Part shown: positions 1 to 64,000 of the stretch, in pieces
Position numbering within the stretch: position 1 is the first letter of the stretch
Layout of the letters: every line of letters starts with the position of its first letter
Assembly (NCBI GenBank): GCA_038065455.1
Contig: JBBTQX010000003.1
Location: forward strand, 24,253-88,252
DNA: 64,000 bases
DNA from: Patescibacteria group bacterium
Lineage (GTDB): Bacteria > Patescibacteriota > Minisyncoccia > UBA6257 > GWB1-50-10
Direction: 5' to 3'
Program-made: the position numbers and the translations under genes
Notes under the pieces: model-generated
Seen by the model: only the letters and a program-made list of their open reading frames with translations
Told to the model about the DNA's origin: nothing
Database searches by the model: none

Positions 1-1157
1 TTAACGAGCTTATAGAGCCATACTCCGGCCGTTTTCTCCATCCGTTCCTCGTCGGTTCCATCGCCAGCAATTTCTCCATAACCGTCGAACAGGGATTCCT
101 GATTGTTGGTATTGCTTCCATTTTCCTCTTTTTCCTCATCAACGCCTTTCTTCTCAAAAAAGTTCTCCATTCATCCCCGCTCCTTTTTCCTCTCTTCCTC
201 ACGCCTTATTTTTTCAATACCCTGCGGGAGATATTCGAGCCGGACGCTTTTTACATCTTCCTCTCGGCTTTGTTTTTACTTTTTCTGTTTTACAAAATGG
301 AGCGTTCGGGGCTTCTGACTCTTTTTCTGCTTCTGCTTTCGAGGGAAACGACGGCGATTCTGGGCCTAATGTATGCCGGAATGGCCTGGTTTCTGTCGAA
401 GAAAAAATTGCTGGCGATAGCGATTATCGCCGTTATGGGAGTTTCCTTCTATCTTACGGGCATTATGAAGAGTATCGGCCGGCCGAACATCCATAATTTG
501 AGCGGTTCTGCCTATATGGTCTCCAAACTCTCGTACAACTTCCTCACGAACGTGGCGGGCGTGAAGCCCTGGATAAACACGACGAATATTTGCGAGCCGG
601 TTTTCAAAATATCCCTGCCGGCGAATAAATCCCTGGGAAACGTCCGGGAAATCGGTTTCTGCGGCTTTGATTTGTCGTTCCCCTTAAAAGCTCTAATTAC
701 TCTGCTCTCTATTTTCGGGATGGCTCCGCTAATCGTTTTTTACGTATTCCTGAAAAAAAGAAGGGAAATCTTCAAAAATTTTTCTTTCGGCATCCTTCTC
801 GCTTCCGGCTACGGCCTGGCCATTTATATTATCGGCATTTTCGCCGGCACTGGTATCGGAAGAATTGTGGGTTATGCCTGGCCTTTATTCCTGATTGCCG
901 GACCCGTCTGGCTTTCGGCTTTTTTCGAAACCGACCGGAAGTTCATCCTCAAACTTTCTTTGATTCAGCTTTTCACGGTCTGGCTGCCTTTTATTGTTTA
1001 TAAAATAAATGGCGATGCGATGAATTCGCTGATATTCATATTGGCTGTGGTTTTAACAATCTATTTTTACGCTTTCCGAATCATGAAGAATCAAACGATA
1101 AAACCGGAAACAAATCTCAAAGAATTGCCGAATTATGCCTTAAGCGATAGGATATAA
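1..1157 (+). CDS. Polytopic integral membrane protein, 5'-truncated at the window edge. Frame is open from nt 3. Possibly a Wzy-like polymerase or flippase-type protein.
   Basis: No stop codon in frame from nt 3 to 1157. Translation is dominated by hydrophobic helices. It sits at the head of the sugar-modification operon. Confidence 0.45.
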   Translation, partial: NELIEPYSGRFLHPFLVGSIASNFSITVEQGFLIVGIASIFLFFLINAFLLKKVLHSSPLLFPLFLTPYFFNTLREIFEPDAFYIFLSALFLLFLFYKMERSGLLTLFLLLLSRETTAILGLMYAGMAWFLSKKKLLAIAIIAVMGVSFYLTGIMKSIGRPNIHNLSGSAYMVSKLSYNFLTNVAGVKPWINTTNICEPVFKISLPANKSLGNVREIGFCGFDLSFPLKALITLLSIFGMAPLIVFYVFLKKRREIFKNFSFGILLASGYGLAIYIIGIFAGTGIGRIVGYAWPLFLIAGPVWLSAFFETDRKFILKLSLIQLFTVWLPFIVYKINGDAMNSLIFILAVVLTIYFYAFRIMKNQTIKPETNLKELPNYALSDRI

Positions 1158-1163
1158 GCACAA

Positions 1164-2972
1164 ATGATTGCCAATCCGAAAATTAAATTTGGTGTCCTTG
1201 GCTGTTCCCGCGTGGCTTTGAAAGGAATGCTGCCTGCCATAAACGATTCGGAATTTGCCGAACTCGAAATGGTCGGCTCGCGGAACCCGGAAAAATCGAA
1301 AGAAACGGGAACGCGATTCGGAGCCAAATCCTGGGGAAATTACGAGGATGTCCTTAAAAATAAAAATGTCCAAGCCGTCTACATATCGCTGCCGAACGCT
1401 CTCCATGAAGAATGGACGATAAAGGCGCTTGAAGCCGGAAAACACGTCATCTGCGAAAAACCGACCGCAATTTCCTACGGCGCCGCAAAAAGAATGGTTG
1501 AGGCGGCAAAAAAGAACAATGTCCGCCTTCTCGAAGGATTTATGTTCCGCTACCATCCCCAACATGCCAAAGTGAAGGAATTAATCGCGAACGGGATACT
1601 GGGAGAGCTCGTGAGATTCGAAGGATGCTTCAGCTATGCGATGCCCGATAGGAAGAGCAACGCGATGAATAAAGAACTGGCCGGCGGTTCCTTCAATGAC
1701 CAGGCGCCCTACTCGATCTACGCCAGCCGGATGCTCTTCAACGAGGAACCGGAAAGCGTTCTGTGCAATATGGCATACGATTCGGAAAGCGGCGTGACCG
1801 TTAAAACCGACATGGTCTTGCGCTATCCGAAAGACAAATATGCCTTCGCTTCATCCTCTTTCGGTTCGTATTTCCAATCGACCTACAGCATTTTGGGAAC
1901 CAAAGCGCACATCAGAATGAGCCGAGCTTACGCCGTTCCGCGCGAAACGGAAACGAAAATATTTTTGGATTCCGATGACGCCGTAAAGGAAATAAAAATA
2001 GAACCGGCTGACCAGTTCCGGCTGATGGTGAACGATTTCTGCCAGGAAATATCGAGCGGAAAAACCGCGAAGAATTACGAAAACGACCTGCTTGCCCAAG
2101 CCAAAGTACTCGAGGCCGCCCGGCGTTCCGATGCGGAAAAACGCATCGTTCCTTTATCCGAAATAGACGAGAATGTCGAAATCAGCGTCGCCTCAAACGC
2201 AAAATATGAACGGGTGCTTCTTACGGGCGCATCCGGAAATCTCGGCCAAGCGATAGTGCGATCCGGAAAGTTCTCCAAATTGATTATGCCTACGCACGAA
2301 GAAATGAATCTCACGGACGAAAAAGCTGTCGCCGAGTTTTTCAAAAAAGAAAAGCCGGATGCCGTCATCCACTGCGCCGCGATGGTCAAGATGGTCCAGC
2401 ATGAGAACGAACCGGAAAAAGCCATCGACACCAATATTGTGGGAACCTGCAATATAGTGAAAGAGGTTTTGCGGGCGGAAAGAACGGGAAAAAAGAAAAT
2501 AAGGTTTATTTACATATCCACCGACGGCGTCTATCCGGGAACAAGGGGGAATTATTCCGAAAAAGACGCTACTTTCCCCTATAACAAATACGGCTGGGAA
2601 AAACTCGCCGGCGAATGCGTCGTCAATCTGCTTTCCGATTTTTGCGTCATTCGGACAAGCTTCTTTGATTCGAATAACATCAGATATGATTCGGCCGCCA
2701 TCGACAAATATTCCTCCCGGGTGCCGATAAATTATCTGCCCAAAGCCATCGCTTTCATGCTTGAAAACAATTTCGTCGGCACGATAAATATCGGCGGAAA
2801 AAGAGAATCGGAGTACGATATTTACCGAAAATTCAAACCCTCGATCCAATCCTGCACCTACGAAGATATCGTGAGAGATCTCCCGATAAAATTGGCTAGG
2901 GACGCTTCATTGGATTCTTCTCTTTGGAATAAAATAAAAGGGGGCGTAAAAGAGCTTCAAATAGATGACTGA
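1164..2972 (+). CDS. Fusion protein. N-terminal Gfo/Idh/MocA-family NAD(P) oxidoreductase joined to a C-terminal RmlD-like (dTDP-4-dehydrorhamnose reductase family) sugar nucleotide reductase.
   Basis: N-terminus has the KIKFGVLGCSRVA Rossmann motif and the EGFMFRYHPQ motif typical of Gfo/Idh/MocA. The C-terminal half starts a second Rossmann motif, VLLTGASGNLGQ, with RmlD-like length and motifs. Single uninterrupted 602-aa ORF. Confidence 0.55.
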   Translation: MIANPKIKFGVLGCSRVALKGMLPAINDSEFAELEMVGSRNPEKSKETGTRFGAKSWGNYEDVLKNKNVQAVYISLPNALHEEWTIKALEAGKHVICEKPTAISYGAAKRMVEAAKKNNVRLLEGFMFRYHPQHAKVKELIANGILGELVRFEGCFSYAMPDRKSNAMNKELAGGSFNDQAPYSIYASRMLFNEEPESVLCNMAYDSESGVTVKTDMVLRYPKDKYAFASSSFGSYFQSTYSILGTKAHIRMSRAYAVPRETETKIFLDSDDAVKEIKIEPADQFRLMVNDFCQEISSGKTAKNYENDLLAQAKVLEAARRSDAEKRIVPLSEIDENVEISVASNAKYERVLLTGASGNLGQAIVRSGKFSKLIMPTHEEMNLTDEKAVAEFFKKEKPDAVIHCAAMVKMVQHENEPEKAIDTNIVGTCNIVKEVLRAERTGKKKIRFIYISTDGVYPGTRGNYSEKDATFPYNKYGWEKLAGECVVNLLSDFCVIRTSFFDSNNIRYDSAAIDKYSSRVPINYLPKAIAFMLENNFVGTINIGGKRESEYDIYRKFKPSIQSCTYEDIVRDLPIKLARDASLDSSLWNKIKGGVKELQIDD

Positions 2973-3711
2973 GCTGGATATTTTGATTCCCGTCTACAAC
3001 GAGGGCGAAAATATCGTTCCGACCCTTCGCGCCCTGAAAGACAAGGTTAAGACGCCGTTTCGAGTCCTTATCTGCTACGATTTCGACGGCGACGATACCT
3101 TGCCGGCGGCGGAACGAATGAAAAAAGAGCTCGGCCTTGAAATTGCCTTCGTGAAAAATCCCGGAACAGGCGTGCATCGCGCTGTTGTTGCCGGTTTTGA
3201 GGCAAACCAAGCGCCAGCCGTTCTGGTCTATCCCGCCGACGAAGTCTACAACATAGGCATAATCGATAAAATGCATCGGGAATTCAAAGAAGGCAGCGAA
3301 GTGGTTGTCGCGAGCCGATTTATGAAAGGCGGCGGGATGGAAGGCGGCCCTGTCATTAAATCAATCGTGGTAAGAGCCGCCTCTTTCGTTCTTCATTACA
3401 TAGTGGGCATACCGGCTTCGGACGCCAGTTACGGACTGAGATTATTCTCCAAAAAAATCCTTGATGTTGTTCAAATCGAATCCACCGAAGGTTTTACCTA
3501 TGCCGTGGAACTTCTGGTGAAATGCCATCGCCTCGGCTGGAAAGTTTCCGAAGTTCCCGCCAAATGGTATAGGAGAGAAAAGGGACAAAGCCGATTTAAT
3601 TTCAAAAAATGGCTGCCGCACTACTTCCTGTGGTTTATATACGCCTTTGAAACGACTTACTTGAGAAAATCGGCAAGCACGGTTAAACTGAGACCAGGCG
3701 CAAATATCTAA
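2965..3711 (+). CDS. Family 2 glycosyltransferase, polyprenyl-phosphate sugar transferase-like.
   Basis: N-terminal ILIPVYNEGENI motif and DxD region typical of GT2. The start overlaps the upstream stop by 8 nt. Confidence 0.65.
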   Translation: MTELDILIPVYNEGENIVPTLRALKDKVKTPFRVLICYDFDGDDTLPAAERMKKELGLEIAFVKNPGTGVHRAVVAGFEANQAPAVLVYPADEVYNIGIIDKMHREFKEGSEVVVASRFMKGGGMEGGPVIKSIVVRAASFVLHYIVGIPASDASYGLRLFSKKILDVVQIESTEGFTYAVELLVKCHRLGWKVSEVPAKWYRREKGQSRFNFKKWLPHYFLWFIYAFETTYLRKSASTVKLRPGANI

Positions 3712-3715
3712 TAAA

Positions 3716-4957
3716 ATGGAACAAAATTCAACAAGCAGAGTGGTAAAAGAATGCCAAATATGCGGCAGTTCCGATTTAAAATCGGTATTGTTTCTCGGCT
3801 ATCTGCCGCCGGTAAACGATTTTCATCCGATCGGCGAAAGGCCCAAGGAAGAACCGAGTTATCCCGCGGAGATACTTCATTGCGGAAAATGCCATCTCAT
3901 CCAATCCGGCTTTATTGTTGACCCGAAGATTATTTTCCCTCCTTCTTATCCCTACACTTCAAGCACCACCAAGGTATTGAGGGATAATTTCGCGGAGCTC
4001 TATCAAGAATGTTCGTCGATGTTCGAACTTAAGCCGGACGACCTGGTGGTGGACGTGGGCTCAAACGACGGAAATCTTCTGAATAATTTCAAGGGGCACC
4101 ACAAGGTGCTGGGCATCACTCCGGAAGATATCGGAAAGATAGCGATTGAAAACGGCATCCCGACTATTCTCGATTATTTCACGAAAGAAGTGGCTTTGCG
4201 CGTAAAAAAAGAATACGGGCCGGCGAGAATCGTAACCGCTACGAATGTTTTCGCCCATATCGATAACGTAAACGAAGTCGTGGAATCCGTTCTCGAAATG
4301 CTCGCGGAAAAAGGCGTATTTATAATAGAATCGCATTACGTTCTGCCGGTAATCCAAATGAACCAATTCGACACCATTTATCACGAACATCTGCGGCATT
4401 ATTCCATCCACAGCCTGAAATATCTTTTGGAAGCCCACGGCTTTGAAATAATCCATACAAAACCCATTCCGAGCCACGCCGGATCAATCAGGATTTACGC
4501 CGCGAGAAAAGGAGATTATCCGGTAAAAGACACGGTTGCCCAAATGATGGAAACGGAAAAAAACACTATTCTGAAAGACGGAACATTGGCCGAATTCAGA
4601 AAAAAAACCATTATCGCCAAATTGGAACTGATGGCGCTTCTTCGCGACATTAAAAAAAGCGGCGGGCGCATCTACGGCATAGGAGCTCCGTCGCGCGGGA
4701 CTACCCTCATAAATTACACGGGCATCGATGAAGGTATTGTCGACTGCATTCTTGAAATAAAGGGTTCGCATAAAATCGGCAAATACGTTCCGGGAACGCT
4801 TATCCCCGTGCTTGAGGAATCGAAATTATTCGAGGACCAGCCGGAATATGCCCTCTTATTTTCCTGGCAGATTACCGACGAACTGATACCCAAATTGAAA
4901 GAGAAAGGTTTTAAGGGAAAATTCATTATTCCTTTGCCTAGCCCTCATATCGTATAA
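3716..4957 (+). CDS. NDP-hexose C-methyltransferase family protein (TylCIII/NovU-like). Zn-ribbon, then SAM methyltransferase, then C-methyltransferase C-terminal domain.
   Basis: N-terminal CxxC...CxxC motif (CQICGS...CGKC). Central class I methyltransferase fold. Length about 410 aa. A paralog lies at 43920..45155. Confidence 0.6.
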   Translation: MEQNSTSRVVKECQICGSSDLKSVLFLGYLPPVNDFHPIGERPKEEPSYPAEILHCGKCHLIQSGFIVDPKIIFPPSYPYTSSTTKVLRDNFAELYQECSSMFELKPDDLVVDVGSNDGNLLNNFKGHHKVLGITPEDIGKIAIENGIPTILDYFTKEVALRVKKEYGPARIVTATNVFAHIDNVNEVVESVLEMLAEKGVFIIESHYVLPVIQMNQFDTIYHEHLRHYSIHSLKYLLEAHGFEIIHTKPIPSHAGSIRIYAARKGDYPVKDTVAQMMETEKNTILKDGTLAEFRKKTIIAKLELMALLRDIKKSGGRIYGIGAPSRGTTLINYTGIDEGIVDCILEIKGSHKIGKYVPGTLIPVLEESKLFEDQPEYALLFSWQITDELIPKLKEKGFKGKFIIPLPSPHIV

Positions 4958-4963
4958 CGAAAA

Positions 4964-4993
4964 CACCGCCCACAAGGGCGGCGTTCCTTTTTT
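4964..4993. terminator. Bidirectional rho-independent terminator between convergent genes.
   Basis: Stem ccgccc/gggcgg with loop acaa, followed by TTCCTTTTTT. Lies between the stop of 3716..4957 (+) and the stop of 4998..5390 (-). Confidence 0.5.
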
Positions 4994-4997
4994 AGAA

Positions 4998-5390
4998 TTA
5001 TTTCTTTTCCAAACCGAAATCCTCGTGAATAATAGGCTTTTCGCAATCGTCCCATTTCTTGGTTAGGAAAGTGACGTATCGGATATCCGTAATCGCATAG
5101 GTAATGTGGGGCACGTTCTGCGGAATGTGAACGCAATCCCCTGCGCTCACATAAAGGAATTCTTCCTTGGTTCCGTCATCCGATTTGGTGACCACCGCCC
5201 CATGACCGGCGGTAAAAAGGTAATATTCGTCGAACTCCGGATGATAATGGCTTCCTCGTATCGTATTTTTGTTAATGAACTGGAAATTAAATTCCACTAT
5301 CGGCTTATCGGGATAGAAGGTGAAAATACCGCCCCGGCCGTCCCGGACGGTATTTAAATTGCACGAAGGGTCTACTTTTTTTATTTTCAT
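4998..5390 (-). CDS. Small cupin-fold protein, WxcM/FdtA-like sugar 3,4-ketoisomerase family.
   Basis: 130 aa. Has the His-rich cupin motif GSHYHPEFDEYYLFTAGHG. Size and context match FdtA-type ketoisomerases. Confidence 0.4.
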   Translation of the reverse strand: MKIKKVDPSCNLNTVRDGRGGIFTFYPDKPIVEFNFQFINKNTIRGSHYHPEFDEYYLFTAGHGAVVTKSDDGTKEEFLYVSAGDCVHIPQNVPHITYAITDIRYVTFLTKKWDDCEKPIIHEDFGLEKK

Positions 5391-5405
5391 ATTATCGGAA
5401 TTCTA

Positions 5406-6638
5406 TCAAAAAGCCGCGATTTTTTCAATTTCTCGGGCTGCAAGGGCGGCGTTCAGATTCTTTTCGGCGAAGAGCCGGCCGTTTTCGCCCAGCTTCGCAA
5501 TACTTTTCCTGTCCCGATACATCTTTCTCGCCAATTCCTCGGCTTTGCCGATATCGGTTGAACCGGCGACGAAGCCGCACTTCGCTTCTTCAATAAGCGT
5601 GGAGCGGAGACTTTCCTTATTCACAAAAGCGAGCACAGGAACGCCGGCCGCCATATAGGCCGGAATCTTGGCCGGAAAAATCGGCGTCGTATTGCGCGAA
5701 GTCAGAGACACCAATCCGACATCGGCATCTTTCAAAAGAAATGGGAATTTCTCTTTCAAAACCAGGGGTTTGAAAATCACGTTTCCCAGATTTTTTTCTT
5801 TCGCGATTTTCATAAGTTTTTCTTTTTCCGTCCCGTCGCCGACGAAAAGAAAAACCGCATCCGGCAAATCTTTTACTCGCTCGGCGACTTGAAGCACAAA
5901 TTCCAAGCTTTGCGACGGTCCCAGAATGCCGCCGAAAAAGAAGATGAGTTTGTCTTTCGAAATGCCGAATTTTTCCCTGAAACGGTTTGTCCGCTTCGCC
6001 TCTTCGAATTGGCGCATATCCACCCAATGAGGCACCGAACTCACCTTCTCCGACGGAACGCCGCGCATCCGTTCCAAAAATTCCTTATGCCCAATCGAAG
6101 GAACGATAATCACATCGGCTTCCCGGTAAACATACGATTCCATTTTTTCGAAAAACCATTTTAAAACGGCGGCCGAAAAAGGCAGAAAAGGAACCTTGAG
6201 AATGCCGAGATCCACCGCATTCTGCGGAAAGATATCATGGACATTCAAAACAAAGCGCGCCTTGAAACGGCGCTTCAACGCCACGGCGGCGAGTGCTAAA
6301 GGAAGCGGCGGGGTATGGATAAATATCGCGTCCGTCGGTCCCGCCAAGCGCTTTGCGGCCCGGAAGAACGTAATAGGCATAAAAAGCTGGGAGAAGCCCC
6401 TAAAAATGAAGTTTACTTTGTGATGAGGCAGGGTCTTTATGCGGATAACCCGGATACCGGCTTCGTTCTCGACTTCCGAAAGCGACACGTTCCCATCCGC
6501 CAGATTATAGGCCGGATAGGAAGCGAGAACGGTAATTTCGTGGCCGAGCTTTTTCAAATTCTCTGCAAGTTCGGCCATTAAATGGGATGCCGAGCGCACT
6601 TCCGGCGGGTAAGAGTCGGTAATGACAAGAATCCTCAT
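5406..6638 (-). CDS. Family 4 glycosyltransferase (glycosyl transferase group 1).
   Basis: MRILVITDSYPPE N-terminus. GT-B architecture with C-terminal E-x7-E region. Confidence 0.7.
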   Translation of the reverse strand: MRILVITDSYPPEVRSASHLMAELAENLKKLGHEITVLASYPAYNLADGNVSLSEVENEAGIRVIRIKTLPHHKVNFIFRGFSQLFMPITFFRAAKRLAGPTDAIFIHTPPLPLALAAVALKRRFKARFVLNVHDIFPQNAVDLGILKVPFLPFSAAVLKWFFEKMESYVYREADVIIVPSIGHKEFLERMRGVPSEKVSSVPHWVDMRQFEEAKRTNRFREKFGISKDKLIFFFGGILGPSQSLEFVLQVAERVKDLPDAVFLFVGDGTEKEKLMKIAKEKNLGNVIFKPLVLKEKFPFLLKDADVGLVSLTSRNTTPIFPAKIPAYMAAGVPVLAFVNKESLRSTLIEEAKCGFVAGSTDIGKAEELARKMYRDRKSIAKLGENGRLFAEKNLNAALAAREIEKIAAF

Positions 6639-8264
6639 TTATTTGAAATGACGATAGAACTCCTTTTTGGCCAATTCATACCGGTTGCCCCAGCCTTTCA
6701 TCTTTTGAAGCTTTTCCTCCAAATCAAGCATAATCTTCGCCGAAATAAGGATGGATTCGATGGAATCGCCTTCTTCGTTCCGGGCAATCTTCGCGCCGAT
6801 TGTCCGGTACATGTCCCGATAGCTCTGGGTTTTGAATATCCTCTTTTTCCTGATTATCCGGTGGTTGTCTTCGGATTGGTACTTGATGGCGTCGGTTATC
6901 CGAATGTTTTTTCCGTGTACCTTCAACTCCACGATATCCCGCGGACCGACCCTTGATGTGCCTTTTTCGCTGAAAGTCGTCGTGAAAGACGCGCCATTTT
7001 CCAATTCTATCCAGACCTCAACAGCGTGGTCGTGGAGAAGTTTGATATCAAAATCTTTCGGCTTGCTGAAATTATTCAGATGAAGGAAGTGATCGATTTG
7101 GTGGCAGCCGTTCGCGAAAAAAGTACTCCGCGAAACCGGCCAGTTGTACCAGAAAAATTCCGGCTGGATGAGCTCGTAAACGATGGAGTGATAGGAAATC
7201 GGATCGCCGCACTTCACGCCCAAATCCTTGAGGGCGAATTTGTTGAATATTCCGTAGCGCTTATGGAAGCCGATGAAAACTTTCCGGCCCGCCTGACGCA
7301 GGGCTTTTTCCAATTCGGCCAGTTCCTCATAGTCGTTTACGACCGGCTTTTCCACCACGGCGTAGGCGCCCCGCTTCAAGGCGTGGAGAGTGATGGGAAC
7401 GTGGGTGTGGTTGTAGCTCGCAACGAAATACACGTCGCCTTTTTCATCCGTTTCGGGAAAAGGCGCGGAGCTCCATTTTTCCACTCGCCGCTCGATAGAA
7501 ATCTGCGTCGGGTCTATTTCATGGACCGTCCGGATATCCACGAACGGCTTCATATAAGGAAGAATATTTATTTTGGCGTAGTTGCCGAAGCCGAAAAGAA
7601 TCCCGGTCTTCGGAGAGTTCGCCTCTATTTTCGATATCTCATCTTTGATCTCTGATACCGGACTCGCATTCCGCGCATCGACATGTTCCGCTTTGGACCA
7701 GTCGGTATTTTTTATTTCTTCCCGAAATCCTTTTTCCAGCCTTCCGCGCATTTCTTCCGAAACTTTTTCTCCCGAATACACGCTCCAAGCTTTCATTTCG
7801 CTCCACCATTGGTTTTGCTTTCCGCTGTTCCGCAAAGGATAGTAAAGAATTTCATTGTCTTTTCCATCAAAGGCGGACCCGCCTTGGGCGGGGAAAATAA
7901 ACTCTTCGGACAAGACAATCCGTTCGGCGAGCGCCGGATGCCAAGGAGCCAAAAAACCGACGGTATCGCCCTCGTGGAAATTTCCGCCCTCCGGCTTCTC
8001 CAAGATTTTTCCGATGCCGCAGGCGATATACTTGTCGTTGCGCCGCTCTTCCCGAAGGCGCGACCAGGTTTTCGTGAACATTCCGACCGGCCCCACGACC
8101 GGGAAATAATTCAAAAGCAGGCGCAGGCTTTTGGGCCGCGTATGATAGACGTTTTCGAGTTTTTCGAGGTTTTTCCAGGCCAGAACGCGGACCCGATATC
8201 CGCTCTTATTCCGAAAATAGTCCAAAAAGCCGCCCCTCCATTTTTTGCCGGCAAGTATCCTCAT
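6639..8264 (-). CDS. Gfo/Idh/MocA-family oxidoreductase carrying an uncharacterised N-terminal domain of about 200 aa.
   Basis: The C-terminal two thirds carry the Gfo/Idh/MocA Rossmann and alpha/beta domain (GILFGFGNY...VEKPVV...FIGFHKRY). The N-terminal 200 aa has no recognisable family. Confidence 0.5.
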   Translation of the reverse strand: MRILAGKKWRGGFLDYFRNKSGYRVRVLAWKNLEKLENVYHTRPKSLRLLLNYFPVVGPVGMFTKTWSRLREERRNDKYIACGIGKILEKPEGGNFHEGDTVGFLAPWHPALAERIVLSEEFIFPAQGGSAFDGKDNEILYYPLRNSGKQNQWWSEMKAWSVYSGEKVSEEMRGRLEKGFREEIKNTDWSKAEHVDARNASPVSEIKDEISKIEANSPKTGILFGFGNYAKINILPYMKPFVDIRTVHEIDPTQISIERRVEKWSSAPFPETDEKGDVYFVASYNHTHVPITLHALKRGAYAVVEKPVVNDYEELAELEKALRQAGRKVFIGFHKRYGIFNKFALKDLGVKCGDPISYHSIVYELIQPEFFWYNWPVSRSTFFANGCHQIDHFLHLNNFSKPKDFDIKLLHDHAVEVWIELENGASFTTTFSEKGTSRVGPRDIVELKVHGKNIRITDAIKYQSEDNHRIIRKKRIFKTQSYRDMYRTIGAKIARNEEGDSIESILISAKIMLDLEEKLQKMKGWGNRYELAKKEFYRHFK

Positions 8265-8382
8265 CCCGTTAGAGACAAGATGCGCTTTTTAAGCGCATCT
8301 GTTTGTTATGCGGACTTTTTGATTTTTCGAACCGAATGTAATTGTTTCTTTTCATATATCTATCTTGAACGTCTCTAACGGG
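8265..8382. repeat. Copy 1 of a 118-bp inverted-repeat element with 12-bp TIRs CCCGTTAGAGAC/GTCTCTAACGGG and an internal 8-bp hairpin (GATGCGCT...AGCGCATC). It abuts the ATG of the 6639..8264 gene.
   Basis: Read directly from the sequence. A second copy lies at 10391..10511 in the same orientation. The interior is AT-rich. Confidence 0.6.
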
Positions 8383-8429
8383 ACTCATATTCGATATAAT
8401 ATAACCAACTTTTATAGATATCAAATCGG

Positions 8430-9605
8430 CTAAAAGAAATTGTTAAGCGCTTCCGTTATTTTTTCCGCGGCGAAGCCGTCGCCGAAGGCGCCGTGTTTTT
8501 TGGCCATGGACGCGTAATGCGCCGGCTCGTCCAATAGCCAGAAAGTTTCACGGATAATGGCGCTTTTTTCGGCGCCGACAAGCATGGCGTTTCCGGCCGC
8601 GACGGCCTCGGGCCGCTCCGTCGTTTTGCGGAGCACCAGAATCGGCTTACCCATCAAAGAAACTTCCTCCTGAATGCCGCCCGAGTCCGATAGGATAATA
8701 TGTGCCTTGCCCATTAAAAAGAGAAATGGTTTGTAATCCAGCGGTTCGGTAAGCAGAATACCCGGCGCGCCGCGGAGCATCTTGAAAACCGTTTCCCGGA
8801 CATTCGGATTGGGATGCACCGGATAAACAAACAGGATATCCGGCCTCTTTTTTGAAATTTCAATAAGCGCTTCACAAATGTTTTTAAGCCCCTCCTCGAA
8901 ATTCTCCCGCCGATGGGCGGTGACGAGGATTATTTTCTTTTCCCCGGAAAATTCCATTCCGTATTTTTCGTTGAAATAATTTTCCCACTTCGCGCCGAAA
9001 TCTTTTCCGGCGGAAACGAGGCGCACGGCGTCCAGCGCCGTATTTCCCGTGACGAATATCCAGCTCTCCGGAATGTTTTCTTTCAGAAGATTTTTCTTGG
9101 CATCTTCGGTCGAAGCGAAATGAATATCGACCAAAGGCGCGATAAGCCGGCGATGCGCTTCTTCGGGAAAAGGATCGGACTTATTCCAAGTGCGCAGGCC
9201 AGCCTCAACATGAGCGATTCTGATTTTGAGATAGAACCCTATAAGCGCGGCGAGAAAAGCGGTAAAGGTATCACCCTGAACCGCGAGAAGATCGGGCTTT
9301 TCTTTTTTTATTATCCTCACGAAAGACAAAAGCCCCCAGGCGCTTTTTACCCCGCTCCAGCCTTTCCTAAAAATCCCCGCTCCGAAAAATTCCCGGTCAT
9401 TCAGGGATATTTTTAAATCAAAATCCGGCTTCAAACCGAAGGCAGAGAGCGCCTGGTCCAGCATCGCGCCATGCTGGCGGAAGACACAAGCGAGTACCCT
9501 GAATTTTCCGGAAGCTCGGAGCGAAAGGATGATCGGCGCAAGTTTGATTGCTTCGGGTCGGGTGCCGAAAACCACGAGAACCGTTTTTAATTTCGACCCT
9601 GTCAT
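8430..9605 (-). CDS. wecB: UDP-N-acetylglucosamine 2-epimerase, non-hydrolysing.
   Basis: VLVVFGTRPEAIKLAPI N-terminus. Conserved His/Glu epimerase_2 family motifs. 391 aa. Confidence 0.8.
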   Translation of the reverse strand: MTGSKLKTVLVVFGTRPEAIKLAPIILSLRASGKFRVLACVFRQHGAMLDQALSAFGLKPDFDLKISLNDREFFGAGIFRKGWSGVKSAWGLLSFVRIIKKEKPDLLAVQGDTFTAFLAALIGFYLKIRIAHVEAGLRTWNKSDPFPEEAHRRLIAPLVDIHFASTEDAKKNLLKENIPESWIFVTGNTALDAVRLVSAGKDFGAKWENYFNEKYGMEFSGEKKIILVTAHRRENFEEGLKNICEALIEISKKRPDILFVYPVHPNPNVRETVFKMLRGAPGILLTEPLDYKPFLFLMGKAHIILSDSGGIQEEVSLMGKPILVLRKTTERPEAVAAGNAMLVGAEKSAIIRETFWLLDEPAHYASMAKKHGAFGDGFAAEKITEALNNFF

Positions 9606-10390
9606 TTTCCTTTCAGTCTTGCCTTAAAAATCTTTATATCCACCAAAAATCTGTACCAAAATCCCTGGAGAGAGTGGAAAATCAGCCCTTCTTTTCCGTC
9701 CAAAAAGCCGAGCCGGATGAAAAAACGGTAGAAAAAATAAAGGCACGGCCGTAAAAATGGCGGCAAGCGGTAATAAAAAGAGCGTTTCGGATCATTCGCG
9801 GCTCCGCCGTTCAGGATATCCTTCACTTCCCTGTCCGAATATTTTTTGTGGCGCTCTATCCATTCTTTCAATCCTTTCCGGTTATCGTCCACAAAATCGT
9901 TTTTCAGGCGGCCGGACTCGCCTTCGAGCAATATCATATGCTCATCCATCTCTTTGTCTTCGGAACGGCCCATACCTTTCCGCCACAGCCTTAAAAACCA
10001 AATCGGATAATAGCCGCCGTGTTTTATCCAGCGTCCCATAAAATAAACGCGGCGCTTCATATAATATCCGTTGACTGCGGACCCGGAACCAATGACATTT
10101 TTTATTTCCTCCGCGAGTTCGGGAGTGAGATACTCATCGGCATCCAACTTCAAAATCCATTCGCCTTTTATTTCCAAATAATCCAGCGCCCAATTGAACT
10201 GTTCCGCCTGATTTTTGAAAGAATGGGTAAATGTTTCGGCGCCGAGTTTTTTTGCCAATTCAACCGTTCCATCCGTACTGCCAGAATCAACTACGATTAT
10301 CTGGGACGCGAGACTGCCGACGCTTTTAAGGCATCTTTCAAGATGTACGGCTTCGTCTTTGGTAAGAACTATAAGAGTAAGGTTATTCAT
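9602..10390 (-). CDS. Family 2 glycosyltransferase.
   Basis: LIVLTKDEAVHLERCL...VVDSGSTDGT GT2 signature. ATGA overlap with wecB. Confidence 0.7.
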   Translation of the reverse strand: MNNLTLIVLTKDEAVHLERCLKSVGSLASQIIVVDSGSTDGTVELAKKLGAETFTHSFKNQAEQFNWALDYLEIKGEWILKLDADEYLTPELAEEIKNVIGSGSAVNGYYMKRRVYFMGRWIKHGGYYPIWFLRLWRKGMGRSEDKEMDEHMILLEGESGRLKNDFVDDNRKGLKEWIERHKKYSDREVKDILNGGAANDPKRSFYYRLPPFLRPCLYFFYRFFIRLGFLDGKEGLIFHSLQGFWYRFLVDIKIFKARLKGK

Positions 10391-10511
10391 CCCGTTAGAG
10401 ACAGGATGCGCTCAAAAAGCGCATCCGTGATAGATTAGTTAACTCAACTTTATTGGATTTCATTGATTGTTTGATGATTATATTTTTCATAAGGTTTATG
10501 TCTCTAACGGG
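10391..10511. repeat. Copy 2 of the inverted-repeat element (121 bp). It has the same 12-bp TIRs. The hairpin GGATGCGCT...AGCGCATCC carries compensatory changes. It abuts the ATG of the 9602..10390 gene.
   Basis: Read directly from the sequence. Ends are homologous to copy 1 and the interior has diverged. Confidence 0.6.
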
Positions 10512-10512
10512 A

Positions 10513-11694
10513 TCAATTTTTCAGTATTTTATTATATTCGGCGAGCATCGCCTCCGCCACCTTATCCATTGAAAATTCTTTTTGAATCATTTCTCTGCCT
10601 TTTGCCTTAAATTGTTTTTTTAGATCTGGGTTTTTTAAAACCTTTAATATCGCTTCCGCAAACTTTTTCTCGTCTTTTTCAATAACCATGCCGGCCCCGT
10701 ATTTTTCAACATAGGGGCTTATTCCGACTTCGGGTGTAATCACAACCGCTGTTCCATATGCTCCTTCCATGGCAGCCATGCCGAAATTTTCCGAATAGGA
10801 CGGCAAAACAAAAACTGAAGAATCGCCGAAAGCAGCTGTTTTTTCGCCATCCGCAAGCATCCCTGTAAATACGACGTCTTTTCCATTTTTCAAATCATTC
10901 TTCGCTATAAAACCCCGAATTTGTTTCTCATAATTGTCTTCATCGCCGCCCGCTATGACCAGGATTGCTTTCGGCTCCTCCGCCAAGACCCGCTTGAATG
11001 CCGGAATCAAGGTATCAAAACCCTTCTTCCAATTCAAACGGCCGAGAGAGAGAATAATCTTTCTGTCGGGCGATATCCCGAATTTCTCCCTGGAAAATTT
11101 CGGAGCGGATTTTCCGCCAAATTCATCCAACTCAATTCCGTTTGGAATTATGAATGAACTTTTGAGCGGCAAGCCGGCCGCCAAGTACTCTTTCTTTTCG
11201 GCCTCGGCTGTAAAGTGGATTGCGGCTGCGCCGGCCAAATTTTTCTTCTCCACCAAATTCAGGTAAAGCCATTTTTTAAAATTGCTTTTTCTGGCCAGCG
11301 GCTCTTTCATTAAGCTTCCCCGGGGAGAAATAATATACGGCTTTTTGGATTTATTCGCATAACAGGCGCCCAAAGCGGAAGCCGCAAGAAAAACCGAAGT
11401 TATATGCACCATATCAAACTCTTTGATATTTTCTTCCAGAGCTTTGCGCAATGCGCGCGAATAAATCCAAAATCGTGGAAACGAAACGGGAAAATAAAAA
11501 ACTTTTACTCCGTCTACCGGTATCTCCCGCCCCAACGGAACGTCCAGTGTTTCGCGCCCATTTATATTCGTGGTGTAGACCGTCACATCCGCTCCTTTTT
11601 TCACAAGCCATTTATTCAAAGAATGGACGCTCTGAATCGGCCCGCCGTAGCCGTATGCGGGCAGATAGCTGGGAACGATATGGAGAATTTTCAT
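10513..11694 (-). CDS. Family 4 glycosyltransferase.
   Basis: MKILHIVPSYLPAYGYGGP N-terminus. C-terminal GT-B nucleotide-sugar binding region. Confidence 0.7.
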   Translation of the reverse strand: MKILHIVPSYLPAYGYGGPIQSVHSLNKWLVKKGADVTVYTTNINGRETLDVPLGREIPVDGVKVFYFPVSFPRFWIYSRALRKALEENIKEFDMVHITSVFLAASALGACYANKSKKPYIISPRGSLMKEPLARKSNFKKWLYLNLVEKKNLAGAAAIHFTAEAEKKEYLAAGLPLKSSFIIPNGIELDEFGGKSAPKFSREKFGISPDRKIILSLGRLNWKKGFDTLIPAFKRVLAEEPKAILVIAGGDEDNYEKQIRGFIAKNDLKNGKDVVFTGMLADGEKTAAFGDSSVFVLPSYSENFGMAAMEGAYGTAVVITPEVGISPYVEKYGAGMVIEKDEKKFAEAILKVLKNPDLKKQFKAKGREMIQKEFSMDKVAEAMLAEYNKILKN

Positions 11695-12615
11695 TTATTT
11701 CCGCTCCGAGGCGTGCTTCAGATCGCCCCAAAAACCCTCCCATTCGCCGACGCACCTCGCCAATTCCTGGATGAAATAAACCCAAAGAAAAGGGAAAAAA
11801 TCCTTCAGCTTGTTCTGGGAACGAAGGCTGATTTTTCCGACACGCAAAGTTGCGGGAATTATCAAAATAAATCTCAATACGAAAACAGCGTCCTTCGCGA
11901 GCAATTTAATAAAAAGGTAAAACAAAGAACGCTTATCCATAAAATACTGCTGGAGGGGGCCGAAGCGCCCGCGCGCCTTCCTTACATACCAGAACTCGCT
12001 GAAATTGTCCGGCTGGGGATGCTGAACCACAATCGACGGGTCATAAACTTTTTTATACCCGCCTTCGGTCAGCTTTTTCCCCAAAAGCCAGTCCCGGCAG
12101 AATCGGACGGGATAGCTCGGACCGAACATCCCCAATTTTATCGCCAAATCCTTCCGGACCGAAAACGCCTCGGTATAATACATATCATCGCGCCCTTCAT
12201 GTTCAAAGATGTGCAGTGCCCCGATAAACCGGGAAAAAACGCTTTCGGTGCGGGGATTCCGGCAATCCACCAGGACCCAATCGGCGCCCGCGTCGTATTT
12301 TTCCTTGAGCCGCTCCAAAAAATCGCGGGGCGGACGCACGTCGGCGTCGGCTTGGACTATCACGTCCCCCGTCGCCTGCTCTATTCCCAAATTAACCGCT
12401 TCGCAGCATCCTTTTCTCGGCCCGTTTATGAGACGCACGCCTCTTGAGGCGTATTCCTTGATTATTTCCGCCGTCTGGTCGGTTGAATCGTCCACAACCA
12501 GGATTTCCTTGTTCGGATAAGACAATCCGATGAAATTTTCCAATGTTTCGCGAATATCCTTCTCCTCGTTGAAAGAAGGGGTAATAATGCTGAACTTAAG
12601 GTCGTTTTTGCCCAT
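11695..12615 (-). CDS. Family 2 glycosyltransferase.
   Basis: FSIITPSFNEEKDI...VVDDSTDQT motifs. Confidence 0.7.
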   Translation of the reverse strand: MGKNDLKFSIITPSFNEEKDIRETLENFIGLSYPNKEILVVDDSTDQTAEIIKEYASRGVRLINGPRKGCCEAVNLGIEQATGDVIVQADADVRPPRDFLERLKEKYDAGADWVLVDCRNPRTESVFSRFIGALHIFEHEGRDDMYYTEAFSVRKDLAIKLGMFGPSYPVRFCRDWLLGKKLTEGGYKKVYDPSIVVQHPQPDNFSEFWYVRKARGRFGPLQQYFMDKRSLFYLFIKLLAKDAVFVLRFILIIPATLRVGKISLRSQNKLKDFFPFLWVYFIQELARCVGEWEGFWGDLKHASERK

Positions 12616-13450
12616 TAGGAACCGCTAAAATGTTATGCGACGTTCTTATGGTAGGTTCTTCCGTTATTGGCGTCAAATTATTGTCGCCTATGAGATACAA
12701 AACATAACCGACTCCGTCAAAAAAACTTTTCGCGTTGCTCCAATTAAATCCGGCCTCATTCCAATTATCCCGATTGTATTCAAAAATTACGGCGGGTTTG
12801 AATTTTTTTATGCTTTCGGCCGCGCCTTTGATAATCGGAAAATCGCTTCCCCGCGTGTCTATTTTGACGAGATCCAAGCGGCTCAATTTTTCCTCCGCCG
12901 CCAATTTATCCAAAGTCGATACCTGAACCTCAAAAGATTTTTCCAAATTATTCAGTTCATATAAGCTGGAAGTTCCTTTATCCAGCATCCGATCGCTGTA
13001 GGAAAAAAGATTCGTCTTTCCTTCTTTGTCGGACAAAGCCGATCCGAAAACTTTTATGTTATTGAAACCATTGAGCCCGATATTATCCGCCAATTTCCCG
13101 CGGATATCCGGATGCGGTTCAAAAGCAAGGACTCTTCCTTTTTCGCCGGCCAATTTGGCCATCGGAAGCGTGTGGGTGCCGATGTAAGCTCCCGCGTCAA
13201 TCGCGACAAAACCTTCTTTGATGAATTTTTTGAAAATATCGATGACTTTTTTCTCATACTGTCCGCGAAAAAAAATATCCCACTCCACATACGAGGAGGT
13301 ATCGATATTGACCAGTAATCCGTCGCCGTATCTTATCGTTCCTTTAAAACGGAATTTTTCGGGGTTGAATAGCGCCCTCAATATCCTCTGGGTTCCCCGC
13401 GGATGGAATTTCCGGGTAACGGCCGCGAGAATTCTAGCGAATATTTCCAT
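12596..13450 (-). CDS. FkbM-family SAM-dependent methyltransferase.
   Basis: DAGAYIGTHTL...VLAFEP motif typical of the FkbM domain. Confidence 0.6.
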   Translation of the reverse strand: MEIFARILAAVTRKFHPRGTQRILRALFNPEKFRFKGTIRYGDGLLVNIDTSSYVEWDIFFRGQYEKKVIDIFKKFIKEGFVAIDAGAYIGTHTLPMAKLAGEKGRVLAFEPHPDIRGKLADNIGLNGFNNIKVFGSALSDKEGKTNLFSYSDRMLDKGTSSLYELNNLEKSFEVQVSTLDKLAAEEKLSRLDLVKIDTRGSDFPIIKGAAESIKKFKPAVIFEYNRDNWNEAGFNWSNAKSFFDGVGYVLYLIGDNNLTPITEEPTIRTSHNILAVPNGQKRP

Positions 13451-14555
13451 AAATTTCTTTCAGGGATGATACGACATAGTTAAGCTCTTCTTCTGACATA
13501 ATGGGGCCGCTCGGCAGATAAAAGCCGTTCTTGCCCGTCCGATTCGCCGCCGGGCAATCGCCTTCTTTAGTCCAGCCCTGTTTTATGAAAATTTCTTGCA
13601 TATTAGCCGGAATGAACGCTTCGCGCGTCTCAATACCTTTATCTTTCAACGCTTCCATTACCTCTTTACGCTTGCCTTCCAACTTTCCTTTTAATTCCAC
13701 GTGAAACATCCAATAAACGTTTTTCGCGTAGGACTTTTCAATAGGCAGCCGGATATCGGCCAAATCTTTCAGATTTTTCAGATAAAAATCGGCTATTTCC
13801 CTCTTCTTCCGAATAACCGTTTCGATATTCTTCAACTGGGCGCAACCCAAAGCCGCCTGAATATTGGTCAGGCGGTAATTGAAGCCCACTTCGGCGTGCA
13901 TGAATTTATTCCCGCTTCCGTAAGCCAGCGATTTCAGCGACCTCGCGCGGTCCGCATATTCTTTCTTATTCGTTATGAGCATTCCCCCTTCGCCGGTCGT
14001 GATTATCTTGTTCGCATAAAAACTGAAGACGCCGATATCGCCGAGAGAGCCGGCTTTCTTTCCATTGTATTCCGCGCCGTGAGCTTCGGCCGCGTCTTCA
14101 ATGACGAAAAGATTGTGTTTTTTGGCAATGGCCAATATCGGGTCCATATCCGCCGGATGGCCATAAATATGCACCGCCATAATGGCTTTGGTCCGAGAAT
14201 TAACCTTCGCTTCAATAAGCAACGGATCCAAATTCCAGGTGTCGGGCTCAATATCTATCGGCACCGGTTTCGCGCCCGTATACAGAACCGCGAAGAAGCT
14301 CGCCATATTGGTAAACGTGGAAACCAAAACTTCGTCGCCGGGACCGATTTTTAGGGTCGCAAGCGCCAAATGGAGCGCTGTCGTGCCATTTGAAGCGGTT
14401 ACCCCGTAAGAGCAGCCGGAATACCCGGCGAATCCGTTTTCAAATTCGCCGATGAATTTTCCGAAATTGCCGGAAATTTCCCCGGAATCGAGGGCTGCCA
14501 TCACCGATTTTTTCTCTTCCTCGCCGATTAGCGGCCTAGAAACTGGTATATGCAT
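13434..14555 (-). CDS. DegT/DnrJ/EryC1/StrS-family PLP-dependent sugar aminotransferase.
   Basis: N-terminal IPVSRPLIGEEEKKSV...SGEISGNFGKF. Conserved Lys region FSFYANKIITTGEGG. 373 aa. Confidence 0.8.
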   Translation of the reverse strand: MHIPVSRPLIGEEEKKSVMAALDSGEISGNFGKFIGEFENGFAGYSGCSYGVTASNGTTALHLALATLKIGPGDEVLVSTFTNMASFFAVLYTGAKPVPIDIEPDTWNLDPLLIEAKVNSRTKAIMAVHIYGHPADMDPILAIAKKHNLFVIEDAAEAHGAEYNGKKAGSLGDIGVFSFYANKIITTGEGGMLITNKKEYADRARSLKSLAYGSGNKFMHAEVGFNYRLTNIQAALGCAQLKNIETVIRKKREIADFYLKNLKDLADIRLPIEKSYAKNVYWMFHVELKGKLEGKRKEVMEALKDKGIETREAFIPANMQEIFIKQGWTKEGDCPAANRTGKNGFYLPSGPIMSEEELNYVVSSLKEIYGNIR

Positions 14556-14577
14556 CGCTTCTGATTATACCTCAATA

Positions 14578-16359
14578 TCACTTGGATACCACATAATTTC
14601 CCAAAACCAAAATATCGATTTCGCTTCTCCTGAAAGTCGAGTAAGCGTCTGCCGGCGTATTCACTATCGGTTCGCCTTTCAGATTGAACGACGTGTTGAG
14701 AATCAAAGGCACGCCGGTTTTTTCATAAAACGCTTTTATTAATTTGTGATAGCGGGGCGATTCTTCCGCAAATACGGTCTGCGGCCGGGCTGTTCCATCC
14801 ACGTGCGTGATTGCCGGAATTATCGATTGCTTTTCCTTCCTGACATTCACGACATAAAGCATAAACCGGGCCGGCAGATGGGTTTCCGCTTCGGGCAGTT
14901 CAAAAAAATCATTCGCCTTATCTCCGAGAACCGAGGGAGCGAATGGTCGGTATGGTTCGCGGAATTTTATCTTGGTGTTCACGATATCTTTCATATCCGC
15001 CCGCCGGGGGTCGGCGATAATCGAACGGCTGCCGAGCGCGCGCGGACCCCATTCGAAACGGCCGTTAAACCAGCCGACGACTTTGCCTTCGGTAATGGCG
15101 CCCACGACGGCGCCGATCAGTTCGTTTTCATTATTGAAATAGCGATGAGCGATTTTTTCTCCGTCCAAAAAACCTTTAATCTCGGCATCGGAGTACTCGG
15201 CGCCGAAATAAGCGTGCCTCATCACGTATTTCCTGGGAGCGCCGAAAATTTGGTGTTCAACGAGCAAAGCCGAACCCAGGGCGCCGCCGGCATCGCCGGC
15301 CGCAGGCTGGATGAACATGTTTTTGAAAGGAGATTGCTTCAGCATCTTCCAATTCGCCACCGAATTCAGCCCGACACCGCCGGCCAGGCAAAGATAATCG
15401 CAGCCGGTCAATTTATGCGCCTCATTCGCGAGCCTTATGACCGCTTCCTCGTGGATTGCCTGAAGCGATGCGGCAACATCGGCATAATATTCCTGTTCCA
15501 AGGCGATTTTTTCGTATTCTTCCCCTTCCGGCTTGGGCCCGAAATAGGAAGGCCAGCCGGTTTCACGGGTAAAAAATTTTGATTTTGGGTCGCGCGGCTT
15601 TCCGAAAAGCCCGGTGAATTTATCGGAATAACTCCGACTAAGCGAGTGATGGAAGCTGAAATAACTTAAATCGAGTTCATACGAACCGTCGTCAAAAAAT
15701 TTTATCATTTTTCTAACCTTATCCGCGTATTTTGGCTTGCCGTAAGGCGCCATACCCATCACTTTGTATTCGCCTTCGTTGACCTCAAAACCGAGAAAGG
15801 CGGTAAAGGCCGAGTAAAGGAGGCCGAGCGAGTGGGGAAAGCGAATCTCCTTCAATATCCTGATCTTGGTGCCCTCTCCGATTCCAATCGTGGTCACCGC
15901 CCATTCGCCGACTCCGTCTATCGTGATAACAGCCGCCTTTTCATAAGGCGAGGAAAAGAAGGCCGATGCGCCGTGAGCCAAATGATGTTCGGCAAAGAGA
16001 ATTTTTTCGGGAGCGACATCCAGCTCTTTGGCAATAAGACTGCGAACCCACAACTTGCTCAAAAAAAGATGTTTTATGGATTCTTTGAAGACAAGGGGGG
16101 CGAACGGGAAAGTTGCCAGATTGTTTTTGAATATCCTTTCGAACTTCAAGAAGGGCTTTTCGTAGAAAATCACGTAATCCAAGTCGCGGACGTCCAGATT
16201 TCCCTCTTTAAGGACGAATTTGATGGCTTCCTTGGGAAAAGCGGAATCGTTTTTCTTCCTTGAAAAGCGCTCTTCCTCGGCCATTGCGACCGGCCGGCCG
16301 TCAACCAAAAGGACGGCGGCGGAATCGTGGTAAAAGAAGGATAATCCGAGGACTTTCAT
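14578..16359 (-). CDS. NodU/CmcH-family O-carbamoyltransferase.
   Basis: MKVLGLSFFYHDSAAVLLVDG...AEEERFSRKK N-terminal signature. 593 aa. C-terminal YrdC-like region. Confidence 0.8.
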   Translation of the reverse strand: MKVLGLSFFYHDSAAVLLVDGRPVAMAEEERFSRKKNDSAFPKEAIKFVLKEGNLDVRDLDYVIFYEKPFLKFERIFKNNLATFPFAPLVFKESIKHLFLSKLWVRSLIAKELDVAPEKILFAEHHLAHGASAFFSSPYEKAAVITIDGVGEWAVTTIGIGEGTKIRILKEIRFPHSLGLLYSAFTAFLGFEVNEGEYKVMGMAPYGKPKYADKVRKMIKFFDDGSYELDLSYFSFHHSLSRSYSDKFTGLFGKPRDPKSKFFTRETGWPSYFGPKPEGEEYEKIALEQEYYADVAASLQAIHEEAVIRLANEAHKLTGCDYLCLAGGVGLNSVANWKMLKQSPFKNMFIQPAAGDAGGALGSALLVEHQIFGAPRKYVMRHAYFGAEYSDAEIKGFLDGEKIAHRYFNNENELIGAVVGAITEGKVVGWFNGRFEWGPRALGSRSIIADPRRADMKDIVNTKIKFREPYRPFAPSVLGDKANDFFELPEAETHLPARFMLYVVNVRKEKQSIIPAITHVDGTARPQTVFAEESPRYHKLIKAFYEKTGVPLILNTSFNLKGEPIVNTPADAYSTFRRSEIDILVLGNYVVSK

Positions 16360-16365
16360 GGTTGG

Positions 16366-16602
16366 TTAAAATTCATTCTCAAAATCCTTGAGAATGGTGG
16401 GGGTTTTTTCTTTCTTTATCCAATTGGATGTTTTGGATTGGACAGCCAGCGGATTTTTACCGAAGAGCCTGAAGGGCAAGGCAAAAAGGGCAAAAATCGT
16501 GAAATAAAAAAAAACCAATACTACGCCAGAAACGAAGTTCCCGATAATCAGGCCGAACTTCATCCAACCGTCAAAAATCTTCTTGAAAATCCCGCGATTC
16601 AT
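16366..16602 (-). CDS. Small membrane protein, SxtJ-like. It is the usual partner of carbamoyltransferase genes.
   Basis: 78 aa with one hydrophobic helix. Lies immediately downstream of the carbamoyltransferase, a syntenic position known from saxitoxin-type and many other clusters. Confidence 0.4.
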   Translation of the reverse strand: MNRGIFKKIFDGWMKFGLIIGNFVSGVVLVFFYFTIFALFALPFRLFGKNPLAVQSKTSNWIKKEKTPTILKDFENEF

Positions 16603-16603
16603 C

Positions 16604-16813
16604 TCAGAAAATAGTGTAGATGAACGGCCCGAGAGGCGAACTCTGCGCGAAGATTATAATAAGGAAAAAGACGACAATAAGCGCAACCATGGGAATCAGC
16701 CACCACATCTTGTTCTGCCAAAGAAATTGGAAAAGCCGGCCCACAATCCCGAAACGGATGGAAATCGTCCGCCGGATACCCGATAACTTTTCAGAGATAT
16801 TCATGATTTCCAT
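16604..16813 (-). CDS. Small membrane protein of the DUF5989/SxtK-like type.
   Basis: 69 aa. Has the WWLIPMVALIVVFF helix and a C-terminal SPLGPFIYTIF signature. Confidence 0.5.
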   Translation of the reverse strand: MEIMNISEKLSGIRRTISIRFGIVGRLFQFLWQNKMWWLIPMVALIVVFFLIIIFAQSSPLGPFIYTIF

Positions 16814-18009
16814 TATAACCCCGATTTGGGACCGTTGAAAAGCCGCTCGACTTCTTCGGCAATCGATTCAGCCATGGCCTCGTAGCCGATAGCGAACGGA
16901 TGACTGTCCAAATAATTATTGAAAATCGGATTCTTTTTATCCCCAATCTTTTCGACCATAGAAGATCTAACATCAACTGTCGGCACATTCAATTGTTTGA
17001 AAAAATCCGTAAACATTTTTTGCACCTCTTCGTGGAAGGCGATATTCCGTTTGTAATTCTCGGGAATCGCATATCCTTTTGAAACCAGATAATCTTCCAA
17101 AACATCCGGCTTATCAGGAATGAAGACTATCAGCAGCTCCGCGCCGGCCGCTTTTATCTTTTTGGCCGTCTCACCCAAGAAATACTTCGCTAATTCGGCG
17201 CCTCTTTTTATGTTCGGCGAATCGAAGCCAATCTTCGCACCCGGTTCTCCAATGGAAAAGATTGTATTTATCACGCCATTGTTAACCACAAAAAACTCAT
17301 TCGGACTTTCTTCCGCCCATTTCAAATCCCGTCTGTGGGAAATGAAATTACTAACGGCGGGCACCTGTTTTAAAAGCATCAGAAAGCTGGAATCCCTCGC
17401 CGAATCCCTCAATCGTTCCAATAAATTTCTCTTCGGAACAATGGAATTCGGCGGAAGTAAAACATCCAGACTCTTCAGGCAATCTTCCACATCCAACCCT
17501 TTTTCCTTCGCGAAATTTTTCCAATAATCCAGCGCGAACATCCGACAGGCATCGCTCATGTCGTTTGCGGCGTAAAAGCCGAGAATGACGAGCTTGGGAC
17601 GCATTGAGAGGGCTTTATCCGCCAGGTAATAGTATTGGACTGGTCCGTAGCCGCCCATACCCATATTGTAGACCGAGCGCCCCGTCAGCTTTTCCAGTTT
17701 ACTGGGCCAGGAATCAGCGCTCAAAGCGTTAAAGCCGTAAGTTTGAGAATCGCCTAGAGTCACGATATCGGCACTTTCGGGAACACCTGGATTCCGGAAG
17801 CCGTTCGCATCCGTATCTTCGAAACTATGGGGCGGAAGCGCGTATCCGAGAATGTCGTGGTAGACGCCGTTCGGCGACATCGTCCGGTAAGCCGGAATGA
17901 TTTTCAGCCGGACCGCCGCGGTCGTCAAAAATTCCAAAAACAAAAAACCGACGGCTAAGCCGACGATAAGCAGAATTATTTTTGCCCCGAACGTTTTCAA
18001 ATTGCCCAC
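16813..18009 (-). CDS. Membrane-anchored SGNH/GDSL-family hydrolase (esterase or O-acyl transfer type).
   Basis: N-terminal TM helix. TLGDSQTYGF Ser block I. Starts at GTG. Confidence 0.5.
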   Translation of the reverse strand: MGNLKTFGAKIILLIVGLAVGFLFLEFLTTAAVRLKIIPAYRTMSPNGVYHDILGYALPPHSFEDTDANGFRNPGVPESADIVTLGDSQTYGFNALSADSWPSKLEKLTGRSVYNMGMGGYGPVQYYYLADKALSMRPKLVILGFYAANDMSDACRMFALDYWKNFAKEKGLDVEDCLKSLDVLLPPNSIVPKRNLLERLRDSARDSSFLMLLKQVPAVSNFISHRRDLKWAEESPNEFFVVNNGVINTIFSIGEPGAKIGFDSPNIKRGAELAKYFLGETAKKIKAAGAELLIVFIPDKPDVLEDYLVSKGYAIPENYKRNIAFHEEVQKMFTDFFKQLNVPTVDVRSSMVEKIGDKKNPIFNNYLDSHPFAIGYEAMAESIAEEVERLFNGPKSGL

Positions 18010-18017
18010 GGAAAAAT

Positions 18018-18671
18018 CTATTTTCTACCGACTATAATGACATTCTGAGTAAAAATTCCGGCCGAGCTGCCCGTTTCAATCAAGCGATAGAGTTTCAATC
18101 CAATTTCAATTATCCGCCAGAGGCAATGACGGATGAAGGATTTCATCCCGTGGACCACCGGCCGAACCGGATAAGCCCCCGGCTCGCGGAAACCGATTCC
18201 CGAAAGAGCGGTCTTAATGCTCTGTTCCGTAATATCCACTCTCTCCCCGAAGTGCGCGTTCCTCAGCCGACCCACCGGACTTTCGGCATTGACGCCGCGA
18301 ATAACCACGATACCGTCCTTCTTCAGCGATTTGAAAATTTCTTCCAAAAGATTGAGAGTTTCTTCTTTCGTCAAATAATCCAAAACATCTACCAAAAAAA
18401 CTCGGTCATAGTAATCGTTCTTATTTTTGAGAAAACTCAGAGCATCTCCGTGATGGATATTTTTAACACCCAAGCCGGTACCTTCGTCTATTTTTTCCCG
18501 ATTAATATCGATGCCTTCCGTATTTGAATAACCCTTATTTTGAAGCCAATTAACCATTCCTCCGCGGCCGCAACCCGCGTCTAATATTATTGCCGACTTA
18601 TCTTTCGGCAGAAATCGGCCGTACCAACCGTGCCAAACCGGAAATTGATTTTTAATATCCTTTAGATTCAT
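18018..18671 (-). CDS. Class I SAM-dependent methyltransferase.
   Basis: ILDAGCGRGGMVNWL motif I. Confidence 0.6.
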   Translation of the reverse strand: MNLKDIKNQFPVWHGWYGRFLPKDKSAIILDAGCGRGGMVNWLQNKGYSNTEGIDINREKIDEGTGLGVKNIHHGDALSFLKNKNDYYDRVFLVDVLDYLTKEETLNLLEEIFKSLKKDGIVVIRGVNAESPVGRLRNAHFGERVDITEQSIKTALSGIGFREPGAYPVRPVVHGMKSFIRHCLWRIIEIGLKLYRLIETGSSAGIFTQNVIIVGRK

Positions 18672-18713
18672 ATGTAAAATGTATACATCAACTTTTCCAT
18701 CCGGTCAAATACC

Positions 18714-18741
18714 TTGAAAAAATAATTAAAAGGCTTACAAT
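18714..18741 (+). promoter_or_regulatory. Candidate sigma70-type promoter TTGAAA-16-TACAAT, about 10 nt upstream of the ATG at 18752 (near-leaderless).
   Basis: Hexamers read from the sequence in the divergent intergenic region. Confidence 0.4.
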
Positions 18742-18751
18742 CAAAAATAAT

Positions 18752-19708
18752 ATGAATGAGGAAATTAGAGGGAAAAAGGTCTGTGTTATCGGGGGCGCCG
18801 GTTTTTTGGGCAGTCATCTCGTGGATCATCTCGTGGACGAAAAGAACTGCGAAGTGCTGGTCTTGGACAATCTCATCTCGGGACTCAAAAAATATATCAA
18901 CAAAAAGGCGGAGTTCGCCTGGTATGACATCCGCGACGACGAACACGAGCTTATCGGAATTTTGAAAAGCCATCAAATCGAGTACGTTTTCAATTATGCC
19001 GCGGAACCCTACATCCCGGAGGGTTTCGAACGGCCGAAGCATTTCTTCATCATCAATGCGCTCGCCGTCCTCAATGTCTTGAATGCCTGCCAAAAAGCCG
19101 GCGTGAAAAAAGTTTTACAGGTAAGTTCCGCCGAGATCTACGGCGATATGAAGGGTAAAATCAAGGAAAGTGATATGGTGGTCGCCCACTCCACCTACGG
19201 TGTTTCAAAAATGGCGGCGGACGGCCTGGTGCAGGTGCGCTGGCGCGAAGCCCAAGTGCCGGGGATCGCAATGCGCCAATTCAATTGCGTGGGCGAACGG
19301 GAAACGCACGAATACGTGATTCCCGAAATAATCAGCCAACTGGCCCAGGGCCCCATAGTCCATTTGGGCAACAACAGCTTCCGCGACTTCCAATACGCCG
19401 GCGACGCCGTCCGAATGGCCGTGGAACTCCTTGAAAAAGGCGAACCCGGCGAAGTTTACAATATGGGCTCGGAAGAAGGCATTCAAATATACGACTTGGC
19501 GCATTTGATAGGAAAACTGATGGGCCACGAAAAAATCGAGATTGTAACCGAACAAAAAAGAGTGAGACCGTGGGAAATTTGGCATCTTCAATCGGACAAC
19601 ACAAAACTTTATTCCATTATTTCCTACCGCCCGAAAGTGAAGCTTGAACAGGCACTCGAAAAGACCATTAAATATTTCCGCGAAAACGGAAAGAAATGGG
19701 ATTTCTAA
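18752..19708 (+). CDS. NAD-dependent epimerase/dehydratase (extended SDR).
   Basis: KVCVIGGAGFLGSHLVDHL Rossmann motif. YxxxK region present. Confidence 0.7.
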   Translation: MNEEIRGKKVCVIGGAGFLGSHLVDHLVDEKNCEVLVLDNLISGLKKYINKKAEFAWYDIRDDEHELIGILKSHQIEYVFNYAAEPYIPEGFERPKHFFIINALAVLNVLNACQKAGVKKVLQVSSAEIYGDMKGKIKESDMVVAHSTYGVSKMAADGLVQVRWREAQVPGIAMRQFNCVGERETHEYVIPEIISQLAQGPIVHLGNNSFRDFQYAGDAVRMAVELLEKGEPGEVYNMGSEEGIQIYDLAHLIGKLMGHEKIEIVTEQKRVRPWEIWHLQSDNTKLYSIISYRPKVKLEQALEKTIKYFRENGKKWDF

Positions 19709-19715
19709 CCGTTCA

Positions 19716-20897
19716 CTAACCGAGCCAATTCTCTTTTTCAAAAAAATCCATCCAACGATCGGTAAATTTGTCCACCGAGTATTCTTTTACCGTGCCGGCG
19801 GCCTGAACGCCCATCTGCCCGATTAAAGCCATATTTTTGGCACAATAGAGCAATTTTTCGGCGAGCGCTTCGCTATTATAAGGCGGAATAATAAAGCCAT
19901 TCACTCCCTCTTCGATAATGTCAGGACCCCCGCTGTGCGTCGTCGCAATGACCGGCAAACCATGGCTCATCGCTTCGAACATCACTTGGCCGAAGCCGTC
20001 ATCCAGCGTGGGAAATACGAAAACCGAAGATTTTTGATAGTATTCCCCCAAAAGATGGTGACGCACCGCGCCGGCATATTCAAATATGCCATCGTATTTT
20101 CCTAAGAATTTTTTTATTTCCGGGTCAACCGGCCCGACGACCGTAAGTCTGACGTTGTCTCCGCTCTCTTTCTTTATTTTTTTTATCGCCTCCAAAAGAT
20201 AAAGCGCGCCCTTCATTATCGAAAGAGAACCGACATATAAGACTTCCAGCGGACCATTTTTATTCTTCTCCGATATTCCGGCGCCGGAAATTACAAGATC
20301 CTCCGCCGCGCTCAGGGGGAAGTGAATGATTTTTTCTTCGGGAACGCCGCGCTCCGCGTAGGTTTTGGCGGCAAATGACGAGGGGGTGAAGAGCACATCG
20401 CATAATTCGTATTCCTCGAGCTCTCTTTTTATCTTGTTCGGGCTGTTCAGGGATCGAGAGGTTATGCCAAGCTTTCGATATTCTCTTTCTCTTTCTTCCT
20501 TCTGGAACTCTATATGCGAAGAACCGCGATACATCACGGTCTTTGCTCCCATCCGTTTGGCCGCCTCCATCGTCTTCAAGGCGCACATGGAACGGGTGAT
20601 GACAATATCGCTGCTCCCGATATGTTTTGAAGCCCAGGCGTCAAAGAAAACCTGCTCATAATAAGAAAAATCTTTAATGAGCCTCCGGGCCACGATGTCA
20701 AATATCCGGGCGAGGAAGAAAAGTCTTACCTTTTCTTTGGGGATTTTTTCCGCGTCTTTTCGCCGCCATTCCAAAAAAGGCATCTTCGGACTGTAAAAAT
20801 CGGTCAGAACCCGGTAAAGCAAACCGCGCTTTTCGAAACCCTCGGCCCATCGAAAAAGGTCAAATTTCCCGTAAGTGGAGATGGTTATTTTTTTCAT
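19716..20897 (-). CDS. Family 4 glycosyltransferase.
   Basis: GT-B C-terminal motif HSGGPDIIEEGVNGF. Confidence 0.7.
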   Translation of the reverse strand: MKKITISTYGKFDLFRWAEGFEKRGLLYRVLTDFYSPKMPFLEWRRKDAEKIPKEKVRLFFLARIFDIVARRLIKDFSYYEQVFFDAWASKHIGSSDIVITRSMCALKTMEAAKRMGAKTVMYRGSSHIEFQKEEREREYRKLGITSRSLNSPNKIKRELEEYELCDVLFTPSSFAAKTYAERGVPEEKIIHFPLSAAEDLVISGAGISEKNKNGPLEVLYVGSLSIMKGALYLLEAIKKIKKESGDNVRLTVVGPVDPEIKKFLGKYDGIFEYAGAVRHHLLGEYYQKSSVFVFPTLDDGFGQVMFEAMSHGLPVIATTHSGGPDIIEEGVNGFIIPPYNSEALAEKLLYCAKNMALIGQMGVQAAGTVKEYSVDKFTDRWMDFFEKENWLG

Positions 20898-21965
20898 TTA
20901 TTTATTCGAAAGCCCCAAAAGCTTCGCGATCGCTTCCGACGCCATTTGATGACCTTTTTCGTTGATGTGCCCGTCTTTCGGGAAATACAGATCTTTCCCT
21001 GCAATGACCGTCGGCGTCAGATCAACGAAAGGAATACCGTTATTCTTGAGGATAGAACCCATTTTTTCGCCTATTTGCCTTTCAAGTAAGTTAAACCGGA
21101 TGTTTCTGGACGGGATAAGAATGGCAGCGACAGTTTTGCCCGGCAAGAGCTCCTTTGTCTTCTTGATGATTTCATTAAAAATGGCGAACTTATCGCTGTA
21201 GTCGTCGACGGTCTTCACCAAACCGAGTCGGCTCAAAAATCCGTAGAGATATTCCTTGGCGAGAGTTTTTGTGAGAGAAAGGGTTTTGAGGTCGAAGAGC
21301 CACTTGGTCATATTATAAACCGTCTGATTTTTGACGCGATAGTCGGCCTTAGGCGCCGCGGCTTCGGCGGCGCTCTCCTCCGGAACACTGCTTAACACAA
21401 GAGAGTTATTTCCCAAGCTGAATATGGGTTTGGGACCGGAATTGGAGCCGACATTGATCTCATTAATATCATTCAGGAAATAAAAACCAAAAACTACGAT
21501 ATCGGGATTATATTTTATGCCCTCCATTTTGAGGGCGATATAATACTGCCCCGCGTCGTATCCGGGAACGCCAAAATTCAAAACCTCCGCGCCGGTATTC
21601 TTTTGGAGCAGTTTGCCAAAAGTATTTTCTATGGCGATGCCCTGGCCGAAGGTGTGGGAATCGCCTAAGATTACGATCCTTTTCTTCGCGGGATCTTTGG
21701 CATATGAATGCTCCTCGTCATCCCTAAATCCCTTGCCGTTTGTCTTGTATTCGACATCATACTCAACGGTTTTTTGCCGACAGGATTCGTTGGGCACCAA
21801 TCGCCAGCCGATCGTCGAATCATGCGCATAGAGCTTGTCGGCGCAATCATAAAAATTCACGGCTTGCTCACGGGACTGCTCAAGATGGTCCCACATCCGT
21901 AATCCAATCTCCGAGACCGCGAGACCCACCGCCAGACCCAATAAAATAAGAATTACTTTTCGCAT
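20898..21965 (-). CDS. Membrane-anchored SGNH/GDSL hydrolase.
   Basis: N-terminal TM helix. ILGDSHTFGQG block I. Confidence 0.5.
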   Translation of the reverse strand: MRKVILILLGLAVGLAVSEIGLRMWDHLEQSREQAVNFYDCADKLYAHDSTIGWRLVPNESCRQKTVEYDVEYKTNGKGFRDDEEHSYAKDPAKKRIVILGDSHTFGQGIAIENTFGKLLQKNTGAEVLNFGVPGYDAGQYYIALKMEGIKYNPDIVVFGFYFLNDINEINVGSNSGPKPIFSLGNNSLVLSSVPEESAAEAAAPKADYRVKNQTVYNMTKWLFDLKTLSLTKTLAKEYLYGFLSRLGLVKTVDDYSDKFAIFNEIIKKTKELLPGKTVAAILIPSRNIRFNLLERQIGEKMGSILKNNGIPFVDLTPTVIAGKDLYFPKDGHINEKGHQMASEAIAKLLGLSNK

Positions 21966-23285
21966 TTAAATATTGCCGTTTAATTCAATGACATATATCT
22001 GCCGAGAACCTTCGTGGACGGAATCGATGCAAATCTGGGTGCCATCGCGGTTAAAACGAGGATGGAGATCCGCCCTCAAATTACTCAAATCCCAATCGTC
22101 CTTCGTTCCATATTTTTCGTCCGGCAGGGAATAGAATTTTCCGACCTCCGTCAATTTTCCCGATTCGGGAACGAATATTTGAAGAACCCGCCAATGCTCC
22201 CTTTCCGGATAAGTATCCGTCATGAGCCGTTTTCCGTCCGGCGAAAAAGAACAGTGGCCGTCTTCTTTAAGAATCCCCCGCCCGATTGCCTCCGGTTTTA
22301 CGGCAAAATCTTTCGGTTCGCCGTTCAAATTGAAAAGCAAAAAGGCATCGCCGCTGATCTTCTGCCTCAACGCCGGCGAAGACTTGAAGATTTTATGGTA
22401 AATCGGCACAAGCAACTTGCGGGCGAATCCGGTTTTGCCGACCGAGGCGGACGTTCCGGCCGGCCGCGCCCAAATCAAAAGTTCGTCATTGTTTTTCCAA
22501 GCGAAGTGCGATGCCATGCCGCTGTCCAAGAGAATCTTCGGTTTCATGGTTCCGAGGTCCGCAACATAAAGCCGGCTGTGCATTCCTCCGTTCTTCGTCT
22601 GCCATCGGTGGAGAAAGGCGAATCTCGTGCCGTCGAAATTGAGGGTCGGCTGGTCCGCCCAATGTTTTCCTTCATTCATAGAATCGACGAAGTATTCTTT
22701 GCAAAGCTGGGCCAGGGAAATTTTCAAGGCCGCCGTTCCATTTTCCAAATCAACCGAATAAATTCCGTCGCTTTCCAGCTTTCCTTCCGCAAGAGAATAG
22801 TCCTCGACGCCTTTGTAACCATAGCCCTCCCGTACGGCATCCAGCCGGGAGAAATTCATAGAAACGGCGTATTTTCCGCCGAGATGAACGTCATAAACCG
22901 GGAACGGAATGACTTTCTCTTCTTTGCCAGAAAGAACGTTCAATATCACCGAAACGAATTTTCCGTCCCGAAAATCATTGAATATTACGCGAGTGTTGAA
23001 ATCCGGTCCAAGCCACTGAAGCCGGCACCCCTGCTGCCAGTTCCAGGCGCGGGTTTCGGCTATTTTACTGAATACCCGATTACCCTCAAGGTCTATGATT
23101 CCGATATCCGCTTTGTCTTTTCCGTTCGGTAATCTTTCCAAAAAATCCGTTTCGAGCGCCAATAAAAATCTTCCATCCTTACTCCAGGGGCATTTATCGT
23201 AGTAACCGAAAAAATGGTGCTTGCATTCGGTATTGAAACTTATCCGGACTGCTTCGTCCAAAAAATATTTATTTTCTTCTTTCAT
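21966..23285 (-). CDS. Beta-propeller protein, TolB/oligogalacturonate-lyase-like. Function unknown.
   Basis: Repeated SPDG/FxxDG-type blades (FSPDGKRL, HPRFNRDGTQI). No signal peptide is obvious. Confidence 0.3.
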   Translation of the reverse strand: MKEENKYFLDEAVRISFNTECKHHFFGYYDKCPWSKDGRFLLALETDFLERLPNGKDKADIGIIDLEGNRVFSKIAETRAWNWQQGCRLQWLGPDFNTRVIFNDFRDGKFVSVILNVLSGKEEKVIPFPVYDVHLGGKYAVSMNFSRLDAVREGYGYKGVEDYSLAEGKLESDGIYSVDLENGTAALKISLAQLCKEYFVDSMNEGKHWADQPTLNFDGTRFAFLHRWQTKNGGMHSRLYVADLGTMKPKILLDSGMASHFAWKNNDELLIWARPAGTSASVGKTGFARKLLVPIYHKIFKSSPALRQKISGDAFLLFNLNGEPKDFAVKPEAIGRGILKEDGHCSFSPDGKRLMTDTYPEREHWRVLQIFVPESGKLTEVGKFYSLPDEKYGTKDDWDLSNLRADLHPRFNRDGTQICIDSVHEGSRQIYVIELNGNI

Positions 23286-24474
23286 ATGGTACTTGGGAAT
23301 TTAAAGATTGGAGCGCTTCAATAATCCCGTCTGCATCTTTTTTATAGCTCCAATTTTTGACCGTCCGCAAAGAATTTTCTTTGAACATCTTAAGAAGCGC
23401 GCGGTCCGAAACGAGCTTTTCCATGTGGCCCGAGAGCGCATTCACATCTCCGAATTTGTATATAAAGCCGCAGCCGCCATCCTTAATAAGGTCGGGGGCG
23501 GTGCCGACTCTATCCGAAACAATAAACGCCATTCCGAAGTTCATCGCCTCGTTCACCTGCTTGGGCGACGGGTCAAACTCCGACGGCAGAAGAAGGATAT
23601 CCGAAACGGCGCAGAAAAGCGGAATTTCGGACTGATTCCTGAAACCGAAAAAATAGAAGTTCTCGAGATTATTCTCGCGAACGCCGTCTTCAAGCGCCTT
23701 TCTATCCTCCCCGTCGCCCACGAAGAGAACATTGAATTCAACCTTCCCCTTCAAGAGCACGCAAGCTTTCAGAATATCGAAGACTTTTTTTCTCTTCATA
23801 ATCTTGCCGATAAAAACGAGTGTTGGCACTTTGATATTCTTGATGCCCAGAGACTTCTTTATTTCGTCTCTCTTAGGCTCTAACTCTCCAGCTTTCTTTC
23901 CCCAAAAATCATTATCCACGGCACATGGGAAGAAAAAAAGTTTCTCTTCCGGCACATCAAAGTGCCGAAAAAATTCCTTATTGAGCTGATAACTGTATAA
24001 AAAGGTTGGGATAGTCTTGAACAGATTTTTCAAAACCAATGATTTGACCAGATTTTTCAGAGCGCCGTTTTGCTTCCCCATATCCGCTTCGCCCCGCAGT
24101 ATGACTTTCGCGCCGGTATACCATCTCGTGAGATATATGAACCACGAAGTCATTGTGACATAACCCTGGATAAGAACACCGTCGAATTTTTTTTCTTTCA
24201 GCTCCCGGACAATGGACGGATTGATTTGGCCGAAAAAAGACGGGGCGGGCTTGAAACTCCAATTCTTCAAAAGCACATAACGATATCCGTCCAAAAGAGG
24301 AATGTCCCATTTGACCTTCACGCCCAATTCCTTGTCAAAACCGGCTTCGGATATGCCGAAATCCCAGCAGTAATAGACCGTCACATCGAGCCGGGGATCT
24401 TGAGCCAATGCCCGAAAAAGCGGCGCCTGGTATTGGATGGGATGGGAAGCGACTATGGCAAGCCGGTATTTCAT
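23269..24474 (-). CDS. Family 4 glycosyltransferase.
   Basis: MKYRLAIVASHPIQYQAPLFRAL N-terminus typical of a GT4 subgroup. C-terminal GT-B fold. Confidence 0.6.
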   Translation of the reverse strand: MKYRLAIVASHPIQYQAPLFRALAQDPRLDVTVYYCWDFGISEAGFDKELGVKVKWDIPLLDGYRYVLLKNWSFKPAPSFFGQINPSIVRELKEKKFDGVLIQGYVTMTSWFIYLTRWYTGAKVILRGEADMGKQNGALKNLVKSLVLKNLFKTIPTFLYSYQLNKEFFRHFDVPEEKLFFFPCAVDNDFWGKKAGELEPKRDEIKKSLGIKNIKVPTLVFIGKIMKRKKVFDILKACVLLKGKVEFNVLFVGDGEDRKALEDGVRENNLENFYFFGFRNQSEIPLFCAVSDILLLPSEFDPSPKQVNEAMNFGMAFIVSDRVGTAPDLIKDGGCGFIYKFGDVNALSGHMEKLVSDRALLKMFKENSLRTVKNWSYKKDADGIIEALQSLNSQVPYERRK

Positions 24475-25388
24475 TTCTTTCTTAAAATTGACACCAAAAA
24501 CGAGCCCATTCTCAAGTTATGCGCCAAAAATCTGTTCAGCCAATTGGGGAATATCCGGGAAACGGCCGCCTTGATTCTTCCGCCCGGAAGGAGAAGGATA
24601 TCCGTCTTGGGGCCGAAAACTTCGATTTTTTCAACCTCAAAAAGACTTTGAACGGCCTTTCGCCATCCCAAAAAAGCGTAATAGCGGGCAATTGCCCCGT
24701 CCGTATGAACCTGGACGCTTCTATGAAGAGACTTGGTTTTAAAAAGATTGCCCGAAATTATCCCATATAATGTTTCCGTAACATAGTAATTCCACCAGCC
24801 CCGATGATAAACCATAATGACGGCTCGTCCGCCCGGCCGCAAAACTCTGCGAATCTCGCTCAAAATTTTCTCCGTGCTCGAAGAATGGTGGATTACGCCC
24901 CAACTCCAGACGAAATCAAAATTGGCATCGGGAAATTCCAAACGCTCGGCATCCATTTTTTTGATCGTCCCTTTGATGCCGAAAACCTCAAAACGCTTTT
25001 GCGTGCTCTTCACCGCGTAGTCCGTCAAATCGATGCCAGTGAAAGACCGGGCATGGCGCGCCAAAAGCGCGGCATGACTGCCGTTCCCGACGCCGATTTC
25101 CAAAACATCCTTGTCGTTCAACTCGTTAAAATGAACGAGTTCGTCAAAAGGAGTTTTGGCGCGCTTGAGATACTCGGCCGCATTTCCGAAAAAACGGCCG
25201 TCTATCCTTTCGTAGAACTCCCGGCTGAATTCCGGCACGCCCAACTTGTCTTCCCAGTCATAGCGCATTGGATGCCCTTCCCACCAGGAATAATTCGCGG
25301 ACTGCCACTCACCCGCCTCTTCTTTAGAACGGGGCAGTTCCGTCGGAGCGCCGAATCCTTTCGGCAAATCTTTTTTGAATTCGCTCAT
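24471..25388 (-). CDS. Class I SAM-dependent methyltransferase.
   Basis: VLEIGVGNGSHAALLA motif I. Methyltransf_11-like. Confidence 0.6.
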   Translation of the reverse strand: MSEFKKDLPKGFGAPTELPRSKEEAGEWQSANYSWWEGHPMRYDWEDKLGVPEFSREFYERIDGRFFGNAAEYLKRAKTPFDELVHFNELNDKDVLEIGVGNGSHAALLARHARSFTGIDLTDYAVKSTQKRFEVFGIKGTIKKMDAERLEFPDANFDFVWSWGVIHHSSSTEKILSEIRRVLRPGGRAVIMVYHRGWWNYYVTETLYGIISGNLFKTKSLHRSVQVHTDGAIARYYAFLGWRKAVQSLFEVEKIEVFGPKTDILLLPGGRIKAAVSRIFPNWLNRFLAHNLRMGSFLVSILRKK

Positions 25389-25424
25389 AAATTAAATGAT
25401 AAAGCATTTGAATAATTTCTGAAA

Positions 25425-26423
25425 CTATTTCTCCGGATGCGCGGCGTACCAATCGTATGTCATCTTCAATCCTTCCTTGAGCGGAATTTCCGGCTTCCAA
25501 CCGGTCAGAGCCTGCAACTTGCTCACGTCGGCCAGCCGCCTTTTTACGCTTCCGGGCGGACCATTTTTTATATCCAACGATTTCGGACGCCAACCGGTCA
25601 CTTCAAACAGCTTCTCCGCCAATCCCTTCATATCAATCTCTTCAAAATCTCCGATATGGACGGTTTCAATAGGCTGACCGTCGGTCTTCGGGGATTCCAT
25701 CAAAAGCCTCATCGCCCGAACGGCATCCGAAATATAACAGAAAGTTCGCGTATCATCCGCGCCGTAGATAGGGAAAGGGTCAACGTGAGCCGCGATTCGT
25801 TCCGAGAAATCGGGTATTACATGGCCTTTATATCCAGCCCTCGGTCCATAGAAATTATGAGGTCGAACTACCAAGGCCCGGAAGTTGAACATCTTGGCAT
25901 AATGGATGACAAAAAGCTCCCCTATGAGCTTCGTCGAGGCGTAAGACCAGCGCGGATTATAAGGGTCTTCTATCACGAGCGGAACCTTTTCCGGCGTCGG
26001 TATCGGTAAAACGCCGAAAGCATTCAATCCGCCGGCATAAGCTTCATTTGAAGAAGTAAAACAGAATTTGCCTTCGTGATTGAATTTCGCGAACCAATCA
26101 AGCATATAAATCAAAGTCAGAGTGTTGATTCTCAATACTTCATGCGGAATTTCATAAAAATATTTGGTTCCGTTCACCGCCGCGAGGTGGTAGACGTGGT
26201 CGTAGCCGCTTCCCAGCTTTTCATATGAAGCGAGGTCGGTAAGGTCCAAAATCAATAATTTTACTCTCGGGTTTTTTAGGAGTCTCTCAAAATCCTCATC
26301 TATCTTCCCTTTCCGCATGTTATCAACCAAAACTATTTCCGCTTCGGTATTCTCAAGCAGATGATTCGCCAAGTGTAATCCTATGAATCCCGAACCGCCG
26401 GTTATTAAAATTTTCTTTGCCAT
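25425..26423 (-). CDS. NAD-dependent epimerase/dehydratase.
   Basis: KILITGGSGFIGLHLANHL Rossmann motif. Confidence 0.7.
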   Translation of the reverse strand: MAKKILITGGSGFIGLHLANHLLENTEAEIVLVDNMRKGKIDEDFERLLKNPRVKLLILDLTDLASYEKLGSGYDHVYHLAAVNGTKYFYEIPHEVLRINTLTLIYMLDWFAKFNHEGKFCFTSSNEAYAGGLNAFGVLPIPTPEKVPLVIEDPYNPRWSYASTKLIGELFVIHYAKMFNFRALVVRPHNFYGPRAGYKGHVIPDFSERIAAHVDPFPIYGADDTRTFCYISDAVRAMRLLMESPKTDGQPIETVHIGDFEEIDMKGLAEKLFEVTGWRPKSLDIKNGPPGSVKRRLADVSKLQALTGWKPEIPLKEGLKMTYDWYAAHPEK

Positions 26424-26431
26424 AAAATTTC

Positions 26432-27676
26432 TTATATTTCCCGCAAAAGATTCCAGACATCCACGAATTTCTTACCCGGATGATTCTTGGGATTTATTTC
26501 CAAATACCTCTTGTGCGGCGTTGCCAGTATCAAAATGTCGGATTTTGCCAAAGCGACTTTGAGCGAAACGAATTCCGGATTCTTAATATGTTCATCCGTG
26601 CACAGAACATCTTTGCATTCCATCTGAGCAAGCTTTCGAAGTTTGTAAGAAAGGGAAGAACGGGGGTCATCCACCTCCGGCTTGAAGGCCATACCCAGGA
26701 TACCGATGGTCTTGTTCTTGAGTTCGTGCGAATGCTCTTTTTTCAATTCGTCTATAACGTGCTTCGCCAAGCCTTCGTTCACGAGCATTGCCGCGTGGCC
26801 AATCCAAAAATTGTTGTTGGCGAAAGCCGCAAGCTGCATCGTATCCTTGAACAAACAGGGACCCGCCGCGAATCCTGGAGACGGCAAGTCGCGATTCCTG
26901 GGATAATCCCTGTTCATCGCCTCGTGAATCTTGTGGTAATTGAGGCCATGGCCCTGCGCAATCATATAAAACTGGTTTGCCACGGCGAACCGGATATAGC
27001 GCCAGGAATTCGTGAAAAGCTTTCCGAGTTCCGCTTCAATAGGCTCAATGGGTATCAAATCCGCCTGGGTAATATTCCGGAAAAGCGCGGTCACTTCCTT
27101 TATGGTCTCGTCGTCAAAGCCCGAGATGAGCTGGGGCCAGATCTTTAATTCCTCTATCGCGTTTCCCTGCATAATCCGCTCCGGACAAAAAGCGAGCTTT
27201 ACATTCTTCCCTTTCTTCAAGAAATGACTCTGGAGTTTTTCGGTCGTTCCCGGGAAAACCGTGCTTCGAAGAATGATGATCTGCCCATCTCTGAAGTATT
27301 CAATGCTCTTATCAATCAGCCGGATGATGCCGCCAAAATCCGGACTTAGATACTCGTCCACGGGCGTACCCACGATAATGACGATAAATTTAGACTCGCT
27401 GATTGCTTTCGGGTCGTCGGTCGTCGAGAGATTATTTTTTTGGAGAGCCGATTGGAGCGCCTCATCTCCTCCCTTTTCCTTGAATGGGAATTGGCCCGAT
27501 TCAATCTTCTTGAGGGCCTCTTTGTTTATGTCGAGAAGGACTGTTTTTACGCCTGCATCGGCAAAGACCACCCCCAATGGCAGACCAACGTGGCCGGCTC
27601 CGCCAATGATACAAAGGTCGTATTTCATACCGTTTTCCATTGAGATTAATATATTATCTTTTGATGTCTTCGTCAA
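26432..27676 (-). CDS. Nucleotide-sugar dehydrogenase (UDP-glucose/GDP-mannose dehydrogenase family, WecC/UDP-ManNAc dehydrogenase-like).
   Basis: N-terminal LCIIGGAGHVGLPLGV Rossmann motif. Catalytic Cys region GFAAGPCL. 414 aa. Confidence 0.7.
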   Translation of the reverse strand: MTKTSKDNILISMENGMKYDLCIIGGAGHVGLPLGVVFADAGVKTVLLDINKEALKKIESGQFPFKEKGGDEALQSALQKNNLSTTDDPKAISESKFIVIIVGTPVDEYLSPDFGGIIRLIDKSIEYFRDGQIIILRSTVFPGTTEKLQSHFLKKGKNVKLAFCPERIMQGNAIEELKIWPQLISGFDDETIKEVTALFRNITQADLIPIEPIEAELGKLFTNSWRYIRFAVANQFYMIAQGHGLNYHKIHEAMNRDYPRNRDLPSPGFAAGPCLFKDTMQLAAFANNNFWIGHAAMLVNEGLAKHVIDELKKEHSHELKNKTIGILGMAFKPEVDDPRSSLSYKLRKLAQMECKDVLCTDEHIKNPEFVSLKVALAKSDILILATPHKRYLEINPKNHPGKKFVDVWNLLREI

Positions 27677-29150
27677 TTGCGCATTTGTAGACGGCGTAGT
27701 TATAACCCGGCGCGGTATTGCCGAGTTTTATGCCGAGGAATTTCGGCGCCTCTCCGGAAAACTTATCGTCGGAAATATCGCACCCGGAAATTTCTGGAGG
27801 AAAAATCATCCCGCTGTATTTTTGCTGAAAGAAAATGAACGCAGTGTTTTCTTTGGGTTTTTCCGGCCAGGGATACACGTACATCCTGCCGTAGTCCTCG
27901 GACAAGGACCAAAAACTGCCGGTAACGCCGAATTTTAAATTGTCGTTTTTATGCTCCCCGCTCTTTTTTGCGAAAACTTCGCGGACCTGGGCGAAGGTTG
28001 GTTCTTCCTTTAAAAACGACGGAAATAAAATAATCGTTCTTAGGAAAGCGGTGGACACTAGCGCCAAGGTCATAAACACCGCCATTTTCGAAAAGTTTCC
28101 GGCTTCGGAAAAATAACAGAGGAAACCGAGAAAAATTATCGGGGCGAAAATCAAAAGATAAAAGATATGCCCAACCGAATAAATCATGCTCGCGAGCATT
28201 ATGAGAAGACCTACCGCGCATAAAGCAAAAAGCCTCGGCGAAGATATTTGTGGCCGATATTTTTTATAAAAAAACCAGCCGGACACAAGCAACAAAATTA
28301 CCACGAAAGCATAGAACGGAGTTACCGGGGATAGGAAATAATATTGGATGAATTTGGATAAGGTGAACCATTCGGAAAGCTGGGCGGTATAACCGGCACT
28401 GACCGCAAGAGCATTTTTGACCGTGCCCGAAAGCGTTTCCCATATACCGAATGGGCCCAATTTAATTGTGAGGAATAGAGTGAGGATACCGAGAATCAAA
28501 GCGCCAAAAATTCTCCCAAAAAATTCTTTCGGCTTATGTCTCGCCGCGAAGACCGTGCCCAAGACAAGGAGTGCGATGATGCCGCCCACAAGATGAGTGG
28601 CGAGCATAAGCCCCAAAAGTATTCCATATAAGCTCCAATCGTATTTTTTACCGGCATAAAAATAGGCCAGAATGCCCAATACTGCCCACAAACTCCCGAG
28701 AATCTCGGGACGGCCGCTTCCGCCAACCAGACCCGAAGCAAGCGCCAAAAGACCGAGGATAACGGCAAAAACTTTCGACCAGCCTAATTCTCCGTCTTTT
28801 TTCGTCGCTCTGAAAAAAATCCATGCGCTTAGCCAAATAACCAAAATGTTCAAAATCGCGATGGTTAGAAAAATATCCAATGGCGCCGCCCCAGTCATTC
28901 CGTGATTCAAAATAAGCGGAAATAACGGCGGATATATCAAAAATCTTTTCATCCCCGACGGGTCTATCGAATCTATGCTTTGCTCGTCCGAAAACAGAGG
29001 GTTCGTAAGAATTCCTTCGTTGGAAAACTGAAGCGCCGGCACCAGAAAAAATTCCGAATCCCCGCCCGGTACGGGATAGGCATTCTTGGCAAAGACCAGA
29101 AAGAGCGCCGCTATGGCCAGACAAACCAGGACCAAGGCGGCCTTTTTCAT
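27654..29150 (-). CDS. Large polytopic membrane protein, possibly a GT-C-like glycosyltransferase or polymerase. The likely start is the internal Met at 29150, not 29213.
   Basis: At least 12 predicted hydrophobic helices. The MKKAAL start gives an ATGA overlap with the upstream gene. Confidence 0.35.
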   Translation of the reverse strand: MKKAALVLVCLAIAALFLVFAKNAYPVPGGDSEFFLVPALQFSNEGILTNPLFSDEQSIDSIDPSGMKRFLIYPPLFPLILNHGMTGAAPLDIFLTIAILNILVIWLSAWIFFRATKKDGELGWSKVFAVILGLLALASGLVGGSGRPEILGSLWAVLGILAYFYAGKKYDWSLYGILLGLMLATHLVGGIIALLVLGTVFAARHKPKEFFGRIFGALILGILTLFLTIKLGPFGIWETLSGTVKNALAVSAGYTAQLSEWFTLSKFIQYYFLSPVTPFYAFVVILLLVSGWFFYKKYRPQISSPRLFALCAVGLLIMLASMIYSVGHIFYLLIFAPIIFLGFLCYFSEAGNFSKMAVFMTLALVSTAFLRTIILFPSFLKEEPTFAQVREVFAKKSGEHKNDNLKFGVTGSFWSLSEDYGRMYVYPWPEKPKENTAFIFFQQKYSGMIFPPEISGCDISDDKFSGEAPKFLGIKLGNTAPGYNYAVYKCAIDEDIKR

Positions 29151-29959
29151 GAATGAGGCTCGAATCTCCCTTTGTTGAAATCGGCCTGGTCGAAAACCTC
29201 CATTTTCTGGCAAATCAAGGTCGTGAACACCCCGTTATTCAACCAACCGGCAACACTCCGGAAAACACGGAAAGGCAGGGAAAGCTGGCGGCTCAAAAAG
29301 AATTCCAATTTCCAAAACGGCGGGAGCGCGGCCCCATAAAACGTTCGTCCCGACAGAACGAAGAAGAAAAAGTTCAGAATAAAGAGTAGAAAATTCGCGA
29401 TCGGGGCGTAGACGAAAAGATTGGGATATTCGAAGGCCTGGTCCACGGAAAAACCGGCCACCTTGAGGAGCCGCCGGATGGATTCCCGGCTATAGATGTG
29501 CATATGGGTTATCTCCCAATCGTTGTAAAAAGGGATACCAATTACGAAAATGCCGTCGTCCTTGAGGATGCGCCGGATGTTCTTCAAGGCGGCATAATCG
29601 TCGTTCACATGCTCGATAATCGCCGATGCCACAATGACGTCGAAGGATTTGTCCGGAATCTTGGTATCTTCCACGTTCCCAATGATTACTTTTCCTAGTT
29701 CATCATCCGGAAAAAGATCCAAGCCAACGACGTCATATCCGGCCGTCTTGAAATAAAGGTAATCCCGCCCGCCATGGACTCCGACAATGAGCACTTTCTT
29801 TTTATCCTTGGGTATCGTCCGCTCAAGCAGATAATGCCAATCGCTCGCGGCCCCGACGCAGACGAACTGCGACCAATACTTCTCGGGCAAAAGCGCGGAC
29901 TTTTCGCCCAAATAGCTTTTTTTCATCTCCCGATAGATGTTTTTTATTTTTTTCATCAT
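29147..29959 (-). CDS. Class I SAM-dependent methyltransferase.
   Basis: VLIVGVHGGRDYLYF motif I. Methyltransf_11-like acidic motifs. Confidence 0.55.
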   Translation of the reverse strand: MMKKIKNIYREMKKSYLGEKSALLPEKYWSQFVCVGAASDWHYLLERTIPKDKKKVLIVGVHGGRDYLYFKTAGYDVVGLDLFPDDELGKVIIGNVEDTKIPDKSFDVIVASAIIEHVNDDYAALKNIRRILKDDGIFVIGIPFYNDWEITHMHIYSRESIRRLLKVAGFSVDQAFEYPNLFVYAPIANFLLFILNFFFFVLSGRTFYGAALPPFWKLEFFLSRQLSLPFRVFRSVAGWLNNGVFTTLICQKMEVFDQADFNKGRFEPHS

Positions 29960-29968
29960 ATTCTTGAA

Positions 29969-31066
29969 TCAATCGGCTTTGAATTTTAAATCTTCAGTCA
30001 AAAAATAATTCGGATCGGGCGAAAATGACCGCTTTCCTCGGAATATTCCCGAAAAACGCCCGACAATCTTCAGAAACGCGTACGGTACGATGCTTATCAT
30101 GATAAGCCATTTTTCTTTCTTTGAATAATCTTTGAAATATTCCTTCACCTTTTCAAAATAGCCGCCGGCATCCGCTCCTCCAAAACGGCTGGAGAAAAAA
30201 ATTAAAATGGCGTTTGAGATAATCGTCAGCCCGCCGAAAAATCGCAGCCGATTGTGATGCTTTTCGAATCCGTGGCTCCCGTAAAAAGATTCGTAAGCCC
30301 GGCGAAGCGCGATTGTATAGCGGAGCTGGCCCTCCCGAGTTTCAAAGGATTCTCCCTCAAGGCCCACGTGATCCTTGCCGTGGACGGTCTTTACGTAAGC
30401 GGCTTTCTTCGTGACAAAAATAGCCGGGTACTTGGCGAGAATTTCAAGAAATATGGGCATATCAAACGGCTCCCGTCTCTCTCCTCTTTGAAACATGTTC
30501 ACGGGATTATCCAAAACTTTCTTCAATCCGACAATGGAATCCTCCCGGCGCAAAAAAGAGATGAATCCGGCACCGCCCGCCTTGCCCAAATAGATATTGC
30601 TGAAAAACCAATCCGCCGAATACTTGCCCGGCCTCATCAGCACCTCGTCCGAAAATTCCAATTTGCCGCTCTCTTTATCCAGTTCGAATGTGATTATGTT
30701 GGTGATTATGGCGGCCGCATCCGGATGCAATACAAAGCTTTTCACGCCTTCCTCCACATAATTCTTCGAAAGCCAATCATCGCTCCCCAATGCCTGCATA
30801 TAAAAACCCGAGGCATATTCGGCGCACTTCAAAAAATTATTTCCGCTTCCGATATTCGTTTCATTCCGGAAATACTTCACGCGCGGGTCCCGCTTCGCGT
30901 ATTTCATAACCACTTCGCGCGTATCATCCGTTGAGGCATTATCAACCACGATTATCTCTATATTCCCGTAAGTTTGGTGGATGGCGCTCTCTATCGTACG
31001 CCAAACCGAATGAGCGCGATTGAAAGTCGGTATGCAGATACTTACCAAAGGGTTCTTTTCGTCCAT
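29969..31066 (-). CDS. Family 2 glycosyltransferase.
   Basis: VSICIPTFNRAHSV...VVDNASTDDT. Confidence 0.7.
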   Translation of the reverse strand: MDEKNPLVSICIPTFNRAHSVWRTIESAIHQTYGNIEIIVVDNASTDDTREVVMKYAKRDPRVKYFRNETNIGSGNNFLKCAEYASGFYMQALGSDDWLSKNYVEEGVKSFVLHPDAAAIITNIITFELDKESGKLEFSDEVLMRPGKYSADWFFSNIYLGKAGGAGFISFLRREDSIVGLKKVLDNPVNMFQRGERREPFDMPIFLEILAKYPAIFVTKKAAYVKTVHGKDHVGLEGESFETREGQLRYTIALRRAYESFYGSHGFEKHHNRLRFFGGLTIISNAILIFFSSRFGGADAGGYFEKVKEYFKDYSKKEKWLIMISIVPYAFLKIVGRFSGIFRGKRSFSPDPNYFLTEDLKFKAD

Positions 31067-31069
31067 TTT

Positions 31070-31813
31070 CTATCTGATTCTTTTTAAGAATCCGTCATAA
31101 GCCACCGTAATGGCCAATTTGTTTTCCATGCTTTTATCGGGAATGAAGTTCTTGTGCATGCGCAAAAATTCCCGGGCCGCCGTCCACGGACTATTTCCCT
31201 TTCCCCAAGGGCGGTTTTTGATTATCCCTTTCGGCAGGAATTCGGCAATAGTATCAAAGGCCACAATATAACTTCCCTTGGTCACAAGAGGAGAATAAAG
31301 TTCCAGTTCCTTGAGAACGTGGGCGTGGGAGTGATTGGAATCCAAAAATACGATAATTTTCCTCTTGCCTCGAGCGAATTTTTTAACCTTATTCAAAATA
31401 ACAGGGTCTACCGACGAGCCCTCAAGCATTGAAATCCGCTTGAACATCCTATGAGCTTCTATTTTTTGGCGGTTGTGTTCGCGAATATCGGTATCTATCC
31501 CCAAAACCTCTCCCTTGCCGCCGATGAGTTCCAATATGGAAGCGGAAAGAATGAGCGAGCCGCCGCGCGCGATACCCGTTTCAATCACCAAATCCGGCTT
31601 CACGTTCCAGATAAGCTCTTGGATGGCCATAATATCCTCCGGATATTGGATTATCGGCCTCCCCAGCCAATCAAAATTATAAGGATACCTGTCTTTCATT
31701 GCCTGGCTCGCGAAATCAAGCGCGAGTTTTTTGAGCCGCTTGTCGGACCCGAGACGCTTGATATTGGCTTCCCGTTCTTTGGCAAATTCTTTTTCGTCAT
31801 TTTTGAATTTCAC
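31070..31813 (-). CDS. CmcI-family SAM methyltransferase (cephalosporin hydroxylase / rhamnosyl O-methyltransferase family). The probable start is GTG at 31813, giving a GTGA overlap with the upstream stop.
   Basis: YPYNFDWLGRPIIQYPEDIMAIQELIWNVKPDLVIETG matches the CmcI family core. The 31885 TTG start in the ORF track is less likely. Confidence 0.55.
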   Translation of the reverse strand: MKFKNDEKEFAKEREANIKRLGSDKRLKKLALDFASQAMKDRYPYNFDWLGRPIIQYPEDIMAIQELIWNVKPDLVIETGIARGGSLILSASILELIGGKGEVLGIDTDIREHNRQKIEAHRMFKRISMLEGSSVDPVILNKVKKFARGKRKIIVFLDSNHSHAHVLKELELYSPLVTKGSYIVAFDTIAEFLPKGIIKNRPWGKGNSPWTAAREFLRMHKNFIPDKSMENKLAITVAYDGFLKRIR

Positions 31814-32763
31814 TTTTGTTTTTTCAGCATATCTATGACCTTTCCCTCGTCTATTTCGAAAATATCCGACACGGGCCGGAGCCAATCCTCGTTGGCAAGC
31901 TCCCGCCTTATCACCATCTTATTTTCAAGATTAACATTACCGCAGATTTCGGCAAGCAGGGAATCAGCCGGAATATTGGCGCTCTTGCTGTCATCTACAA
32001 CAACTATCTTTTTGGTTTTTTTTACGCTTTCGACTATCGGAGACCAGTCGGTCGCGAGCGCCGAATTCACGTTGAAATGCGCGGCGTTTATCCCTTGTTC
32101 CTTAAGCACCGAATTCAATTTGTGTGTTTGGGGAAAAGAAAAGTTAAAAGATACCAGGGTTGCATCGTTGCCTTCCGAGTATTGGAATATCGTTCCATCG
32201 CCGAATATTTTGAGCGGCTCTCCAGGCTCGATAATATCCATCTTTCCCAATCTCTGGCTTACGCCGATAATCCGGAAACCGGGCTGAACAAGATGTTTGG
32301 AAAAAATGAAATCCGCATCGGCTTTGCTGGTAACCGCAAATCCCGGAATTCTCGCGATGGAGCAAAAATCCGCGAAATTATTCAAGCTGGACTGAGGACC
32401 CTCATAGCCGCTATCGACGACCGTCGCCACTATCGTGAATGAACCGCCCTTCAACTGATGTTTCATGCTTCGAATGATATTATAGGTATTCGCAAGCTGG
32501 TCGATGCCCAACAGCAAGAAATCCATTTGTTTCATAAAAAATACGCCGGAGACGCCGTTCAGCATCAGGCCAAAACCGAAACCAACCAAACTATTCTCGG
32601 CATTCGTGGAATTGAAAATCCGGCCGCCGGGGTTAACCTTCATTCCCCGCGTGAGCCCTCCCAGACAGGAACCGGCATTGATATTCTGCCCAAAAAGCAC
32701 CGCGTGTTCGGGCTTGGCAACTTCTTCCTTGATTAAGTTGTTCAAATATTCAACGTATTTCAT
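31810..32763 (-). CDS. TPP-dependent 2-oxoacid dehydrogenase E1 beta-like subunit (transketolase C-terminal-like).
   Basis: PEHAVLFGQNI...GGLTRGM pyrimidine-binding region. 317 aa. Paired with an alpha-like subunit upstream. Confidence 0.6.
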   Translation of the reverse strand: MKYVEYLNNLIKEEVAKPEHAVLFGQNINAGSCLGGLTRGMKVNPGGRIFNSTNAENSLVGFGFGLMLNGVSGVFFMKQMDFLLLGIDQLANTYNIIRSMKHQLKGGSFTIVATVVDSGYEGPQSSLNNFADFCSIARIPGFAVTSKADADFIFSKHLVQPGFRIIGVSQRLGKMDIIEPGEPLKIFGDGTIFQYSEGNDATLVSFNFSFPQTHKLNSVLKEQGINAAHFNVNSALATDWSPIVESVKKTKKIVVVDDSKSANIPADSLLAEICGNVNLENKMVIRRELANEDWLRPVSDIFEIDEGKVIDMLKKQK

Positions 32764-33658
32764 TTTGCAGTTCTTTCGTTATTTTTTCGGAAAGTTCGGC
32801 GAATTTTTCCCGGCCCATCTCTTCGCGCACGACGAAAACCGGGTCGTTTTCGTTTTCCTGGATGATTACCTTGGTCATGTCCACGGTCGGAGCCGGACCG
32901 GCATGATAATTGATGAATCTTCCGTCATCGGCTCTCCGGTCGCCCAATGTCTTCACTGTCGCCTCAATGCATACAGGGCCGCCGCCCCTCAACGCTTCAT
33001 TTTTCGCGCCTTGAAGCGTTTCAATATATTTATGGGCATGATTTCCCTCCATTTTAACATACGGAATATTGACCGAGCCGGCCATCTGCTTCAAATCGAT
33101 AACGCATCTTCTTTCCGAAATACTGGTTCCCAAAGACCATTCGTTGTTTTCTATCACAAAAATCAGATTCAACCCCAATGTTTTTGCTAAAACCAGGCTT
33201 TCGTAAAAGCTTCCTTCTTCCATGGAACCATCCCCGCCCAAAACAAAAACAGTGCTGTTTTTTCCTTTCACCTTGTCGGCCATACTGATGCCGGCGGAAA
33301 CAGGAAAATTATTTCCCAAAATACTTGAGCTGTAAACGATTCCGCGCTCCGGATTAATGACATTCATCGAACCGAGTTTCCCTTCCGCGAGACCCGTCGG
33401 CAAGAGGAGATATTCGTCCAGTATCGGACGCAATTTTCCGAGCCGAGCCAGATTATAAGCCGCGTTCCGATGGGGTAATATCAGTTTGTCCCCGTCTTCA
33501 AGAACGTGATTCATAGCAACCGCGATTGCTTCGTGCCCCAAAGCCAAATGAACCGGGATTTTGAATTTCCCGGCTTTATATTCCTCGTTTACGAGAAGTT
33601 GGCTGAGCCGCAGCCGCAAAATCTCCTCGGCTATTTTTTCATCGTTCGTTTCCATCAT
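32750..33658 (-). CDS. TPP-dependent E1 alpha-like subunit.
   Basis: FVLGGDGSMEEGSFYESL...FVIENNEWSLGTS matches the TPP-binding GDG...NN motif of E1 alpha. Confidence 0.6.
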   Translation of the reverse strand: MMETNDEKIAEEILRLRLSQLLVNEEYKAGKFKIPVHLALGHEAIAVAMNHVLEDGDKLILPHRNAAYNLARLGKLRPILDEYLLLPTGLAEGKLGSMNVINPERGIVYSSSILGNNFPVSAGISMADKVKGKNSTVFVLGGDGSMEEGSFYESLVLAKTLGLNLIFVIENNEWSLGTSISERRCVIDLKQMAGSVNIPYVKMEGNHAHKYIETLQGAKNEALRGGGPVCIEATVKTLGDRRADDGRFINYHAGPAPTVDMTKVIIQENENDPVFVVREEMGREKFAELSEKITKELQNEIR

Positions 33659-34536
33659 ATGAATGGAAGCAGCATTTTAAGCCCCGTTTCCAAATCTATC
33701 TGAGGTTCCCATCCGATAAGCTCCTTCGCCCGCCTATTGGAAGGATTGCGCACGCTGACCTGCGCCGGATTGCTTTCGATAATATTAACCTTTTTTCCGA
33801 AAATCCGTTCGGCTGTTTCAATGACTTCCCTAAGGGTAACGACTTTATTTCCGGAAAGATTGATGATATTGAAACCCGCAAGACCGATGGATTTTATTAT
33901 TCCCCGGCAGATATCCGAGATATGGACGTAGCGCCGGCCGTTTTTCAAAGATCCGACCGTCACTTCCGGCTGGTTTTTGACCGCGCTTGAAATAGACTCT
34001 ACCGCTCCCCAATTCGCTTTGCGTGGACCGTAAATGATTCCGAAACGAAGAATGGTTGTTGCCAAAAATCCCTGGCTGTAGCGCTGACGCAGGTTCGCCT
34101 CGGTGACAAGCTTCGAGAGGGCGTACTCCGAGGTGTGATTCACAATGTTTATAAGCGCGTCTTCATCCTTCTCCTCATCCCCCTCAAAACGGTCATAAAC
34201 CCACTCGCTCGAAGAGAAGATAAGTTGCTTGGCGTTTTTTTTGACGGCTGCGTTCATCACATTCAGGCTTCCCATCACGTTGGCATCGAAACATTCGTAG
34301 GCCCGGCCGCGGCAGTCCGGATCGCGAGAAAGGGCCGCCAAATGGACGATTGCGTCGACGCCCTCTGGCAGTTCGTCGGCGAATTGCGGCGTGCGGACGT
34401 CCGCCCGATGGAACTCATAATCAGTCGAGGGTTTTTCTACCAGATCGAATCCGACAATTTCCGCCCCCGCCTGGCGCAATTGAGCGATGAGCTCACGGCC
34501 GATGAAACTTTCCGAACCGGTTATAACAATTTTCAT
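33655..34536 (-). CDS. NAD-dependent epimerase/dehydratase.
   Basis: MKIVITGSESFIGRELIAQL. Confidence 0.6.
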   Translation of the reverse strand: MKIVITGSESFIGRELIAQLRQAGAEIVGFDLVEKPSTDYEFHRADVRTPQFADELPEGVDAIVHLAALSRDPDCRGRAYECFDANVMGSLNVMNAAVKKNAKQLIFSSSEWVYDRFEGDEEKDEDALINIVNHTSEYALSKLVTEANLRQRYSQGFLATTILRFGIIYGPRKANWGAVESISSAVKNQPEVTVGSLKNGRRYVHISDICRGIIKSIGLAGFNIINLSGNKVVTLREVIETAERIFGKKVNIIESNPAQVSVRNPSNRRAKELIGWEPQIDLETGLKMLLPFI

Positions 34537-35435
34537 ATCTGTTTTTTACTGAAATACTCGACGGTTTTCTTCACTCCTTCGGAAATTCCTGTTTTAGGCT
34601 TCCAGCCGAGCTCTTTTTTTATTTTTGAGATATTAGCATAGAAACCCCGCGAACGCACTTTTTTAACGCTCCACTTCGGCGCGGGCAAATTTAAATTCTC
34701 ATAAACCTCTTTCACTACTTCTGCCACGCTTGTGAGCCGGCCGGAACCGACGTTGTAGATTACGCTCGGTTTTTTGCTCTTTTCCAAAATTTTTACGAGT
34801 GCTTCGACGACGTCGTCAATATAGACGAAATCATTGGCGCCGGATTTATTCTTCACTTCCGGCATAACTCCGTTCCCGAAGCTCCGCACCAAATGAGCGA
34901 TAAGCGTCCGGGATTTTTGGCCGGGACCATAGGCGAAGAATAATCTGGGCCACAAGAACTGCATTTTATTCTGGAGAGCAATCTGCTCCCCCATCGCCTG
35001 AATCGTCCTTTTCGCGATGACAAAATCCAGAACATGGGCTGGCGGCAAAAGCGAAGCCGATTCTTTCAAAGAGCCTTTGCCATCGCCATATTCCCAACAA
35101 CTCCCGACTGAAAGGAATTTTTTGCACCCAAGCTCGGCCGCCACAGAAATCAAATTCAAACTATTCATCATATTTCCCAAGCTCACGCCAGCGGAAAAAT
35201 CGTAATTCTCCAGCCCTTCCCAAGCCAAATGAATCACGGCGTCCGGCCGGAATTTTTTCAGCTTGTTTTTCCAACCGTTGATATTTTTCAAATCCCCTTT
35301 GATGGAAGAGGGCGACTTGCCGACCCTTCCGGACCTTTTTCTCGAAAGCAGAAGCAATTTATGCTTGCGCGTCAAAAGCTTCGGCACCAGATGCGAACCG
35401 ATGAAACCGCTTCCGCCGGTGATGAAAATTTTCAT
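34533..35435 (-). CDS. NAD-dependent epimerase/dehydratase.
   Basis: MKIFITGGSGFIGSHLVPKL. Confidence 0.65.
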   Translation of the reverse strand: MKIFITGGSGFIGSHLVPKLLTRKHKLLLLSRKRSGRVGKSPSSIKGDLKNINGWKNKLKKFRPDAVIHLAWEGLENYDFSAGVSLGNMMNSLNLISVAAELGCKKFLSVGSCWEYGDGKGSLKESASLLPPAHVLDFVIAKRTIQAMGEQIALQNKMQFLWPRLFFAYGPGQKSRTLIAHLVRSFGNGVMPEVKNKSGANDFVYIDDVVEALVKILEKSKKPSVIYNVGSGRLTSVAEVVKEVYENLNLPAPKWSVKKVRSRGFYANISKIKKELGWKPKTGISEGVKKTVEYFSKKQI

Positions 35436-36640
35436 GAATTCAATAATGATTTTACTGCGGTTTCCAATATCTCTCCAGTTTTCAAAATAATCGTTTTACA
35501 TTCCGCCGCTTCGCCCGCCAGCCTGTCGCTTTCGGTATCCCCGATAAAGACGGATTTTGTCAGATTAAGCTTGTGTTCCCGGGCGGCTTGGAAAAACATT
35601 CCCGGCTTCGGCTTCCGACAAAGGCAATTATCGTCGTTTCCGTGAAAACAATGGTAAATTCCCGCAATCTGTCCGCCGTGTTTTTCAATTTCGGCAGTCA
35701 TTCTTATATGAATATCCTTCAAATCATCTTCCGTCATCAGCCCGCGCGATATTCCCCGCTGGTTAGTAATGATATAAATTTCATAACCCGCTTTCGTAAG
35801 TGCCGTAAACGCATCCAATACTCCGGGCAAAAACTCAAATTCCTCCCATTTTTTCACGTAATCATGCGGAGGCATCTGTTTGTTTATCACTCCGTCACGG
35901 TCAAGAAAAATGACTTTTTTGGATTTGAAAAATTCTTCAACGACCGGTATCTGCCCCACTGTCGTAATCGCGTAATAAGGATGGTCGGTTACATAAGCCG
36001 CAAGGCTATTGTTTTGGATGAGTTTCGGAAGAATCGTGTGTTCAAAAGAAAAATTATCTTTCGGCATCATATCGATGATGTTTTTTTTCATCAAGAAAAA
36101 TCCAATATCCACCGCATTCAAATTGGGGTCTTTGCTGAACGGGCCGTAATAAGCAACATGCTCATCTTCTTGAACCCGAACATTGTTCTCCCGGCCATGT
36201 TCGGCATCACCGTTCACGTTGGAATAAGCCACGAGACTTCCAACAACATTTTTCTCGCTATAAAATTCAACCAATTTTTTGAGATTTAACGGCCAATAAT
36301 TATCGCTGTATAGGAGAAGAAATTCGTCCGCGAGAAGCGGTGCGGCGTTTCTAACCCGAGTACCGGTAAGATCATCCACGCTCCCGATGGAATATTTGAT
36401 TGAAACACCAAATTTTTTGCCGTCGCTGAAATATTCCGTTATCTTCTCCGGCATATATCCCAAAAGTAGAACCACCTCTTTGATTCCATTCTCTTTCAAT
36501 AGATTTATCAGATGTTCCAAAAACGGCTTACCATTAATCAATATCATCGGCTTCGGCCGATCGTTTGTAAGTGGTCTTAATCGTTCACCTTTTCCGCCGG
36601 CCAAAATAACGGCCTGAGTAATCGGTTTTATTTCACCCAT
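35432..36640 (-). CDS. Bifunctional D-glycero-D-manno-heptose 1-phosphate nucleotidyltransferase (HddC-like) fused to D,D-heptose 1,7-bisphosphate phosphatase (GmhB-like).
   Basis: N-terminal ILAGGKGERLRPLT nucleotidyltransferase motif. C-terminal HAD FLDRDGVIN motif plus CFHGNDDNCLCRKPKPGM Zn motif of GmhB. Confidence 0.65.
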   Translation of the reverse strand: MGEIKPITQAVILAGGKGERLRPLTNDRPKPMILINGKPFLEHLINLLKENGIKEVVLLLGYMPEKITEYFSDGKKFGVSIKYSIGSVDDLTGTRVRNAAPLLADEFLLLYSDNYWPLNLKKLVEFYSEKNVVGSLVAYSNVNGDAEHGRENNVRVQEDEHVAYYGPFSKDPNLNAVDIGFFLMKKNIIDMMPKDNFSFEHTILPKLIQNNSLAAYVTDHPYYAITTVGQIPVVEEFFKSKKVIFLDRDGVINKQMPPHDYVKKWEEFEFLPGVLDAFTALTKAGYEIYIITNQRGISRGLMTEDDLKDIHIRMTAEIEKHGGQIAGIYHCFHGNDDNCLCRKPKPGMFFQAAREHKLNLTKSVFIGDTESDRLAGEAAECKTIILKTGEILETAVKSLLNS

Positions 36641-37662
36641 CTCAATCGTTCGTCAATCTCCTTTTTTTCCTGGAGGTATTGAATCTGTTTCAGCCGGTTG
36701 CACTCCCTCCCCCGGAAACGCTCTTCCGTGAAATTTATCTTTTTGAAAAACTCCGTCAATTCCTTGCCTCCCCTATCCAAATCCCATTCCGGCTTGTAGT
36801 AGTCCTTAAGCTCCGAGAGAATCCGCTTAAATGAAACGCGATAGGTTCGCGAGTCCTTGCCGTGCTCGCCGGTAAATGTGAGCGCGCTTCCGGGTACGGA
36901 ACGCTGGGCGGCTTCGGCCAGATCGCGGACGGTATAGTTACCGTTCAGCACACCGACATTGAAAGATCGGCCGGCTACCAATTCCTTGGGCGCTTCCAAG
37001 CCCACTATGAACGCGCTGGAAACGTCCCTTACGTGCACCACTGGGCGCCAAGGCGTGCCGTCGCTCTTTACCTCCACCTTGCCGGTCGTATAGGCGGAGG
37101 CGACAAGATTATTGAAGACGATATCGCACCGGAGGCGCGGGCTCGCGCCGAAGACCGTGGAGGGCCGGAAACAGACGATCATAAAACCATCCGAATTCAT
37201 CTTCTTTAAGGCCACTTCGGCATCCCACTTGGTCCGCGCATAGGCCGTAACACCGAATGGCCCCGCTTCGTCTTCCGCAAGTTCGTGGCTCGTATCCGCC
37301 ACGCCATACATACTCTGCGAGGAGGCGTAAACGAAACGCTTCACGCCGGCGCGCTTGGCGCACTCCGCCAGTTTGAGCGTTCCCTCCAAATTTATCTCCT
37401 CCGTAATCCCAGGCGTGAGTTCACCCAACGGGTCGTTTGAGAGCGCCGCAAGGTGAATCACGGCATCAATACCGGCCAAATCTTCATCGGTAACATCGCG
37501 AGTATCCTTCGTTATTTGGCGTGCCAGGTTCTGAACCGAAACCAATGCATTATCTTTGTAAAAGCCGGTATCGTAGCCAACGACATCATATCCTCGCTCG
37601 CAGAGGACTTCCGTTAGCACCGTTCCTATATACCCCCTGTTCCCTGTTACGAGAATTGTCAT
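36628..37662 (-). CDS. NAD-dependent epimerase/dehydratase.
   Basis: MTILVTGNRGYIGTVLTEVL Rossmann motif. 344 aa. Confidence 0.65.
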   Translation of the reverse strand: MTILVTGNRGYIGTVLTEVLCERGYDVVGYDTGFYKDNALVSVQNLARQITKDTRDVTDEDLAGIDAVIHLAALSNDPLGELTPGITEEINLEGTLKLAECAKRAGVKRFVYASSQSMYGVADTSHELAEDEAGPFGVTAYARTKWDAEVALKKMNSDGFMIVCFRPSTVFGASPRLRCDIVFNNLVASAYTTGKVEVKSDGTPWRPVVHVRDVSSAFIVGLEAPKELVAGRSFNVGVLNGNYTVRDLAEAAQRSVPGSALTFTGEHGKDSRTYRVSFKRILSELKDYYKPEWDLDRGGKELTEFFKKINFTEERFRGRECNRLKQIQYLQEKKEIDERLRWVK

Positions 37663-37717
37663 TTTATAAGATTAAAACTATTTAAGTTTAACCGATAAAA
37701 GTTAGAATGATAAGTGT

Positions 37718-37745
37718 TTGACATAAATCATATATATGCTATTAT
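37718..37745 (+). promoter_or_regulatory. Consensus sigma70 promoter TTGACA-16-TATTAT upstream of the SemiSWEET gene.
   Basis: Read from the sequence. A homologous copy lies at 38934. Confidence 0.45.
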
Positions 37746-37803
37746 ACTTTTCAGTTATTTAACAAAAAAGTATATTATCCAACAATGATAAGGAGACTTA
37801 GTT

Positions 37804-38073
37804 ATGGAAAAAGAGGAAAAATGGAAATTAGCGGGATTTTTAGGAACATGGATAAGTATCATATCTTTTACCCCTCAAGTTTATTCCGTTTGGGTAAATC
37901 TGCCTAAACCAGCGACAGATATATCGCTCGGAATGTATATGATGCTCAGCCTTAGTAGTATTCTTTGGCTAATGTATGGATTAAAAAACAGGATAAAGCC
38001 AATCTGGCTTTCAAATTTATTCGTCCTCGTGTTTTCTCTGTCGATTATAATTTATAAAACTATCTTCGGATAA
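37804..38073 (+). CDS. SemiSWEET (PQ-loop) sugar transporter, 3-TM.
   Basis: 89 aa. FTPQVY PQ motif in TM1. TDISLGMYMM...LWLMYG...PIWLSN pattern matches bacterial SemiSWEETs. AAGGAG SD lies 8 nt upstream. Confidence 0.7.
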   Translation: MEKEEKWKLAGFLGTWISIISFTPQVYSVWVNLPKPATDISLGMYMMLSLSSILWLMYGLKNRIKPIWLSNLFVLVFSLSIIIYKTIFG

Positions 38074-38197
38074 AATCAAATTCCCCATCTAAATAATTTA
38101 GATGGGAAATTTTTATTGCGGAATATCGCATCTTTCCAAAATACTCCGCGGGGAGATACGGAATTTTTATCAAAGATGGTATTTAAGAATCGAGATA

Positions 38198-38872
38198 TCA
38201 ATACCGAGCCACTCTCTTATCTCGTTCATCCATGTATTTCAGAACCTCCGCTGCCGAAATGAGGTCGCCATTTTTATAATATTTTTCTATTTTTGCCAAT
38301 TCGTTAGCCAGAAGCTCGCTCCGAGTCCCTTTCAAAATCCCCTGCGAGTGGGTGATGTGTTCTTCCCAGCTTTGGGGGATGCCAGGGAAACTATAGACTA
38401 ATAAATTCGATTTTGATTTCACGACCGCGCTCACGACCGAGACGAAGGCCCTCAATTGATGGAGAGGTGGAGCGATGATAAAAACGCTTTTCCATCCATT
38501 ATTCTTCGCATAGTCTACCAGTCCCCAAGCTTCGGCATCCGTACTCGGAGGAAACTTATCCGACGGCGGTACGCTGTAGATATCTTCTTTTTTCACGCCC
38601 ATTTCCACCAGCTCGTTTCGCCAATTTTTGAAACCCGGATACCCGAAACCCTCGGGCATCCCGCACAATCCCAGTTTTTTAACCGGGCCCAAGCTATACA
38701 AGAAACCGGCCGCTTTCAAGACCGATGACTGATTATCTTTTGTCTCGCCAAAGAGATAGGCGGCTTCAACCCTGCCGGATGTTGCTGAATCGCAAAGCAC
38801 TCGGGTAATTAACTCGTCTAATTCCAGATAGGAGGATGTGATTGATTTGAAAATTTTTTTCTTTTTATCCAT
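38198..38872 (-). CDS. DUF218/YdcF-SanA-like domain protein.
   Basis: 224 aa. IIAPPLHQLRAF resembles the DUF218 vtsxyHmxRA motif. Assignment is tentative. Confidence 0.35.
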   Translation of the reverse strand: MDKKKKIFKSITSSYLELDELITRVLCDSATSGRVEAAYLFGETKDNQSSVLKAAGFLYSLGPVKKLGLCGMPEGFGYPGFKNWRNELVEMGVKKEDIYSVPPSDKFPPSTDAEAWGLVDYAKNNGWKSVFIIAPPLHQLRAFVSVVSAVVKSKSNLLVYSFPGIPQSWEEHITHSQGILKGTRSELLANELAKIEKYYKNGDLISAAEVLKYMDERDKRVARY

Positions 38873-38933
38873 AAAAGCTTATTTATTCATAATATCATTA
38901 TTATCTTGAACAGGACACTGTTTTAACGAGTGT

Positions 38934-38962
38934 TTGACAGAATAACTATTTAGTGCTATTCT
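38934..38962 (+). promoter_or_regulatory. Second copy of the TTGACA-17-TATTCT promoter module upstream of the small ORF.
   Basis: AGTGTTTGACA...GCTATT.TTATAC is shared with the 37714 region. Confidence 0.4.
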
Positions 38963-39024
38963 TATACAAGATCTTACAAAAATTAAATAAAACCTCAAAC
39001 CAAACACAGAAAGGAAAAGAAGCT

Positions 39025-39282
39025 ATGAACCAAACAATTCACGAATTCGATGAGTTCGGGTGCACTAATGGGCCAGATTGCGAACAGTGCAAACAGTTGG
39101 ATATTGAGATATTAAGGTGGGAACAACGACATCCCACGAGAACAAAGCTGTTCAACGCACTGAAAATTATTGTTCCAGCCGTGGGGGTTACCTTTACATT
39201 CTTGTGCATGGCCGGGATGTACATATACGTAACCTGGTTATTAACATCCAAAACACTACAAATCCTAAGGGGTTTGTTCTAA
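39025..39282 (+). CDS. Small Cys-rich protein with a C-terminal TM helix. The likely start is 39025 with an AAGGA SD. The ORF track begins at 38953.
   Basis: CTNGPDCEQC N-terminal motif. Hydrophobic C-terminus. Followed by a terminator. Confidence 0.35.
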   Translation: MNQTIHEFDEFGCTNGPDCEQCKQLDIEILRWEQRHPTRTKLFNALKIIVPAVGVTFTFLCMAGMYIYVTWLLTSKTLQILRGLF

Positions 39283-39305
39283 TTCAATTTCTTTTGGGTT
39301 ACTAG

Positions 39306-39336
39306 GGACTGGAAAACACTTCCAGTCCTATTTTTT
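39306..39336 (+). terminator. Rho-independent terminator (GGACTGGAA / TTCCAGTCC stem followed by a T run).
   Basis: 9-bp perfect stem, 5-nt loop, TATTTTTT tail. Confidence 0.55.
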
Positions 39337-39356
39337 ATAGTTATTTTCGGGTATTC

Positions 39357-39602
39357 CTAGTTAATTGGCACAAGAGATAACGACTTTTTAAGATAGTATC
39401 TAGGGTTTTCAAACAATTTTTGGTATGGGAGCTTCATGCTCTTGAGCCAGGTGTGGGAGAGAAGGGAAAAGCGGATCCGACAACTGCGGCAATGATATCT
39501 TCCTTGTCTGGCGACGACCTTTCTCGTACTCCAACCCCGATATTTGACCAGACGAACCGCTTCCATCCGGAGCTTGGGCATATGATGATTCTTTGTATAC
39601 AT
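39357..39602 (-). mobile_element. Remnant of an IS1595-family transposase. Only the N-terminal zinc-ribbon part is present; there is no DDE domain.
   Basis: 81-aa ORF with YHCRSCRIRFS...KLPYQKLF, resembling the IS1595/ISXO2 N-terminal Zn-ribbon region. Truncated. Confidence 0.35.
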
Positions 39603-39748
39603 GCTTGGATTCTAATTCAATCAGGTGATTCCAAGCTATTGGGATATTACGTCAAATTTGACATAAATACTACAGTATGTTAAACTATTAAAAGTTAATT
39701 CACATTGTTAAAAACAAATAAACTGCGTAGAAACGCAAGGAGGTTCCC

Positions 39749-40410
39749 GTGTCATATTCATATGTATACGCTTCAGAAGAAAAATTGTTCGAGATCATCG
39801 CTCGTATTTTGTGCGATAATAGAAATAGACTCAAAAAACCCGTTGATTCTGTCTGTTTCTTCGGACAGACAACCGAGAATGACATGCCGATGATTAGAAG
39901 TGCGGCAAACATTCAAATGGGTGGTCTGGCTCGCCTCGTAGCCATAACAGGATTCGCCGGCGAGAAAAACGGCAGTTTTGAAGTACGTGGTTCCAAGTCT
40001 TTCGCGAACGAAATTATGAAACTCGGAGTTGCTTCAAAGAACATAGTTTCTTTTCCGCTCTCAAAAAATTCCCGCCTTGCACCGATGCCGAAGCAATTGG
40101 GGTCGTTGAGTTTGCGAAATCCCAGGGATGGAAATCCCTCATCGTGACGGTTCCTCCGCTTCACCAGGCCCGGGCTTTCATTTCGACTGTGAGCGCGGCA
40201 ATCAAATACTATCCGGAACTCAAGGTCTACAGTATACCGTCTGAGGCACTTCCTTGGACCGAGGAAGTGATTCACTCTCAGAGCGCACCCCGTGCGAAAC
40301 GGAGTGAACAGTTCGGCGGAGAATTGGCGAAACTCGCCAAATACTCCGGAAAAGGCGATCATGTGTCGCCCGACGAAATCCTCGCCTATCTCAACCGGCG
40401 AGATCAATGA
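39749..40410 (+). pseudogene. Frameshifted paralog of the DUF218-like gene. It is split into ORFs 39749..40147 and 40144..40410 by a -1 change in an A6 homopolymer at 40063..40068.
   Basis: Both halves align to 38198..38872 (PPLHQARAF, HSQSAPRAKRSE vs HSQGILKGTRSE). Restoring a seventh A gives a continuous LSKKFPP reading. GTG start with an AAGGAGG SD. Confidence 0.55.
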
Positions 40411-40483
40411 TAACTATTCGGTAAAAACCGAAATCCCGCAAGATATTTTTGCGGGATTTTTATTTTCCGCTGAAAATTCTTAC

Positions 40484-41080
40484 TTACCCGCGTTCGGCCA
40501 GATGATCGAAGTAGTCCACGAAGTAGCGAGTAATCATGTGCAAAATAACGCCGTGAACGCTCTCCACCGCCTCATACTCCCCCGGAGGAGTTTTGACCAA
40601 TATTTTAGCGGTCGCCAATTCATTCAATTTTCCGCCATCAAAACCCGAAAGGCCGATGATAGGAACTTTGTATTCTTTGGCGACTTCAACCGCTTTTATT
40701 ATATTCGGCGATTTTCCGGAACTGGAAATGGCGATAATGGCATCGGTGTCCTGGATATAATTTTTAAGAGGGCCAGCGAAAACCATATCATAGCCCACGT
40801 CGTTCGCCCAAGCGGTCAGCTCCGATTCGGTGGTGGGAAGCCGTATGGCTTGGAAACGGCGGGCATGCATATCGAGATGATGGCTGAAAACCGTTTTGTT
40901 GAAGTCGCTTACCCAGTGGGTAGCGAGAGCCAAAGAACCCCCATTCCCGAAGATATATATTCTTCCGTCGCGTTCATAGGTCGCCTGAAGGATATCAATC
41001 GCCTTCGCAATTTCTTCGTGGGGCAAGTTGCGGATAAGAGCAATGACCTTTTCCGAAAAATCTTTTATGTATTTTTCCAT
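40484..41080 (-). CDS. gmhA: Phosphoheptose isomerase (sedoheptulose-7-phosphate isomerase, SIS domain).
   Basis: RIYIFGNGGSLALATHWVSDF SIS motif. 198 aa. Confidence 0.75.
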   Translation of the reverse strand: MEKYIKDFSEKVIALIRNLPHEEIAKAIDILQATYERDGRIYIFGNGGSLALATHWVSDFNKTVFSHHLDMHARRFQAIRLPTTESELTAWANDVGYDMVFAGPLKNYIQDTDAIIAISSSGKSPNIIKAVEVAKEYKVPIIGLSGFDGGKLNELATAKILVKTPPGEYEAVESVHGVILHMITRYFVDYFDHLAERG

Positions 41081-41090
41081 CTCCTATAAA

Positions 41091-42116
41091 TTATACCTCT
41101 CTTACCTTAAAAGTATTGTCGTTGTTCATTAAAATTTCCCCGCCCGATTGGACAAAACTGAAGGGAATTTCGTTGAAATCCTGCAATTGATGGGTATTCG
41201 CCGATTTTTGCATTGCTTGGCGGATGGCCGGCTTCTTATCAAGCGGTGCGATAAACAAAACGCAGCCGCCTCCGCCCGCGCCCAGAATTTTCCCGCCCCA
41301 AGCACCGGCATTCAATCCCGCCGTATAAAGACTATCTATAATCGGATTAGAAACATTGGAAGCCAGTGTCTTTTTGAGCATCCAGCCCTCGTGAAGCATT
41401 CTTCCCAATCCTTCAAAATCCCCCGCTATGAGCTTGTCCCGGAATTCAAATACCGAATCGGACATCTTTTTTAAAACCTCGAATTTGTTTTCCGTATTCG
41501 CGCGCTGTTCCGTAAGCACGGATGAAGCATCGCGGGCAATGCCGGTGTAAAAAAGCATAAGATGGTCCTGAAACGCCGCTTTTTGCTTGAAATCCAACCG
41601 AACCGGAGAAACGTCTACCGAATGGTCCTGGTTGAACTGAAAAATATTCAACCCCCCGAAAGCGGAGGCATACTGGTCCTGTTTGCCGATCGGCTCTTTG
41701 ACCAGGTCAATTTCCAGATGCGATGCCAACTCGGCTATTTCTCCCCGCCCCATCTTCTTTCCCTGTGAAAGCGAAAGAGCCTTCATAAGCGCCACCGAAA
41801 AACTGGAAGAAGAACCCAAACCCGTCTTTACCGGCACGTCGGAAAACGTGGCCACATCAATGTTGTTATGGATGCCGAAATGAAGAAGCGCTTCGCGAAC
41901 CCGGTTATGCTTAAGTTCTTTCGGATGATTCACCAATTCGGATGTGACATACCGTACGGAAACCGTTTTAACGAGCGGCGGCCGGTTTATGGTCGCGTAG
42001 GCATATTTATCTATGGCAACGGAAATAACGCGGCCGGGATAACGCGTATAAAACTCTTTGAAGTCGGTGCCGCCCCCGACGAAACTTATCCGCATAGGCG
42101 CTCTCGCGATTATCAT
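41091..42116 (-). CDS. GHMP kinase, D-glycero-alpha-D-manno-heptose 7-phosphate kinase (HddA-like).
   Basis: MIIARAPMRISFVGGGTDF N-terminus. GLGSSSSFSVALMKAL GHMP motif. 341 aa. Confidence 0.65.
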   Translation of the reverse strand: MIIARAPMRISFVGGGTDFKEFYTRYPGRVISVAIDKYAYATINRPPLVKTVSVRYVTSELVNHPKELKHNRVREALLHFGIHNNIDVATFSDVPVKTGLGSSSSFSVALMKALSLSQGKKMGRGEIAELASHLEIDLVKEPIGKQDQYASAFGGLNIFQFNQDHSVDVSPVRLDFKQKAAFQDHLMLFYTGIARDASSVLTEQRANTENKFEVLKKMSDSVFEFRDKLIAGDFEGLGRMLHEGWMLKKTLASNVSNPIIDSLYTAGLNAGAWGGKILGAGGGGCVLFIAPLDKKPAIRQAMQKSANTHQLQDFNEIPFSFVQSGGEILMNNDNTFKVREV

Positions 42117-42160
42117 AACCTATTCACTTTATCCCAAAAAGACAACAAAAATCAAGTCCG

Positions 42161-43345
42161 TCAAGCCGTTATTTTTTTTATCAGCCGGTCGCAAGCTTTT
42201 TCCACCTCGTCCACGGTGATAAGCTCCATGCTTTTATGGACGCATTCCTTTTTCCGATAATCACATTCCAGAAAACGGTGCTGGATAACCTCGTGCCCGG
42301 CGCCGTAAGGAAACCAAAGCCCCGGAATATTCATCGTGGAAAAAAGGGAAACGGTCGGTTTTCCGAACGACGCCATAATATGCATCGGTCCGCTGTCGAT
42401 ACCGAGAAGAAAAGAACAATGCCTGATGAGAGCGGCGGATTCTATCACCATCAGTTTTCCGGCGGTTATCAGAATTTTGTCGGCCTTAAGGTTCCGGGCA
42501 ATCAATTCCGCTTCTTTAACATCTCCCGGGCCGCCGATGATTACGATGCGGGCATTATATTTATCGATTAAATATTCCAAAACCTCCGCGAATCTCTCGG
42601 GTAGCCAGCGTTTCTCCGGAAAATTGGCCTTGGTTGCGAATTGGAGAGCAATAAGGAGTTTCGGCGGCTCGGCGCCCCATTTTGTGGCGAGAATTTCTTT
42701 GACTTTCGCTTCGGCTTCAACCGGAATGGGCAAATCGAATTCCGCATCTCCGACTTTTACGCCCGCTTCCTTCAAAATATCAAGAAGAGTATCCGTTTCC
42801 TGGCGGGCCAGAGTCCAGTCAATCTGCGTTTTTTTGAATAAATTTATAATGACCCGGACCCGAAAACCGAAGGCCGATTTCACTCCCAGAAGGCGGGCAA
42901 AGACCATATTGCGAAAGAGAACCCGAAAACGAGCCCAGGAATCCGCCGGCAAGTTTATGAATATATCGTAATGTTCTTTTCTTAAGCCGCGGACTAGCCG
43001 CAAAATGCTTCCCCAGGAATCAAAATCGTTCACGTCGTATTTGATTATCCGGTCCAGATACCAGGCGCCATGGAGAAGCTCCGAAGCTCCCGGAATGCCT
43101 TTGACGCCCGGCGAAGTAAGAAGGGTGATTTCCGCTTCCGGGTAATTCTTCCGAATGGCGATAAACGACGGAATGGCGCAGATTATATCGCCGATATTTC
43201 CCACTTTGAAAACGAGTATCTTTTTCGGAGATTCGACTCTCCGAAAGAAAAAAACCGCTTCGCAAACCCTTAACGCGAGATTAAGGGAATTTTTGGACAG
43301 CCGGACGATTCCAAGTTCTATTTTCTGTTTGAAACCCGGTTCCAT
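42161..43345 (-). CDS. Family 9 glycosyltransferase (heptosyltransferase-like).
   Basis: KILVFKVGNIGDIICAIP N-terminal motif typical of GT9. C-terminal GIDSGPMHIMAS region. Confidence 0.7.
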   Translation of the reverse strand: MEPGFKQKIELGIVRLSKNSLNLALRVCEAVFFFRRVESPKKILVFKVGNIGDIICAIPSFIAIRKNYPEAEITLLTSPGVKGIPGASELLHGAWYLDRIIKYDVNDFDSWGSILRLVRGLRKEHYDIFINLPADSWARFRVLFRNMVFARLLGVKSAFGFRVRVIINLFKKTQIDWTLARQETDTLLDILKEAGVKVGDAEFDLPIPVEAEAKVKEILATKWGAEPPKLLIALQFATKANFPEKRWLPERFAEVLEYLIDKYNARIVIIGGPGDVKEAELIARNLKADKILITAGKLMVIESAALIRHCSFLLGIDSGPMHIMASFGKPTVSLFSTMNIPGLWFPYGAGHEVIQHRFLECDYRKKECVHKSMELITVDEVEKACDRLIKKITA

Positions 43346-43349
43346 TGGA

Positions 43350-43916
43350 TTAATCCGCCTCCAATCCTCCGGAAAGCTTCAGAAATTCTTTGAAGCTTTT
43401 TCCTTTCAAATCCCTCTCCGACAGTTCGCTGGGATTTTTAACGGGCCAGCCGATATTCAGGTCCGAATCGTTCCATAAAATCGCGTCTTGGGATTCCGGA
43501 TGATAATAATTGTCCATTTTATAAAGAAGGGTGCAGTCGTCGGAGAGAGTACAGAGGCCGTTCGCGAATCCCCGCGGCGTGTAAACCATATTCTTTTTTA
43601 GGGAGGAAAGCTCAATAGAGTCCCATTGTCCCAGAGTCGGCGAACCTTTCCTCAAATCAACCCAAACCAGAAACGCCTCGCCCGAAGAAACCCGCATAAG
43701 CTTGCCTTCCGAATGCGGCGGATATTGGAAATGCAGTCCGCGAACAACCCCTTTCTTTTTTGAAAATGATTCGTTCTCCTGCACCCACTCGCGCGCGATT
43801 CCCCGCTCTCCAAATACATTTTTATCGTAAGTCCGGACAAAAAATCCCCGCGCATCTTCATGGGGCTCGAGCGTTATTTCGAAAACGCCCTTCAATTTTC
43901 TTTCCTTGATAACCAT
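43350..43916 (-). CDS. RmlC-like cupin sugar-nucleotide 3,5-epimerase.
   Basis: VRGLHFQYPPHSEGKLMRVSSGEAFLVWVDLRKGSPTLGQW matches the RmlC core. Confidence 0.7.
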   Translation of the reverse strand: MVIKERKLKGVFEITLEPHEDARGFFVRTYDKNVFGERGIAREWVQENESFSKKKGVVRGLHFQYPPHSEGKLMRVSSGEAFLVWVDLRKGSPTLGQWDSIELSSLKKNMVYTPRGFANGLCTLSDDCTLLYKMDNYYHPESQDAILWNDSDLNIGWPVKNPSELSERDLKGKSFKEFLKLSGGLEAD

Positions 43917-43919
43917 GGC

Positions 43920-45155
43920 TTACGTTTTGATGATGCGCGGATCGTTCGGCAAGGGCACGATGTAAGTCCCCTTGAAACCGAAATCTTTCTCCAAATAATT
44001 CCTGATCTCTTCCTCGAAATTCCAGGCCAGAATGAAAACATGAGTGGGTTTTCGGGCCATTACCGCCTCCGGCTTCTCTATCGGAATGCGGGAACCGGCG
44101 GTATATCTTCCCTGTTTCAGGGGATTTTTATCGGCGATAACCGGCAGACGGCTCCTGTTTATGCCGCAGAAATTCAAAAGAGCCGAGCTCCGGGCCGAGG
44201 CGCCGTAGCCGACAACGAGTCCGTTCGGATCGGACTTTTTGGCCTCATCCAGCATTTCATTCAGCTTATCCCGATGGGAAATGGAACGGGCGGCGAATCC
44301 CTGCCAGGAAGCAAAGGAATTCAATCCGATTTTTTCTTCGTTGTCCCTATAGCTTTTAAGCAGAGCGCTTTCCTCGCCGCGGCTCTTTTTCGCGTAAACT
44401 ACCATCGAGCCGCCGCTGATGGGACTCGCCATAATATCGAAGACGAAAAGTCCGGAATCGTTAAGGAGCTTTTCCAGACTCTTGAGGGTGAAATAGCACA
44501 AATGCTCGTGGTAAATCGAGTCGTAATGGAGCCCTTCCAGGATTATCTTCGCATAGTGGGCTTCTATCGCAAGCGTTCCGTCGTCGCTCAACGCGCGAGC
44601 CAGCCCTTTTACAAAATCGACGGTGTTCGCCACGTGCGGCAAAACATTGCGGGCGAATATCGCCTTTGCCTTTCCCCGCTCCGAAACTAATTTTTCGGCT
44701 TCGGCTTCGCTCCAAAAAGCGCAAAGGGTCGGAGCGCCGGCCTTCTCCGCCATCTCCGCAATATTTTTGGCCGGATCAACGCCCAAAACCTTATACCCTT
44801 TTTCAATAAACGGGAATAGGAAAGTTCCGTCGTTCGAGGCAACTTCAAGAACATATCCGTCTTCTTTCGGCACGCGCGCGATAAGTTCATCGGCGAAAGT
44901 TTGAGAATATTTTTGCGCCACGCCCGAAGTGCCAGTCACCCAGACATATTCGTCGAAAAGAATCTTCGGGTCCGCCGTATAATCCAGCTGGACCAGGTTG
45001 CAATCGGCGCACCAGCTCAAGGAGAGCGGGTAATAATTTTCTTTTTCGTCGGGGCCGGCAGGCAGAGAATTAGCCAGCGGCTGAGAACCCAAATCGAAGA
45101 ACGGCTTCAGATTAGGGCTGTTGCAAACTCGACAATGGTCGATTAATCCCATCAT
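43920..45155 (-). CDS. NDP-hexose C-methyltransferase family protein (paralog of 3716..4957).
   Basis: CRVCNS...CADCNL Zn ribbon followed by a methyltransferase fold. 411 aa. Confidence 0.6.
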   Translation of the reverse strand: MMGLIDHCRVCNSPNLKPFFDLGSQPLANSLPAGPDEKENYYPLSLSWCADCNLVQLDYTADPKILFDEYVWVTGTSGVAQKYSQTFADELIARVPKEDGYVLEVASNDGTFLFPFIEKGYKVLGVDPAKNIAEMAEKAGAPTLCAFWSEAEAEKLVSERGKAKAIFARNVLPHVANTVDFVKGLARALSDDGTLAIEAHYAKIILEGLHYDSIYHEHLCYFTLKSLEKLLNDSGLFVFDIMASPISGGSMVVYAKKSRGEESALLKSYRDNEEKIGLNSFASWQGFAARSISHRDKLNEMLDEAKKSDPNGLVVGYGASARSSALLNFCGINRSRLPVIADKNPLKQGRYTAGSRIPIEKPEAVMARKPTHVFILAWNFEEEIRNYLEKDFGFKGTYIVPLPNDPRIIKT

Positions 45156-45182
45156 TGGATTAAATTTAGCAATAAAATGCGC

Positions 45183-45959
45183 TTACGGCAACTTGCGGAC
45201 AATAAGATGGCCGGTCTTCACGAAGAAACTTTTGAAAAGTCCGGGATAATTCAGAACTTCGCAGCGATGCGCCATAAACCAAAGAACGGCCGCGTGCGGG
45301 TCAATGGAATTGCAGGCGTCTGAATCGGCATCCCAAAACTTCTCGTAGTTCGCCTTCAATTTCCTGTAGTCGAGTTTTTCTTGGGATTTTTTATTGAGAA
45401 TGAATTTAACCGTCCGCCAAATTCTTTTGGGAACGATGAAAAGCAGGCGGAAAAGCAAATTATCCCGCCATAGAATGGAAAATTTTATGAGTTTGCCCCA
45501 AAGACCGAAATCGCAGTAGGGCCGAACCGAGTAGTTCTCCGCCGCCCACGGCCTCACCTGCCAAGCCGGTTTAAAAAGAAATATGCCGCCATTTTTCAAA
45601 ACGCGGAGCGATTCGTTTAGCGCCCGGTCAATTTCGGGAATATGCTCAAAAACGGAAATGCTGAGGATGACATCGAAAGTTTCGTCCTTAAACGGATAAC
45701 TCTCCCCCTCTTTATCGACAAAGAATGGTTTGTGGTAAAACTTCCTCAAATTCTCCGCTACATCGAAACCGGTATAATCCCGGACGATATCCTGAAACTG
45801 GCCGGCGGCGCTGCCGATCTCCAAAACTTTTTTGTCTCCGAGATTAAAATCGGTTACGAATTTTTTGAGTTCCGGGTAGAAATTATGCTCCTCCGGACGC
45901 GCGGCGGGATTGGTCGCTTTGGAATGGTATTCCTTGCTGTAAAATTCCTTAAATTCCAT
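45183..45959 (-). CDS. Class I SAM-dependent methyltransferase.
   Basis: VLEIGSAAGQF motif I. Confidence 0.55.
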   Translation of the reverse strand: MEFKEFYSKEYHSKATNPAARPEEHNFYPELKKFVTDFNLGDKKVLEIGSAAGQFQDIVRDYTGFDVAENLRKFYHKPFFVDKEGESYPFKDETFDVILSISVFEHIPEIDRALNESLRVLKNGGIFLFKPAWQVRPWAAENYSVRPYCDFGLWGKLIKFSILWRDNLLFRLLFIVPKRIWRTVKFILNKKSQEKLDYRKLKANYEKFWDADSDACNSIDPHAAVLWFMAHRCEVLNYPGLFKSFFVKTGHLIVRKLP

Positions 45960-46902
45960 GACTCTCTCGATACCAGGCCACGAGTTTCTTTACGCCGTCG
46001 GCATATTTGGTTTTCGGCTCCCAACCCAAAAGCCTTTTGGCCTTCTCAATATCGGCAAGGGTCTGGTCAACATCGCCGGGCGGCATAGGCATCTCGTTGA
46101 TTATCGCTTTCTTTCCGACCGCCTCTTCCAAAGTTGCAATCATCTGGTTCAAAGTGATGGCATCCGAACCGCCAAGATTGATTATTTCAAAACCGAAGCT
46201 CTTGTCCAAACAGGCCATGATTCCTTCAACGATATCGTCAACATACGTGTAGTCGCGCCTGGAACTTCCGTCTCCGTATTTTTTTATCGGCCGGCCGTTC
46301 ACAATATCGTTCACCATCGTAAAGTGGGCCATATCCGGCCGGTTATTGGGACCGTAGACCGAAAAAAACCTCAAACAAACCATATTGAGGTTATAAAGAT
46401 AATGGTAGTTAAAACAAAAGAGCTCGTTGGCTTTTTTGGTCGCGGCGTAAGGGCTGATCGGATAGTCAACATTATCCGTCTCGGAGAACGGAACTTTTTT
46501 GTTGTTTCCATAAACCGAGGAAGATGAAGCAAAGATGAAATTTTTCACCTTATAGCGCCTGCAGACCTCCAAAAGATGGAGGGTCCCGACTATGTTATTG
46601 ACGGTAAAACCTTCCGGATCGTCCAGAGAAGCGCGCACGCCGGCTTTGGCGGCGAGATGGATGACCGCGTCAATATGATTCTCGATAAAAACCTTCTCCA
46701 GAGCGTTGTGATTCACGATATCTTCAATGACGCAGGTAAAATTCGGATTATTCTGGAACGGAGTGATGTTCTGTTTTTTGATATCCGGCGAATAGTAGCT
46801 GTTAAAATTATCCAAGCAGATGACCTGATGGTTTTCCTTGAGCAAGCGTACGCAGAGATTGGAACCGATGAATCCGGCTCCGCCGGTAACGAGTATCTTC
46901 AT
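45949..46902 (-). CDS. NAD-dependent epimerase/dehydratase (UDP-glucuronate decarboxylase / 4-epimerase-like).
   Basis: MKILVTGGAGFIGSNLCVRLL. YxxxK present. Confidence 0.65.
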   Translation of the reverse strand: MKILVTGGAGFIGSNLCVRLLKENHQVICLDNFNSYYSPDIKKQNITPFQNNPNFTCVIEDIVNHNALEKVFIENHIDAVIHLAAKAGVRASLDDPEGFTVNNIVGTLHLLEVCRRYKVKNFIFASSSSVYGNNKKVPFSETDNVDYPISPYAATKKANELFCFNYHYLYNLNMVCLRFFSVYGPNNRPDMAHFTMVNDIVNGRPIKKYGDGSSRRDYTYVDDIVEGIMACLDKSFGFEIINLGGSDAITLNQMIATLEEAVGKKAIINEMPMPPGDVDQTLADIEKAKRLLGWEPKTKYADGVKKLVAWYRESHGI

Positions 46903-47465
46903 TTGCTTAAGATATCTTTTATCTTTTGGTCGTCGGGCCAGTATTTCAAAATAGTGTTCGCGATTTCTTTTAATTTTTCTCCTTCCCCTTTCGCCTGGTA
47001 GAGATCTAAAAGACTGTAAAGCACCGGCGGGAGCTTGGGGCCGATCGCGAGCGCCGCCCGATAAGCTTCTTCGGATTTAACAAAGTCTTCCTCCTGACGA
47101 TACTTCTGCCACAAAAGACTGTAAAGATTTCCGCGAATTATGAGATGCCGCACATCGTTTTTGAAAAGATACGGTTCAATAAAAGAAACCAGCTCCCGGG
47201 AAAGAGCTTCGGGATTATTCTGCGAAACCAGGCTTGTTATGGTATCGCTGCTGAAAAATTTCACGATTTCCTCCTGGCCGATCGGAGAATAGAACGAAAG
47301 CGCTCGGCCGAAAACATCCTTGAACTCCGGAAGCGTTTTTATCGAATTGAGCATATTGATAGCCCTCACGTAAGAACGCGATTTTTCGAACGGAAGATAG
47401 GAACCGAAAATAATAGCGAGAACCGCAAGAAGAATTCCGAAAAATATGAATATTTTCTTAATCAT
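46899..47465 (-). CDS. Membrane-anchored protein with TPR-like helical repeats. Function unknown.
   Basis: N-terminal TM helix. Helical repeat composition. Confidence 0.3.
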   Translation of the reverse strand: MIKKIFIFFGILLAVLAIIFGSYLPFEKSRSYVRAINMLNSIKTLPEFKDVFGRALSFYSPIGQEEIVKFFSSDTITSLVSQNNPEALSRELVSFIEPYLFKNDVRHLIIRGNLYSLLWQKYRQEEDFVKSEEAYRAALAIGPKLPPVLYSLLDLYQAKGEGEKLKEIANTILKYWPDDQKIKDILSK

Positions 47466-48796
47466 GGCTGTTTTGCCGCCGGCCGGCCGAATAGGTATGC
47501 CGCAAAAGCGAGAAAAGTGAAAACGTTGATATAAATAACGAGAACATCGAAAAGCACAATGCCCTGAATAAGGTAAGCGAGCGAAAGACCGAAGAGAAGC
47601 GCTTTAACAAAGGGGGATATGTTTCCCGATGATATCTCAGCCGAACGGAACAGTTGGCGGAAAAAAACGGCGAAAATTCCCAAAAACGAAAGAAGCCCGA
47701 GGAGACCGGTCTCCACCAGATAATCGAAATAAATACTGTGGGCCCGATCGAACCACGCCCCGAATCCCTCGCTTGGACGGAAATAATTCGTATTGAAGTG
47801 GCGGTCAAACACCTGAATGAAATTTTCCGGACCCCAGCCCAAAATCGGCCGTTCTTTGAATCCGTCCAAAGCGATTTTCCACATAATCGCCCTATCCTCG
47901 AAAGTTCTCGCCGAAAAAGAAATATTGAAAATCCGCGACCCCGGAATGGACTTGACGAAAGATGTGTCTTTGAAATAAACCAAAGAACCCACCAGAATCA
48001 CCAAGACGAAACCGATAATGAAAAGCCATTTGCGCATGGATGGGCGGGTATAGATAAAGTAAAAAAGACCGGCGATTACCGCCACGACCAAGCCCATAAA
48101 AGCGCCGCGGGTTCCGGCGGCGAAAAACATCGCGGCGAAAGCGGTTCCGATAAGGTAAAGCGCGAAAGCTTTCGCCGATTTCAGACGATCGGGATACAAA
48201 TCATGGAGAAGATATAAGACGTAGAAAATCATAAAAATCGAGAAAGCGGCAAGATAAGCCGGATTTCCGATGGAGCCGGAAAAACGGAAACCCGAATTGC
48301 CGAAGAGCTGACCGATGAATTTTGAAACACCTAAAGCGGCCAAAAAGCCGTAAATCCCCGAAAGAACTCCGCCTCCGATTGCCCAACCGAAAAGCCGGCG
48401 CCAATCGCGCTCTTCGTCAAAAAGCGCGACCAAAAGGACGAAAAATGCCCAAAGATGGAGCATCTGTAAGCCTCCCTCGCCACGTTCGAAATTGGACCAG
48501 AAAGAATTGGAAGGATTGATTCCGAAAAAACCGGCCAAGAGAAAGAATGTCGCGAAAACGGAAACCGCTATCACAAGCGGTTTGCGGAATATAGCCAATA
48601 ATTTTCGGCTCATAACCGAGGATTTGTCCTGAAAAAGAAGCCCGAGCAGGAAAAATATCACTGCTAAATCAACCGTTGTCCGAAACCAGGAATATTTGCC
48701 GACAATAAACGGAAAAAGCGTGGATATGGAAACAATCGCCACGGCAAGAACCGATAATTTGAGAAAATTCTTGGAAGTCTTGAAATAATCGAACAT
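47462..48796 (-). CDS. O-antigen ligase/polymerase-like (Wzy/WaaL superfamily) polytopic membrane protein.
   Basis: About 12 TM helices with a large periplasmic-type loop. Last gene of the glycan operon. Confidence 0.4.
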   Translation of the reverse strand: MFDYFKTSKNFLKLSVLAVAIVSISTLFPFIVGKYSWFRTTVDLAVIFFLLGLLFQDKSSVMSRKLLAIFRKPLVIAVSVFATFFLLAGFFGINPSNSFWSNFERGEGGLQMLHLWAFFVLLVALFDEERDWRRLFGWAIGGGVLSGIYGFLAALGVSKFIGQLFGNSGFRFSGSIGNPAYLAAFSIFMIFYVLYLLHDLYPDRLKSAKAFALYLIGTAFAAMFFAAGTRGAFMGLVVAVIAGLFYFIYTRPSMRKWLFIIGFVLVILVGSLVYFKDTSFVKSIPGSRIFNISFSARTFEDRAIMWKIALDGFKERPILGWGPENFIQVFDRHFNTNYFRPSEGFGAWFDRAHSIYFDYLVETGLLGLLSFLGIFAVFFRQLFRSAEISSGNISPFVKALLFGLSLAYLIQGIVLFDVLVIYINVFTFLAFAAYLFGRPAAKQP

Positions 48797-48844
48797 AAGA
48801 AACCGTCAATTAAGAGTATAGCAAACAAGTTCCGGAACATAAAC

Positions 48845-48869
48845 CCCGCCAGTCCAATGGACTGGCGGG
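48845..48869 (-). terminator. Terminator hairpin (11-bp perfect stem CCCGCCAGTCC/GGACTGGCGGG) after the 48900..49841 gene.
   Basis: Read from the sequence. A weak U tract follows on the minus strand. Confidence 0.45.
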
Positions 48870-48899
48870 ATTATTCAATCATGCATGCATGAGAAAAAT

Positions 48900-49841
48900 C
48901 TATCGTCCCTGAAGTTTCTCTTGAACTTGCGCCTGCAATATCTTCGTAAGTTCTTCGAGCAATTTCGCAAGCTGGTCTTGGAGCAATTGGATCTGGGCTT
49001 TTACCGCAATCGATTGTTCCTGAACCGGAGCACTCGCCGCCGAACCGGAAATCAATTGATTCAGTTTAGCGCGCGTATTGGGCCCCACTTCGCCATAGCC
49101 GATATCTCCCTTCTTCGCGATCTCATACTTTTCCTGAAACCGCTGAACGGCTTTCTGGGTAAGCGCGCCGAAGTATCCCGAAATTATACCTTCCGGATAT
49201 TCTCCGTTACGCGCCAGAAATCCCTGGAGCTGTTTTACGTCATTGTTCTCCGTGCCAACCTTGAGCCGGGCGATAAACCGCGATCCAGCCGAAGAACCGC
49301 CGGTGGCGGATTGGACAGCTGGAACGGATACCTGGGAAGTCGCGGCCGGTACGGCGGGAGCCGCGACAGTCGCAGCCGTTTGTGGAGCGGTTGTGGTCAC
49401 AACCGGCGCAGGAGCTGTATATCCCCCTCCTCCGCCACCTCCGCCGCCTCCCCCGCCACCCGCACTCGCAGCAGTACAAGTAGCGCTCGTAGGAGTAAGT
49501 GCAAGCGTTTCGGTTTGAGTCGAGGTTAGAGTTACCTCCGAAAGTCCGGGATAACAGGTGAATGTGCCTATGTCATTGCCCAACTGATTCATGCCGTAAG
49601 ACCTGACGATTATCGAGGAGCCGTTCATCATATTAAAACTCACCGAATTAGTCGTTACGGAAAAATCCTGAACGCTGCCGGCAGGCACGGTCAAATCGAT
49701 TCCCAGCGAATCAATATGGATAAGGGCATTCGTCGAAAAAACCACATCATTGAATGCCGCCAAAGCCGGAAGAGAAGCGCCGAAAATCAGCGCCAGAGCA
49801 AGAAGGAAAACCGTCGATGAATAAATTATTTTATTTTGCAT
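48900..49841 (-). CDS. Secreted protein with a beta-rich N-domain, a poly-Gly linker (14 G), a PG_binding_1 peptidoglycan-binding domain and a C-terminal coiled coil.
   Basis: Signal peptide present. GGGGGGGGGGGGGG run. LQGFLARNG...GYFGALTQKAVQRFQ PG-binding motif. Confidence 0.55.
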   Translation of the reverse strand: MQNKIIYSSTVFLLALALIFGASLPALAAFNDVVFSTNALIHIDSLGIDLTVPAGSVQDFSVTTNSVSFNMMNGSSIIVRSYGMNQLGNDIGTFTCYPGLSEVTLTSTQTETLALTPTSATCTAASAGGGGGGGGGGGGGYTAPAPVVTTTAPQTAATVAAPAVPAATSQVSVPAVQSATGGSSAGSRFIARLKVGTENNDVKQLQGFLARNGEYPEGIISGYFGALTQKAVQRFQEKYEIAKKGDIGYGEVGPNTRAKLNQLISGSAASAPVQEQSIAVKAQIQLLQDQLAKLLEELTKILQAQVQEKLQGR

Positions 49842-49861
49842 TATCTTGATTTAATTAACCT

Positions 49862-49923
49862 TTAAAAACAGCGAAGCGGCCGACCTTTCTAAGCGAACTT
49901 ATGAAGTGCCTCACTGTTTTTAA
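49862..49923. terminator. Long imperfect hairpin with 10-bp perfect terminal arms TTAAAAACAG/CTGTTTTTAA. Terminator for 49939..50958.
   Basis: Read from the sequence. T-runs on both strands. Confidence 0.4.
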
Positions 49924-49938
49924 AGTATTCCCTCCTTA

Positions 49939-50958
49939 CTACTCGTTCTTGATGCAGAAGTAATTCCACGCCATCGTGAGAGTCGTTGTGCCGTGAATTA
50001 CTCCGAAGTTCGTCGCGGTTGAAGTGGTATAAGTGCTTGTTGCCATCAATCCGGAATTGGCGTCAGCGGCGGAAATGAGACATACCGGCGCGGCGGTATA
50101 TGTCGCGGCAAACGTTACGGTCGACGAGACATGGCCGCTGTCTACGCTTGTGAAGGAACCGGCGGTATCCGTGGAAGCCGCGCTAACCGTTGCTGTCCCA
50201 CCACCTGCCGTCGGAGCGGTACCATTCGAAACAAGTTGCCCGTTAAAGGCGATTCTCGCCGTGCCCGCTTTAAGCACGAGCGACGAAGTTCCGTTCGTCG
50301 TTCCAATCGTGATGAGGTTAGGAACCCCGCCTGTTCCGATATTCACCAATTTGCCGTTCGTCGCGCCCGTCGCGATATTCACGGTCGTCTGGCCGGTACC
50401 AGTGCCGAAGTTTAGGGTATTCACACCCGAACTTTGACCGACAGTAAGTGCGCCCGTCTGGGCTTCACCGCCGATTGTAAACGTACCGGTCGTGGTCGAG
50501 GTGCCGATGGAGTAGGTAGCAGCCCCGGCGCCGCCAATCACAAAATTTCCCGTCCCGACATAAAAATTCAAGGACGATGTGCCGTTCGTCGTTCCAATTG
50601 TGATGAGATTGGGAACTGCGCCGGTTCCGATATTCACCAACTTGCCATTCGTCGCGCCCGTCGCGATATTCACAGTCGTCTGGCCGGTGCCGGTGCCGAT
50701 ACCCACCGTGTTCACGCCGGTACTCTGACCTACCGTAAGCAGGCCTGTTTGGGCCGCACCGCCGATCAGGATGACCCCGCTCGTCGTTGAGGTGCCGATG
50801 GAGAAAGTCGAGGTAGCTACTCCGTCTATGGAAATGTCGCCGCCCGTCGTCAACACTCCCAATCCCAATGTCAAAGCGGCTTGCACGGAAATAATTCCCA
50901 AGAGCAATCCGCCCAAGACAACTCCGCTCAAAATCGAATATTTTTTGATTGTTTTCAT
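49939..50958 (-). CDS. Secreted Gly/Thr-rich protein with an internal duplication of about 110 aa.
   Basis: Signal peptide present. Two near-identical blocks (...QTTVNIATGATNGKLVNIGTG.VPNLITIGTTNGTSSL...). Confidence 0.5.
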   Translation of the reverse strand: MKTIKKYSILSGVVLGGLLLGIISVQAALTLGLGVLTTGGDISIDGVATSTFSIGTSTTSGVILIGGAAQTGLLTVGQSTGVNTVGIGTGTGQTTVNIATGATNGKLVNIGTGAVPNLITIGTTNGTSSLNFYVGTGNFVIGGAGAATYSIGTSTTTGTFTIGGEAQTGALTVGQSSGVNTLNFGTGTGQTTVNIATGATNGKLVNIGTGGVPNLITIGTTNGTSSLVLKAGTARIAFNGQLVSNGTAPTAGGGTATVSAASTDTAGSFTSVDSGHVSSTVTFAATYTAAPVCLISAADANSGLMATSTYTTSTATNFGVIHGTTTLTMAWNYFCIKNE

Positions 50959-51132
50959 TGTTTTGTATTTAATCCTATTTCTAAATTACGACCTTTTATT
51001 TTATTGTTTATTTTTGTTTATATGATTTTCATGCGACCTTTAAAATCGAATCGGATCCCGATTTGAAATCGCGATTATCTTCATTTAATGATAACAAATT
51101 GCCGATATTATAATTGTGCATAACTAAAAAGA

Positions 51133-51165
51133 CCCTCTCCGCCAGCTGGCGGAGGGGCCTTTTTA
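51133..51165 (-). terminator. Rho-independent terminator downstream of the 1135-aa surface protein gene.
   Basis: CCCTCTCCGCCA/TGGCGGAGGGG stem with T runs on both strands. Confidence 0.5.
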
Positions 51166-51196
51166 TTCCAATTATGCGCTATTGGAAAACCGGATG

Positions 51197-54100
51197 CTAG
51201 TAACCCGTGTTGATCGTTCCCAGTGATGGCTTGCCATCTACGAAGAGGGCCTGCGCAATACCGGTAAGATCCGTCGGGGTAACAGTCGACTCATACGGAT
51301 CGGAGTCATAACCCAGCTGGGAGTTATCAGCCTGATAGAGCAAGGTTCCGAGACGATTGACCGAGAAATTCCAACGAGTTCCTCCTGCCGATGTCTCATG
51401 ATTCTTGATGGTCAGGTAACGATAACCGCCATTGCCCGTGATTTGACGATTCGCCGCCGTTGAGGTGGAAATGTCAAACGTCACGACACCACCCGAGATC
51501 GCCACACTGCCGGCCGAAAGGATCTGAGAGGAATCGCTCTGAGAGCCGTCCTGCGAGGAGATATAGAGATCATAGGTGCTGGTTGAAGCGCCCGATTCGC
51601 TGAATACGAAGGAGGTTGAGGTGCTCAAACGAATAGTCTTGGAACCATTGTTCGCAATCTTTAAGATTCCGAGAGTATTGTTCGCGCCGCAAGAGGCCGC
51701 CGCGGTTGAACCGCAAGTGGTCACCGCTCCAGCCGCCGGAGATACGCCTGTTATAACCACCTGTTGAGGAGTTACAACGTAGTTTCCCGCTGTCGCCGGA
51801 ACACCCGTCTTCGTCGCCGCAGTGGAACCAGTGTTGGAACCCTTGACCGAGATGTCCGCCGTAGAAGACGTCATCACGAATCTGAAGAAGTCGCCAAGTC
51901 TGGCACTGCCACCCGCACCAATATCAGCCTTTACAGTGATCGTCGTTCCGGAAACCGGCACCGGCGCTGCAAGGAGGTTATCGGAAGCGGTTACCGTATA
52001 TGTGCAAGAAGTGGAGGAAGAAACCGTACCCACGTTCAAACACCTCGGTTCGGCCGTCGCAAAATACGTTCCGTCCGCATAGAATTTCACGTTGCTGATG
52101 GTCGTCGTCGCCAACTTGTTTATGGAGGACGTCGCGTAGACCGTCAGTGCCGTGATTTTCTGCGTTTCATACTGCGAAGCCAACTGGAAGGCAAACACTA
52201 CCTGGCCGGTTGAACCCACAGTCACAGTCGTCGTCGTATTCGGAGCGCCAGCCGCATCCGAAAGGACGAGTCGGCCAGCCGCCACGTGCGCCTGACCCTG
52301 GCCGGAACCACTGAAAGTGATGTCCGAACCATTCGTGAGCGTATTGCCCGTTACCGCGCCAACCGCCGTCACCGCCGAAGTGGAAGACGCCACCTTAAAC
52401 GTGTGCGTGCCCGTTCCGGAAGACGCGTCCGCCTTGAAGTGCAAGGTGACCGGAGTCGTCTTACCTACGGTAAACGGAGTAGAGAAGTCAAAGGAGACCG
52501 TCGCGGCATTCGAGGCCGTCGAGGCGGTCGTCGTCAAAGGCGACGTATCGCTGTCCTTATAGAGATACAAATTCTGAACCTCCGTCAGGAGCGCGCCGTC
52601 GGAAGAGACGACAATTTTCGAGATCTTCACATCCTCGCCGCCCGTTGAGGCATCGAGTTTGATTGTCGCGTACTCGTACTGCGTCGTTCCCGCCACGATG
52701 CTGTTCGCGACCGGTGTCGAGAGCGTCGTTACGGAAAGAGCCGCGGCTTTGACCGAAATTGAATTCGCATCAGTCGCGCTCGTCGGATTAGTGATGAGAT
52801 CGTTCGTCGTCAAGCGCTTCGCGCTCGTGACTTGGAAGTCTTTCACCTGATAGTTATCAGATGCCGTCGCAGTGGAATTGATGGAACCCTCAATCGTGAT
52901 AAAGCTGTCCACGCCCGCGGTAAGCACCGGATAGGACGAGAGTGAGTACTCCGTCGCCGTTGTTACCGAGATGCTGGAGGCGGCCGCCGAATAGACAGTC
53001 GCACCATTCACCTTTACGTAGAACGTGCCATTGAGATTACGAACACCCGAGGAAGAAGTTACCCAGAACTTCACCGCGCGGAGCTCGTAGTTCTCGCCAA
53101 TCGGTTTCACTGTGTATTTAGCCAGAGAAACATTGGTGGAACCCGGGACCACGGCGGAACTCGGAGAATCCGAAGCCTTAATCTGGGTCAAAGAACCCGA
53201 ACCAATGGTCTGGATGTTGAATCCATTACCGATCGGGAAGGTGGTGTCGTTCGTGCCGACGCCCGGAATGACCGATACGCCAGTGCCGGAACCGCGGAGA
53301 TCGAGATCGTAGTTGTTATAAACCACGTAGTTAATCGTCCGGGCTGCGCCATCCACGATCTTCGCCTTAACGGTGAAGTCTTTCGTCTGGCCCTTATCGA
53401 TGAAGAACGGGGTCGCGAGAGTAAACGTCACATACTTGCCAACCTGCTGGGCCGTCGCGAGGACTGCTCCAGCCTGATTCAATAATTGGACATCTTTCAC
53501 ATCCGAATCCGCGCCGCTCCCATTGTTGTAGAGCATTACGGAATAGATATTCACTGCCTCGTTAGAGGAAGTTTCCTGAATGCGGAATTTGGTGATTTCC
53601 TGTGCGCTCACAGCATCAACGCTTAAGGTGGAAGAACCCGTGCCCGTCAACACGTCTAAGGTGGTGGAGGCCAAGGAGCTGCCGCCGTTCACGATGGTCA
53701 TCAAATTGCCGGAAATCGGGAAGGAACCCGAAATCGCAGTCGTGTTTCCAGTGATTGCCGAAGCGGCATCAATGCTGAAACCAACGTTGCCATTCAAGTT
53801 TCCGGAAAGGAGGTTAAACCTGACCGTGAAACTGGTGGACTGACCCGCCGCCACCGCAATCGGCGCGCTCGGGAAAGTTAAACCAATGGTATTGTCGGAA
53901 TTGATGGAGGTAACGACATTGCCATGCCGTACGCCCGACGCATCAACGACGTCAACGCCATTCAAATTGGTGTTCGCCACGAAGCCAGTCTTTTTCAAGG
54001 TGACTCCCGTAACATTCACTGCTTTGGAACCGGCAGTGAGGTTAACTTTCAACGCAGAGTTGAAAGCCGTACCGCTACCAATTGTCCTGGATGCCGGAGA

Positions 54101-54604
54101 ATCCGAAGCCAGGCTCACAACGAGATCTGTTCCCGCCGGAACCGTGACTACCGGAACCGCTGGGGTACCACCAGGGGGGGTAACAACCACGGAACCGCCG
54201 ATGGCCGCGCGAGACTTTGCGCCGAAGTAACCGACCGAAGGGGTAATCCCCTTAGAAGCCTGCCACTTGGCCAAAGCAGCCTTCGTCGCCGAACCAAAGT
54301 AAGCGGTCGGGGCGGAAACTGCCGTTAAATAACCGCCGTTAATCAGGATCTGCTGGAGAGCGCTAACATCGGTTCCTTTGCTGCCGAGAGTGAGGTTCTT
54401 GGTGAAAGAAGACGATGCCGGAACGCTGGCCGAGCCGCTCTGAAGAGCGGTTATTTGAGCCGTCAAAGCCGCGATCTGGGCCATAAGCTGGTCAATCGTG
54501 GACTGCGACGTCTGGGCAAAGGCCGGAATTACCGAACCGGCGAACCATGCCGCCGTGGTAAGAGAAAGGCCTACTGCCACTACTTTTCGACTTAAATTAC
54601 TCAT
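51197..54604 (-). CDS. Large (1135 aa) secreted cell-surface protein. Signal peptide, coiled coil and a PG_binding_1 domain sit at the N-terminus, followed by a long Ser/Thr/Gly/Ala-rich beta-rich region (S-layer-like or adhesin-like).
   Basis: N-terminal signal peptide. LGSKGTDVSALQQILINGGY...ATKAALAKWQ PG-binding motif. Low-complexity repetitive remainder. Confidence 0.55.
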   Translation of the reverse strand: MSNLSRKVVAVGLSLTTAAWFAGSVIPAFAQTSQSTIDQLMAQIAALTAQITALQSGSASVPASSSFTKNLTLGSKGTDVSALQQILINGGYLTAVSAPTAYFGSATKAALAKWQASKGITPSVGYFGAKSRAAIGGSVVVTPPGGTPAVPVVTVPAGTDLVVSLASDSPASRTIGSGTAFNSALKVNLTAGSKAVNVTGVTLKKTGFVANTNLNGVDVVDASGVRHGNVVTSINSDNTIGLTFPSAPIAVAAGQSTSFTVRFNLLSGNLNGNVGFSIDAASAITGNTTAISGSFPISGNLMTIVNGGSSLASTTLDVLTGTGSSTLSVDAVSAQEITKFRIQETSSNEAVNIYSVMLYNNGSGADSDVKDVQLLNQAGAVLATAQQVGKYVTFTLATPFFIDKGQTKDFTVKAKIVDGAARTINYVVYNNYDLDLRGSGTGVSVIPGVGTNDTTFPIGNGFNIQTIGSGSLTQIKASDSPSSAVVPGSTNVSLAKYTVKPIGENYELRAVKFWVTSSSGVRNLNGTFYVKVNGATVYSAAASSISVTTATEYSLSSYPVLTAGVDSFITIEGSINSTATASDNYQVKDFQVTSAKRLTTNDLITNPTSATDANSISVKAAALSVTTLSTPVANSIVAGTTQYEYATIKLDASTGGEDVKISKIVVSSDGALLTEVQNLYLYKDSDTSPLTTTASTASNAATVSFDFSTPFTVGKTTPVTLHFKADASSGTGTHTFKVASSTSAVTAVGAVTGNTLTNGSDITFSGSGQGQAHVAAGRLVLSDAAGAPNTTTTVTVGSTGQVVFAFQLASQYETQKITALTVYATSSINKLATTTISNVKFYADGTYFATAEPRCLNVGTVSSSTSCTYTVTASDNLLAAPVPVSGTTITVKADIGAGGSARLGDFFRFVMTSSTADISVKGSNTGSTAATKTGVPATAGNYVVTPQQVVITGVSPAAGAVTTCGSTAAASCGANNTLGILKIANNGSKTIRLSTSTSFVFSESGASTSTYDLYISSQDGSQSDSSQILSAGSVAISGGVVTFDISTSTAANRQITGNGGYRYLTIKNHETSAGGTRWNFSVNRLGTLLYQADNSQLGYDSDPYESTVTPTDLTGIAQALFVDGKPSLGTINTGY

Positions 54605-54857
54605 TTTTTACTGTAATTAACACAAATAATCAAAAACAAAAATAAGGTTCTCTTATAGGTGCTTTAATTATTTGATTTTTGAATTAAATTTAATGATTTT
54701 ACTGATTTTCGGACTTGAAAACGATTTTTCGTTCCAAGCCGCCGACCTTTTGAGTTTCAGGACACCATTATGCTCTGGTCTTTCGACCACCGCCTAAGTG
54801 AGGTAAGCGGCGGAGACTCTGGGAAATGGTGGGTTAATATCTTAAGTGAAGGAGCTA

Positions 54858-54885
54858 CAAAAAAGTCCCGCTTTGAAGCGAGACT
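54858..54885 (-). terminator. Rho-independent terminator for 55102..55932.
   Basis: Minus-strand stem AGUCUCGC/GCGGGACU (one G-U pair) followed by UUUUU. Confidence 0.45.
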
Positions 54886-55101
54886 ACTTTTGTGAATCGG
54901 TTGCGAAAATGTACGAATCCAAATTCGTAAATTTATAGCCGCACATGGCGGCTTTCGTAACTAAAACAGTACAAAAGCTTGGCCTCACTTCCAAGCAACT
55001 TTAGCTCTAATATAACAAACGTCGGAGAAAAATCAATCCACAGGCCATCCCCATATCATGTTTTTCCGCGTCCTATTTATAACGAAAATCGCCTATCTCC
55101 G

Positions 55102-55932
55102 TTACGGCAATATCCAGGTGACGGTGGCGAAGATCAAACTCAAAACCACGGCGAAAATAGTCAGTTCCCGCAAGACCAGGGTTAAGCCCAAAAAACCCTT
55201 TAAACTGGCCAAAATAGCATCTCTCCCGATAATCAGGAAGAGAGTAAGGAAGGCGGCGGCATTTATGAATCCTAGAGGCAAAAGGAGGGATAAAGCGGCT
55301 ATTTGGCAGGCCAAAAAACCCATAGACCAGCTTATCATTCGGAGGGTCCATCCGGCGGCTACTCCCTCAAAAACCAGGAATTCCCTCACAAGAAGCGTTG
55401 TTCCCGAAAAAACCGCCAAAAACCACAGAATATCGGGCAAAACGAAGCCGGCGGAGAATCCCGGCCAGCGGTAAAAAATAAGGATGGAAAAACAGGCAAT
55501 CAGGGCGATATTCAAAAGGCCATAGGCGATACTTCGGTTTTTAAAGAGTAGATTCACGAGTCCCAGTAAAAGAAAAATAAAACCGCCGAAAATCAGAACT
55601 AAAAGGACGCCAATCAATCCCTTTAGGGAAAATCCCGGGAAAGAAAGCACGGCCGAGGCCCCAAGAACGCTTCCGACGGAGACGAGCCAGTAGGATGCGC
55701 GGAACAATCGCCTGTCCGGCAACTCCGAAAAATAAACCACTCCCATAAAAACGAAAAACAATAATATCGGCCAAAAAGAAAATCCGGCCAGAATCAAAAG
55801 GCCGAAAACAATGGAGGCGCCGAGCGTCTTAGCGAGTAACCTCCACCCGGTTTGATTTATTAATGATGATATTAGCTTTTTGACCATCTTTGAGCAGTCC
55901 GCGAACAATCCGGTCGGCAAGGGCATCCACAA
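55102..55932 (-). CDS. Polytopic membrane protein of unknown function. The 5' end is uncertain because the ORF overlaps clpB by about 100 nt.
   Basis: About 8 hydrophobic helices. Confidence 0.35.
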
Positions 55933-58462
55933 TCGTCTTCTCGATGAGGCGTTTTACCGGCCGCGCTCCGAAATCCGGGTCAAAGCCATTTTCCACGAGA
56001 TATTTTTTCACCTCGGGCCGGATACTCAGCGCGACATTTTTCTCCGCGAGACGCTTTTTTACCTCTTCGAGTTGGATGTCGACTATTTTTTCGACCGATT
56101 TGGGCGTAAGCGAATTGAAAATAATCGTCTCGTCGAGCCGATTCAGGAATTCCGGCCGGAAATTTTCGCGGAGCGATTGCAGGACATTCTCGCGGAATTT
56201 TTCCTCCCTGGTTTGGAATTCCTTTTCGTTTCCGCCGGACTTGAAGCCCAAAGACGAAATTTCGCGGAAGTATTCGCTTCCCACGTTCGAGGTGAGAATA
56301 ATCACGGTGTTTTTGAAATTCACCACCTTGCCCTTCGAGTCGGTGAGCCGGCCGTTGTCGAGTACTTGGAGCAAAATATTGAAGACCTCCGGATGGGCTT
56401 TTTCGATTTCGTCGAAAAGAATCAGGCTGTAGGGCCGGTGGCGCACTGTTTCCGTCAATTGTCCCCCTTCGTCGTGGCCGATATAGCCCGGCGGAGAACC
56501 GATGAGGCGCGAGACGGCGTGGCGTTCCATATATTCCGACATATCGATGCGCACGAGCGCCTTGTCATCGTTGAACATAAACTCCGCCAGTGCCCTGGCA
56601 AGCTCCGTCTTTCCCACGCCCGTGGGCCCGAGAAAGATGAAAGAACCCGAAGGCCGATCCTCGTCCGCGAGGCCCGCCCGCGAACGCCGAAGCGCCCGGC
56701 CGACCGCTTGAATCGCTTCTTCCTGGCCGACAACGCGCTCCCCGAGCGCTTCCTCGATGCGGGAGAGTTTCGTCATTTCGGATTCGAGCATCCGCGACAT
56801 CGGAATGCCGGTCCAGCGCGTCACAACGGCGGCAATATCCTCCTCGTCCACCACCTCTTTTATAAAGTTGTCTTTATTTTCTTTTTTGGATTTGTTTTTA
56901 TTGTCGTGCTTCTTTTCCAAGTCGGCATAGTGCTTCTCCAGTTTGGGCAATTCGCCGTAGCGGATTTGCGCCACCCGGTCGAAATCGCCTTCGCGTTCGG
57001 CCACCTCGGCCACCCGCTTAAAATCCTCTATTTCCCGCCGGAGACCATGGAGATTTTCCACGCCGGTTTTTTCGCCCTGCCATTGAGAGGAAAGTTCTGC
57101 ATTATTTTCCTTGAGTTTTTTCAATTCCTTTTCCACTTGCTTCAAACGCAGGGATTTTTCTTTGGCGAGAGCGGATTTTTCCACTTCAAGGCGCGTGATT
57201 TCTTTCCTCATTACTTCGATGTCACGGGGCAGGCTGTCGGAATCGAGCCGGCGGGCCGCTGAAGCTTCGTCGATCAAGTCCACCGCTTTGTCGGGTAGAA
57301 AACGGTCGGTGATGTAACGGGCGCTCAAATTCACGGCGGCGATGATGGCATCATCGGTGATTTTCAAACTGTGATGCATTTCGTATTTTTCTTTGAGTCC
57401 GCGCAAAATCGAAATGGAGTCCTCCACCGACGGCTCTTCAACCAATATCGGCTGAAATCTGCGTTCCAGAGCCGCGTCTTTTTCGATGTGGCGCTGGTAT
57501 TCTTTGAGGGTGGTCGCGCCGATTGCGTGGAGCTCGCCGCGCGCGAGAGCGGGCTTCAAAAGATTCGAAGCATCGATTGCGCCCTCGGCCGCGCCCGCGC
57601 CCACGATCATATGGATTTCGTCGATGAACAGAATTATCTTCCCGTTGGAATTCTGGACTTCTTTCATAAAAGCCTTGAAGCGGTCCTCGAATTCCCCGCG
57701 AAATTTCGTGCCGGCGATAAGGGAGCCGATATCGAGCATCACCACCTCTTTGTTTTTGAGCGGTTCCGGCACTTCGCCCGCCACTATCTTCTGGGCCAAG
57801 CCCTCCACGATAGCCGTTTTTCCCACGCCCGGCTCGCCGATTAGAACCGGATTATTCTTTGTGCGCCGGGAAAGAATTTGCTGGAGACGGCGCAATTCTT
57901 CCTCCCGACCGATGACCGGGTCGAGCTTTCCTTCGCGCGCCTTCTGGGTCAAATTCACGGCGTATTTTTCCAAGACCTGGAATTTGCTCTCCGGCGTTTC
58001 GTCCGTCACGCGGGCCGAGCCGCGAAGCTGAATCAGCGTTTTTCCCAAGACTTCCTTCCTCGCGCCGAAACGCGCGAGCATTTCCTGAGCCGAAGAAGCC
58101 ACCTCCGCCACCGCCATCAGCAGATGTTCGCAGGAAATAAATTCATCTTTGAATTTCATTGCGACCTCCCCCGCCTTATCCAATATTTTCATCAATTCCT
58201 GGGAGAGGTAGAGCTGGCTCACGCCGCCGCCCGAAAATATTTTGGGCAATTCATTCAAAATGCTTTCCATTGCGCGTTCCAATTCCGAAACATTTACGTT
58301 CGAGCGCACCAAAAGCGGCCGCACGAGCGTCTGTTCGTCGGACAAGAGCGCCGACAGAAGATGGAGCGCTTTGAGCTCGCCGTGATTCTGGCGCGCCACC
58401 ATATCTTGGGCGTTCTGGAGCGCCTCCTGCGCTTTTATCGTGAAACGATTGAAATTCGGCAT
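55829..58462 (-). CDS. clpB: ATP-dependent chaperone ClpB.
   Basis: Two AAA+ modules ([16 protein letters not shown] and [15 protein letters not shown] Walker A). Long middle coiled-coil domain. 877 aa. Confidence 0.9.
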
Positions 58463-58478
58463 AGGTTTATTATATCCG

Positions 58479-58507
58479 ATAATAGGGAATTTTTATAACA
58501 TTGGCAA
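58479..58507 (-). promoter_or_regulatory. Candidate clpB promoter TTGCCA-17-TATTAT on the minus strand, giving a leader of about 10 nt.
   Basis: Read from the sequence. Confidence 0.35.
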
Positions 58508-58527
58508 GAACCAATATTGAGTGCTAA
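58501..58527 (-). promoter_or_regulatory. CIRCE-like element overlapping the -35. TTAGCACTC-N9-TCTTGCCAA has one perfect half-site. Possible HrcA operator.
   Basis: Exact 9-mer TTAGCACTC with correct 9-nt spacing to a 5/9 partner half. An adjacent 7-bp palindrome ATGCCAA-TT-TTGGCAT lies at 58527..58542. Confidence 0.3.
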
Positions 58528-58555
58528 TGCCAATTTTGGCATATCGCGTCTTTCT

Positions 58556-59869
58556 CTATTCCGCGGGGCGTTCGGTGAGGATGACGGATAAATCCAAAGT
58601 TTTTTCCACTCTTCTAATCTTCGCCGAAATAGTCTCGCCGATAGAATAGCGCTGAATGAGATTTCCGAGCGAATTTTGGTCATCCACTTTTATTCCGTTT
58701 ATTTCCAAAATGACGTCTTCCGCTTGTATGCCCGCCTTCGCGGCCGGAGAATCCTTCAGGACTGCCGGGCCATCGTTCGAGCCGCGCACGAGCGCGCCAT
58801 AATTTACGGCCAATTTTTCCTTCTTTGCCAACTCTTCCGTCACCGCCATATATCGCACGCCGAGATAGGAGATTTTTATCGTTCCGGTATTCCGCATGGA
58901 GTTGATATCGCGCTTCGCCTGGTTGATCGGGATTGTGAAGCCGATACTTTGCGCCCCCTCGGCCACAGCCGTGTTGATACCGATAACTTCGCCTTTCAGA
59001 TTCAAAAGCGGTCCGCCGGAATTTCCTGGGTTGATGGCCGCGTCCGTCTGAATGACATTTGAGATGGTTTCCGTTCCGACGCTCGCGCCCGAAGCGGTGA
59101 TGGTGCGGGAAAGACCGGAAATCACCCCGACCGAAACCGTATTCCGAAATTCTCCCAAAGAATTGCCGATTGCGATGGCCGTCTGGCCGAGTTTCAGCGT
59201 ATCCGAATCGCCCAGCGCCACAACCGGCAGACTGGCCGCTTCGATTTTCAAAACTGCCAAATCCTGCATCGGGTCGCGGGCCAAAACCTTGGCGTCGTAC
59301 TTCTTGCCGCTGTTCATAACGACGGTATATTCAGCCGCGGTGTCCGCTACTACGTGCTTGTTCGTCAAAATCAATCCGTCCGCCGAAATTATGAAACCAC
59401 TGCCGCCGCCTACATCCTGTTTCTGCTTTTTCCCGCTGTCGCAAGACTGGGAAAAACCGCCGAACTGCCCGCCAAAAAAATCGCGGAACTCCGGCGGAAT
59501 ATTTCCGAATGGATACGTCTGACATTGCTCAATTACGGGCAAATCTTTCGAGACTACGACCGAAACGACGGAGGGCGAAGCTTTTTCCACCGCTTTCATC
59601 ACCGCTTCTTCATAGTCTATTGTCGGAACATAGGGAATTGCCTCGGTTTTTTTGGCTTCAATGGTTGAGGTTGGAGAATTAGAAAGCGTTCCGCCTCTCA
59701 CGAAATTCCAAACATCGTCGAGAAAATTCGCCTGAGCGAAACGGGAGGCCGCGATCGACCCGAAAAATCCGCCCACCAAACCGGCCACAATTACGATTAT
59801 TATGAATTTTTTATTAATCATTTTTAATAATTTTAAATTATAAGTTCTAAATTTTAATTTAATATCCAA
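58556..59869 (-). CDS. htrA: HtrA/DegP-family serine protease (trypsin-like domain plus PDZ domain).
   Basis: N-terminal TM helix. TNKHVV...GNSGGPLLNLKGEVIGINTA catalytic motifs. C-terminal PDZ domain. Confidence 0.8.
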   Translation of the reverse strand: MDIKLKFRTYNLKLLKMINKKFIIIVIVAGLVGGFFGSIAASRFAQANFLDDVWNFVRGGTLSNSPTSTIEAKKTEAIPYVPTIDYEEAVMKAVEKASPSVVSVVVSKDLPVIEQCQTYPFGNIPPEFRDFFGGQFGGFSQSCDSGKKQKQDVGGGSGFIISADGLILTNKHVVADTAAEYTVVMNSGKKYDAKVLARDPMQDLAVLKIEAASLPVVALGDSDTLKLGQTAIAIGNSLGEFRNTVSVGVISGLSRTITASGASVGTETISNVIQTDAAINPGNSGGPLLNLKGEVIGINTAVAEGAQSIGFTIPINQAKRDINSMRNTGTIKISYLGVRYMAVTEELAKKEKLAVNYGALVRGSNDGPAVLKDSPAAKAGIQAEDVILEINGIKVDDQNSLGNLIQRYSIGETISAKIRRVEKTLDLSVILTERPAE

Positions 59870-59939
59870 ATGAACAAATTTTTAAATTTTTGAACAATTA
59901 AAATTAAATTGAAATTTGAAATTTAGAATTGGGAAATTA

Positions 59940-60719
59940 TCAACGTATCTCGTACCTCAAAGTTACGTTCACTTTCACATCTTCCGAACCGGCCTCGATT
60001 GCCGGAGCAATAGATGCGTCGGCATTTTTCATCATTGATTCGCCACCCATACCATAAGCATATGATGCGGGTGTCGCCGAATTTTCGTAAATCTCGAGGA
60101 GCCGCCCGATACCGAAACCGCCGGCCCTCGCCAATTCTTTCGCTTTTATTTTGGCCTTGTCTATCGCCTCGGCGCGCGCATCGGCTCGAGCAGAATCCGG
60201 ATCATCGATGGTAAATTGGAGCTGGGAAACCGTGTTCGCGCCGCTCGCCACGATACCGCCCAGAATATCGCCGATGCTAGAAAAATCCCGGACCTTCACA
60301 TCCACATTTTGGGAAACGGTATAACCCACGATTTCCGCGGGCGGGCAAGGCTGAACGCTCGACTCGAGCGGCCGGTAGCAATTATAGCTCTGATAGCGCG
60401 GCGAGATATTGTAGTTCTGCGTTTTAATATCCTTTGCCTCGATGCCTTTCGATTTCACGAAATCAATCGCCTTGTTCATCTTCGTCATATTCTCCGTCTG
60501 GAGCGCTCCCAAATCTTTGCCGCCTTCGGTCATCACGCTGAAATTGAACTCGGCTACATCCGGCACGACAACCGTCTTTCCTTCGCCCGAAACCGAAAAA
60601 CTCCGAAAAGAGGTCGGCTGAGAATTCGCATAAGCGGACGAATAAACCCACACCGAGTAGGCTCCGGCCAAAAGCATAATGATTATTGCGACATACAAAT
60701 ACTGTTTTGTTTTCTCCAT
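59940..60719 (-). CDS. SIMPL/DUF541 domain protein (YggE-like).
   Basis: N-terminal TM helix followed by the SIMPL-domain pattern. 259 aa. Confidence 0.55.
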   Translation of the reverse strand: MEKTKQYLYVAIIIMLLAGAYSVWVYSSAYANSQPTSFRSFSVSGEGKTVVVPDVAEFNFSVMTEGGKDLGALQTENMTKMNKAIDFVKSKGIEAKDIKTQNYNISPRYQSYNCYRPLESSVQPCPPAEIVGYTVSQNVDVKVRDFSSIGDILGGIVASGANTVSQLQFTIDDPDSARADARAEAIDKAKIKAKELARAGGFGIGRLLEIYENSATPASYAYGMGGESMMKNADASIAPAIEAGSEDVKVNVTLRYEIR

Positions 60720-60800
60720 TTTTTTGTTTATTGTTTTTTTTGTTCAGCCCTTCGACAAAAGGGCATATGTGGGAATTGTAAAAAATCTTCCCGTTTATGT

Positions 60801-62162
60801 CTAACGGAGGATTTTGCCGATTCGTTTCAGGGCTTCTTTTATTTCGCCTGTTCCAAGCGTTTTTCCGAAGCTGAAGCGCAGACTTCCCCGCACTCTTTCC
60901 TGGGGCAAGCCGAGTGCTTGAAGCACGGGCGAAGGAACGTAGGAGCGGGCGGAGCAAGCCGAACCAGCCGAAACCGCAATGCCGGCCATATCCAATTTAA
61001 CGAGCAGATCGCCCGCAAATTCCGTCGGGAAGTAAATATTCAGAATGTGCGGCGCATCGCTTTTGCCGTTGATTTCGGCTTGCGGATAGATTTTTTTGAG
61101 GCCCCGCCAAAATTCATCCCTAAGTGACTTTACTTCTTTCGTATTTTTGCTCCGGTCCTTTACCGCCAGTTCAACCGCTTTTCCGAAACCGATTATCGCC
61201 GGAATATTTTCCGTGCCGGAACGCAAACCAAACTCCTGCCCGCCACCCGTCACAATTGGTTTCACCAATTGCAAATTCGAATTTCTAAATCCTAAATCCG
61301 AAACACGGTTTTGAGTTTGGAATTTTGAATTTTGATTTTGTTTCGAATTTCGTGCTTCGAATTTCGTGCTTCGCATGTAAAGCGCTCCGACTCCCTTCGG
61401 GCCGTAAATTTTTTGGCCGGAAAGCGTCATTAAATCCACGCCAAGATTATCAACATCACAGTCAAAATAATTCAGAGCTTGGGCGGCATCAACGTGAAAA
61501 AGTGGGTACTTTTTCACCAAATCCGAATTTCTAAATCCTAAATCCGAAACACTTTTTTGAATTTGGTTTTTTGAATTTGGAATTTGTCCCGACCTTGTCG
61601 AGGATACTCGATGAAATCGGTATTTAGGATTTCGTGCTTCGGGCTTAGAATTTCTGAAATTGCGGATAATCTTTGCGATTTCGGCAATGGGCTGAATGCT
61701 CCCGATCTCGTTATTCACGTGCATCACGGAAACCAGGGCAGTCCGCTCATCCAATGCCTTTTCCAATTTTTTCAAATCCACAATGCCATTCTTGTCCACC
61801 GGGACATAAACTACTTCTATTCCCTCTTTCTCCAATTCGCGCGCCGTATCCAAAATGGATTCGTGTTCTATACAACCGACAATTATCTTTGGTAAAAAAA
61901 CTTTTACCGTCCCCCGCAGGGCAAGGTTATTCGCCTCCGTCGCCGAGCCGGTGAAAATAATATTCCGGAAATCCGCGCCCACGGCCTTAGCAACTGCGCC
62001 CCTAGCCTTATCCATCGCGCCCATTGCCTCCTGGCCGAAAGAATGAAGCGAGCCCGGATTACCGAACTTCTCCGCAAAATAGGGCATCATTACCTTCAAA
62101 ACTGCCGGCTCCACCGGAGTCGAAGCGGCATAATCCAAATAGATTCGGGATGGTTTGTTCAT
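60801..62162 (-). CDS. Cysteine desulfurase (class V aminotransferase, IscS/NifS-like) carrying two in-frame low-complexity insertions.
   Basis: YLDYAASTPV...SGQKIYGPKGVGALY...GGGQEFGLRSGTENIP conserved blocks. Insertions of about 45 and about 30 aa each contain VSDLGFRNS. Confidence 0.7.
   Translation of the reverse strand: MNKPSRIYLDYAASTPVEPAVLKVMMPYFAEKFGNPGSLHSFGQEAMGAMDKARGAVAKAVGADFRNIIFTGSATEANNLALRGTVKVFLPKIIVGCIEHESILDTARELEKEGIEVVYVPVDKNGIVDLKKLEKALDERTALVSVMHVNNEIGSIQPIAEIAKIIRNFRNSKPEARNPKYRFHRVSSTRSGQIPNSKNQIQKSVSDLGFRNSDLVKKYPLFHVDAAQALNYFDCDVDNLGVDLMTLSGQKIYGPKGVGALYMRSTKFEARNSKQNQNSKFQTQNRVSDLGFRNSNLQLVKPIVTGGGQEFGLRSGTENIPAIIGFGKAVELAVKDRSKNTKEVKSLRDEFWRGLKKIYPQAEINGKSDAPHILNIYFPTEFAGDLLVKLDMAGIAVSAGSACSARSYVPSPVLQALGLPQERVRGSLRFSFGKTLGTGEIKEALKRIGKILR
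61264..61376. repeat. Palindromic repeat element copy A, inserted in frame in the cysteine desulfurase gene.
   Basis: Shares CACCAA..GAATTTCTAAATCCTAAATCCGAAACAC...TTTCGTGCTTCG with copy B. Contains the AAATTCGAATTT palindrome. Confidence 0.5.
61514..61640. repeat. Palindromic repeat element copy B, inserted in frame in the same gene.
   Basis: Internal inverted repeat CTAAATCCTAAATCCGAAA ... TATTTAGGATTTCG. Homologous to copy A. Confidence 0.5.
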
Positions 62163-62815
62163 TATTGCTTCCCCATCAGGCTTTTCAGAATACTGTCCAC
62201 GATTTCTTTTCCTTTCGGATTCTCTTCGCAGGCGGCGAGGAGTTTAGTTAATTTTTTCCGGTGCCCCCAGGAGAGCGACGCGCCTTCGGAGCTTTTTGTT
62301 TTTCCGTTCGGCAATCCGTTCAAGGGGAAAAATTTCGCTTTTTCTATTGCCTCATCCCGCTCTTTGCCCGGAGCGGATTTCGGTTCGTCTTGGGCGACGA
62401 CGAGAAAAAACTTATCTTCGTGAAATTGCGCACCGGGCCGCTCTGAAGGTATTCGGATCGAAACCGAAAGTTCCGGATCAATGAGTTCTTTATCGAACGT
62501 GAGGCCGGCTTCTTCTTCAAATTCGCGATGCGCCGTAGCGACAAGATCGGAATCTTTTTGCGGATTAAAATGACCCATCGGCATCTTCCAGACTTTTTCT
62601 TCGACGAAAACGCCGCCGGTCTTCTGAGCGTTCTTCTCGCCCGGTTTCTGGAGAACTAAAAGGAGCTGCGGTTCGTTTTTTCCGAACTTTATATAGGCCA
62701 CGCCGGCCGAATAGCTAACTATTGGATCCATCGCTCTTGCCGTAAAAGCCGCCGATGTTCGCGCGACGGAAAATTTCGAGAATAACCGTGAGACCGATGC
62801 CGGAAATAACGGCAA
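62162..62815 (-). CDS. Nudix hydrolase.
   Basis: Nudix box GHFNPQKDSDLVATAHREFEEEAGL. The likely true start is an internal Met near 62731. Confidence 0.6.
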   Translation of the reverse strand: MPLFPASVSRLFSKFSVARTSAAFTARAMDPIVSYSAGVAYIKFGKNEPQLLLVLQKPGEKNAQKTGGVFVEEKVWKMPMGHFNPQKDSDLVATAHREFEEEAGLTFDKELIDPELSVSIRIPSERPGAQFHEDKFFLVVAQDEPKSAPGKERDEAIEKAKFFPLNGLPNGKTKSSEGASLSWGHRKKLTKLLAACEENPKGKEIVDSILKSLMGKQ

Positions 62816-63194
62816 AGGCGGTCAGACCGATACCGCAAAGTACGCCGATCGCGGCCACAAACCAGACGGTCGCGGCAGTCGTAAGTCCCCGCACGTGGAT
62901 GCCGTACTTCACGATAATGCCGGTACCGAGAAAACCGACGCCGATAATGATATTCGCGATAACGGTCAGAAATCCGCTATTCCGAGCAATAATCTCGGGC
63001 AGATTTTCGGGCGAGACGGCGACGAGATATGGCAACGAGAGGCCGGCAATCGTGAAAATCGCCGCGCCAGCCGCAACCATCATATCGGTGCGCAAGCCCG
63101 CTTCCTTGCCCGCAATTTCCCGTTCAAGACCGATTATAATTCCCAAAAGAACCGCCAACCCCAAGCGCAACAGCATTTGTTCCAAAGTAAGCAT
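62715..63194 (-). CDS. MgtC/SapB-family membrane protein.
   Basis: LAVLLGIIIGLEREIAGKEAGLRT matches the MgtC N-terminal motif. 159 aa. Confidence 0.65.
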   Translation of the reverse strand: MLTLEQMLLRLGLAVLLGIIIGLEREIAGKEAGLRTDMMVAAGAAIFTIAGLSLPYLVAVSPENLPEIIARNSGFLTVIANIIIGVGFLGTGIIVKYGIHVRGLTTAATVWFVAAIGVLCGIGLTAFAVISGIGLTVILEIFRRANIGGFYGKSDGSNS

Positions 63195-63205
63195 GATTTT
63201 TATAT

Positions 63206-63805
63206 TTAAACTAATTCCTCTTTTTCGCTGATATCTCCTCCGGCAGACTTATCTTTTAAATTGTCGACTTTTTCCTCTCCGGGAAATAGATTTTTGACCT
63301 CTTTCCTATACCAAGCTATGAGAGGCGCCACTTTCATGGCTACCTCGGTTCCATAGTCGTGGCTAATATTAGCAAAAAGAAAATCCATGGAACCTCCCGG
63401 GTCCGGCGCATTTTCGTCGGGAGAAGAAATTTGGGAACCGAAAAGGATTCCTAGACCATGACGCAGAACATCCAACATCGCACTCAATTCGGAATCGGTC
63501 CATCCGGTTTTTTCCTGTATCTCCACCTTCGCTTTCAAAGCTTTAGTTTTATTGGTTACTAATTCATTAAAATATTTCCTGGCTTCGTCCAATTCCTTGC
63601 GAGTGATTTCTTCTATTATTGTCTTCCCTTCTCCTAGAATCTCCTTTTCTCTTTCACTATCCACATTTTTCTCGAAAATATCTCCGGCAGAAATATCACC
63701 CGACAATATTTTATTGGCGATGCCGATATTTTCCTCCATTGTTTTTTGCTCTTCCGGATGAAGCATTTTTATCTCGTCTTCAGGCATATTGGCGTATTCT
63801 ATCAT
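63206..63805 (-). CDS. Hypothetical acidic protein.
   Basis: ORF only. No recognisable motif. Confidence 0.3.
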   Translation of the reverse strand: MIEYANMPEDEIKMLHPEEQKTMEENIGIANKILSGDISAGDIFEKNVDSEREKEILGEGKTIIEEITRKELDEARKYFNELVTNKTKALKAKVEIQEKTGWTDSELSAMLDVLRHGLGILFGSQISSPDENAPDPGGSMDFLFANISHDYGTEVAMKVAPLIAWYRKEVKNLFPGEEKVDNLKDKSAGGDISEKEELV

Positions 63806-63806
63806 T

Positions 63807-64000
63807 TTAATATTTCGGATTTTCCTCTTTTATTTTTTTCTTATAATTGGCGTACCGCGCAAGCGCAAAAAGAATGCTTGAAAGCCGATTCAGATATTGG
63901 AGCGTCTCCGCCGGCAATTTCTTCTTTTTATTGTTGAATCGCACAGCCGAGCGCTCCGCTCGCCGAGCGATGACCCGGGCGACATCTAATCGCGCCGAAA
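63807..64000 (-). CDS. Partial PduO-type ATP:cob(I)alamin adenosyltransferase. Only the C-terminal end is present; the gene continues beyond the window.
   Basis: Minus-strand frame reads ...RLDVARVIARRAER...LNRLSSILFALARYAN..., matching the PduO-type ATR C-terminus. The stop lies at 63807..63809. Confidence 0.45.
   Translation of the reverse strand, partial: SARLDVARVIARRAERSAVRFNNKKKKLPAETLQYLNRLSSILFALARYANYKKKIKEENPKY

Follow-up and report, generated by a model that had tools for sequence, protein, structure and literature searches.

We describe a surface-glycan locus of about 56 kb and about 50 genes in a member of the Patescibacteria (Paceibacteria type), an ultra-small CPR bacterium from Hainich groundwater. 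Its product is predicted to be an elaborately decorated glycan, and the locus adjoins the genes for a likely surface-coat protein and a probable sugar-attaching enzyme; it also holds a widespread, uncharacterised cassette whose probable product is a branched seven-carbon sugar. Most of the locus lies inside the 64-kb stretch of DNA that was analysed (the window; Table 1), and it extends about 7.3 kb beyond the window start, where five further glycan genes are found. Pfam, NCBIfam and PDB searches of the window ORFs support nearly every family named in the original prediction and bear out its claim of a very large surface-glycan locus. Our best explanation, to which we give about even chances, is a single surface-glycan locus in which a heptose-derived sugar is made by the cassette and a Wzy_C protein transfers the glycan, most likely to an adjacent 1135-aa protein.

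Table 1. Features of the locus, by position in the window.
Feature	Position	Strand	Basis or remark
Polytopic membrane protein, C-terminal 384 of 431 aa	1-1157	+	Identical to L084:8699-9994
GFO/IDH/MocA oxidoreductase fused to RmlD-like SDR reductase domain, 602 aa	1164-2972	+	Family searches
GT2 glycosyltransferase, 248 aa	2965-3711	+	Family searches
C-methyltransferase no. 1	3716-4957	+	Zn ribbon, SAM domain, Methyltransf_14
Small cupin, 130 aa	4998-5390	-	PF05523 E=0.01, 16 bits vs cut-off 23
Lineage-specific block, ~22 kb	5406-27676	-	Except SDR 18752-19708 (+)
GT4	5406-6638	-	
GFO-like, 541 aa	6639-8264	-	
WecB	8430-9605	-	Above cut-off
GT2	9602-10390	-	
GT4	10513-11694	-	
GT2	11695-12615	-	
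FkbM methyltransferase	12596-13450	-	
DegT aminotransferase	13434-14555	-	
Carbamoyltransferase	14578-16359	-	
SGNH/AlgX-like	16813-18009	-	
Methyltransferase	18018-18671	-	
SDR	18752-19708	+	
GT4	19716-20897	-	
SGNH/AlgX-like	20898-21965	-	
439-aa protein, possibly beta-propeller	21966-23285	-	
GT4	23269-24474	-	
Methyltransferase	24471-25388	-	
SDR	25425-26423	-	
NDP-sugar dehydrogenase	26432-27676	-	Above cut-off
TM519, polytopic membrane protein, uncharacterised family	27654-29150	-	At least 9 TM segments
Class I methyltransferase	29147-29959	-	Family searches
GT2	29969-31066	-	Syntenic after CmcI in L096/L097
CmcI/rhamnosyl-O-methyltransferase-family methyltransferase	31070-31885	-	PF04989 1.4e-84; cassette member
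TPP-dependent E1 beta-like	31810-32763	-	Family searches
TPP-dependent E1 alpha-like	32750-33658	-	PF00676 8.8e-36; GDG...NN TPP motif
SDR	33655-34536	-	
SDR	34533-35435	-	
HddC-GmhB fusion (NTP-transferase + GmhB-type HAD phosphatase)	35432-36640	-	
SDR	36628-37662	-	
SemiSWEET-like ORF, 89 aa	37804-38073	+	3 TM, PQ motif; PF03083 E=3.6e-4, below cut-off
224-aa protein, family unassigned	38198-38872	-	No Pfam match
Frameshifted paralogue of 224-aa gene	39749-40410	+	ORFs 39749-40147, 40144-40410
Terminator-like hairpin	40431-40459	-	Stem 11-14 bp, then T run
GmhA-like SIS isomerase	40484-41080	-	Family searches
HddA-like GHMP kinase	41091-42116	-	Family searches
GT9, heptosyltransferase family	42161-43345	-	Family searches
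RmlC-type 3,5-epimerase	43350-43916	-	Above TIGR01221 cut-off
C-methyltransferase no. 2	43920-45155	-	Methyltransf_13/14
Class I methyltransferase	45183-45959	-	Family searches
Extended SDR, dehydratase/epimerase type	45949-46902	-	GalE 3.7e-60, dTDP-glucose dehydratase 1.2e-57, both below cut-offs
Single-TM TPR-like partner, 188 aa	46899-47465	-	TPR_19 E=0.004
Wzy_C/WaaL-fold ligase	47462-48796	-	PF04932 1.6e-20
Two small secreted proteins, 313 aa and 339 aa	48900-50958	-	Signal peptides
Wall-anchored multi-Ig-like surface protein, 1135 aa	51197-54604	-	Signal peptide, PG_binding_1

A probable O-oligosaccharyltransferase beside a conserved surface protein

A search for an O-oligosaccharyltransferase (O-OTase) elsewhere in the genome had been proposed, but a candidate lies already inside the locus, as the last gene of the interval that the original prediction covered. 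This Wzy_C protein matches WaaL by profile (7tpg, 3e-8), with the TRGA Arg and the His of the catalytic region aligned, and its AF2 model (pLDDT 87, pTM 0.90) has WaaL as the top Foldseek match (1.8e-6); R230, R288, R302 and H353 are invariant. It was automatically named 'O-antigen ligase' and has weak NCBIfam matches to the polymerase-family TIGR04370 and to IctB. The Wzy_C family spans polymerases, lipid/LPS ligases and O-OTases, which sequence cannot separate; we regard this member as probably an O-OTase. Homologues with more than 50% identity form more than 120 clusters, all from Patescibacteria, and the protein is far more conserved than the products of the downstream sugar genes. Its 188-aa partner is syntenic in at least seven relatives and is 45 to 46% identical to the C-terminal domain of two Wzy_C fusions, P0148 and P0174 (645 to 647 aa), so that in other CPR the partner is found fused at the C-terminus of Wzy_C.

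Three secreted proteins had been noted near the locus, and all three carry signal peptides, two of them with PG_binding_1. The locus had been placed directly upstream of them; however, every gene between 54604 and 40484 is on the (-) strand, which in the direction of transcription puts the surface-protein genes upstream rather than downstream of the glycan genes. The 1135-aa protein consists of a signal peptide, a coiled coil, a PG-binding domain and then an all-beta array of Ig-like domains in tandem, about 975 aa long; the protein has a Ser plus Thr content of 26.5%, and its gene lies between two terminator-like hairpins (51137-51154 and 54864-54885). By fold it matches generic multi-Ig arrays, with the Deinococcus HPI S-layer protein only at rank 39. 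It is syntenic in at least nine relatives, and in the homologues P0339 and P0341 an SLH takes the place of the N-terminal anchor, an exchange that indicates binding of the surface protein to components of the wall. Neither of the small secreted proteins is kept in relatives; in the 313-aa protein, PG_binding_1 is accompanied by a Gly13 tract and by a coiled coil at the C-terminus, and the 339-aa protein is Thr/Gly-rich with an internal duplication of about 98 aa. The order ClpB, surface protein of about 1,100 aa, Wzy_C, TPR partner and variable sugar genes recurs in L005-L008, L011 and L049 and, in part, in L009, L010 and L013, and the Wzy_C and TPR pair adjoins a multi-Ig surface protein of this size in at least eight related genomes. 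The 1135-aa protein is a candidate S-layer protein and glycan acceptor.

The product could instead be a wall polysaccharide or capsule linked to peptidoglycan or lipid (of the secondary cell-wall polymer, teichuronic-acid or EPS type), with Wzy_C acting as the repeat-unit polymerase or as a ligase for a non-protein acceptor and the PG_binding/SLH-type proteins binding the polymer, not carrying it; we consider this possible but on the whole doubtful. WecB and an NDP-ManNAc-type dehydrogenase, enzymes usually seen with wall polymers and teichuronic acids, are both encoded in the locus, the phosphoglycosyl transferase has EPS/XrtA-type families as its best matches, and the TIGR04370 and IctB matches and the exchange of PG_binding_1 for SLH fit this reading as well. 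Wzy polymerases normally vary as much as the glycan, however, whereas Wzy_C keeps its high identity from one CPR cluster to the next and the sugar genes beside it change with the genome. The TPR-like domain, whether fused or encoded next door, has its counterpart in known protein O-OTases, the 431-aa polytopic protein is a separate Wzy candidate, and no LCP-family ligase was found in the 64-kb window or in the further 8.8 kb analysed.

Export machinery and transcription units

Upstream of the window are genes for two Wzx-type flippases (Polysacc_synt/MurJ-type), a Bac_transf phosphoglycosyl transferase (TIGR03025, 323.8 bits vs cut-off 295.6) and an AsnB-like amidotransferase. The gene for the 431-aa protein begins about 138 nt before the window start; the in-window part (ORF 270-1157, 295 aa) has about six TM segments, with no Pfam match found and no detectable relation to the Wzy_C profile. 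We regard it as a candidate Wzy-type polymerase, and in L096/L097 it directly follows TM519. TM519 (probable ATG start at 29150) belongs to a family of 322 cluster representatives, none with a name, in which Asp52 and Arg168-Pro169 are near-invariant; PDB searches gave no match, and a weak GT87 match in one of 36 members gives a weak hint of a GT-C fold.

The hairpin next to gmhA is terminator-like and would close the transcription unit from Wzy_C to gmhA, and the genes of the locus fall into at least four transcription blocks, some of which converge and others diverge where they meet. This layout, including the terminator, would suit a juxtaposition of two or more independent pathways (one for a protein O-glycan and another for a polysaccharide, say) with no single combined molecule, as would the two flippases, the three unrelated polytopic candidates (431-aa protein, TM519 and Wzy_C) and the stretch 4998-27654 with its lineage-specific block of about 22 kb, which the syntenic CPR loci L096/L097 lack, TM519 being followed there directly by the Wzy candidate. 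We take such a division seriously but think it unlikely: a single phosphoglycosyl transferase was seen, and the heptose pathway straddles the 37.7-40.5 kb gap, with hddC-gmhB to one side and gmhA plus hddA beyond it, which makes the two halves interdependent.

A recurrent cassette for a heptose-derived sugar

Together with the genes for the C-methyltransferase, RmlC, the E1 pair and CmcI, the heptose genes form one cassette, whose recurrence in both Bacteria and Archaea implies that it serves to make one branched sugar derived from heptose. Heptose, C-methyl and E1-dependent modifications had been read as separate decorations; these inferences, like that of a carbamoyl group, were based on correctly identified families, but all three belong to the cassette. 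Among 14 metagenome loci with full ±10-kb flanks, E1 beta adjoins E1 alpha in all 14, HddC/GmhB, RmlC and a C-methyltransferase occur in 13 each, GmhA in 12, and HddA and CmcI in 11 each. GT9 occurs in one and hence lies outside the cassette, and Wzy_C, carbamoyltransferase, WecB and the dehydrogenase occur in none of the 14. SIS, GHMP-kinase, RmlC-like and SDR genes surround E1 alpha homologues in 6/6 contexts looked up, one of them in a Thaumarchaeota genome, and C-methyltransferases in 4/6.

GDP-heptose families are the best matches for the heptose enzymes, though below NCBIfam equivalog cut-offs, and the RmlC-like epimerase was confirmed. HMM searches place both predicted TylC3/TcaB9-type C-methyltransferases in Methyltransf_13/14; no. 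1 has CxxC motifs at residues 13 and 56, and no. 2 aligns over its full length with the mycarose 3-C-methyltransferase 4rv9 (1.5e-57) and TcaB9 (7e-51). Known TylC3-type enzymes use dTDP-sugars, and we know of no characterised GDP-heptose C-methyltransferase. The TPP-dependent pair likewise keeps its E1 family, and the window holds no E2 or E3 gene. Homologues of the 224-aa protein sit between GmhA and SDR in L097 and L121, opposite in strand to the cassette, whereas in the window the strand is the same; its paralogue is 50% identical over 114 aa (tblastn).

The cassette (GmhA, HddA, HddC-GmhB, SDRs, C-methyltransferase, RmlC, E1 alpha/beta and CmcI) would most likely make a single nucleotide sugar. 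Oxidation or dehydration of GDP-D-glycero-alpha-D-manno-heptose would yield a 4-keto intermediate. C-methylation and epimerisation would follow, the E1 pair would then add two carbons of pyruvate as a branch, and reduction and O-methylation would complete the sugar. The branching step has a precedent in AviB1/AviB2 and Pau11/Pau12, PDH-like alpha/beta pairs that install two-carbon sugar branches (PMC4425429). Alternatively, the pair could be a transketolase-like source of sedoheptulose-7-phosphate for GmhA, or an acyl-making 2-oxoacid decarboxylase, and the product an unbranched (C-methyl) heptose. Co-occurrence with GmhA and HddA is equally expected of a precursor-supply enzyme, and there is weak transketolase/split-transketolase similarity (NCBIfam 4e-11; PDB 6yak 1.6e-4), but the match to PDH E1 alpha is far better (TIGR03182, 138 bits vs 42 bits for transketolase; PF00676; PDB 5e-20). 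The pair is equally tied to the C-methyltransferase and RmlC (13/14), which act on 4-keto nucleotide sugars, and an SDR immediately precedes it in the window and in L090, L094 and L095, where the triad is conserved; together with the Avi and Pau precedents, this makes a non-branching role improbable.

Genes outside the cassette

Family searches gave nine glycosyltransferases in the window (four GT2, four GT4 and one GT9), the number originally predicted, and agreed on the GT9 heptosyltransferase family, the DegT aminotransferase, the carbamoyltransferase and the two SGNH proteins; wecB and the nucleotide-sugar dehydrogenase were also recovered. The predicted RmlD-like reductase is a domain of the GFO/IDH/MocA fusion, which is also present in L096. 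About eight O/N-methyltransferases had been counted; we found six non-C enzymes, giving eight in total with the two C-methyltransferases, not about eight additional. The supposed FdtA-like ketoisomerase falls below the PF05523 cut-off and is a generic cupin only, with oxalate-decarboxylase cupins as best PDB matches and homologues 75 to 88% identical in the related CPR loci L096/L097. The extended SDR is a candidate NDP-sugar 4,6-dehydratase, and family searches assigned no specific reaction to the SDRs of the locus. The (-) ORFs 18668-19093 and 19205-19741 were rejected as spurious, the true gene there being the (+) SDR.

Proposed assembly and comparison with known systems

An ordinary LPS O-antigen cluster of a diderm, which the automatic name of Wzy_C and a GT9 (best known from LPS core) might suggest, is extremely improbable: neither the 64-kb window nor its flanks yielded a lipid A, Kdo, Lpt or core gene, and the genes for activating heptose are those of the GDP, alpha route (GHMP kinase and NTP-transferase) rather than HldE. 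The ClpB gene has identical copies on Hainich groundwater 0.1-μm contigs, and the 49 closest genomes by ClpB are Patescibacteria or MAGs (62 to 77% identity); with a patescibacterial host, the locus is not LPS. In cryo-EM, groundwater CPR cells have an S-layer but lack an outer membrane (bioRxiv 10.1101/2020.05.14.094862), and the non-LPS reading of the original prediction has held.

In the assembly that we favour, a WbaP/EpsB-type phosphoglycosyl transferase just outside the window would start a polyprenyl-diphosphate-linked oligosaccharide, which nine cytoplasmic GT2/GT4/GT9 transferases would lengthen, using donors that the locus itself supplies: an amino sugar, the heptose-derived sugar and those of a ManNAc/uronic-acid branch. 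Methyl, carbamoyl and probably O-acyl groups would be attached, Wzx-type flippases would export the unit, and the 431-aa protein may polymerise it. Outside the membrane, the WaaL-fold Wzy_C protein and its TPR-like partner would transfer the glycan, most likely to Ser/Thr/Tyr of the conserved wall-anchored 1135-aa protein. The analysis establishes the gene families, the synteny, the Wzy_C fusion, the fold and the co-occurrence of the cassette genes, while we infer the chemistry (substrates, order of steps and glycan structure) and the acceptor.

The analogy with S-layer glycans and adjacent wall-anchored targets has been strengthened by the conserved synteny of surface protein, Wzy_C and TPR partner. 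Followed by variable sugar genes, this order matches that of Gram-positive S-layer glycosylation loci, and the proposed transfer to the 1135-aa protein would parallel the process there. Wzy_C and its partner resemble the WsaA/WsaB and WsfB arrangement of these systems: wsaA is a 168-aa TPR gene adjoining wsaB, and WsfB, like PglL, carries its TPR at the C-terminus (PMC2943079).

Gene content and extent of the locus

About 56 genes were defined from the ORF table of the window and scanned against Pfam and NCBIfam (see table). On this gene content we have a predicted Wzx-type surface-glycan locus of a Candidate Phyla Radiation (CPR) bacterium, about 56 kb long (window -7254 to 48796) with ~50 genes, arranged around a widely distributed, uncharacterised and putatively heptose-branching cassette. 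Profiling of the ORFs placed almost all of the families named in the original prediction where they were expected, so that its observation of a large glycan supercluster is confirmed with minor corrections; its interpretation is partly supported. About eight O/N-methyltransferases had been counted, whereas we find six ordinary methyltransferases besides the two C-methyltransferases. The enzyme described as a NodU-type carbamoyltransferase has both domains (Carbam_trans_N, 1.3e-72; Carbam_trans_C, 9.8e-71) but reaches only 141 bits against the NodU equivalog, far under the 1000-bit cut-off; it is a member of the NodU/CmcH/TobZ family, with no finer assignment. The cupin read as an FdtA-like ketoisomerase does not keep that name: PF05523 is matched under its cut-off (E = 0.01, 16 bits against 23), the WxcM-like 4zu4 gives E = 0.012, and the best PDB matches are oxalate-decarboxylase cupins (6e-6).

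None of the seven SDR domains reaches an NCBIfam equivalog cut-off. Two minus-strand ORFs (18668-19093 and 19205-19741) overlying one of the SDR genes were discarded as artefacts, and scans of the window for tRNAs, Rfam families and tandem repeats found nothing. For the 439-aa cytoplasmic protein encoded between a GT4 and an SGNH-like gene, a PDB sequence search gave no match and the PD40 beta-propeller profile matches only faintly (E = 0.012); it is possibly a beta-propeller.

Features of the locus and of related contigs (window coordinates unless a contig is named)
Feature	Coordinates	Strand	Remarks
Phosphoglycosyl transferase	L084:3144-4457		outside the window
Wzy candidate	3-1157		C-terminal 384 residues of 431-aa polytopic protein
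GFO/IDH/MocA oxidoreductase fused to RmlD-like domain	1164-2972	+	602 aa
GT2	2965-3711	+	
C-methyltransferase	3716-4957	+	
Cupin	4998-5390	-	130 aa
GT4	5406-6638		
GFO-like	6639-8264		541 aa
WecB	8430-9605		TIGR00236, 388 bits, above cut-off
GT2	9602-10390		
GT4	10513-11694		
GT2	11695-12615		
FkbM methyltransferase	12596-13450		
DegT	13434-14555		
Carbamoyltransferase	14578-16359		both domains ~1e-71
SGNH/AlgX-like	16813-18009		
Methyltransferase	18018-18671		
SDR	18752-19708	+	
GT4	19716-20897		
SGNH/AlgX-like	20898-21965		
439-aa protein	21966-23285	-	
GT4	23269-24474		
Methyltransferase	24471-25388		
SDR	25425-26423		
NDP-sugar dehydrogenase	26432-27676		TIGR03026, above cut-off
Polytopic protein (TM519)	27654-29213		519 aa
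Methyltransferase	29147-29959		
GT2	29969-31066		
CmcI-type methyltransferase	31070-31885		
E1 beta-like	31810-32763		
E1 alpha	32750-33658		
Two SDRs	33655-35435		
HddC-GmhB fusion	35432-36640		
SDR	36628-37662		
Gap between the two cassette halves	37662-40484		
89-aa ORF	37804-38073	+	in gap
224-aa protein	38198-38872	-	in gap
Frameshifted paralogue of 224-aa protein	39749-40410	+	in gap
GmhA	40484-41080		
HddA-like kinase	41091-42116		
GT9	42161-43345		
RmlC	43350-43916		above TIGR01221 cut-off
C-methyltransferase	43920-45155		
Methyltransferase	45183-45959		
SDR	45949-46902		
188-aa protein	46899-47465		
Wzy_C protein	47462-48796		
339-aa secreted protein	49939-50958	-	
GC-rich terminator-like hairpins	51137-51154; 54864-54885	-	
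TG-extended -10 promoter-like site	55036-55009	-	
276-aa ORF	55102-55932	-	TTG start
Long Wzy_C paralogues of relatives	L005:17610-20120; L007:15744-18008; L049:17394-19784; L010:7900-10194		
Cupin gene of well H52 contigs	L087:9935-10375; L089:9533-9973		146 aa

The window opens within a candidate Wzy polymerase, a polytopic protein with no family match in Pfam or in comparison with the Wzy_C profile. The overlapping 65-kb Hainich contig L084 extends the locus upstream by five more genes, which encode in sequence a 511-aa Wzx-like flippase, a phosphoglycosyl transferase of the Bac_transf family (PF02397; TIGR03025, 323.8 bits against a cut-off of 295.6), a second Wzx-like flippase of 486 aa, an AsnB-type amidotransferase and a DUF4916 protein; a DsbA-like gene forms the locus border. 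Both flippase genes belong to the MOP family (PF01943, PF13440, PF03023), with NCBIfam flippase matches under their cut-offs. Domain scans of the window and L084 found no Wzz/PCP domain of a chain-length regulator, and no ABC exporter or LCP ligase was seen in the locus. By gene family, the locus has parts of a putative Wzx-dependent, polyprenol-linked pathway; given the two flippases and the several transcription blocks, it may make two glycans rather than one. The 431-aa Wzy candidate and the 519-aa polytopic protein, TM519, were compared with the Wzy_C family, and hhalign detected no relation (probabilities of 0.3% and 1.9%). No family identity could be given to TM519 either, as it has no Pfam or PDB match; one of its 36 family members matches GT87 weakly, and a GT-C fold is only hinted at.

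The heptose, C-methyl and E1 cassette

The genes for heptose synthesis, C-methylation and the E1 pair form a single cassette, which recurs on hundreds of bacterial and archaeal contigs from metagenomes. The E1 pair lies among sugar genes in all six loci that were looked up and in all 14 metagenome loci. SIS, GHMP-kinase, RmlC-like and SDR genes accompany it in each of the six, one of which is a 1.2-Mb Thaumarchaeota contig, with NTP-transferase and/or HAD genes in most, one or two C-methyltransferases in four and a CmcI methyltransferase in two. A profile-based metagenome scan returned 80 loci, and counts were taken from the 14 with full 10-kb flanks: E1 beta occurs in 14, HddC/GmhB, RmlC and C-methyltransferase in 13 each, GmhA in 12, HddA and CmcI in 11 each and GT9 in one, with Wzy_C, carbamoyltransferase, WecB and sugar dehydrogenase in none. 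The E1 alpha family itself, of ~308-aa proteins, comprises more than 120 clusters at E < 1e-99, under names that include Paceibacterota, Thermodesulfobacteriota, Nitrosopumilales, Nitrosotalea and Thaumarchaeota. A gene for a DUF6016 protein (PF19480, ~165 aa) directly adjoins E1 alpha in three of the six looked-up cassettes (L091, L092 and L096) and is absent from the window. In two related CPR loci, L096 and L097, the gene order matches that of window 27.6-45.2 kb, and the Wzy candidate comes directly after TM519; the 22-kb block at 4998-27654 is therefore a lineage-specific addition.

The complete GDP-heptose pathway of the original prediction stands at the level of family, the four families being the best matches, and not at that of equivalogs, as all members score under the NCBIfam thresholds. 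GmhA (SIS; PF13580, 9.7e-18) has phosphoheptose isomerases as all of its best NCBIfam matches (100.9 bits against a cut-off of 276). The HddA-like kinase has GHMP N and C domains, with HddA as its best NCBIfam match (8e-47, 160 bits against 600) and fucokinase as its second (7e-29). HddC and GmhB form one 402-aa fusion, which scores 171.6 bits as GmhB (cut-off, 178), 97.6 as HddC (cut-off, 300) and 113 against Man-1-P guanylyltransferase. The product of the four enzymes would be GDP-D,D-heptose.

HMM searches left the two sugar C-methyltransferases and the TPP-dependent E1 pair in the families to which they had been assigned. Both C-methyltransferases carry the PF08421 four-Cys zinc ribbon (5.8e-21 and 1.5e-14), whose two CxxC pairs are kept in both paralogues (residues 8/49 and 13/56), as well as a SAM domain and Methyltransf_14 (PF08484; 5e-41 and 2.7e-38). 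PDB comparison, which covered the 43920-45155 paralogue, gave full-length homology to solved 3-C-methyltransferases, namely, the mycarose enzyme 4rv9 (1.5e-57 over residues 5-404) and TcaB9 (7e-51). E1 alpha (PF00676, 8.8e-36) has the TPP motif GDG...NN at residues 142-172 and is similar to PDB entries of PDH E1 alpha (5e-20); the E1 beta-like protein matches PF02780 (2.9e-6) and NCBIfam PDH E1 beta (4.4e-12). Pfam and NCBIfam scans of the window found no lipoyl, 2-oxoacid_dh or E3 domains of E2/E3 partners. That the pair might instead be a transketolase supplying sedoheptulose-7-P is disfavoured, since its similarity to E1 is much stronger than that to transketolase.

A single product is the most economical reading of the cassette. 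C-methyltransferases and RmlC-type epimerases act on 4-keto nucleotide sugars. GDP-heptose would be converted to a 4-keto (6-deoxy) intermediate, which would then be C-methylated, epimerised, given a C2 branch, reduced and O-methylated. We found no description of such a heptose, C-methyltransferase and E1 pathway in the literature searched.

The gap at 37.7-40.5 kb was considered as a foreign insertion; this was rejected because the 224-aa gene is kept at the same place in L097 and L121, and therefore at least this gene belongs to the cassette neighbourhood. On both of those contigs the intact gene lies between gmhA and an SDR gene, on the strand opposite to the cassette genes. The 224-aa protein has no family match, and 1 kb off is its frameshifted convergent paralogue (50% identity over 114 aa). 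The 89-aa ORF, with three predicted TM helices, a PQ motif and a weak match to MtN3/SWEET (PF03083, E = 3.6e-4, under cut-off), is a possible SemiSWEET sugar transporter. An IS1595-like transposase remnant suggested by eye at 39357-39602 was discarded, as the stretch has no Pfam match at E <= 1. The GT9 enzyme matches Veillonella GT9 3tov (1e-20) and LPS heptosyltransferases in the PDB; no TibC appeared in that search, so that a role as an AAH/TibC-type protein heptosyltransferase, with the Thr/Gly-rich 339-aa repeat protein as its substrate, is not supported.

The Wzy_C protein and its surface-protein neighbour

The original prediction had pointed to the rest of the genome for an O-oligosaccharyltransferase; the Wzy_C gene, inside the interval flagged as the supercluster (1-48796), probably encodes one. 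More than 120 clusters of homologues are >50% identical to this protein, and every one of them belongs to Patescibacteria. A PDB sequence search with the single protein gave nothing useful, and a profile of 30 homologues matches the WaaL ligase 7tpg at 3e-8, with the TRGA arginine and the catalytic-region histidine aligned. WaaL is also the only significant structural match of its AlphaFold model (pLDDT 87, pTM 0.90), in which the Wzy_C domain lies on a WaaL-like polytopic fold with conserved Arg/His. The adjoining 188-aa ORF has one TM helix and a weak TPR_19 match (E = 0.004). In several Wzy_C homologues, 640-661 aa long, the C-terminal part is a TPR_19 domain (precomputed as PF14559 in the fused homologues P0148 and P0176), to which the 188-aa ORF is 45-46% identical; the window thus encodes in two genes what is a single protein in those homologues.

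We compared ClpB-anchored loci of relatives by tblastn and blastp of the window proteins. Their order is MgtC, class-V aminotransferase, SIMPL, HtrA, ClpB and surface protein (a 1,100-1,170-aa homologue), then one or two Wzy_C proteins and a homologue of the 188-aa ORF; the genes beyond differ by genome, with AsnB, GT9, C-methyltransferase, GT2, SDR and DegT among them. The high conservation of the ligase against variable sugar genes argues against the Wzy_C protein as a repeat-unit polymerase. In at least eight genomes, the Wzy_C gene is beside a conserved wall-anchored surface-protein gene. Some relatives have a second, long Wzy_C paralogue (750-836 aa, ~28% identity) between the surface-protein and conserved Wzy_C genes; the window has two small secreted proteins in its place.

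The 1135-aa surface protein, encoded at 51197-54604 on the minus strand, consists of a signal peptide, a short coiled coil, a PG_binding_1 domain and then ~975 residues of tandem Ig-like beta-sandwiches; Ser and Thr make up 26.5% of its residues, and Cys is almost absent. Its 308 homologues are confined to Patescibacteria. In this 1,100-1,200-aa family the N-terminal anchor is exchangeable, being mostly PG_binding_1, in some members SLH (PF00395; P0339 and P0341 among them) and in some no recognised domain. A PDB sequence search gave nothing useful, and a Foldseek search for a specific S-layer fold returned generic multi-Ig arrays. We take this protein as the strongest candidate both for the glycan acceptor and for the S-layer protein or principal wall protein. 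Terminator-like hairpins border its gene immediately on either side, and a promoter-like site precedes the start by ~400 nt, which suggests a monocistronic gene with a long leader. In the literature searched, no relevant paper on CPR O-antigen ligases or S-layer glycosylation was found, nor one identifying CPR S-layer proteins or their glycosylation.

Two neighbouring genes were also noted. The 339-aa secreted protein (20% Thr, 17% Gly) contains two near-identical ~80-aa copies of a 'GTG..T..N' beta-helix-like unit (residues ~52-131 and ~149-228) and has no homologue in related loci and no family match. The 276-aa ORF has ~9 hydrophobic segments, overlaps the clpB 3' end and has no Pfam match; proteins of 31-42% identity occur at the same position in at least eight related CPR genomes. 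Gene callers differ at this site: what they report is a gene of 138 aa on the other strand or one of 214 aa on the strand of the ORF.

Source organism and envelope

Exact copies of the window ClpB and the 602-aa fusion protein occur on Hainich groundwater contigs from the 0.1 and 0.2 um fractions. By ClpB, the nearest species-level genomes (62-77% identity) are all Patescibacteria or unnamed MAGs, among them Ca. Jorgensenbacteria, Paceibacterota, Wolfebacteria and Liptonbacteria, and the NCBI record identical to the 1135-aa protein comes from a "Patescibacteria group bacterium" MAG. Groundwater CPR cells have an S-layer and no outer membrane by cryo-EM (bioRxiv 10.1101/2020.05.14.094862). Because of these Patescibacteria relatives, and with no lipid A-core machinery found by Pfam and NCBIfam scans of the 64-kb window and 8.8-kb flank, the alternative once attached to the heptose-glycan reading, an ordinary LPS O-antigen cluster of a diderm, is very unlikely. 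Two contigs from Hainich well H52, L087 and L089, encode an identical 602-aa fusion protein, and their cupin gene is called longer than in the window and is followed by a longer spacer to the next gene; these differences indicate strain-level variation within the locus.

Significance and comparison with known systems

A joint reading of the locus, tentative and rather unlikely to hold as a whole, would make the cassette an undescribed nucleotide-sugar pathway from GDP-heptose to a C10-class branched sugar, whose product is carried on a glycosylated S-layer by way of a CPR-wide Wzy_C-TPR O-oligosaccharyltransferase (Paceibacteria). The sugar would be a C-methylated, two-carbon-branched, O-methylated 6-deoxy-heptose, and transfer would have carried the cassette between CPR bacteria, Thaumarchaeota and microbes of marine or groundwater habitats. 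If true, Wzy_C-TPR display in Paceibacteria would give the CPR its first defined system of protein glycosylation. The surface protein, Wzy_C protein and TPR partner are a testable candidate triad for the Paceibacteria S-layer protein and its glycosylation enzyme, and the cassette suggests a family of branched higher-carbon sugars that has gone unrecognised. Two hypotheses are thereby open to direct test, one of glycosylated S-layers in the CPR and the other of a new pathway to a branched heptose. The cassette also offers new ThDP carboligases and C-methyltransferases for glycoengineering.

CPR bacteria have genomes of ~1 Mb and very little biosynthetic capacity. A freshwater survey counted ~15 CAZy genes per CPR genome (PMC9166423). 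This organism devotes ~56 kb and nine to ten glycosyltransferases to a single surface glycan, which points to the cell surface as a main investment of these episymbionts; the glycan likely serves host attachment, phage evasion or both. What makes this variant worth notice is the host lineage, the scale of investment and the two hypotheses above; the systems are of known kinds and form no new category.

By analogy, the locus is organised like a Gram-positive S-layer glycosylation locus. It shares with the slg loci of Geobacillus stearothermophilus NRS 2004/3a and Paenibacillus alvei CCM 2051T a surface-protein gene beside glycan genes, a Wzy_C-domain transferase with a TPR module that is separate (wsaA-like) or fused (WsfB-like), a WbaP-type initiating transferase, an asparagine-synthase homologue and a monoderm-type envelope (PMC2943079). 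The Wzy_C proteins of these loci are WsaB and WsfB. A TPR ends WsfB, as it does PglL; in G. stearothermophilus the TPR is encoded on its own by wsaA (168 aa), next to wsaB, and P. alvei wsfA is the asparagine-synthase homologue (PMC2943079). In contrast to the slg loci, the host here is a CPR bacterium, the anchor is PG_binding_1 and not SLH (found in some homologues only), export is of the Wzx type whereas G. stearothermophilus uses an ABC transporter, the locus is ~3-4 times larger with its ~50 genes, the sugar chemistry differs (heptose/E1/C-methyl cassette and carbamoylation), and glycosylation is a prediction. With WaaL (7tpg) and PglL/PilO, the Wzy_C protein shares the 12-TM WaaL fold and the Arg/Arg/His set of the Wzy_C region; unlike both, it has a TM-anchored TPR-like partner and belongs to a family conserved across CPR, and unlike for WaaL, no LPS core acceptor is possible in this organism.

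In the formation of 6-deoxy-heptose, an RmlC-like epimerase and an SDR dehydratase/reductase accompany the heptose genes. Candidates for both are present here, as in the heptose modification of the Campylobacter jejuni capsule, together with the SIS isomerase, GHMP kinase, HAD phosphatase and NTP transferase families of the GDP-D-glycero-alpha-D-manno-heptose pathway of Aneurinibacillus thermoaerophilus. Compared with these two systems, HddC and GmhB are fused here, all members fall under NCBIfam equivalog cut-offs, and the cassette adds a C-methyltransferase, a TPP E1 pair and a CmcI methyltransferase, which to our knowledge, and in the literature searched, are part of no described heptose pathway. 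The C-methyltransferases have the full-length homology, four-Cys Zn ribbon, SAM domain and C-terminal Methyltransf_14 domain of TylC3, TcaB9 and mycarose 3-C-methyltransferase; that family acts on dTDP-2,6-dideoxyhexoses, whereas the likely substrate here, judging from the cassette, is a GDP-linked heptose derivative, and one locus holds two paralogues.

YerE, of the yersiniose pathway, is a single-chain flavoenzyme of another TPP family. AviB1/AviB2 (avilamycin) and Pau11/Pau12 (paulomycin) are, like the pair described here, stand-alone E1 alpha/beta pairs of ~300-345 aa each with the TPP motif and no E2/E3, encoded among deoxysugar genes; the likeness to AviB1/B2 is one of families and context. 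Avilamycin and paulomycin are known to receive their two-carbon sugar branches from such PDH-like pairs without E2/E3; on the AviB1/AviB2-type precedent, a pyruvate-derived two-carbon unit is added to a 4-keto sugar (PMC4425429). By this analogy, the E1 pair of the window would move a C2 unit from pyruvate onto a keto sugar. The precedents come from antibiotic pathways of actinomycetes, with hexose or pentose units as substrates; the pair here belongs to a surface-glycan locus, and its tight linkage to heptose genes holds in CPR, in Thaumarchaeota and in marine metagenomes.

Follow-up and report, generated by a model that had tools for sequence, protein, structure and literature searches.

A probable mobile element of CPR/Patescibacteria that carries a lone GIY-YIG nuclease gene and rebuilds the start codons at which it inserts

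Introduction

The Correia elements (CREE) of Neisseria have 26-bp repeats and duplicate a TA target, and we know of no autonomous parent for them. Members of the IS200/IS605 group use an HUH (Y1) transposase and carry subterminal hairpins instead of terminal inverted repeats (TIRs); to our knowledge they make no target duplication. For the Rickettsia palindromic elements (RPEs) we know of neither a nuclease parent nor a placement at start codons. Among nucleases of the GIY-YIG fold, the free-standing homing genes typified by phage T4 Seg and I-TevI encode a separate DNA-binding domain and address one cognate site, and we are aware of none with TIRs, target duplications or miniature derivatives. 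The stand-alone GIY-YIG proteins of the UPF0213/YhbQ type, with PDB 1ZG2 (BH0048), are related to the structure-specific nuclease SLX1, and no report of a member that is mobile or lies inside inverted repeats is known to us.

Here we describe two short sequences in a 64-kb stretch of patescibacterial DNA, called the window below, and their relatives in other genomes. We put at roughly 0.8 the probability that they belong to a small, apparently undescribed mobile element of CPR/Patescibacteria, which has a GIY-YIG nuclease gene as its sole gene and inserts at start codons, rebuilding them. Full-text literature searches found no earlier description of the element; a GIY-YIG protein is merely listed among genes transferred from Patescibacteria in PMC12455944.

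Results

Both copies sit within a glycan operon, each directly in front of a gene (Table 1). An earlier note on this DNA had reported two copies with perfect 12-bp TIRs, and all four arms proved exact: CCCGTTAGAGAC is found at 8265-8276 and 10391-10402 and its reverse complement GTCTCTAACGGG at 8371-8382 and 10500-10511, with no further exact match anywhere in the window. The window holds two copies. The repeat extends to 13 bp in each case through an outermost T-A pair, the A of which is also the A of the host ATG, in agreement with the claim that an ATG directly follows both copies. The interiors are AT-rich and divergent from each other, as had been described.

Each copy also contains the hairpin GATGCGCT-N5-AGCGCATC, at 8279-8299 and 10405-10425, for which shuffled sequence expects 0.00 matches. 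The 8-bp stem is the same in both, and the pair just outside it is A-T in the first copy and G-C in the second; the hairpin of the earlier note is thus real, and its compensatory substitutions reduce to one. The two loops are approximately reverse complements of one another. When folded as RNA, both copies form the TIR helix, which had been proposed as a possible long-range pairing, together with the hairpin, at z-scores of -6.5 and -7.8; a further predicted RNA fold in the analysis has a z-score of -6.4. In copy 1 an open frame of 38 codons begins at the left ATG (that of the original ATGAG), crosses the element and closes with a TAA 4 nt short of the host ATG. The TATAAT seen earlier in copy 2 lies on the minus strand (10482-10477), with GAGACA 16 nt before it, and promoter-like sites around the copies are not enriched over shuffles (4 found, 3.1 expected). 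Rfam gave no match in the window at gathering thresholds and none for four elements at E<=1.

Table 1. Coordinates in the window of the two element copies, their parts, the flanking target duplicates and the host genes.
Feature	Position	Strand	Remark
Host gene 3' of copy 1, Gfo/Idh/MocA-like protein, 541 aa	6639-8264	-	Start codon adjoins copy 1
Copy 1 right target duplicate, TGAG	8260..8263	-	With the element's terminal A gives the working start ATGAGG of gene 6639-8264
Copy 1, 120-bp element, predicted non-autonomous, 13-bp TIR to 13-bp TIR	8264..8383	-	Its last base, 8264, doubles as the A of the host ATG
Copy 1 right TIR arm (gene-proximal)	8264..8276	-	GTCTCTAACGGGA in gene sense
Copy 1 hairpin (helix P2)	8278..8300	-	AGATGCGCUU-AAA-AAGCGCAUCU; 5' arm begins at offset 83 from left end
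Copy 1 left TIR arm (gene-distal)	8371..8383	-	TCCCGTTAGAGAC in gene sense
Copy 1 left target duplicate, TGAG (8384-8387), and original A (8388)	8384..8388	-	Together the original start ATGAG
Host gene 3' of copy 2, GT2 glycosyltransferase, 262 aa	9602-10390	-	Start codon adjoins copy 2
Copy 2 right target duplicate, TGA	10387..10389	-	With the element's terminal A gives the start ATGAAT of gene 9602-10390
Copy 2, 123-bp element, predicted non-autonomous, 13-bp TIR to 13-bp TIR	10390..10512	-	The host ATG has its A at 10390
Copy 2 right TIR arm (gene-proximal)	10390..10402	-	
Copy 2 hairpin (helix P2)	10404..10426	-	GGAUGCGCUU-UUU-GAGCGCAUCC; 5' arm begins at offset 86 from left end
Copy 2 left TIR arm (gene-distal)	10500..10512	-	
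Copy 2 left target duplicate, TGA	10513..10515	-	Serves as the stop of the upstream GT4 gene (10513-11694)

Direct repeats flank both copies (Table 1); the earlier note had overlooked them, and likewise the parent nuclease gene inside the same repeats. In a syntenic relative (L141; host protein 92% identical, same gene order) both insertion sites are empty, with GAAAAATGAAACCC and GGCTTATGAGGATACTTGCCGG in place of the window insertions and the target present once only; the GT4 stop TGA there overlaps the GT2 start as ATGA. The window copies now part formerly overlapping or adjacent genes by ~120 nt, probably as near-neutral passengers. Judging from coordinates, at least one contig of the window locus appears to stop at the position of copy 2.

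The same element was found at no fewer than 118 loci of other genomes, mostly CPR/Patescibacteria, which disposes of the idea that the window holds the only two copies, arisen by local duplication. Copies in the first genome scan had to have exact 11-nt arms with 85-115 nt between them, and the 124 copies are for that reason biased in size range and TIR conservation. An ATG or GTG opening a long ORF follows the element directly in 100 of the 124. Of the 94 copies associated with a gene, 84 have the hairpin on the gene-proximal side, 1 has it on the opposite side and 9 lack it. The left ATG is usually 0-12 nt past the end of the upstream gene. The genes behind the element span 131 Pfam families among 91 downstream proteins, with rplB, rplI, RNase III and aminoacyl-tRNA synthetases among them. 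Other MAGs have 2-3 copies per 8 kb. A search of viral contigs returned no copy.

The flanking direct repeat is exact over 4 nt in 78 of 124 copies and over 3 nt in 12 (shuffles: mean 32, maximum 43), which makes 90 copies family-wide that have a duplication of 3-4 nt, where shuffles average 39. The target is a tetranucleotide of the T(G/A)A(A/G) type, 3-4 nt of which get duplicated. The 13th TIR pair is T-A in 98 of the 124 copies and C-G in 22. The window copies fall in the T-A class, whose target almost always belongs to a gene start, as TGAA, TGGA or TGAG; the C-G class has heterogeneous flanks, for which a start-codon model accounts incompletely. Tandem copies also occur and make a 12-6-12 palindrome, and because of it integron attC sites, invertons and recombinase core sites were considered; these ideas were dropped when the element proved to contain a nuclease ORF, to duplicate its target and to keep a fixed orientation, the inverton in particular on the single reversed copy among 94.

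The full-length form of the element is ~275 bp long and has a lone ORF, encoding an 86-95-aa GIY-YIG nuclease of the UPF0213 type, between 13-bp TIRs. At L096, L118, L119 and L126 a PF01541 ORF lies within the same repeats, its stop overlapping the host ATG, and in metagenomes both TIR arms are present at 77 of 80 full-length loci found via the protein, in a search of which one of the two peptide patterns is itself TIR-encoded. The L096 ORF scores 60 bits against PF01541 (cut-off 22.6; match E 2.8e-16), and 1ZG2 matches the element nuclease at E 6e-10. Across 25 nuclease sequences Y5, Y16, G18, R24, R26, H30 and E62 never vary and N76 is conserved in at least 90%; these positions correspond to the GIY-YIG catalytic motifs (Y...Y-x-G, Arg, His, Glu, Asn). 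The family comprises 1087 clusters (50% identity, E<=1e-10), and its members routinely carry the annotation "excinuclease ABC subunit C". Some subfamilies end differently, for example L052, which sits at a tRNA gene, and those with ...YLTG tails. In the window itself, tblastn with the GIY-YIG protein gave no match to such a gene or to a full-length copy.

Nuclease, repeats and host start are interlocked. The duplicated host start codon and the left repeat together encode the optional N-terminus MNPVRD, and the right repeat encodes the C-terminus FLSLTG; the ORF lacks a stop of its own and ends at the TGA of the right duplicate, overlapping the rebuilt host start (GGG-A|TG-A), whose A or G is the last base of the element. 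The motif LxLTG occurs in 107 of the 120 closest among 470 homologues, and the long forms begin M[NSID]PVR[DEA]. A tiny copy is nested in-frame within the GIY-YIG genes P0020, P0031 and P0052, where GTGGAT has become ATGGAT. Identical GIY-YIG proteins, though spread across many samples, occur at one locus each, and very recent transposition of full-length copies is therefore not seen.

Against this parent, the window copies appear to be internally deleted, non-autonomous (MITE-like) derivatives, which we call type a miniatures, in which the ~170 nt between the two arms of a second helix (P2; the TIR helix is P1) are reduced to a short loop. In full-length copies P2 is 12 bp long and pairs the RKRF codons with LKRFL codons ~170 nt downstream; its arm starts at offset 87-92 there and at 83-94 in miniatures. 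The RKR(F) and KRF(L) codons of the parent gene have left a remnant in the copy 1 hairpin, and the miniature interior reads as decayed GIY-YIG coding sequence; L059 shows an in-frame internal deletion of the nuclease gene. Near-identical miniatures (interiors 86-91% identical) precede unrelated genes, including different genes of one contig or MAG. The frame from the left ATG stops early in 55 of 74 miniatures and reaches the host start in only 19, on which ground an upstream ORF as a general coupling device was rejected. Of the features of a MITE, the window copies show small size without a transposase or nuclease ORF, TIRs, a target duplication, insertion polymorphism and a longer, presumably autonomous relative with the same ends.

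Compensatory changes in full-length copies preserve both helices, which the miniatures also retain. For P1, 6 pairs covary, with 40 cells altered on both sides, a level reached in 0 of 500 shuffles. P2 is perfect (12/12) in 49 of 76 copies, with 94% of cells paired and 53 altered on both sides (again 0/500 shuffles); its 5' arm was picked as the best complement, which slightly favours pairing, and always landed on the same codons. With the 3' ends aligned by MAFFT, RNAalifold gave just 3 pairs, the variable stems being misaligned; anchored stem detection and fixed-register arm alignments took its place. The hairpins include 49 distinct stem sequences. Single stem mismatches on the sense strand are G-T/T-G in 7 cases and A-C/C-A in 2, too few to tell RNA from DNA. 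A plain selfish MITE, for which the earlier note expected scattered copies without compensatory changes, does not describe these data, in which copies are tied to gene starts and covariation is present.

Discussion

The TIRs, the target duplication, the absence of both copies from L141, the occurrence in many genomes and the sharing of the element's last base with the first base of the host start make a MITE-like reading essentially right. As the earlier note put it, such an element might donate start contexts or promoters; mobility and the start context are supported, and promoter donation is not, promoter-like sites being about as frequent in shuffles.

How the element moves can be proposed from association: the nuclease is the only gene inside the repeats and would be the protein that moves them. 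A GIY-YIG nuclease acting in trans may make the DNA breaks that mobilise both full-length and miniature copies. What it would recognise is probably not a long sequence but the P1/P2 fold, in hairpin or cruciform form, and repair by the host would finish the insertion. The left copy of the start codon can open the element's ORF (MNPVRD...). Insertions at ATGA-type operon junctions would persist because both neighbouring genes stay intact, and full-length insertions would in addition leave the neighbours translationally coupled. The element would then be a start-codon parasite, whose ORF uses a start codon and a ribosome-binding site borrowed from the host gene and takes its stop from the duplicated target, while the host would receive a rebuilt ATG through the ATGA overlap. 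That this amounts to a new class of transposable element, with an ~86-aa GIY-YIG nuclease as sole protein, no enzyme of the DDE, HUH, serine, tyrosine or Cas1 type, recognition of the P1/P2 fold and insertion at TGA(A), is a tentative proposal to which we give a little less than even odds; a lone 86-aa nuclease has no obvious capacity to join DNA ends.

A rival account bears on the function of the helices only and is compatible with mobility. It holds that P1 and P2 act mainly in RNA and are kept by selection for host tolerance, either by looping out the insert so that an upstream ribosome-binding site (a split ribosome-binding site) or stop codon (termination-reinitiation) is brought beside the rebuilt AUG, or by throttling translation of the nuclease. 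The strong predicted folds, including the third at -6.4, agree with it, as do the placement of both start codons at the base of one stem and the nearly invariant orientation to the gene, although that bias could be inherited from the parent ORF or come from strand-specific insertion. The excess of G-T over A-C mismatches points the same way, but a 7-to-2 count is weak. The open 38-codon frame of copy 1 also fits, and the early stops in most miniatures do not. A ribosome at the left ATG or stop would moreover have to melt the 5' arm of P1, and compensatory change in the TIRs would be no less expected from a single protein that binds the two ends. On balance we consider a mainly RNA-level function rather unlikely.

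It is improbable, in our view, that the element is a free-standing homing-endonuclease gene with its relics, spread only by double-strand-break repair between homologous alleles and occasional illegitimate recombination and never by transposition-like insertion, with incidental TIRs. The GIY-YIG fold is a classic one among homing endonucleases, the group I intron endonuclease model TIGR01453 gives a weak, sub-threshold match, and the confinement of identical proteins to one locus across many samples would fit. Homing would leave more than 90 unrelated genes sharing one junction structure and a covarying 3-4-nt duplication without explanation, however, and the same is true of the near-identical miniatures at different genes of one contig or MAG, the tandem and nested insertions and the maintenance of TIRs and P2 through compensatory changes; the protein lacks a domain that could bind DNA at a long homing site.

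DDE transposons are typified by TIRs plus a short target-site duplication, and both would be accounted for if the element were an ordinary MITE from a classical DDE insertion-sequence family in which the GIY-YIG ORF is a passenger or present by coincidence. We regard this as very improbable, since between the TIRs (CCCGTTAGAG...CTCTAACGGG) of every full-length copy examined only the GIY-YIG ORF was found and no DDE transposase, both at the four genomic loci and at the 77 metagenome loci, and the repeats themselves encode the nuclease termini. A search for a longer TIR-bounded element with a transposase yielded one TIR-like pair, ~2.9 kb apart at L064, in which degenerate arms in ordinary sequence bound no element. 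Scarcely credible is a riboswitch-like leader or invertible promoter dedicated to surface-glycan genes, in line with the earlier note's cis-regulatory RNA for glycosyltransferase and oxidoreductase genes: the glycan operon, the GAGACA-16-TATAAT of copy 2 and the habit of invertons to place short inverted repeats around promoters speak for it, and against it stand downstream genes of every kind (the 131 Pfam families), the lack of an Rfam match, an unconserved interior that looks like decayed nuclease sequence, a relative with the same operon and neither copy, an essentially fixed orientation and unenriched promoter-like sites.

If the GIY-YIG protein does mobilise the element, it would add a new enzyme class to the few prokaryotic transposition mechanisms, and at ~275 bp the element would be one of the smallest autonomous mobile elements. 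The insertion logic suggests how a selfish gene may survive in the tightly packed operons of the reduced CPR genomes without breaking them, a start codon shared on one side and a stop/start overlap on the other making the insertion non-disruptive. The size of the family and its "excinuclease ABC subunit C" label make it relevant to CPR annotation, gene-start calling and assembly, and the function of UPF0213/YhbQ-type nucleases becomes directly testable. The covarying helices, one of them kept by synonymous changes 170 nt apart in coding sequence, provide a clean case of selection for structure over a protein code.

Among known systems, integron attC sites are likewise imperfect inverted repeats between genes, of similar size (57-141 bp) and folding as single strands, and their core GTTRRRY resembles the element's GTTAGAG; the order is reversed, however, with 5'-GTTAGAG...CTCTAAC-3' here and 5'-RYYYAAC...GTTRRRY-3' in attC, and the element lies 5' of genes and has no associated integrase, whereas attC sits at the 3' end of the cassette. 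The RPEs are short palindromes tolerated in reading frames, as is the nested tiny copy. IS200/IS605 elements and PATEs share with the element very small size, DNA-hairpin signals in cis, a short specific target, strong orientation bias and hairpin-bearing non-autonomous forms, and the homing genes share a selfish GIY-YIG gene between host genes. The nuclease has the single-domain fold, motifs and ~90-aa length of the UPF0213/YhbQ proteins such as 1ZG2, but in the CPR subfamily, unlike the others, the repeats encode the termini (MNPVRD..., ...FLSLTG). Correia elements, at ~100-150 bp, match the miniatures in their TIRs, short target duplication, many intergenic copies near gene starts, transcription into mRNAs where the repeats can pair, and lack of a transposase of their own; unlike them, the element described here has a GIY-YIG parent and inserts at the start codon, its last base becoming part of that codon.

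Two insertions in the glycan cluster

Both window copies lie in a glycan cluster encoded entirely on the minus strand (GT4, GT2, UDP-GlcNAc 2-epimerase, Gfo/Idh/MocA-like protein, GT4, FkbM and DegT), and beyond these two no exact or one-mismatch pair of the terminal inverted repeats (TIRs) was found in the 64-kb window. In the sense of the genes, each consists of a left repeat, an AT-rich interior, a hairpin, a T and a right repeat, followed directly by ATG. The hairpin, GATGCGCT-N5-AGCGCATC, adjoins one repeat in each copy and never occurred in shuffles, and the RNA folds combine a repeat helix with this hairpin at z-scores of -6.5 and -7.8 relative to shuffles. The perfect TIRs, hairpin and adjoining ATG described in the earlier note were borne out, but its proposal that compensatory substitutions preserve the stem held for one outer pair (A-T in copy 1, G-C in copy 2), the stems being otherwise identical.

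Coordinates of repeats, host genes, inserts and extreme miniatures
Feature	Location	Strand	Description
CCCGTTAGAGAC	starts 8265 and 10391	plus	exact repeat matches
GTCTCTAACGGG	starts 8371 and 10500	plus	exact repeat matches
Host gene of copy 1	6639-8264	minus	oxidoreductase-like (Gfo/Idh/MocA-like), 541 aa
Host gene of copy 2	9602-10390	minus	GT2, 262 aa
Aminotransferase inserts	~61260-61375 and ~61510-61660	minus	246 nt apart
Extreme miniature	locus L111, 4423-4451		bare 13-bp-stem hairpin, 3-nt loop, CCCCGTTAGAGGC-CAT-GCCTCTAACGGGG
Extreme miniature	locus L066, 4712-4767		47-bp version, compensating GAGGC/GCCTC ends

Insertion polymorphism was evident in contig L141 from Hainich well H51, a neighbouring well in the same aquifer as H41, whose contigs match the window. 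L141 encodes a 92% identical homologue (P0121) of the 541-aa host protein and has the window's gene order, GT4-GT2-epimerase-oxidoreductase, but the element is absent at both corresponding sites. There the GT4/GT2 overlap reads GAAAA-ATGA-AACCC and the oxidoreductase gene start ...GGCTT-ATGAGG-ATACTTGCCGG, versus ...AAT-TGA-[element]-TGA-ATAAC at copy 2 and ...AAT-A-TGAG-[element]-TGAG-GATACTTGCCGG at copy 1, indicating that both copies are insertions, with duplications of 3 nt (copy 2) and 4 nt (copy 1). The left flank of copy 2 is now TTGA, one substitution away from L141, and the substituted start codon is no longer needed. A 38-codon frame that opens at the left ATG of copy 1 crosses the element and closes at a TAA, 4 nt ahead of the working ATG.

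At copy 1, a promoter-like TTGATA-17-TATTAT (8396-8424, minus strand) ends ~7 nt upstream of the original, left-hand ATG, suggesting that the leader of the oxidoreductase gene may formerly have been very short or lacking altogether. In a further contig of the window locus (L139, Logan contig SRR32696712_159289, positions 1-809), the assembly appears to end at copy 2 and the GT2 ORF was called as 268 aa versus 262; by coordinates only, the 6 excess codons would fit a reading frame entering from the right repeat. If this reading is true, the element disrupts assembly and leads start-codon callers astray.

Distribution, ends and target duplication

A DNA scan with CCGTTAGAGAC-N85-115-GTCTCTAACGG, one genome per species, placed the element at at least 118 further loci, refuting the possibility of only two copies that arose by local duplication. 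Carriers among the matches listed were nearly all CPR/Patescibacteria MAGs of many classes (Saccharibacteria, Parcubacteria groups, Levybacteria), with a few Omnitrophota or Elusimicrobiota bins outside CPR; viral contigs yielded no copies. Among the 124 matches listed, 100 were followed directly by ATG (91) or GTG (9) and a long ORF, with no ORF on the opposite side, and of the 94 gene-associated copies, 84 had the hairpin at the end nearest the gene, 1 had it at the other end and 9 showed none. The nearest upstream gene in these matches was mostly on the same strand and ended 0-12 nt before the left flank, which places the element within tight operon junctions. Regulation specific to glycan genes is not supported, as 91 downstream proteins among the matches listed had hits to 131 Pfam families (ribosomal proteins L2 and L9, RNase III, aminoacyl-tRNA synthetases, TGT and secretion ATPases among them), and no Rfam family matched, either at gathering thresholds in the window or at E<=1 with four elements.

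The scan left bases outside the 11-mers free, and pairing in these bases indicates that the true repeat is 13 bp: among the matches listed, the 12th pair was C-G in 121/124 copies, and the 13th was T-A in 98, C-G in 22 and neither in 4. The host start codon takes its first base from position 13 of the right repeat: it is ATG behind T-A copies and GTG behind C-G copies, including those in which ATG persists in the left flank. Outside the TIRs, the same matches carried an exact direct repeat of 4 nt in 78/124 copies and 3 nt in 12/124 (partner shuffling: mean 32, maximum 43). The 78 duplicates of 4 nt were chiefly TGAA (52), TGGA (10) and TGAG (5), and in 62 of them A precedes the left repeat, pointing to a start codon, ATGAA, as the original site. 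Tandem copies (L012, L036, L046) have a 6-nt junction common to neighbours, as a second hit on the rebuilt site would produce. Full-length C-G copies (e.g., L147, L158, L163 and L204, among L143-L222) often have TAAA or TAAG flanks, indicating that the duplicate supplies a stop codon; other C-G copies (e.g., L150, L168; L220), with CTGG/CTGG or inverted CTTG...CAAG flanks, do not match the start-codon pattern.

The parent element and its nuclease

A 276-bp version at locus L096 (7046-7321), with compensating repeat variants GAGCC/GGCTC, contains an ORF matching GIY-YIG profile PF01541 (E 2.8e-16). By tblastn we found a second full-length copy (L118) and also L059, an element of 131 nt in which an internal stretch of the gene has been deleted in frame, so that YVYVIQSEKDEKWYTGFTNDLRKR is joined to YLKNRLRRFLSLTG-stop. 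Protein search returned 470 relatives with lengths of 86-97 aa; nearly all are CPR proteins, labeled "excinuclease ABC subunit C" or "GIY-YIG nuclease family protein"; the wider family comprises 1087 clusters at 50% clustering (E<=1e-10). Catalytic motif residues were invariant in 25 sequences, and the closest solved structure is UPF0213 protein BH0048 (PDB 1ZG2). By profile and motif residues, the parent's predicted product is a GIY-YIG nuclease.

This ORF uses a host start and a target-derived stop. Long forms start M(N/S/I/D)PVR(D/E/A), encoded by the host start codon's left duplicate together with the left repeat, and the C-termini, ...KNRLKRFL(S/A)LTG (TTC CTG TCT CTA ACG GGA + TGA), are encoded by the 3' half of the hairpin and the right repeat. 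Having no stop of its own, the ORF ends at the TGA of the right duplicate, or at TAA in many C-G copies, and in genomic contexts it overlaps the downstream gene by 4 nt. Repeat covariation is visible in the protein, PVRA being paired with FLALTG (GAGCC/GGCTC).

More distant relatives (P0259, P0273, P0279-P0281, P0284, P0293, P0294) end in ...(K/R)(N/S/R)YLTG, not ...RFLSLTG, a hint of sister subfamilies whose right ends are related yet distinct. A related GIY-YIG gene at locus L052 (2205-2402) has other inverted repeats, CACTTGGAAAGGAT / ATCCTTTCCAAGTG, and a flanking 14-nt direct repeat, GAGGGGCGGTTAGC, apparently a tRNA gene's 5' end. Ends and targets of their own thus seem to exist in other subfamilies.

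Covarying helices and miniatures

Of 80 metagenome loci fetched via protein alignment instead of the DNA pattern, 77 had both arms, 270-304 bp apart, although the repeat itself encodes one of the two peptide seeds that were used. The arms form a 13-bp helix, P1, with both-side changes at 6 pairs (40 cells); 91% of cells were paired, versus 32-49% in slid registers, and 0/500 shuffles reached these values. A second helix, P2, lies inside the gene, where RKRF codons (offset 87-92) are complementary to LKRFL codons ~170 nt away, beside the right repeat. P2 was perfect (12/12) in 49/76 copies and 11/12 in 18/76, compared to ~7 for the best random match; 94% of cells were paired, with 53 double-change cells, largely synonymous, and 0/500 shuffles equalled this. 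In the predicted fold of a full-length copy, P2 stacks directly on P1.

The window copies derive from this structure by deletion. In type a miniatures, which include both, the P2 5' arm remains at its full-length offset (83-94, mode 88; 83 in copy 1 and 86 in copy 2) and the ~170 nt between the arms are cut to a 3-9-nt loop; type b miniatures have the arm beside the left repeat (offset 16) and keep a 65-79-nt loop. Among the matches listed, 67/94 miniatures had a hairpin of at least 5 bp anchored beside the right repeat, versus 14.5% of shuffles, with 49 distinct stem sequences, indicating that pairing persists as the sequence and its coding capacity decay. Within one contig or one MAG, miniatures whose interiors are 86-91% identical precede unrelated genes, suggesting that they spread as miniatures.

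A ~72-nt tiny copy is nested in-frame in three GIY-YIG genes (P0020, P0031, P0052) and read through as ..PVRGKSPLATADMPLANRTSNGM.., with protein junctions ..FTVD/PVRGKS...TSNG/MDLRKR. Its left flank keeps GTGGAT and its right junction is ATGGAT, indicating that the target is TGRA rather than the start codon as such, with A coming from the element. The element can enter coding sequence and be tolerated there.

Other repeats in the window

A class-V aminotransferase (cysteine desulfurase-like) gene (60801-62162, minus strand) carries two related in-frame inserts of ~100 nt each that split its Pfam match in two and translate to low-complexity peptides (..RNSKPEARNPKYRF..SDLGFRNSDL.. and ..KFEARNSKQNQNSKFQTQNRVSDLGFRNSNL..); these may be another in-frame repeat element. 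A 194-nt direct repeat (50282-50475 and 50573-50766; 82% identical, 291-nt period) within a 339-aa ORF without a Pfam match (49939-50958, minus strand) looks like an internal protein repeat.

Proposed mechanism and classification

There is no full-length copy within the 64-kb window, and we propose that a full-length copy elsewhere supplies the nuclease in trans to make the breaks. What the enzyme recognises is probably the folded P1/P2 structure, because an 86-aa single domain leaves no room for a long recognition site and because UPF0213 proteins are grouped with SLX1, a structure-specific nuclease. Cutting would leave a 3-4-nt stagger at the target, and host functions would fill in and join the ends. 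Start-codon insertions would survive because both neighbouring genes stay intact, and full-length copies would also keep translation coupled via ATGA.

The main alternative is that the helices act in mRNA, preserving downstream translation or limiting nuclease synthesis. The element's fixed orientation, the open frame of 38 codons across copy 1 and a weak excess of G-T over A-C mismatches (7 vs 2) would be consistent with this, but most miniatures have early stops.

Turning from that alternative to the mobile-element reading, which the earlier note had also offered, the window copies are MITEs by the criteria tested: they have TIRs, target duplications, empty sites in L141 and a longer parent form with the nuclease ORF between the same repeats. 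Membership criteria rejected a DDE insertion sequence, an attC site, an inverton and a known RNA family. In the full-text literature covered, with most subscription journals outside it, neither GIY-YIG genes inside inverted repeats nor a comparable start-codon insertion or the repeat sequence was described. The element is a TIR element with miniature derivatives, and there is a substantial chance that it represents a new transposable-element class with a GIY-YIG nuclease as its driving enzyme.

Follow-up and report, generated by a model that had tools for sequence, protein, structure and literature searches.

A variable, probably native junction between two operons of a modified-heptose glycan cluster in a groundwater Parcubacteria genome

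Introduction

In a genome of groundwater Parcubacteria (CPR/Patescibacteria) from Hainich, the genes of the GDP-heptose pathway lie on both sides of a 2.8-kb segment (37663-40483) that is rich in consensus promoters and Shine-Dalgarno (SD) sites. An earlier note took this segment for a foreign island that had split the pathway. Does it indeed come from outside, or does it belong to the cluster? Based on the 64-kb window (the whole stretch of DNA analysed, 64,000 nucleotides) and a comparison with related loci, we propose, with a probability of about 0.7, that the segment is native to a modified-heptose surface-glycan cluster, in which it forms a variable joint between two operons. Apart from some interesting details, it is an ordinary junction of a mosaic glycan locus: two conserved cluster genes (type A and type B) are accompanied by a small number of recent additions and by scars of transposons.

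Overall organization of the junction

The flanking operons encode all four activities of the GDP-heptose pathway, GmhA, HddA, GmhB and HddC (Table 1), with matches that are significant but under the equivalog cutoffs. Clusters with these four enzymes, dedicated to GDP-D-glycero-alpha-D-manno-heptose, underlie the S-layer glycan of Aneurinibacillus thermoaerophilus and the capsule of Campylobacter jejuni. Similar to them, the present cluster combines the four activities with SDR epimerases/dehydratases, a cupin epimerase, methyltransferases, a GT9 heptosyltransferase and a Wzy_C ligase. However, it differs from them in the fusion of hddC and gmhB, the two operons parted by the junction, the CPR host, and a DUF218-like gene as a constant companion.

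The segment between epimerase-hddC/gmhB and gmhA-hddA harbors a SemiSWEET gene, two paralogs of 220-224 aa, an ORFan for a membrane protein of 85 aa and the relic of a transposase. All items of the earlier gene list are present, but the assignment "DUF218-like" is only remote and the IS1595 remnant is composite. We propose that the divergently oriented genes of type A (224 aa) and type B (220 aa), both belonging to the cluster, form the backbone of the junction. The lineage would have added the SemiSWEET gene between type A and the epimerase, in addition to an insert of ~0.78 kb between type A and type B, which carries the ORFan and a scar of two insertion sequences (IS).

Table 1. Coordinates of the junction features and flanking genes in the window.
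Feature	Position	Strand	Evidence or remark
Fused hddC (nucleotidyltransferase) and gmhB (HAD phosphatase)	35432..36640	-	Pfam NTP_transferase and HAD; NCBIfam GmhB E=1e-50, HddC E=8e-28
SDR epimerase/dehydratase, 344 aa, first gene of downstream operon, strain-variable allele	36628..37662	-	Pfam Epimerase E=2e-43
P1, predicted SemiSWEET promoter, TTGACA-16-TG-TATTAT	37718..37745	+	Conserved in L011
SD AAGGAG, spacer 8 to SemiSWEET ATG	37790..37795	+	Conserved in L011
SemiSWEET, 89-aa PQ-loop sugar uniporter (predicted), accessory cargo	37804..38073	+	Profile, sequence and fold matches
Predicted bidirectional intrinsic terminator between convergent SemiSWEET and type A	38078..38112	.	-14.2 kcal/mol, z = -2.8
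Type A DUF218/YdcF-like gene, 224 aa, core glycan-cluster member, predicted cytoplasmic	38198..38872	-	Family, synteny, model
P2, predicted ORFan promoter, TTGACA-17-TG-TATTCT	38934..38962	+	In common with P1: AGTGTTTGACA and TGCTATT
SD AAGGA, spacer 9 to ATG of 85-aa ORF	39011..39015	+	Sequence
85-aa ORFan	39025..39282	+	N-terminal C-x5-C-x2-C, then one hydrophobic segment
Predicted intrinsic terminator after 85-aa ORF	39305..39329	+	-16.1 kcal/mol, z = -3.7
Composite transposase relic, one 81-aa ORF	39357..39602	-	IS481/rve-type and IS1595 pieces
P3, predicted type B promoter, TTGACA-17-TG-TAAACT	39658..39686	+	Homologous to L016 type B promoter
Leader hairpin TGCGT-AGAA-ACGCA, abuts SD AAGGAGG	39723..39743	+	L016 copy differs in loop only
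SD AAGGAGG, spacer 5, type B	39737-39743	+	Conserved in L016
Type B DUF218-like paralog, split into 132 + 88 aa here; intact 220 aa in A7 allele	39749..40410	+	ORFs, allele alignment
Predicted bidirectional terminator between convergent type B and gmhA	40430..40460	.	-24.1 kcal/mol, z = -5.3
gmhA, sedoheptulose-7-P isomerase, last gene of upstream operon	40484..41080	-	Pfam SIS_2; NCBIfam phosphoheptose isomerase E=7e-29
hddA-like GHMP heptose-7-P kinase	41091..42116	-	Pfam GHMP_kinases_N and _C; NCBIfam HddA E=8e-47

The SemiSWEET gene and the ~0.78-kb insert

Judged by sequence and predicted fold, the product of 37804-38073 is a true SemiSWEET, for which sugar transport is predicted. The protein matches NCBIfam SemiSWEET_2 (E=1e-13; 51.2 bits, under the curated cutoff of 80) and Pfam MtN3_slv (21 bits, under the cutoff of 23.7), and a phmmer search against the solved SemiSWEETs 4QNC/5UHS gave an E-value of 1e-10. 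The AlphaFold2 model has three helices (residues 2-31, kinked; 37-61; 65-88), of which TM2 and TM3 stand out clearly in the hydropathy profile and TM1 less so. A Foldseek search using this model returned SemiSWEET structures at all ranks from 1 to 15, with a TM-score of ~0.6. The PQ motif (P24-Q25), W55 and N71 align with the corresponding residues of 5UHS/4QNC; the W55/N71 pair presumably forms part of the binding pocket. The protein resembles bacterial SemiSWEETs such as that of Leptospira biflexa (4QNC) in these features and in its size of 89 aa, but it scores under the curated cutoffs and is confined to this species and one relative.

The SemiSWEET gene has a GC3 of 0.37 versus 0.56, and its codon-usage score is under those of all 20,000 length-matched samples. 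Among the related loci compared, only that of the nearest relative L011 has the gene too; there, the SemiSWEET intergenic region is 86% identical. By its aberrant codon usage and narrow occurrence, the gene looks recently added. The earlier note suggested that the transporter might import sugar for the glycan pathway; that the gene is not conserved with the cluster argues against a tight coupling to the heptose pathway.

The ~0.78-kb insert (38873 to ~39650), which is missing from the related locus L016 and contains a promoter of its own, the ORFan gene, a terminator and scars left by two IS elements, looks recently added as well. The 85-aa ORFan, a codon-usage outlier, has neither a homolog beyond itself nor a Pfam/NCBIfam match at E<=0.01. 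The neighboring relic joins pieces of two transposase families in one frame: residues 1-30 (~39513-39602) correspond to the N-terminus (HTH region) of an IS481/rve-type transposase at 83% identity, residues 26-63 (~39414-39527) to the second half only of the IS1595 zinc ribbon, and residues 62-81 (~39366-39437) to the last ~20 residues at the C-terminal end of the IS1595 transposase. The IS1595 pieces reported earlier are confirmed, yet they are fused to an IS481/rve-type N-terminus. No catalytic part of DDE_Tnp_IS1595 or rve is left, and the window contains no further copy. Compared to IS1595 and IS481 (rve) insertion sequences, the relic is 60-83% identical to the N- and C-terminal pieces of the transposases, but it retains only ~80 codons and no recognised terminal repeats. 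By sequence, 39357-39602 is a relic and not an IS element. An IS1595 element might have nested inside an IS481-like element, both being later deleted to ~80 codons; an intact IS481-like transposase adjoins the epimerase in L028.

The type A and type B proteins

The type A and type B proteins of the window have no Pfam or NCBIfam match, and Pfam DUF218 gave none even at E<=10. Among the family members, 12 of 38 match PF02698 (DUF218) co-linearly, all of them sub-threshold (best E=2e-5; 14.9-22.2 bits in the relatives scored individually, against a cutoff of 27.6), and a relative of 63% identity is annotated at source as a YdcF family protein. The type A family comprises 35 clusters with the invariant residues T44, H138, R141, F143, E191, Y198, Y213 and R217. 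The AlphaFold2 model of type A adopts an alpha/beta fold (pLDDT 88). A family profile search found no solved YdcF, and Foldseek with the DUF218-like model gave generic HUP-type Rossmann matches only (TM <= 0.4). Resting on the sub-threshold matches in relatives, we assign type A and type B to a remote, divergent small branch of the DUF218/YdcF superfamily. They share with the DUF218/YdcF-SanA-ElyC superfamily (PF02698) the co-linear HMM matches, a Rossmann-like alpha/beta model and the conserved T..E and H..R motifs. By contrast, the window proteins lack a Pfam-level match and a membrane anchor (hydropathy revealed no TM segment in type A), and the branch is restricted to CPR and DPANN and embedded in NDP-heptose tailoring clusters. 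A link to envelope-glycan biology, similar to the one seen here, is reported for ElyC and SanA (PMC3879167, PMC12176290).

Both genes are conserved across Parcubacteria, at 35-63% identity and within the glycan cluster. Type A lies directly 3' of a C-methyltransferase-cupin pair in L012/L027, L017/L026, L019 and L028, whereas in L030 the cupin and C-methyltransferase genes flank it on the opposite strand. It is upstream of epimerase-hddC/gmhB in L011, L012, L015, L016 and L028, and a type B-like paralog is found on the opposite strand in L012, L015, L016 and L029. These comparisons place type A and type B among the core genes of the glycan cluster, and their products may act as soluble auxiliary or tailoring proteins together with the C-methyltransferase-cupin pair and the NDP-heptose enzymes. 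A rather doubtful extension is that they represent an undescribed NDP-heptose tailoring/quality-control class specific to ultra-small prokaryotes (CPR, DPANN), in which type B would be a strain-variable on/off glycan modifier, recurrently inactivated at homopolymer tracts before a catalytic TDAEA motif. If so, the junction would serve an episymbiotic lineage as a contingency site at which its cell surface is varied. The analysis defines a small family of DUF218-like proteins that escapes Pfam and is tied to modified-heptose glycan clusters in Parcubacteria; it offers a concrete target for biochemical work on the surface glycans of CPR bacteria, through which these probably attach to their hosts.

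Promoters, SD sites and terminators

P1-P3 are the only perfect TTGACA/extended -10 promoters in the 64 kb, all on the + strand, and the chance that all three fall into one 2.8-kb strand segment is ~1e-5. The near-consensus sigma-70 promoters described as duplicated in the earlier note are present, but at three sites rather than two. The strong SDs (AAGGAG, AAGGA and AAGGAGG) were found as described, before the three + strand genes. Three of the ~5 strong SDs in the 64-kb window lie in the junction, whereas an SD of >=5 nt precedes only 2/49 flanking genes (Fisher p=0.002-0.004); SD use was surveyed over 64 kb of this genome and ~100 kb of relatives. Type A lacks both an SD and a consensus promoter. 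The clean terminators noted before correspond to three strong folds (Table 1), and folding predicts unstructured leaders for the + strand junction genes. The flanking genes overlap at 15/43 junctions, seven of them by 4 nt.

These signals recur in other species. L016 retains the promoter, the leader hairpin and the SD of type B, and six promoters from three species have TTTGACA...TGnTA in common. In distant relatives, type B paralogs and slot genes have an SD, whereas the operon genes do not. Since promoters and SDs are conserved at the orthologous genes of L011 and L016, the signals appear to be native, contrary to the foreign origin claimed for them.

We propose that the three + strand genes are monocistronic, each having a near-consensus sigma-70 extended -10 promoter, a leader of ~50-60 nt, a strong SD and an intrinsic terminator. 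The upstream operon (...GT9-hddA-gmhA) would end at the 40430-40460 terminator, whereas type A and the epimerase operon would start from weaker promoters a few nucleotides from the ATG. The first genes of operons, clpB among them, have boxes resembling -10 elements at a distance of 6-10 nt from the ATG, and in the SD-less epimerase gene such a box precedes the ATG by 6 nt; for some first genes, no -10 can be recognised nearby. The SD contrast may reflect two native initiation modes, in which operon genes are leaderless or translationally coupled and leadered stand-alone genes are SD-dependent; we infer the leaderless mode from motif spacing alone. By this sequence comparison, the contrast does not reflect foreign origin. 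Foreign DNA need not be the reason for a block of odd expression signals in a CPR genome: in the present case, the signals would mark leadered, SD-dependent stand-alone genes where operon genes mostly lack an SD.

Origin of the segment and of the type B frameshift

Could the whole 2.8 kb still be a single horizontally acquired or IS-mediated island, which brought foreign promoters and SDs and split a once-contiguous GDP-heptose operon? The GC content dips to 0.34-0.41 across 37500-39750, IS relics are present, SemiSWEET and the ORFan are compositional outliers, the SD sites and consensus promoters are concentrated in the segment, and both hddA-gmhA and SDR-hddC/gmhB are contiguous in L019. However, six AT-rich intergenic spacers (GC 0.21-0.34) account for much of this dip, and their values are within the spread of other intergenic regions of the window (0.14-0.54). 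Moreover, type A and type B, which make up about half of the segment, belong to the same cluster across Parcubacteria and have a composition near the window norm, with near-normal GC3 and somewhat low codon-usage scores (2.7% and 0.5% tails). The same gene order without an IS relic is seen in L016, and the signals are conserved at orthologous genes, as described above. Neither convincing direct repeats at its flanks nor an integrase accompany the segment, the window has no tRNA, and the only traces of mobility genes are dead IS fragments. In L019, type A, hddA, gmhA, SDR and hddC/gmhB form one co-directional run, which indicates a rearrangement of the pathway genes around the DUF218 gene and not their separation by foreign DNA. 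Synteny largely refutes the single island, which we consider highly improbable. What holds of the proposed horizontal or IS-mediated acquisition applies to parts: the SemiSWEET gene and the ~0.78-kb insert, which alone vary among the relatives, look recently added, and the codon-usage outliers are SemiSWEET and the ORFan, not the whole segment.

The type B gene, described earlier as a frameshifted paralog, is indeed frameshifted in this assembly, but at an A6/A7 polymorphism with an intact gene in other assemblies. An A6 tract is present here (40063-40068), an allele that 12 contigs carry, whereas A7 and an intact 220-aa type B are found in five aligned assemblies that are otherwise 100% identical over 885 bp; L007 is a sixth intact case, judged by ORF length. 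By its sequence, type B in this strain is most likely non-functional owing to a recent one-base poly-A contraction. The source contig has a coverage of only ~7x (per contig name), and a chimeric assembly or a homopolymer sequencing error might be suspected. Yet at least 22 contigs, assembled independently from different samples and by different assemblers, have the same arrangement, which refutes an artefact for the arrangement. Contigs with the exact type A protein, again at least 22, come from Logan runs and from 0.1-um groundwater assemblies of Hainich H41/H52, and the organism is labelled Patescibacteria in the source records. As the A6 contigs represent at least five samples, an artefact is of negligible probability. 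In Campylobacter, poly-G tracts phase-vary capsule loci, and the type B tract might likewise be a contingency switch, or a site of -1 ribosomal slippage on A_AAA_AAT, that varies the decoration of the heptose glycan between cells. A6/A7 is the sole change in 885 bp, each allele recurs across several independent assemblies and in strains with differing glycan modules, and in L016, a second species, type B is frameshifted independently by the loss of 1 nt from a C tract ~15 nt away. Both sites are X_XXY_YYZ heptamers, at which a -1 slip restores the full-length protein. Nevertheless, the tracts are short (6-7 nt), and among the well-labelled Hainich assemblies the three A6 contigs are all from H41 and the two A7 contigs both from H52, resembling fixed strain differences rather than rapid switching. 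In addition, no SD-like stimulator lies upstream, the sole nearby hairpin is ~60 nt downstream, and the intact A7 alleles show that frameshifting is not obligatory. Homopolymer indels are also the expected route of ordinary pseudogenisation, and we regard a switch or slippage as unlikely.

Strain diversity around the junction

In mosaic O-antigen and capsule loci, IS remnants and breakpoints of recombination occur where modules join, and capsule genes of C. jejuni contain phase-variable homopolymer tracts. The present locus is alike in the IS scars at the junction, a replacement tract ending there, a module swap and a homopolymer indel in a glycan-cluster gene, but compared to C. jejuni its A6/A7 tract is short and the alleles appear fixed per population. 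The strain-level diversification of one cluster in one aquifer is documented here by the swap of a glycan module between strains, the allelic replacement of the epimerase, the homopolymer frameshift and the IS scars. The epimerase gene has a nucleotide identity of 84.9% to the H52 strain, and the divergent tract to its left runs into the 5' part of hddC/gmhB, to ~35500. To the right of the epimerase (38000 onward), the two strains are near-identical, mostly 0-0.2% divergent, with local clusters of mismatches (e.g. 29 at 42000-42499); the replacement tract ends at the junction.

Overall organization of the segment

The segment at 37663~40483, described in the earlier note as an island splitting the heptose genes, is an ordinary mosaic junction of the glycan cluster. 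It carries two DUF218/YdcF-like paralogs, termed type A and type B, in addition to a SemiSWEET gene and two small ORFs. The gene content, Shine-Dalgarno (SD) sequences, promoters and terminators were confirmed, with the signals concentrated beyond chance.

Features of the segment and its flanks (window positions; P1~P3, promoters)
Feature	Position	Strand	Associated signals or remarks
Epimerase-hddC/gmhB operon	from 37662, leftward	-	left flank
SemiSWEET gene	37804-38073	+	P1 37718, SD AAGGAG
Bidirectional terminator	38078-38112
Type A, 224 aa	38198-38872	-
85-aa ORF	39025-39282	+	P2 38934, SD AAGGA
Terminator	39305-39329
81-aa ORF	39357-39602	-
81-aa ORF, first part	residues 1-30		83% identity to N-terminus of rve/IS481-type transposases
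81-aa ORF, second part	residues 26-63		60-71% identity to second half of IS1595 zinc ribbon
81-aa ORF, third part	last ~20 residues		match extreme C-terminus of IS1595 transposases
Type B	39749-40410	+	P3 39658, small hairpin, SD AAGGAGG; split in window assembly
Bidirectional terminator	40430-40460
gmhA and hddA			right flank; end of upstream leftward operon

A whole-window scan for a perfect TTGACA, a 16~17-nt spacer and a TG-extended -10 box yielded only three sites, all on the plus strand of the segment; the chance of all three falling in one 2.8-kb strand segment is ~1e-5. The earlier note had reported a duplicated promoter at 37714 and 38929. Both sites are present, as is a third, but P1 and P2 did not arise by simple duplication, having only ~14 nt plus the -10 region in common. 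In a simple gene model of the window, SDs of 5~7 nt at a spacing of 5~9 precede three segment genes versus 2 of 49 flanking genes (Fisher p = 0.002-0.004), in agreement with the claimed rarity of SDs outside the segment. Type A lacks both an SD and a consensus promoter. Among the flanking genes, 15 of 43 junctions overlap, seven of them by 4 nt. The three terminators fold well beyond shuffled controls (z = -2.8, -3.7 and -5.3), and the leaders of the P1~P3 genes show no such excess over shuffles. No Rfam family matched the window at gathering thresholds, indicating that these leaders are without a riboswitch.

An 18-nt inverted repeat at 37740~37777 (TATTATACTTTTCAGTTA / TAACAAAAAAGTATATTA, 83% complementary) covers the -10 box and the first part of the SemiSWEET leader. 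It is a candidate that could serve as an operator, and is loosely kept, no more, in L011, the contig of the nearest relative.

The exact type A protein was found on at least 22 contigs, from independent Hainich groundwater assemblies (wells H41 and H52, 0.1-μm fraction) and several Logan runs, with the same neighbors on all of them. The arrangement is therefore not an assembly chimera, a concern raised earlier. The protein is labeled as belonging to the Patescibacteria group in its sources, and the window accordingly derives from a CPR genome of Parcubacteria type.

Synteny in relatives

Homologs were examined in their own contigs and in GTDB representatives, the latter scanned with 12 closer family members, and neighbors were identified by tblastn with the window proteins. 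Type A sits directly 3' of a C-methyltransferase (CMT)-cupin pair in L012/L027, L017/L026, L019 and L028, and is flanked by cupin and CMT genes on the opposite strand in L030. It lies upstream of a 344-aa epimerase and the fused hddC/gmhB in L011, L012, L015, L016 and L028, and a type B-like second paralog occupies the opposite strand in L012, L015, L016 and L029. In L019, a single strand carries CMT-cupin-type A-hddA-gmhA-SDR-hddC/gmhB. The heptose genes are thus contiguous there, as predicted for an uninterrupted state, but the DUF218-like gene nonetheless lies within that operon. Lineages differ in where GT9-hddA-gmhA lies with respect to the DUF218-like backbone. Synteny is the decisive test, and these neighbors show that the backbone of the “island” belongs to the glycan cluster.

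The GC dip derives from the SemiSWEET gene and six AT-rich spacers (GC 0.21-0.34), the latter within the spread of other intergenic regions of the window (0.14-0.54). SemiSWEET and the 85-aa ORF are outliers, whereas GC3 is near normal in type A and type B and their codon scores are only mildly low. The segment has no flanking direct repeats or intact mobility gene, and ARAGORN found no tRNA in the window. Altogether, the proposed acquired or IS-mediated insertion holds for small recent additions and IS scars, but not for a single foreign island, type A and type B being native to the cluster.

The DUF218-like family

Neither type A nor type B matches Pfam or NCBIfam. They belong to a small family of 35 clusters among 5.8 billion, one member of which, 63% identical to type A, is named YdcF family protein (Candidatus Liptonbacteria). 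The family alignment has invariant residues Thr44, His138, Arg141, Phe143, Glu191, Tyr198, Tyr213 and Arg217, in addition to a near-invariant TDAEA motif. Co-linear sub-threshold matches to Pfam DUF218 occur in 12 of 38 members (best E 2e-5), and no other Pfam family recurs as much among them. The AlphaFold2 model of type A (pLDDT 88) is alpha/beta, and Foldseek against the PDB returned only generic HUP-type Rossmann domains. Neither the family profile nor a single paralog found a solved YdcF among PDB sequences. “DUF218-like” is therefore reasonably taken as a remote assignment, below the family threshold. A Pfam-invisible family tied to CPR heptose clusters merits follow-up.

Members at 33-35% identity also occur in groundwater DPANN archaea, at L031 5558~6217 (Nanoarchaeota MAG) and L033 2254~2919 (Pacearchaeota MAG). 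Their conserved context is a ~605-aa protein, the DUF218-like gene and a ~408-aa protein without assigned function, with no obvious sugar cluster. The ~605-aa protein has sub-threshold Ig-like Pfam matches in L031 and none in L033. These members could reflect CPR-DPANN gene sharing.

SemiSWEET as accessory cargo

The 89-aa SemiSWEET matches NCBIfam SemiSWEET_2 over its full length, with E=1e-13, below the curated cutoff. It matches solved SemiSWEETs with E=1e-10, keeping the PQ motif and the Trp/Asn pair, and a structure search with its model placed SemiSWEET structures at all ranks from 1 to 15. Its GC3 is 0.37 versus a window mean of 0.56, and its codon-usage score is lower than those of all 20,000 length-matched samples. 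The gene was seen only in the window and L011 (86% identity), a word-indexed homolog search finding no further homologs; in other relatives, unrelated genes occupy the homologous slot between type A and the epimerase. Given this outlier composition and restricted distribution, SemiSWEET is accessory cargo whose acquisition plausibly predates divergence from the L011 lineage. The suggestion in the earlier note that it may supply sugar to the glycan pathway found no support.

A recent insert with a transposase relic

The 83%-identity relative L016 has the order hddA-gmhA-type B-type A-X-epimerase, as in the window. Upon alignment, L016 lacks ~0.78 kb that is present in the window (38873 to ~39650); this insert holds P2, the 85-aa ORF with its terminator, and the 81-aa ORF. 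Pfam and NCBIfam gave nothing usable for either ORF. The 85-aa ORF has aberrant codon usage and no homolog beyond itself in the word-indexed search; it could represent a young gene, or no more than an expressed ORF. The 81-aa ORF proved to be a composite in an exhaustive HMMER search whose matches were then run against Pfam. Its three matching parts suggest that an IS1595 element likely landed in an IS481-like element, both of which would then have been whittled down.

In L028 (8695~10486), from another Parcubacteria genome, the slot contains a NUDIX-domain protein of 349 aa and an IS481-like (rve) transposase, intact at 296 aa. The transposase adjoins the epimerase, and the N-terminal piece of the window relic is of this transposase family, so the neighborhood is a recurrent IS landing site.

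Native signals and two proposed initiation modes

The expression signals had been regarded as foreign, a view contradicted by their conservation at the same genes in L011 and L016. Over the SemiSWEET intergenic region, with its -35, extended -10 and SD, the window and L011 are 86% identical. At type B, the promoter, leader hairpin and SD of the window are homologous to those of L016. Among slot genes of three species, six promoters have TTTGACA and TGnTA in common. In relatives, operon genes again lack SDs, and type B paralogs and small slot genes have them (AGGAGG and GAGGT in L012, AAGGAG in L016).

Operon-first genes of the window, including clpB, have no SD and a -10-like hexamer ending 6~10 nt before ATG (e.g. 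starts 5390, 18752, 37662, 42116 and 58462), which suggests that leaderless or near-leaderless mRNAs may be widespread in this CPR genome. Between P1~P3 and the respective start codons there are 59~63 nt, and these leaders are unstructured. The best reading, judged from motif geometry only, is that two native initiation modes coexist. Literature searches on Patescibacteria returned no work about SD use, SemiSWEETs or heptose clusters.

Frameshift alleles of type B

A single base within 885 bp separates the window and L002 from five other assemblies, namely A6 versus A7 at 40063~40068, and A7 encodes the intact 220-aa type B. Twelve contigs carry the A6 product, among them those of three H41 assemblies and two Logan runs; A7 is found in both H52 assemblies and four other runs. 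This recurrence by source shows that the allele is real and population-structured. L016 has independently lost 1 nt in a C tract ~15 nt from the frameshift site of the window. Both sites are X_XXY_YYZ heptamers at which a -1 slip would restore the protein. Programmed -1 frameshifting was rejected as the main reading, given no stimulatory elements and the existence of intact alleles. Phase variation at the homopolymer is a minority possibility. We read these losses as recurrent inactivation of a dispensable paralog. The strain-level A6/A7 allele is worth following up together with the adjacent recombination.

Strain differences and other elements

Comparison with L001, an H52-strain contig, revealed 341 mismatches over 15.2 kb, 271 of which fall within 35500~37999, all but two of those left of 37616. 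The divergent tract, 35500~37615, comprises the epimerase (36628~37662) and the 5' portion of hddC/gmhB. Elsewhere in the shared locus, divergence is mostly 0-0.2%, apart from local clusters, e.g. 29 mismatches at 42000~42499. The epimerase has 84.9% nucleotide and 93% protein identity to that of L001; third codon positions account for 124 of the 156 changes. The tract is an allelic replacement by recombination, its right end coinciding with the left edge of the “island”. A high GC content in the epimerase was rejected as a sign of transfer, as the gene has 0.52-0.56 in six of seven relatives and 0.465 in the remaining one, L015.

Beyond 33654, co-occurring strains carry different gene modules (window ~28200~33654 versus L001 15220~20675 and L005). 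The module of the window, L002 and L003 encodes E1_dh, Transketolase_C and a CmcI methyltransferase; that of L001 and L005 encodes a 427-aa methyltransferase and Transketolase_N/pyr, plus a Laminin_G_3 protein in L001 (L005 ends earlier). The A6 and A7 alleles go with these two module haplotypes.

Elsewhere in the window, a 38-nt element, GATGCGC-N7-GCGCATC-YTGTCTCTAACGGG-ATG, occurs on the minus strand at 8262~8299 and 10388~10425, directly 5' of the start codons of a GFO_IDH_MocA oxidoreductase gene and an unrelated GT2 gene. Its stem is conserved between the two copies, its loop is not, and none is expected by chance; the element could be a shared leader or regulatory hairpin.
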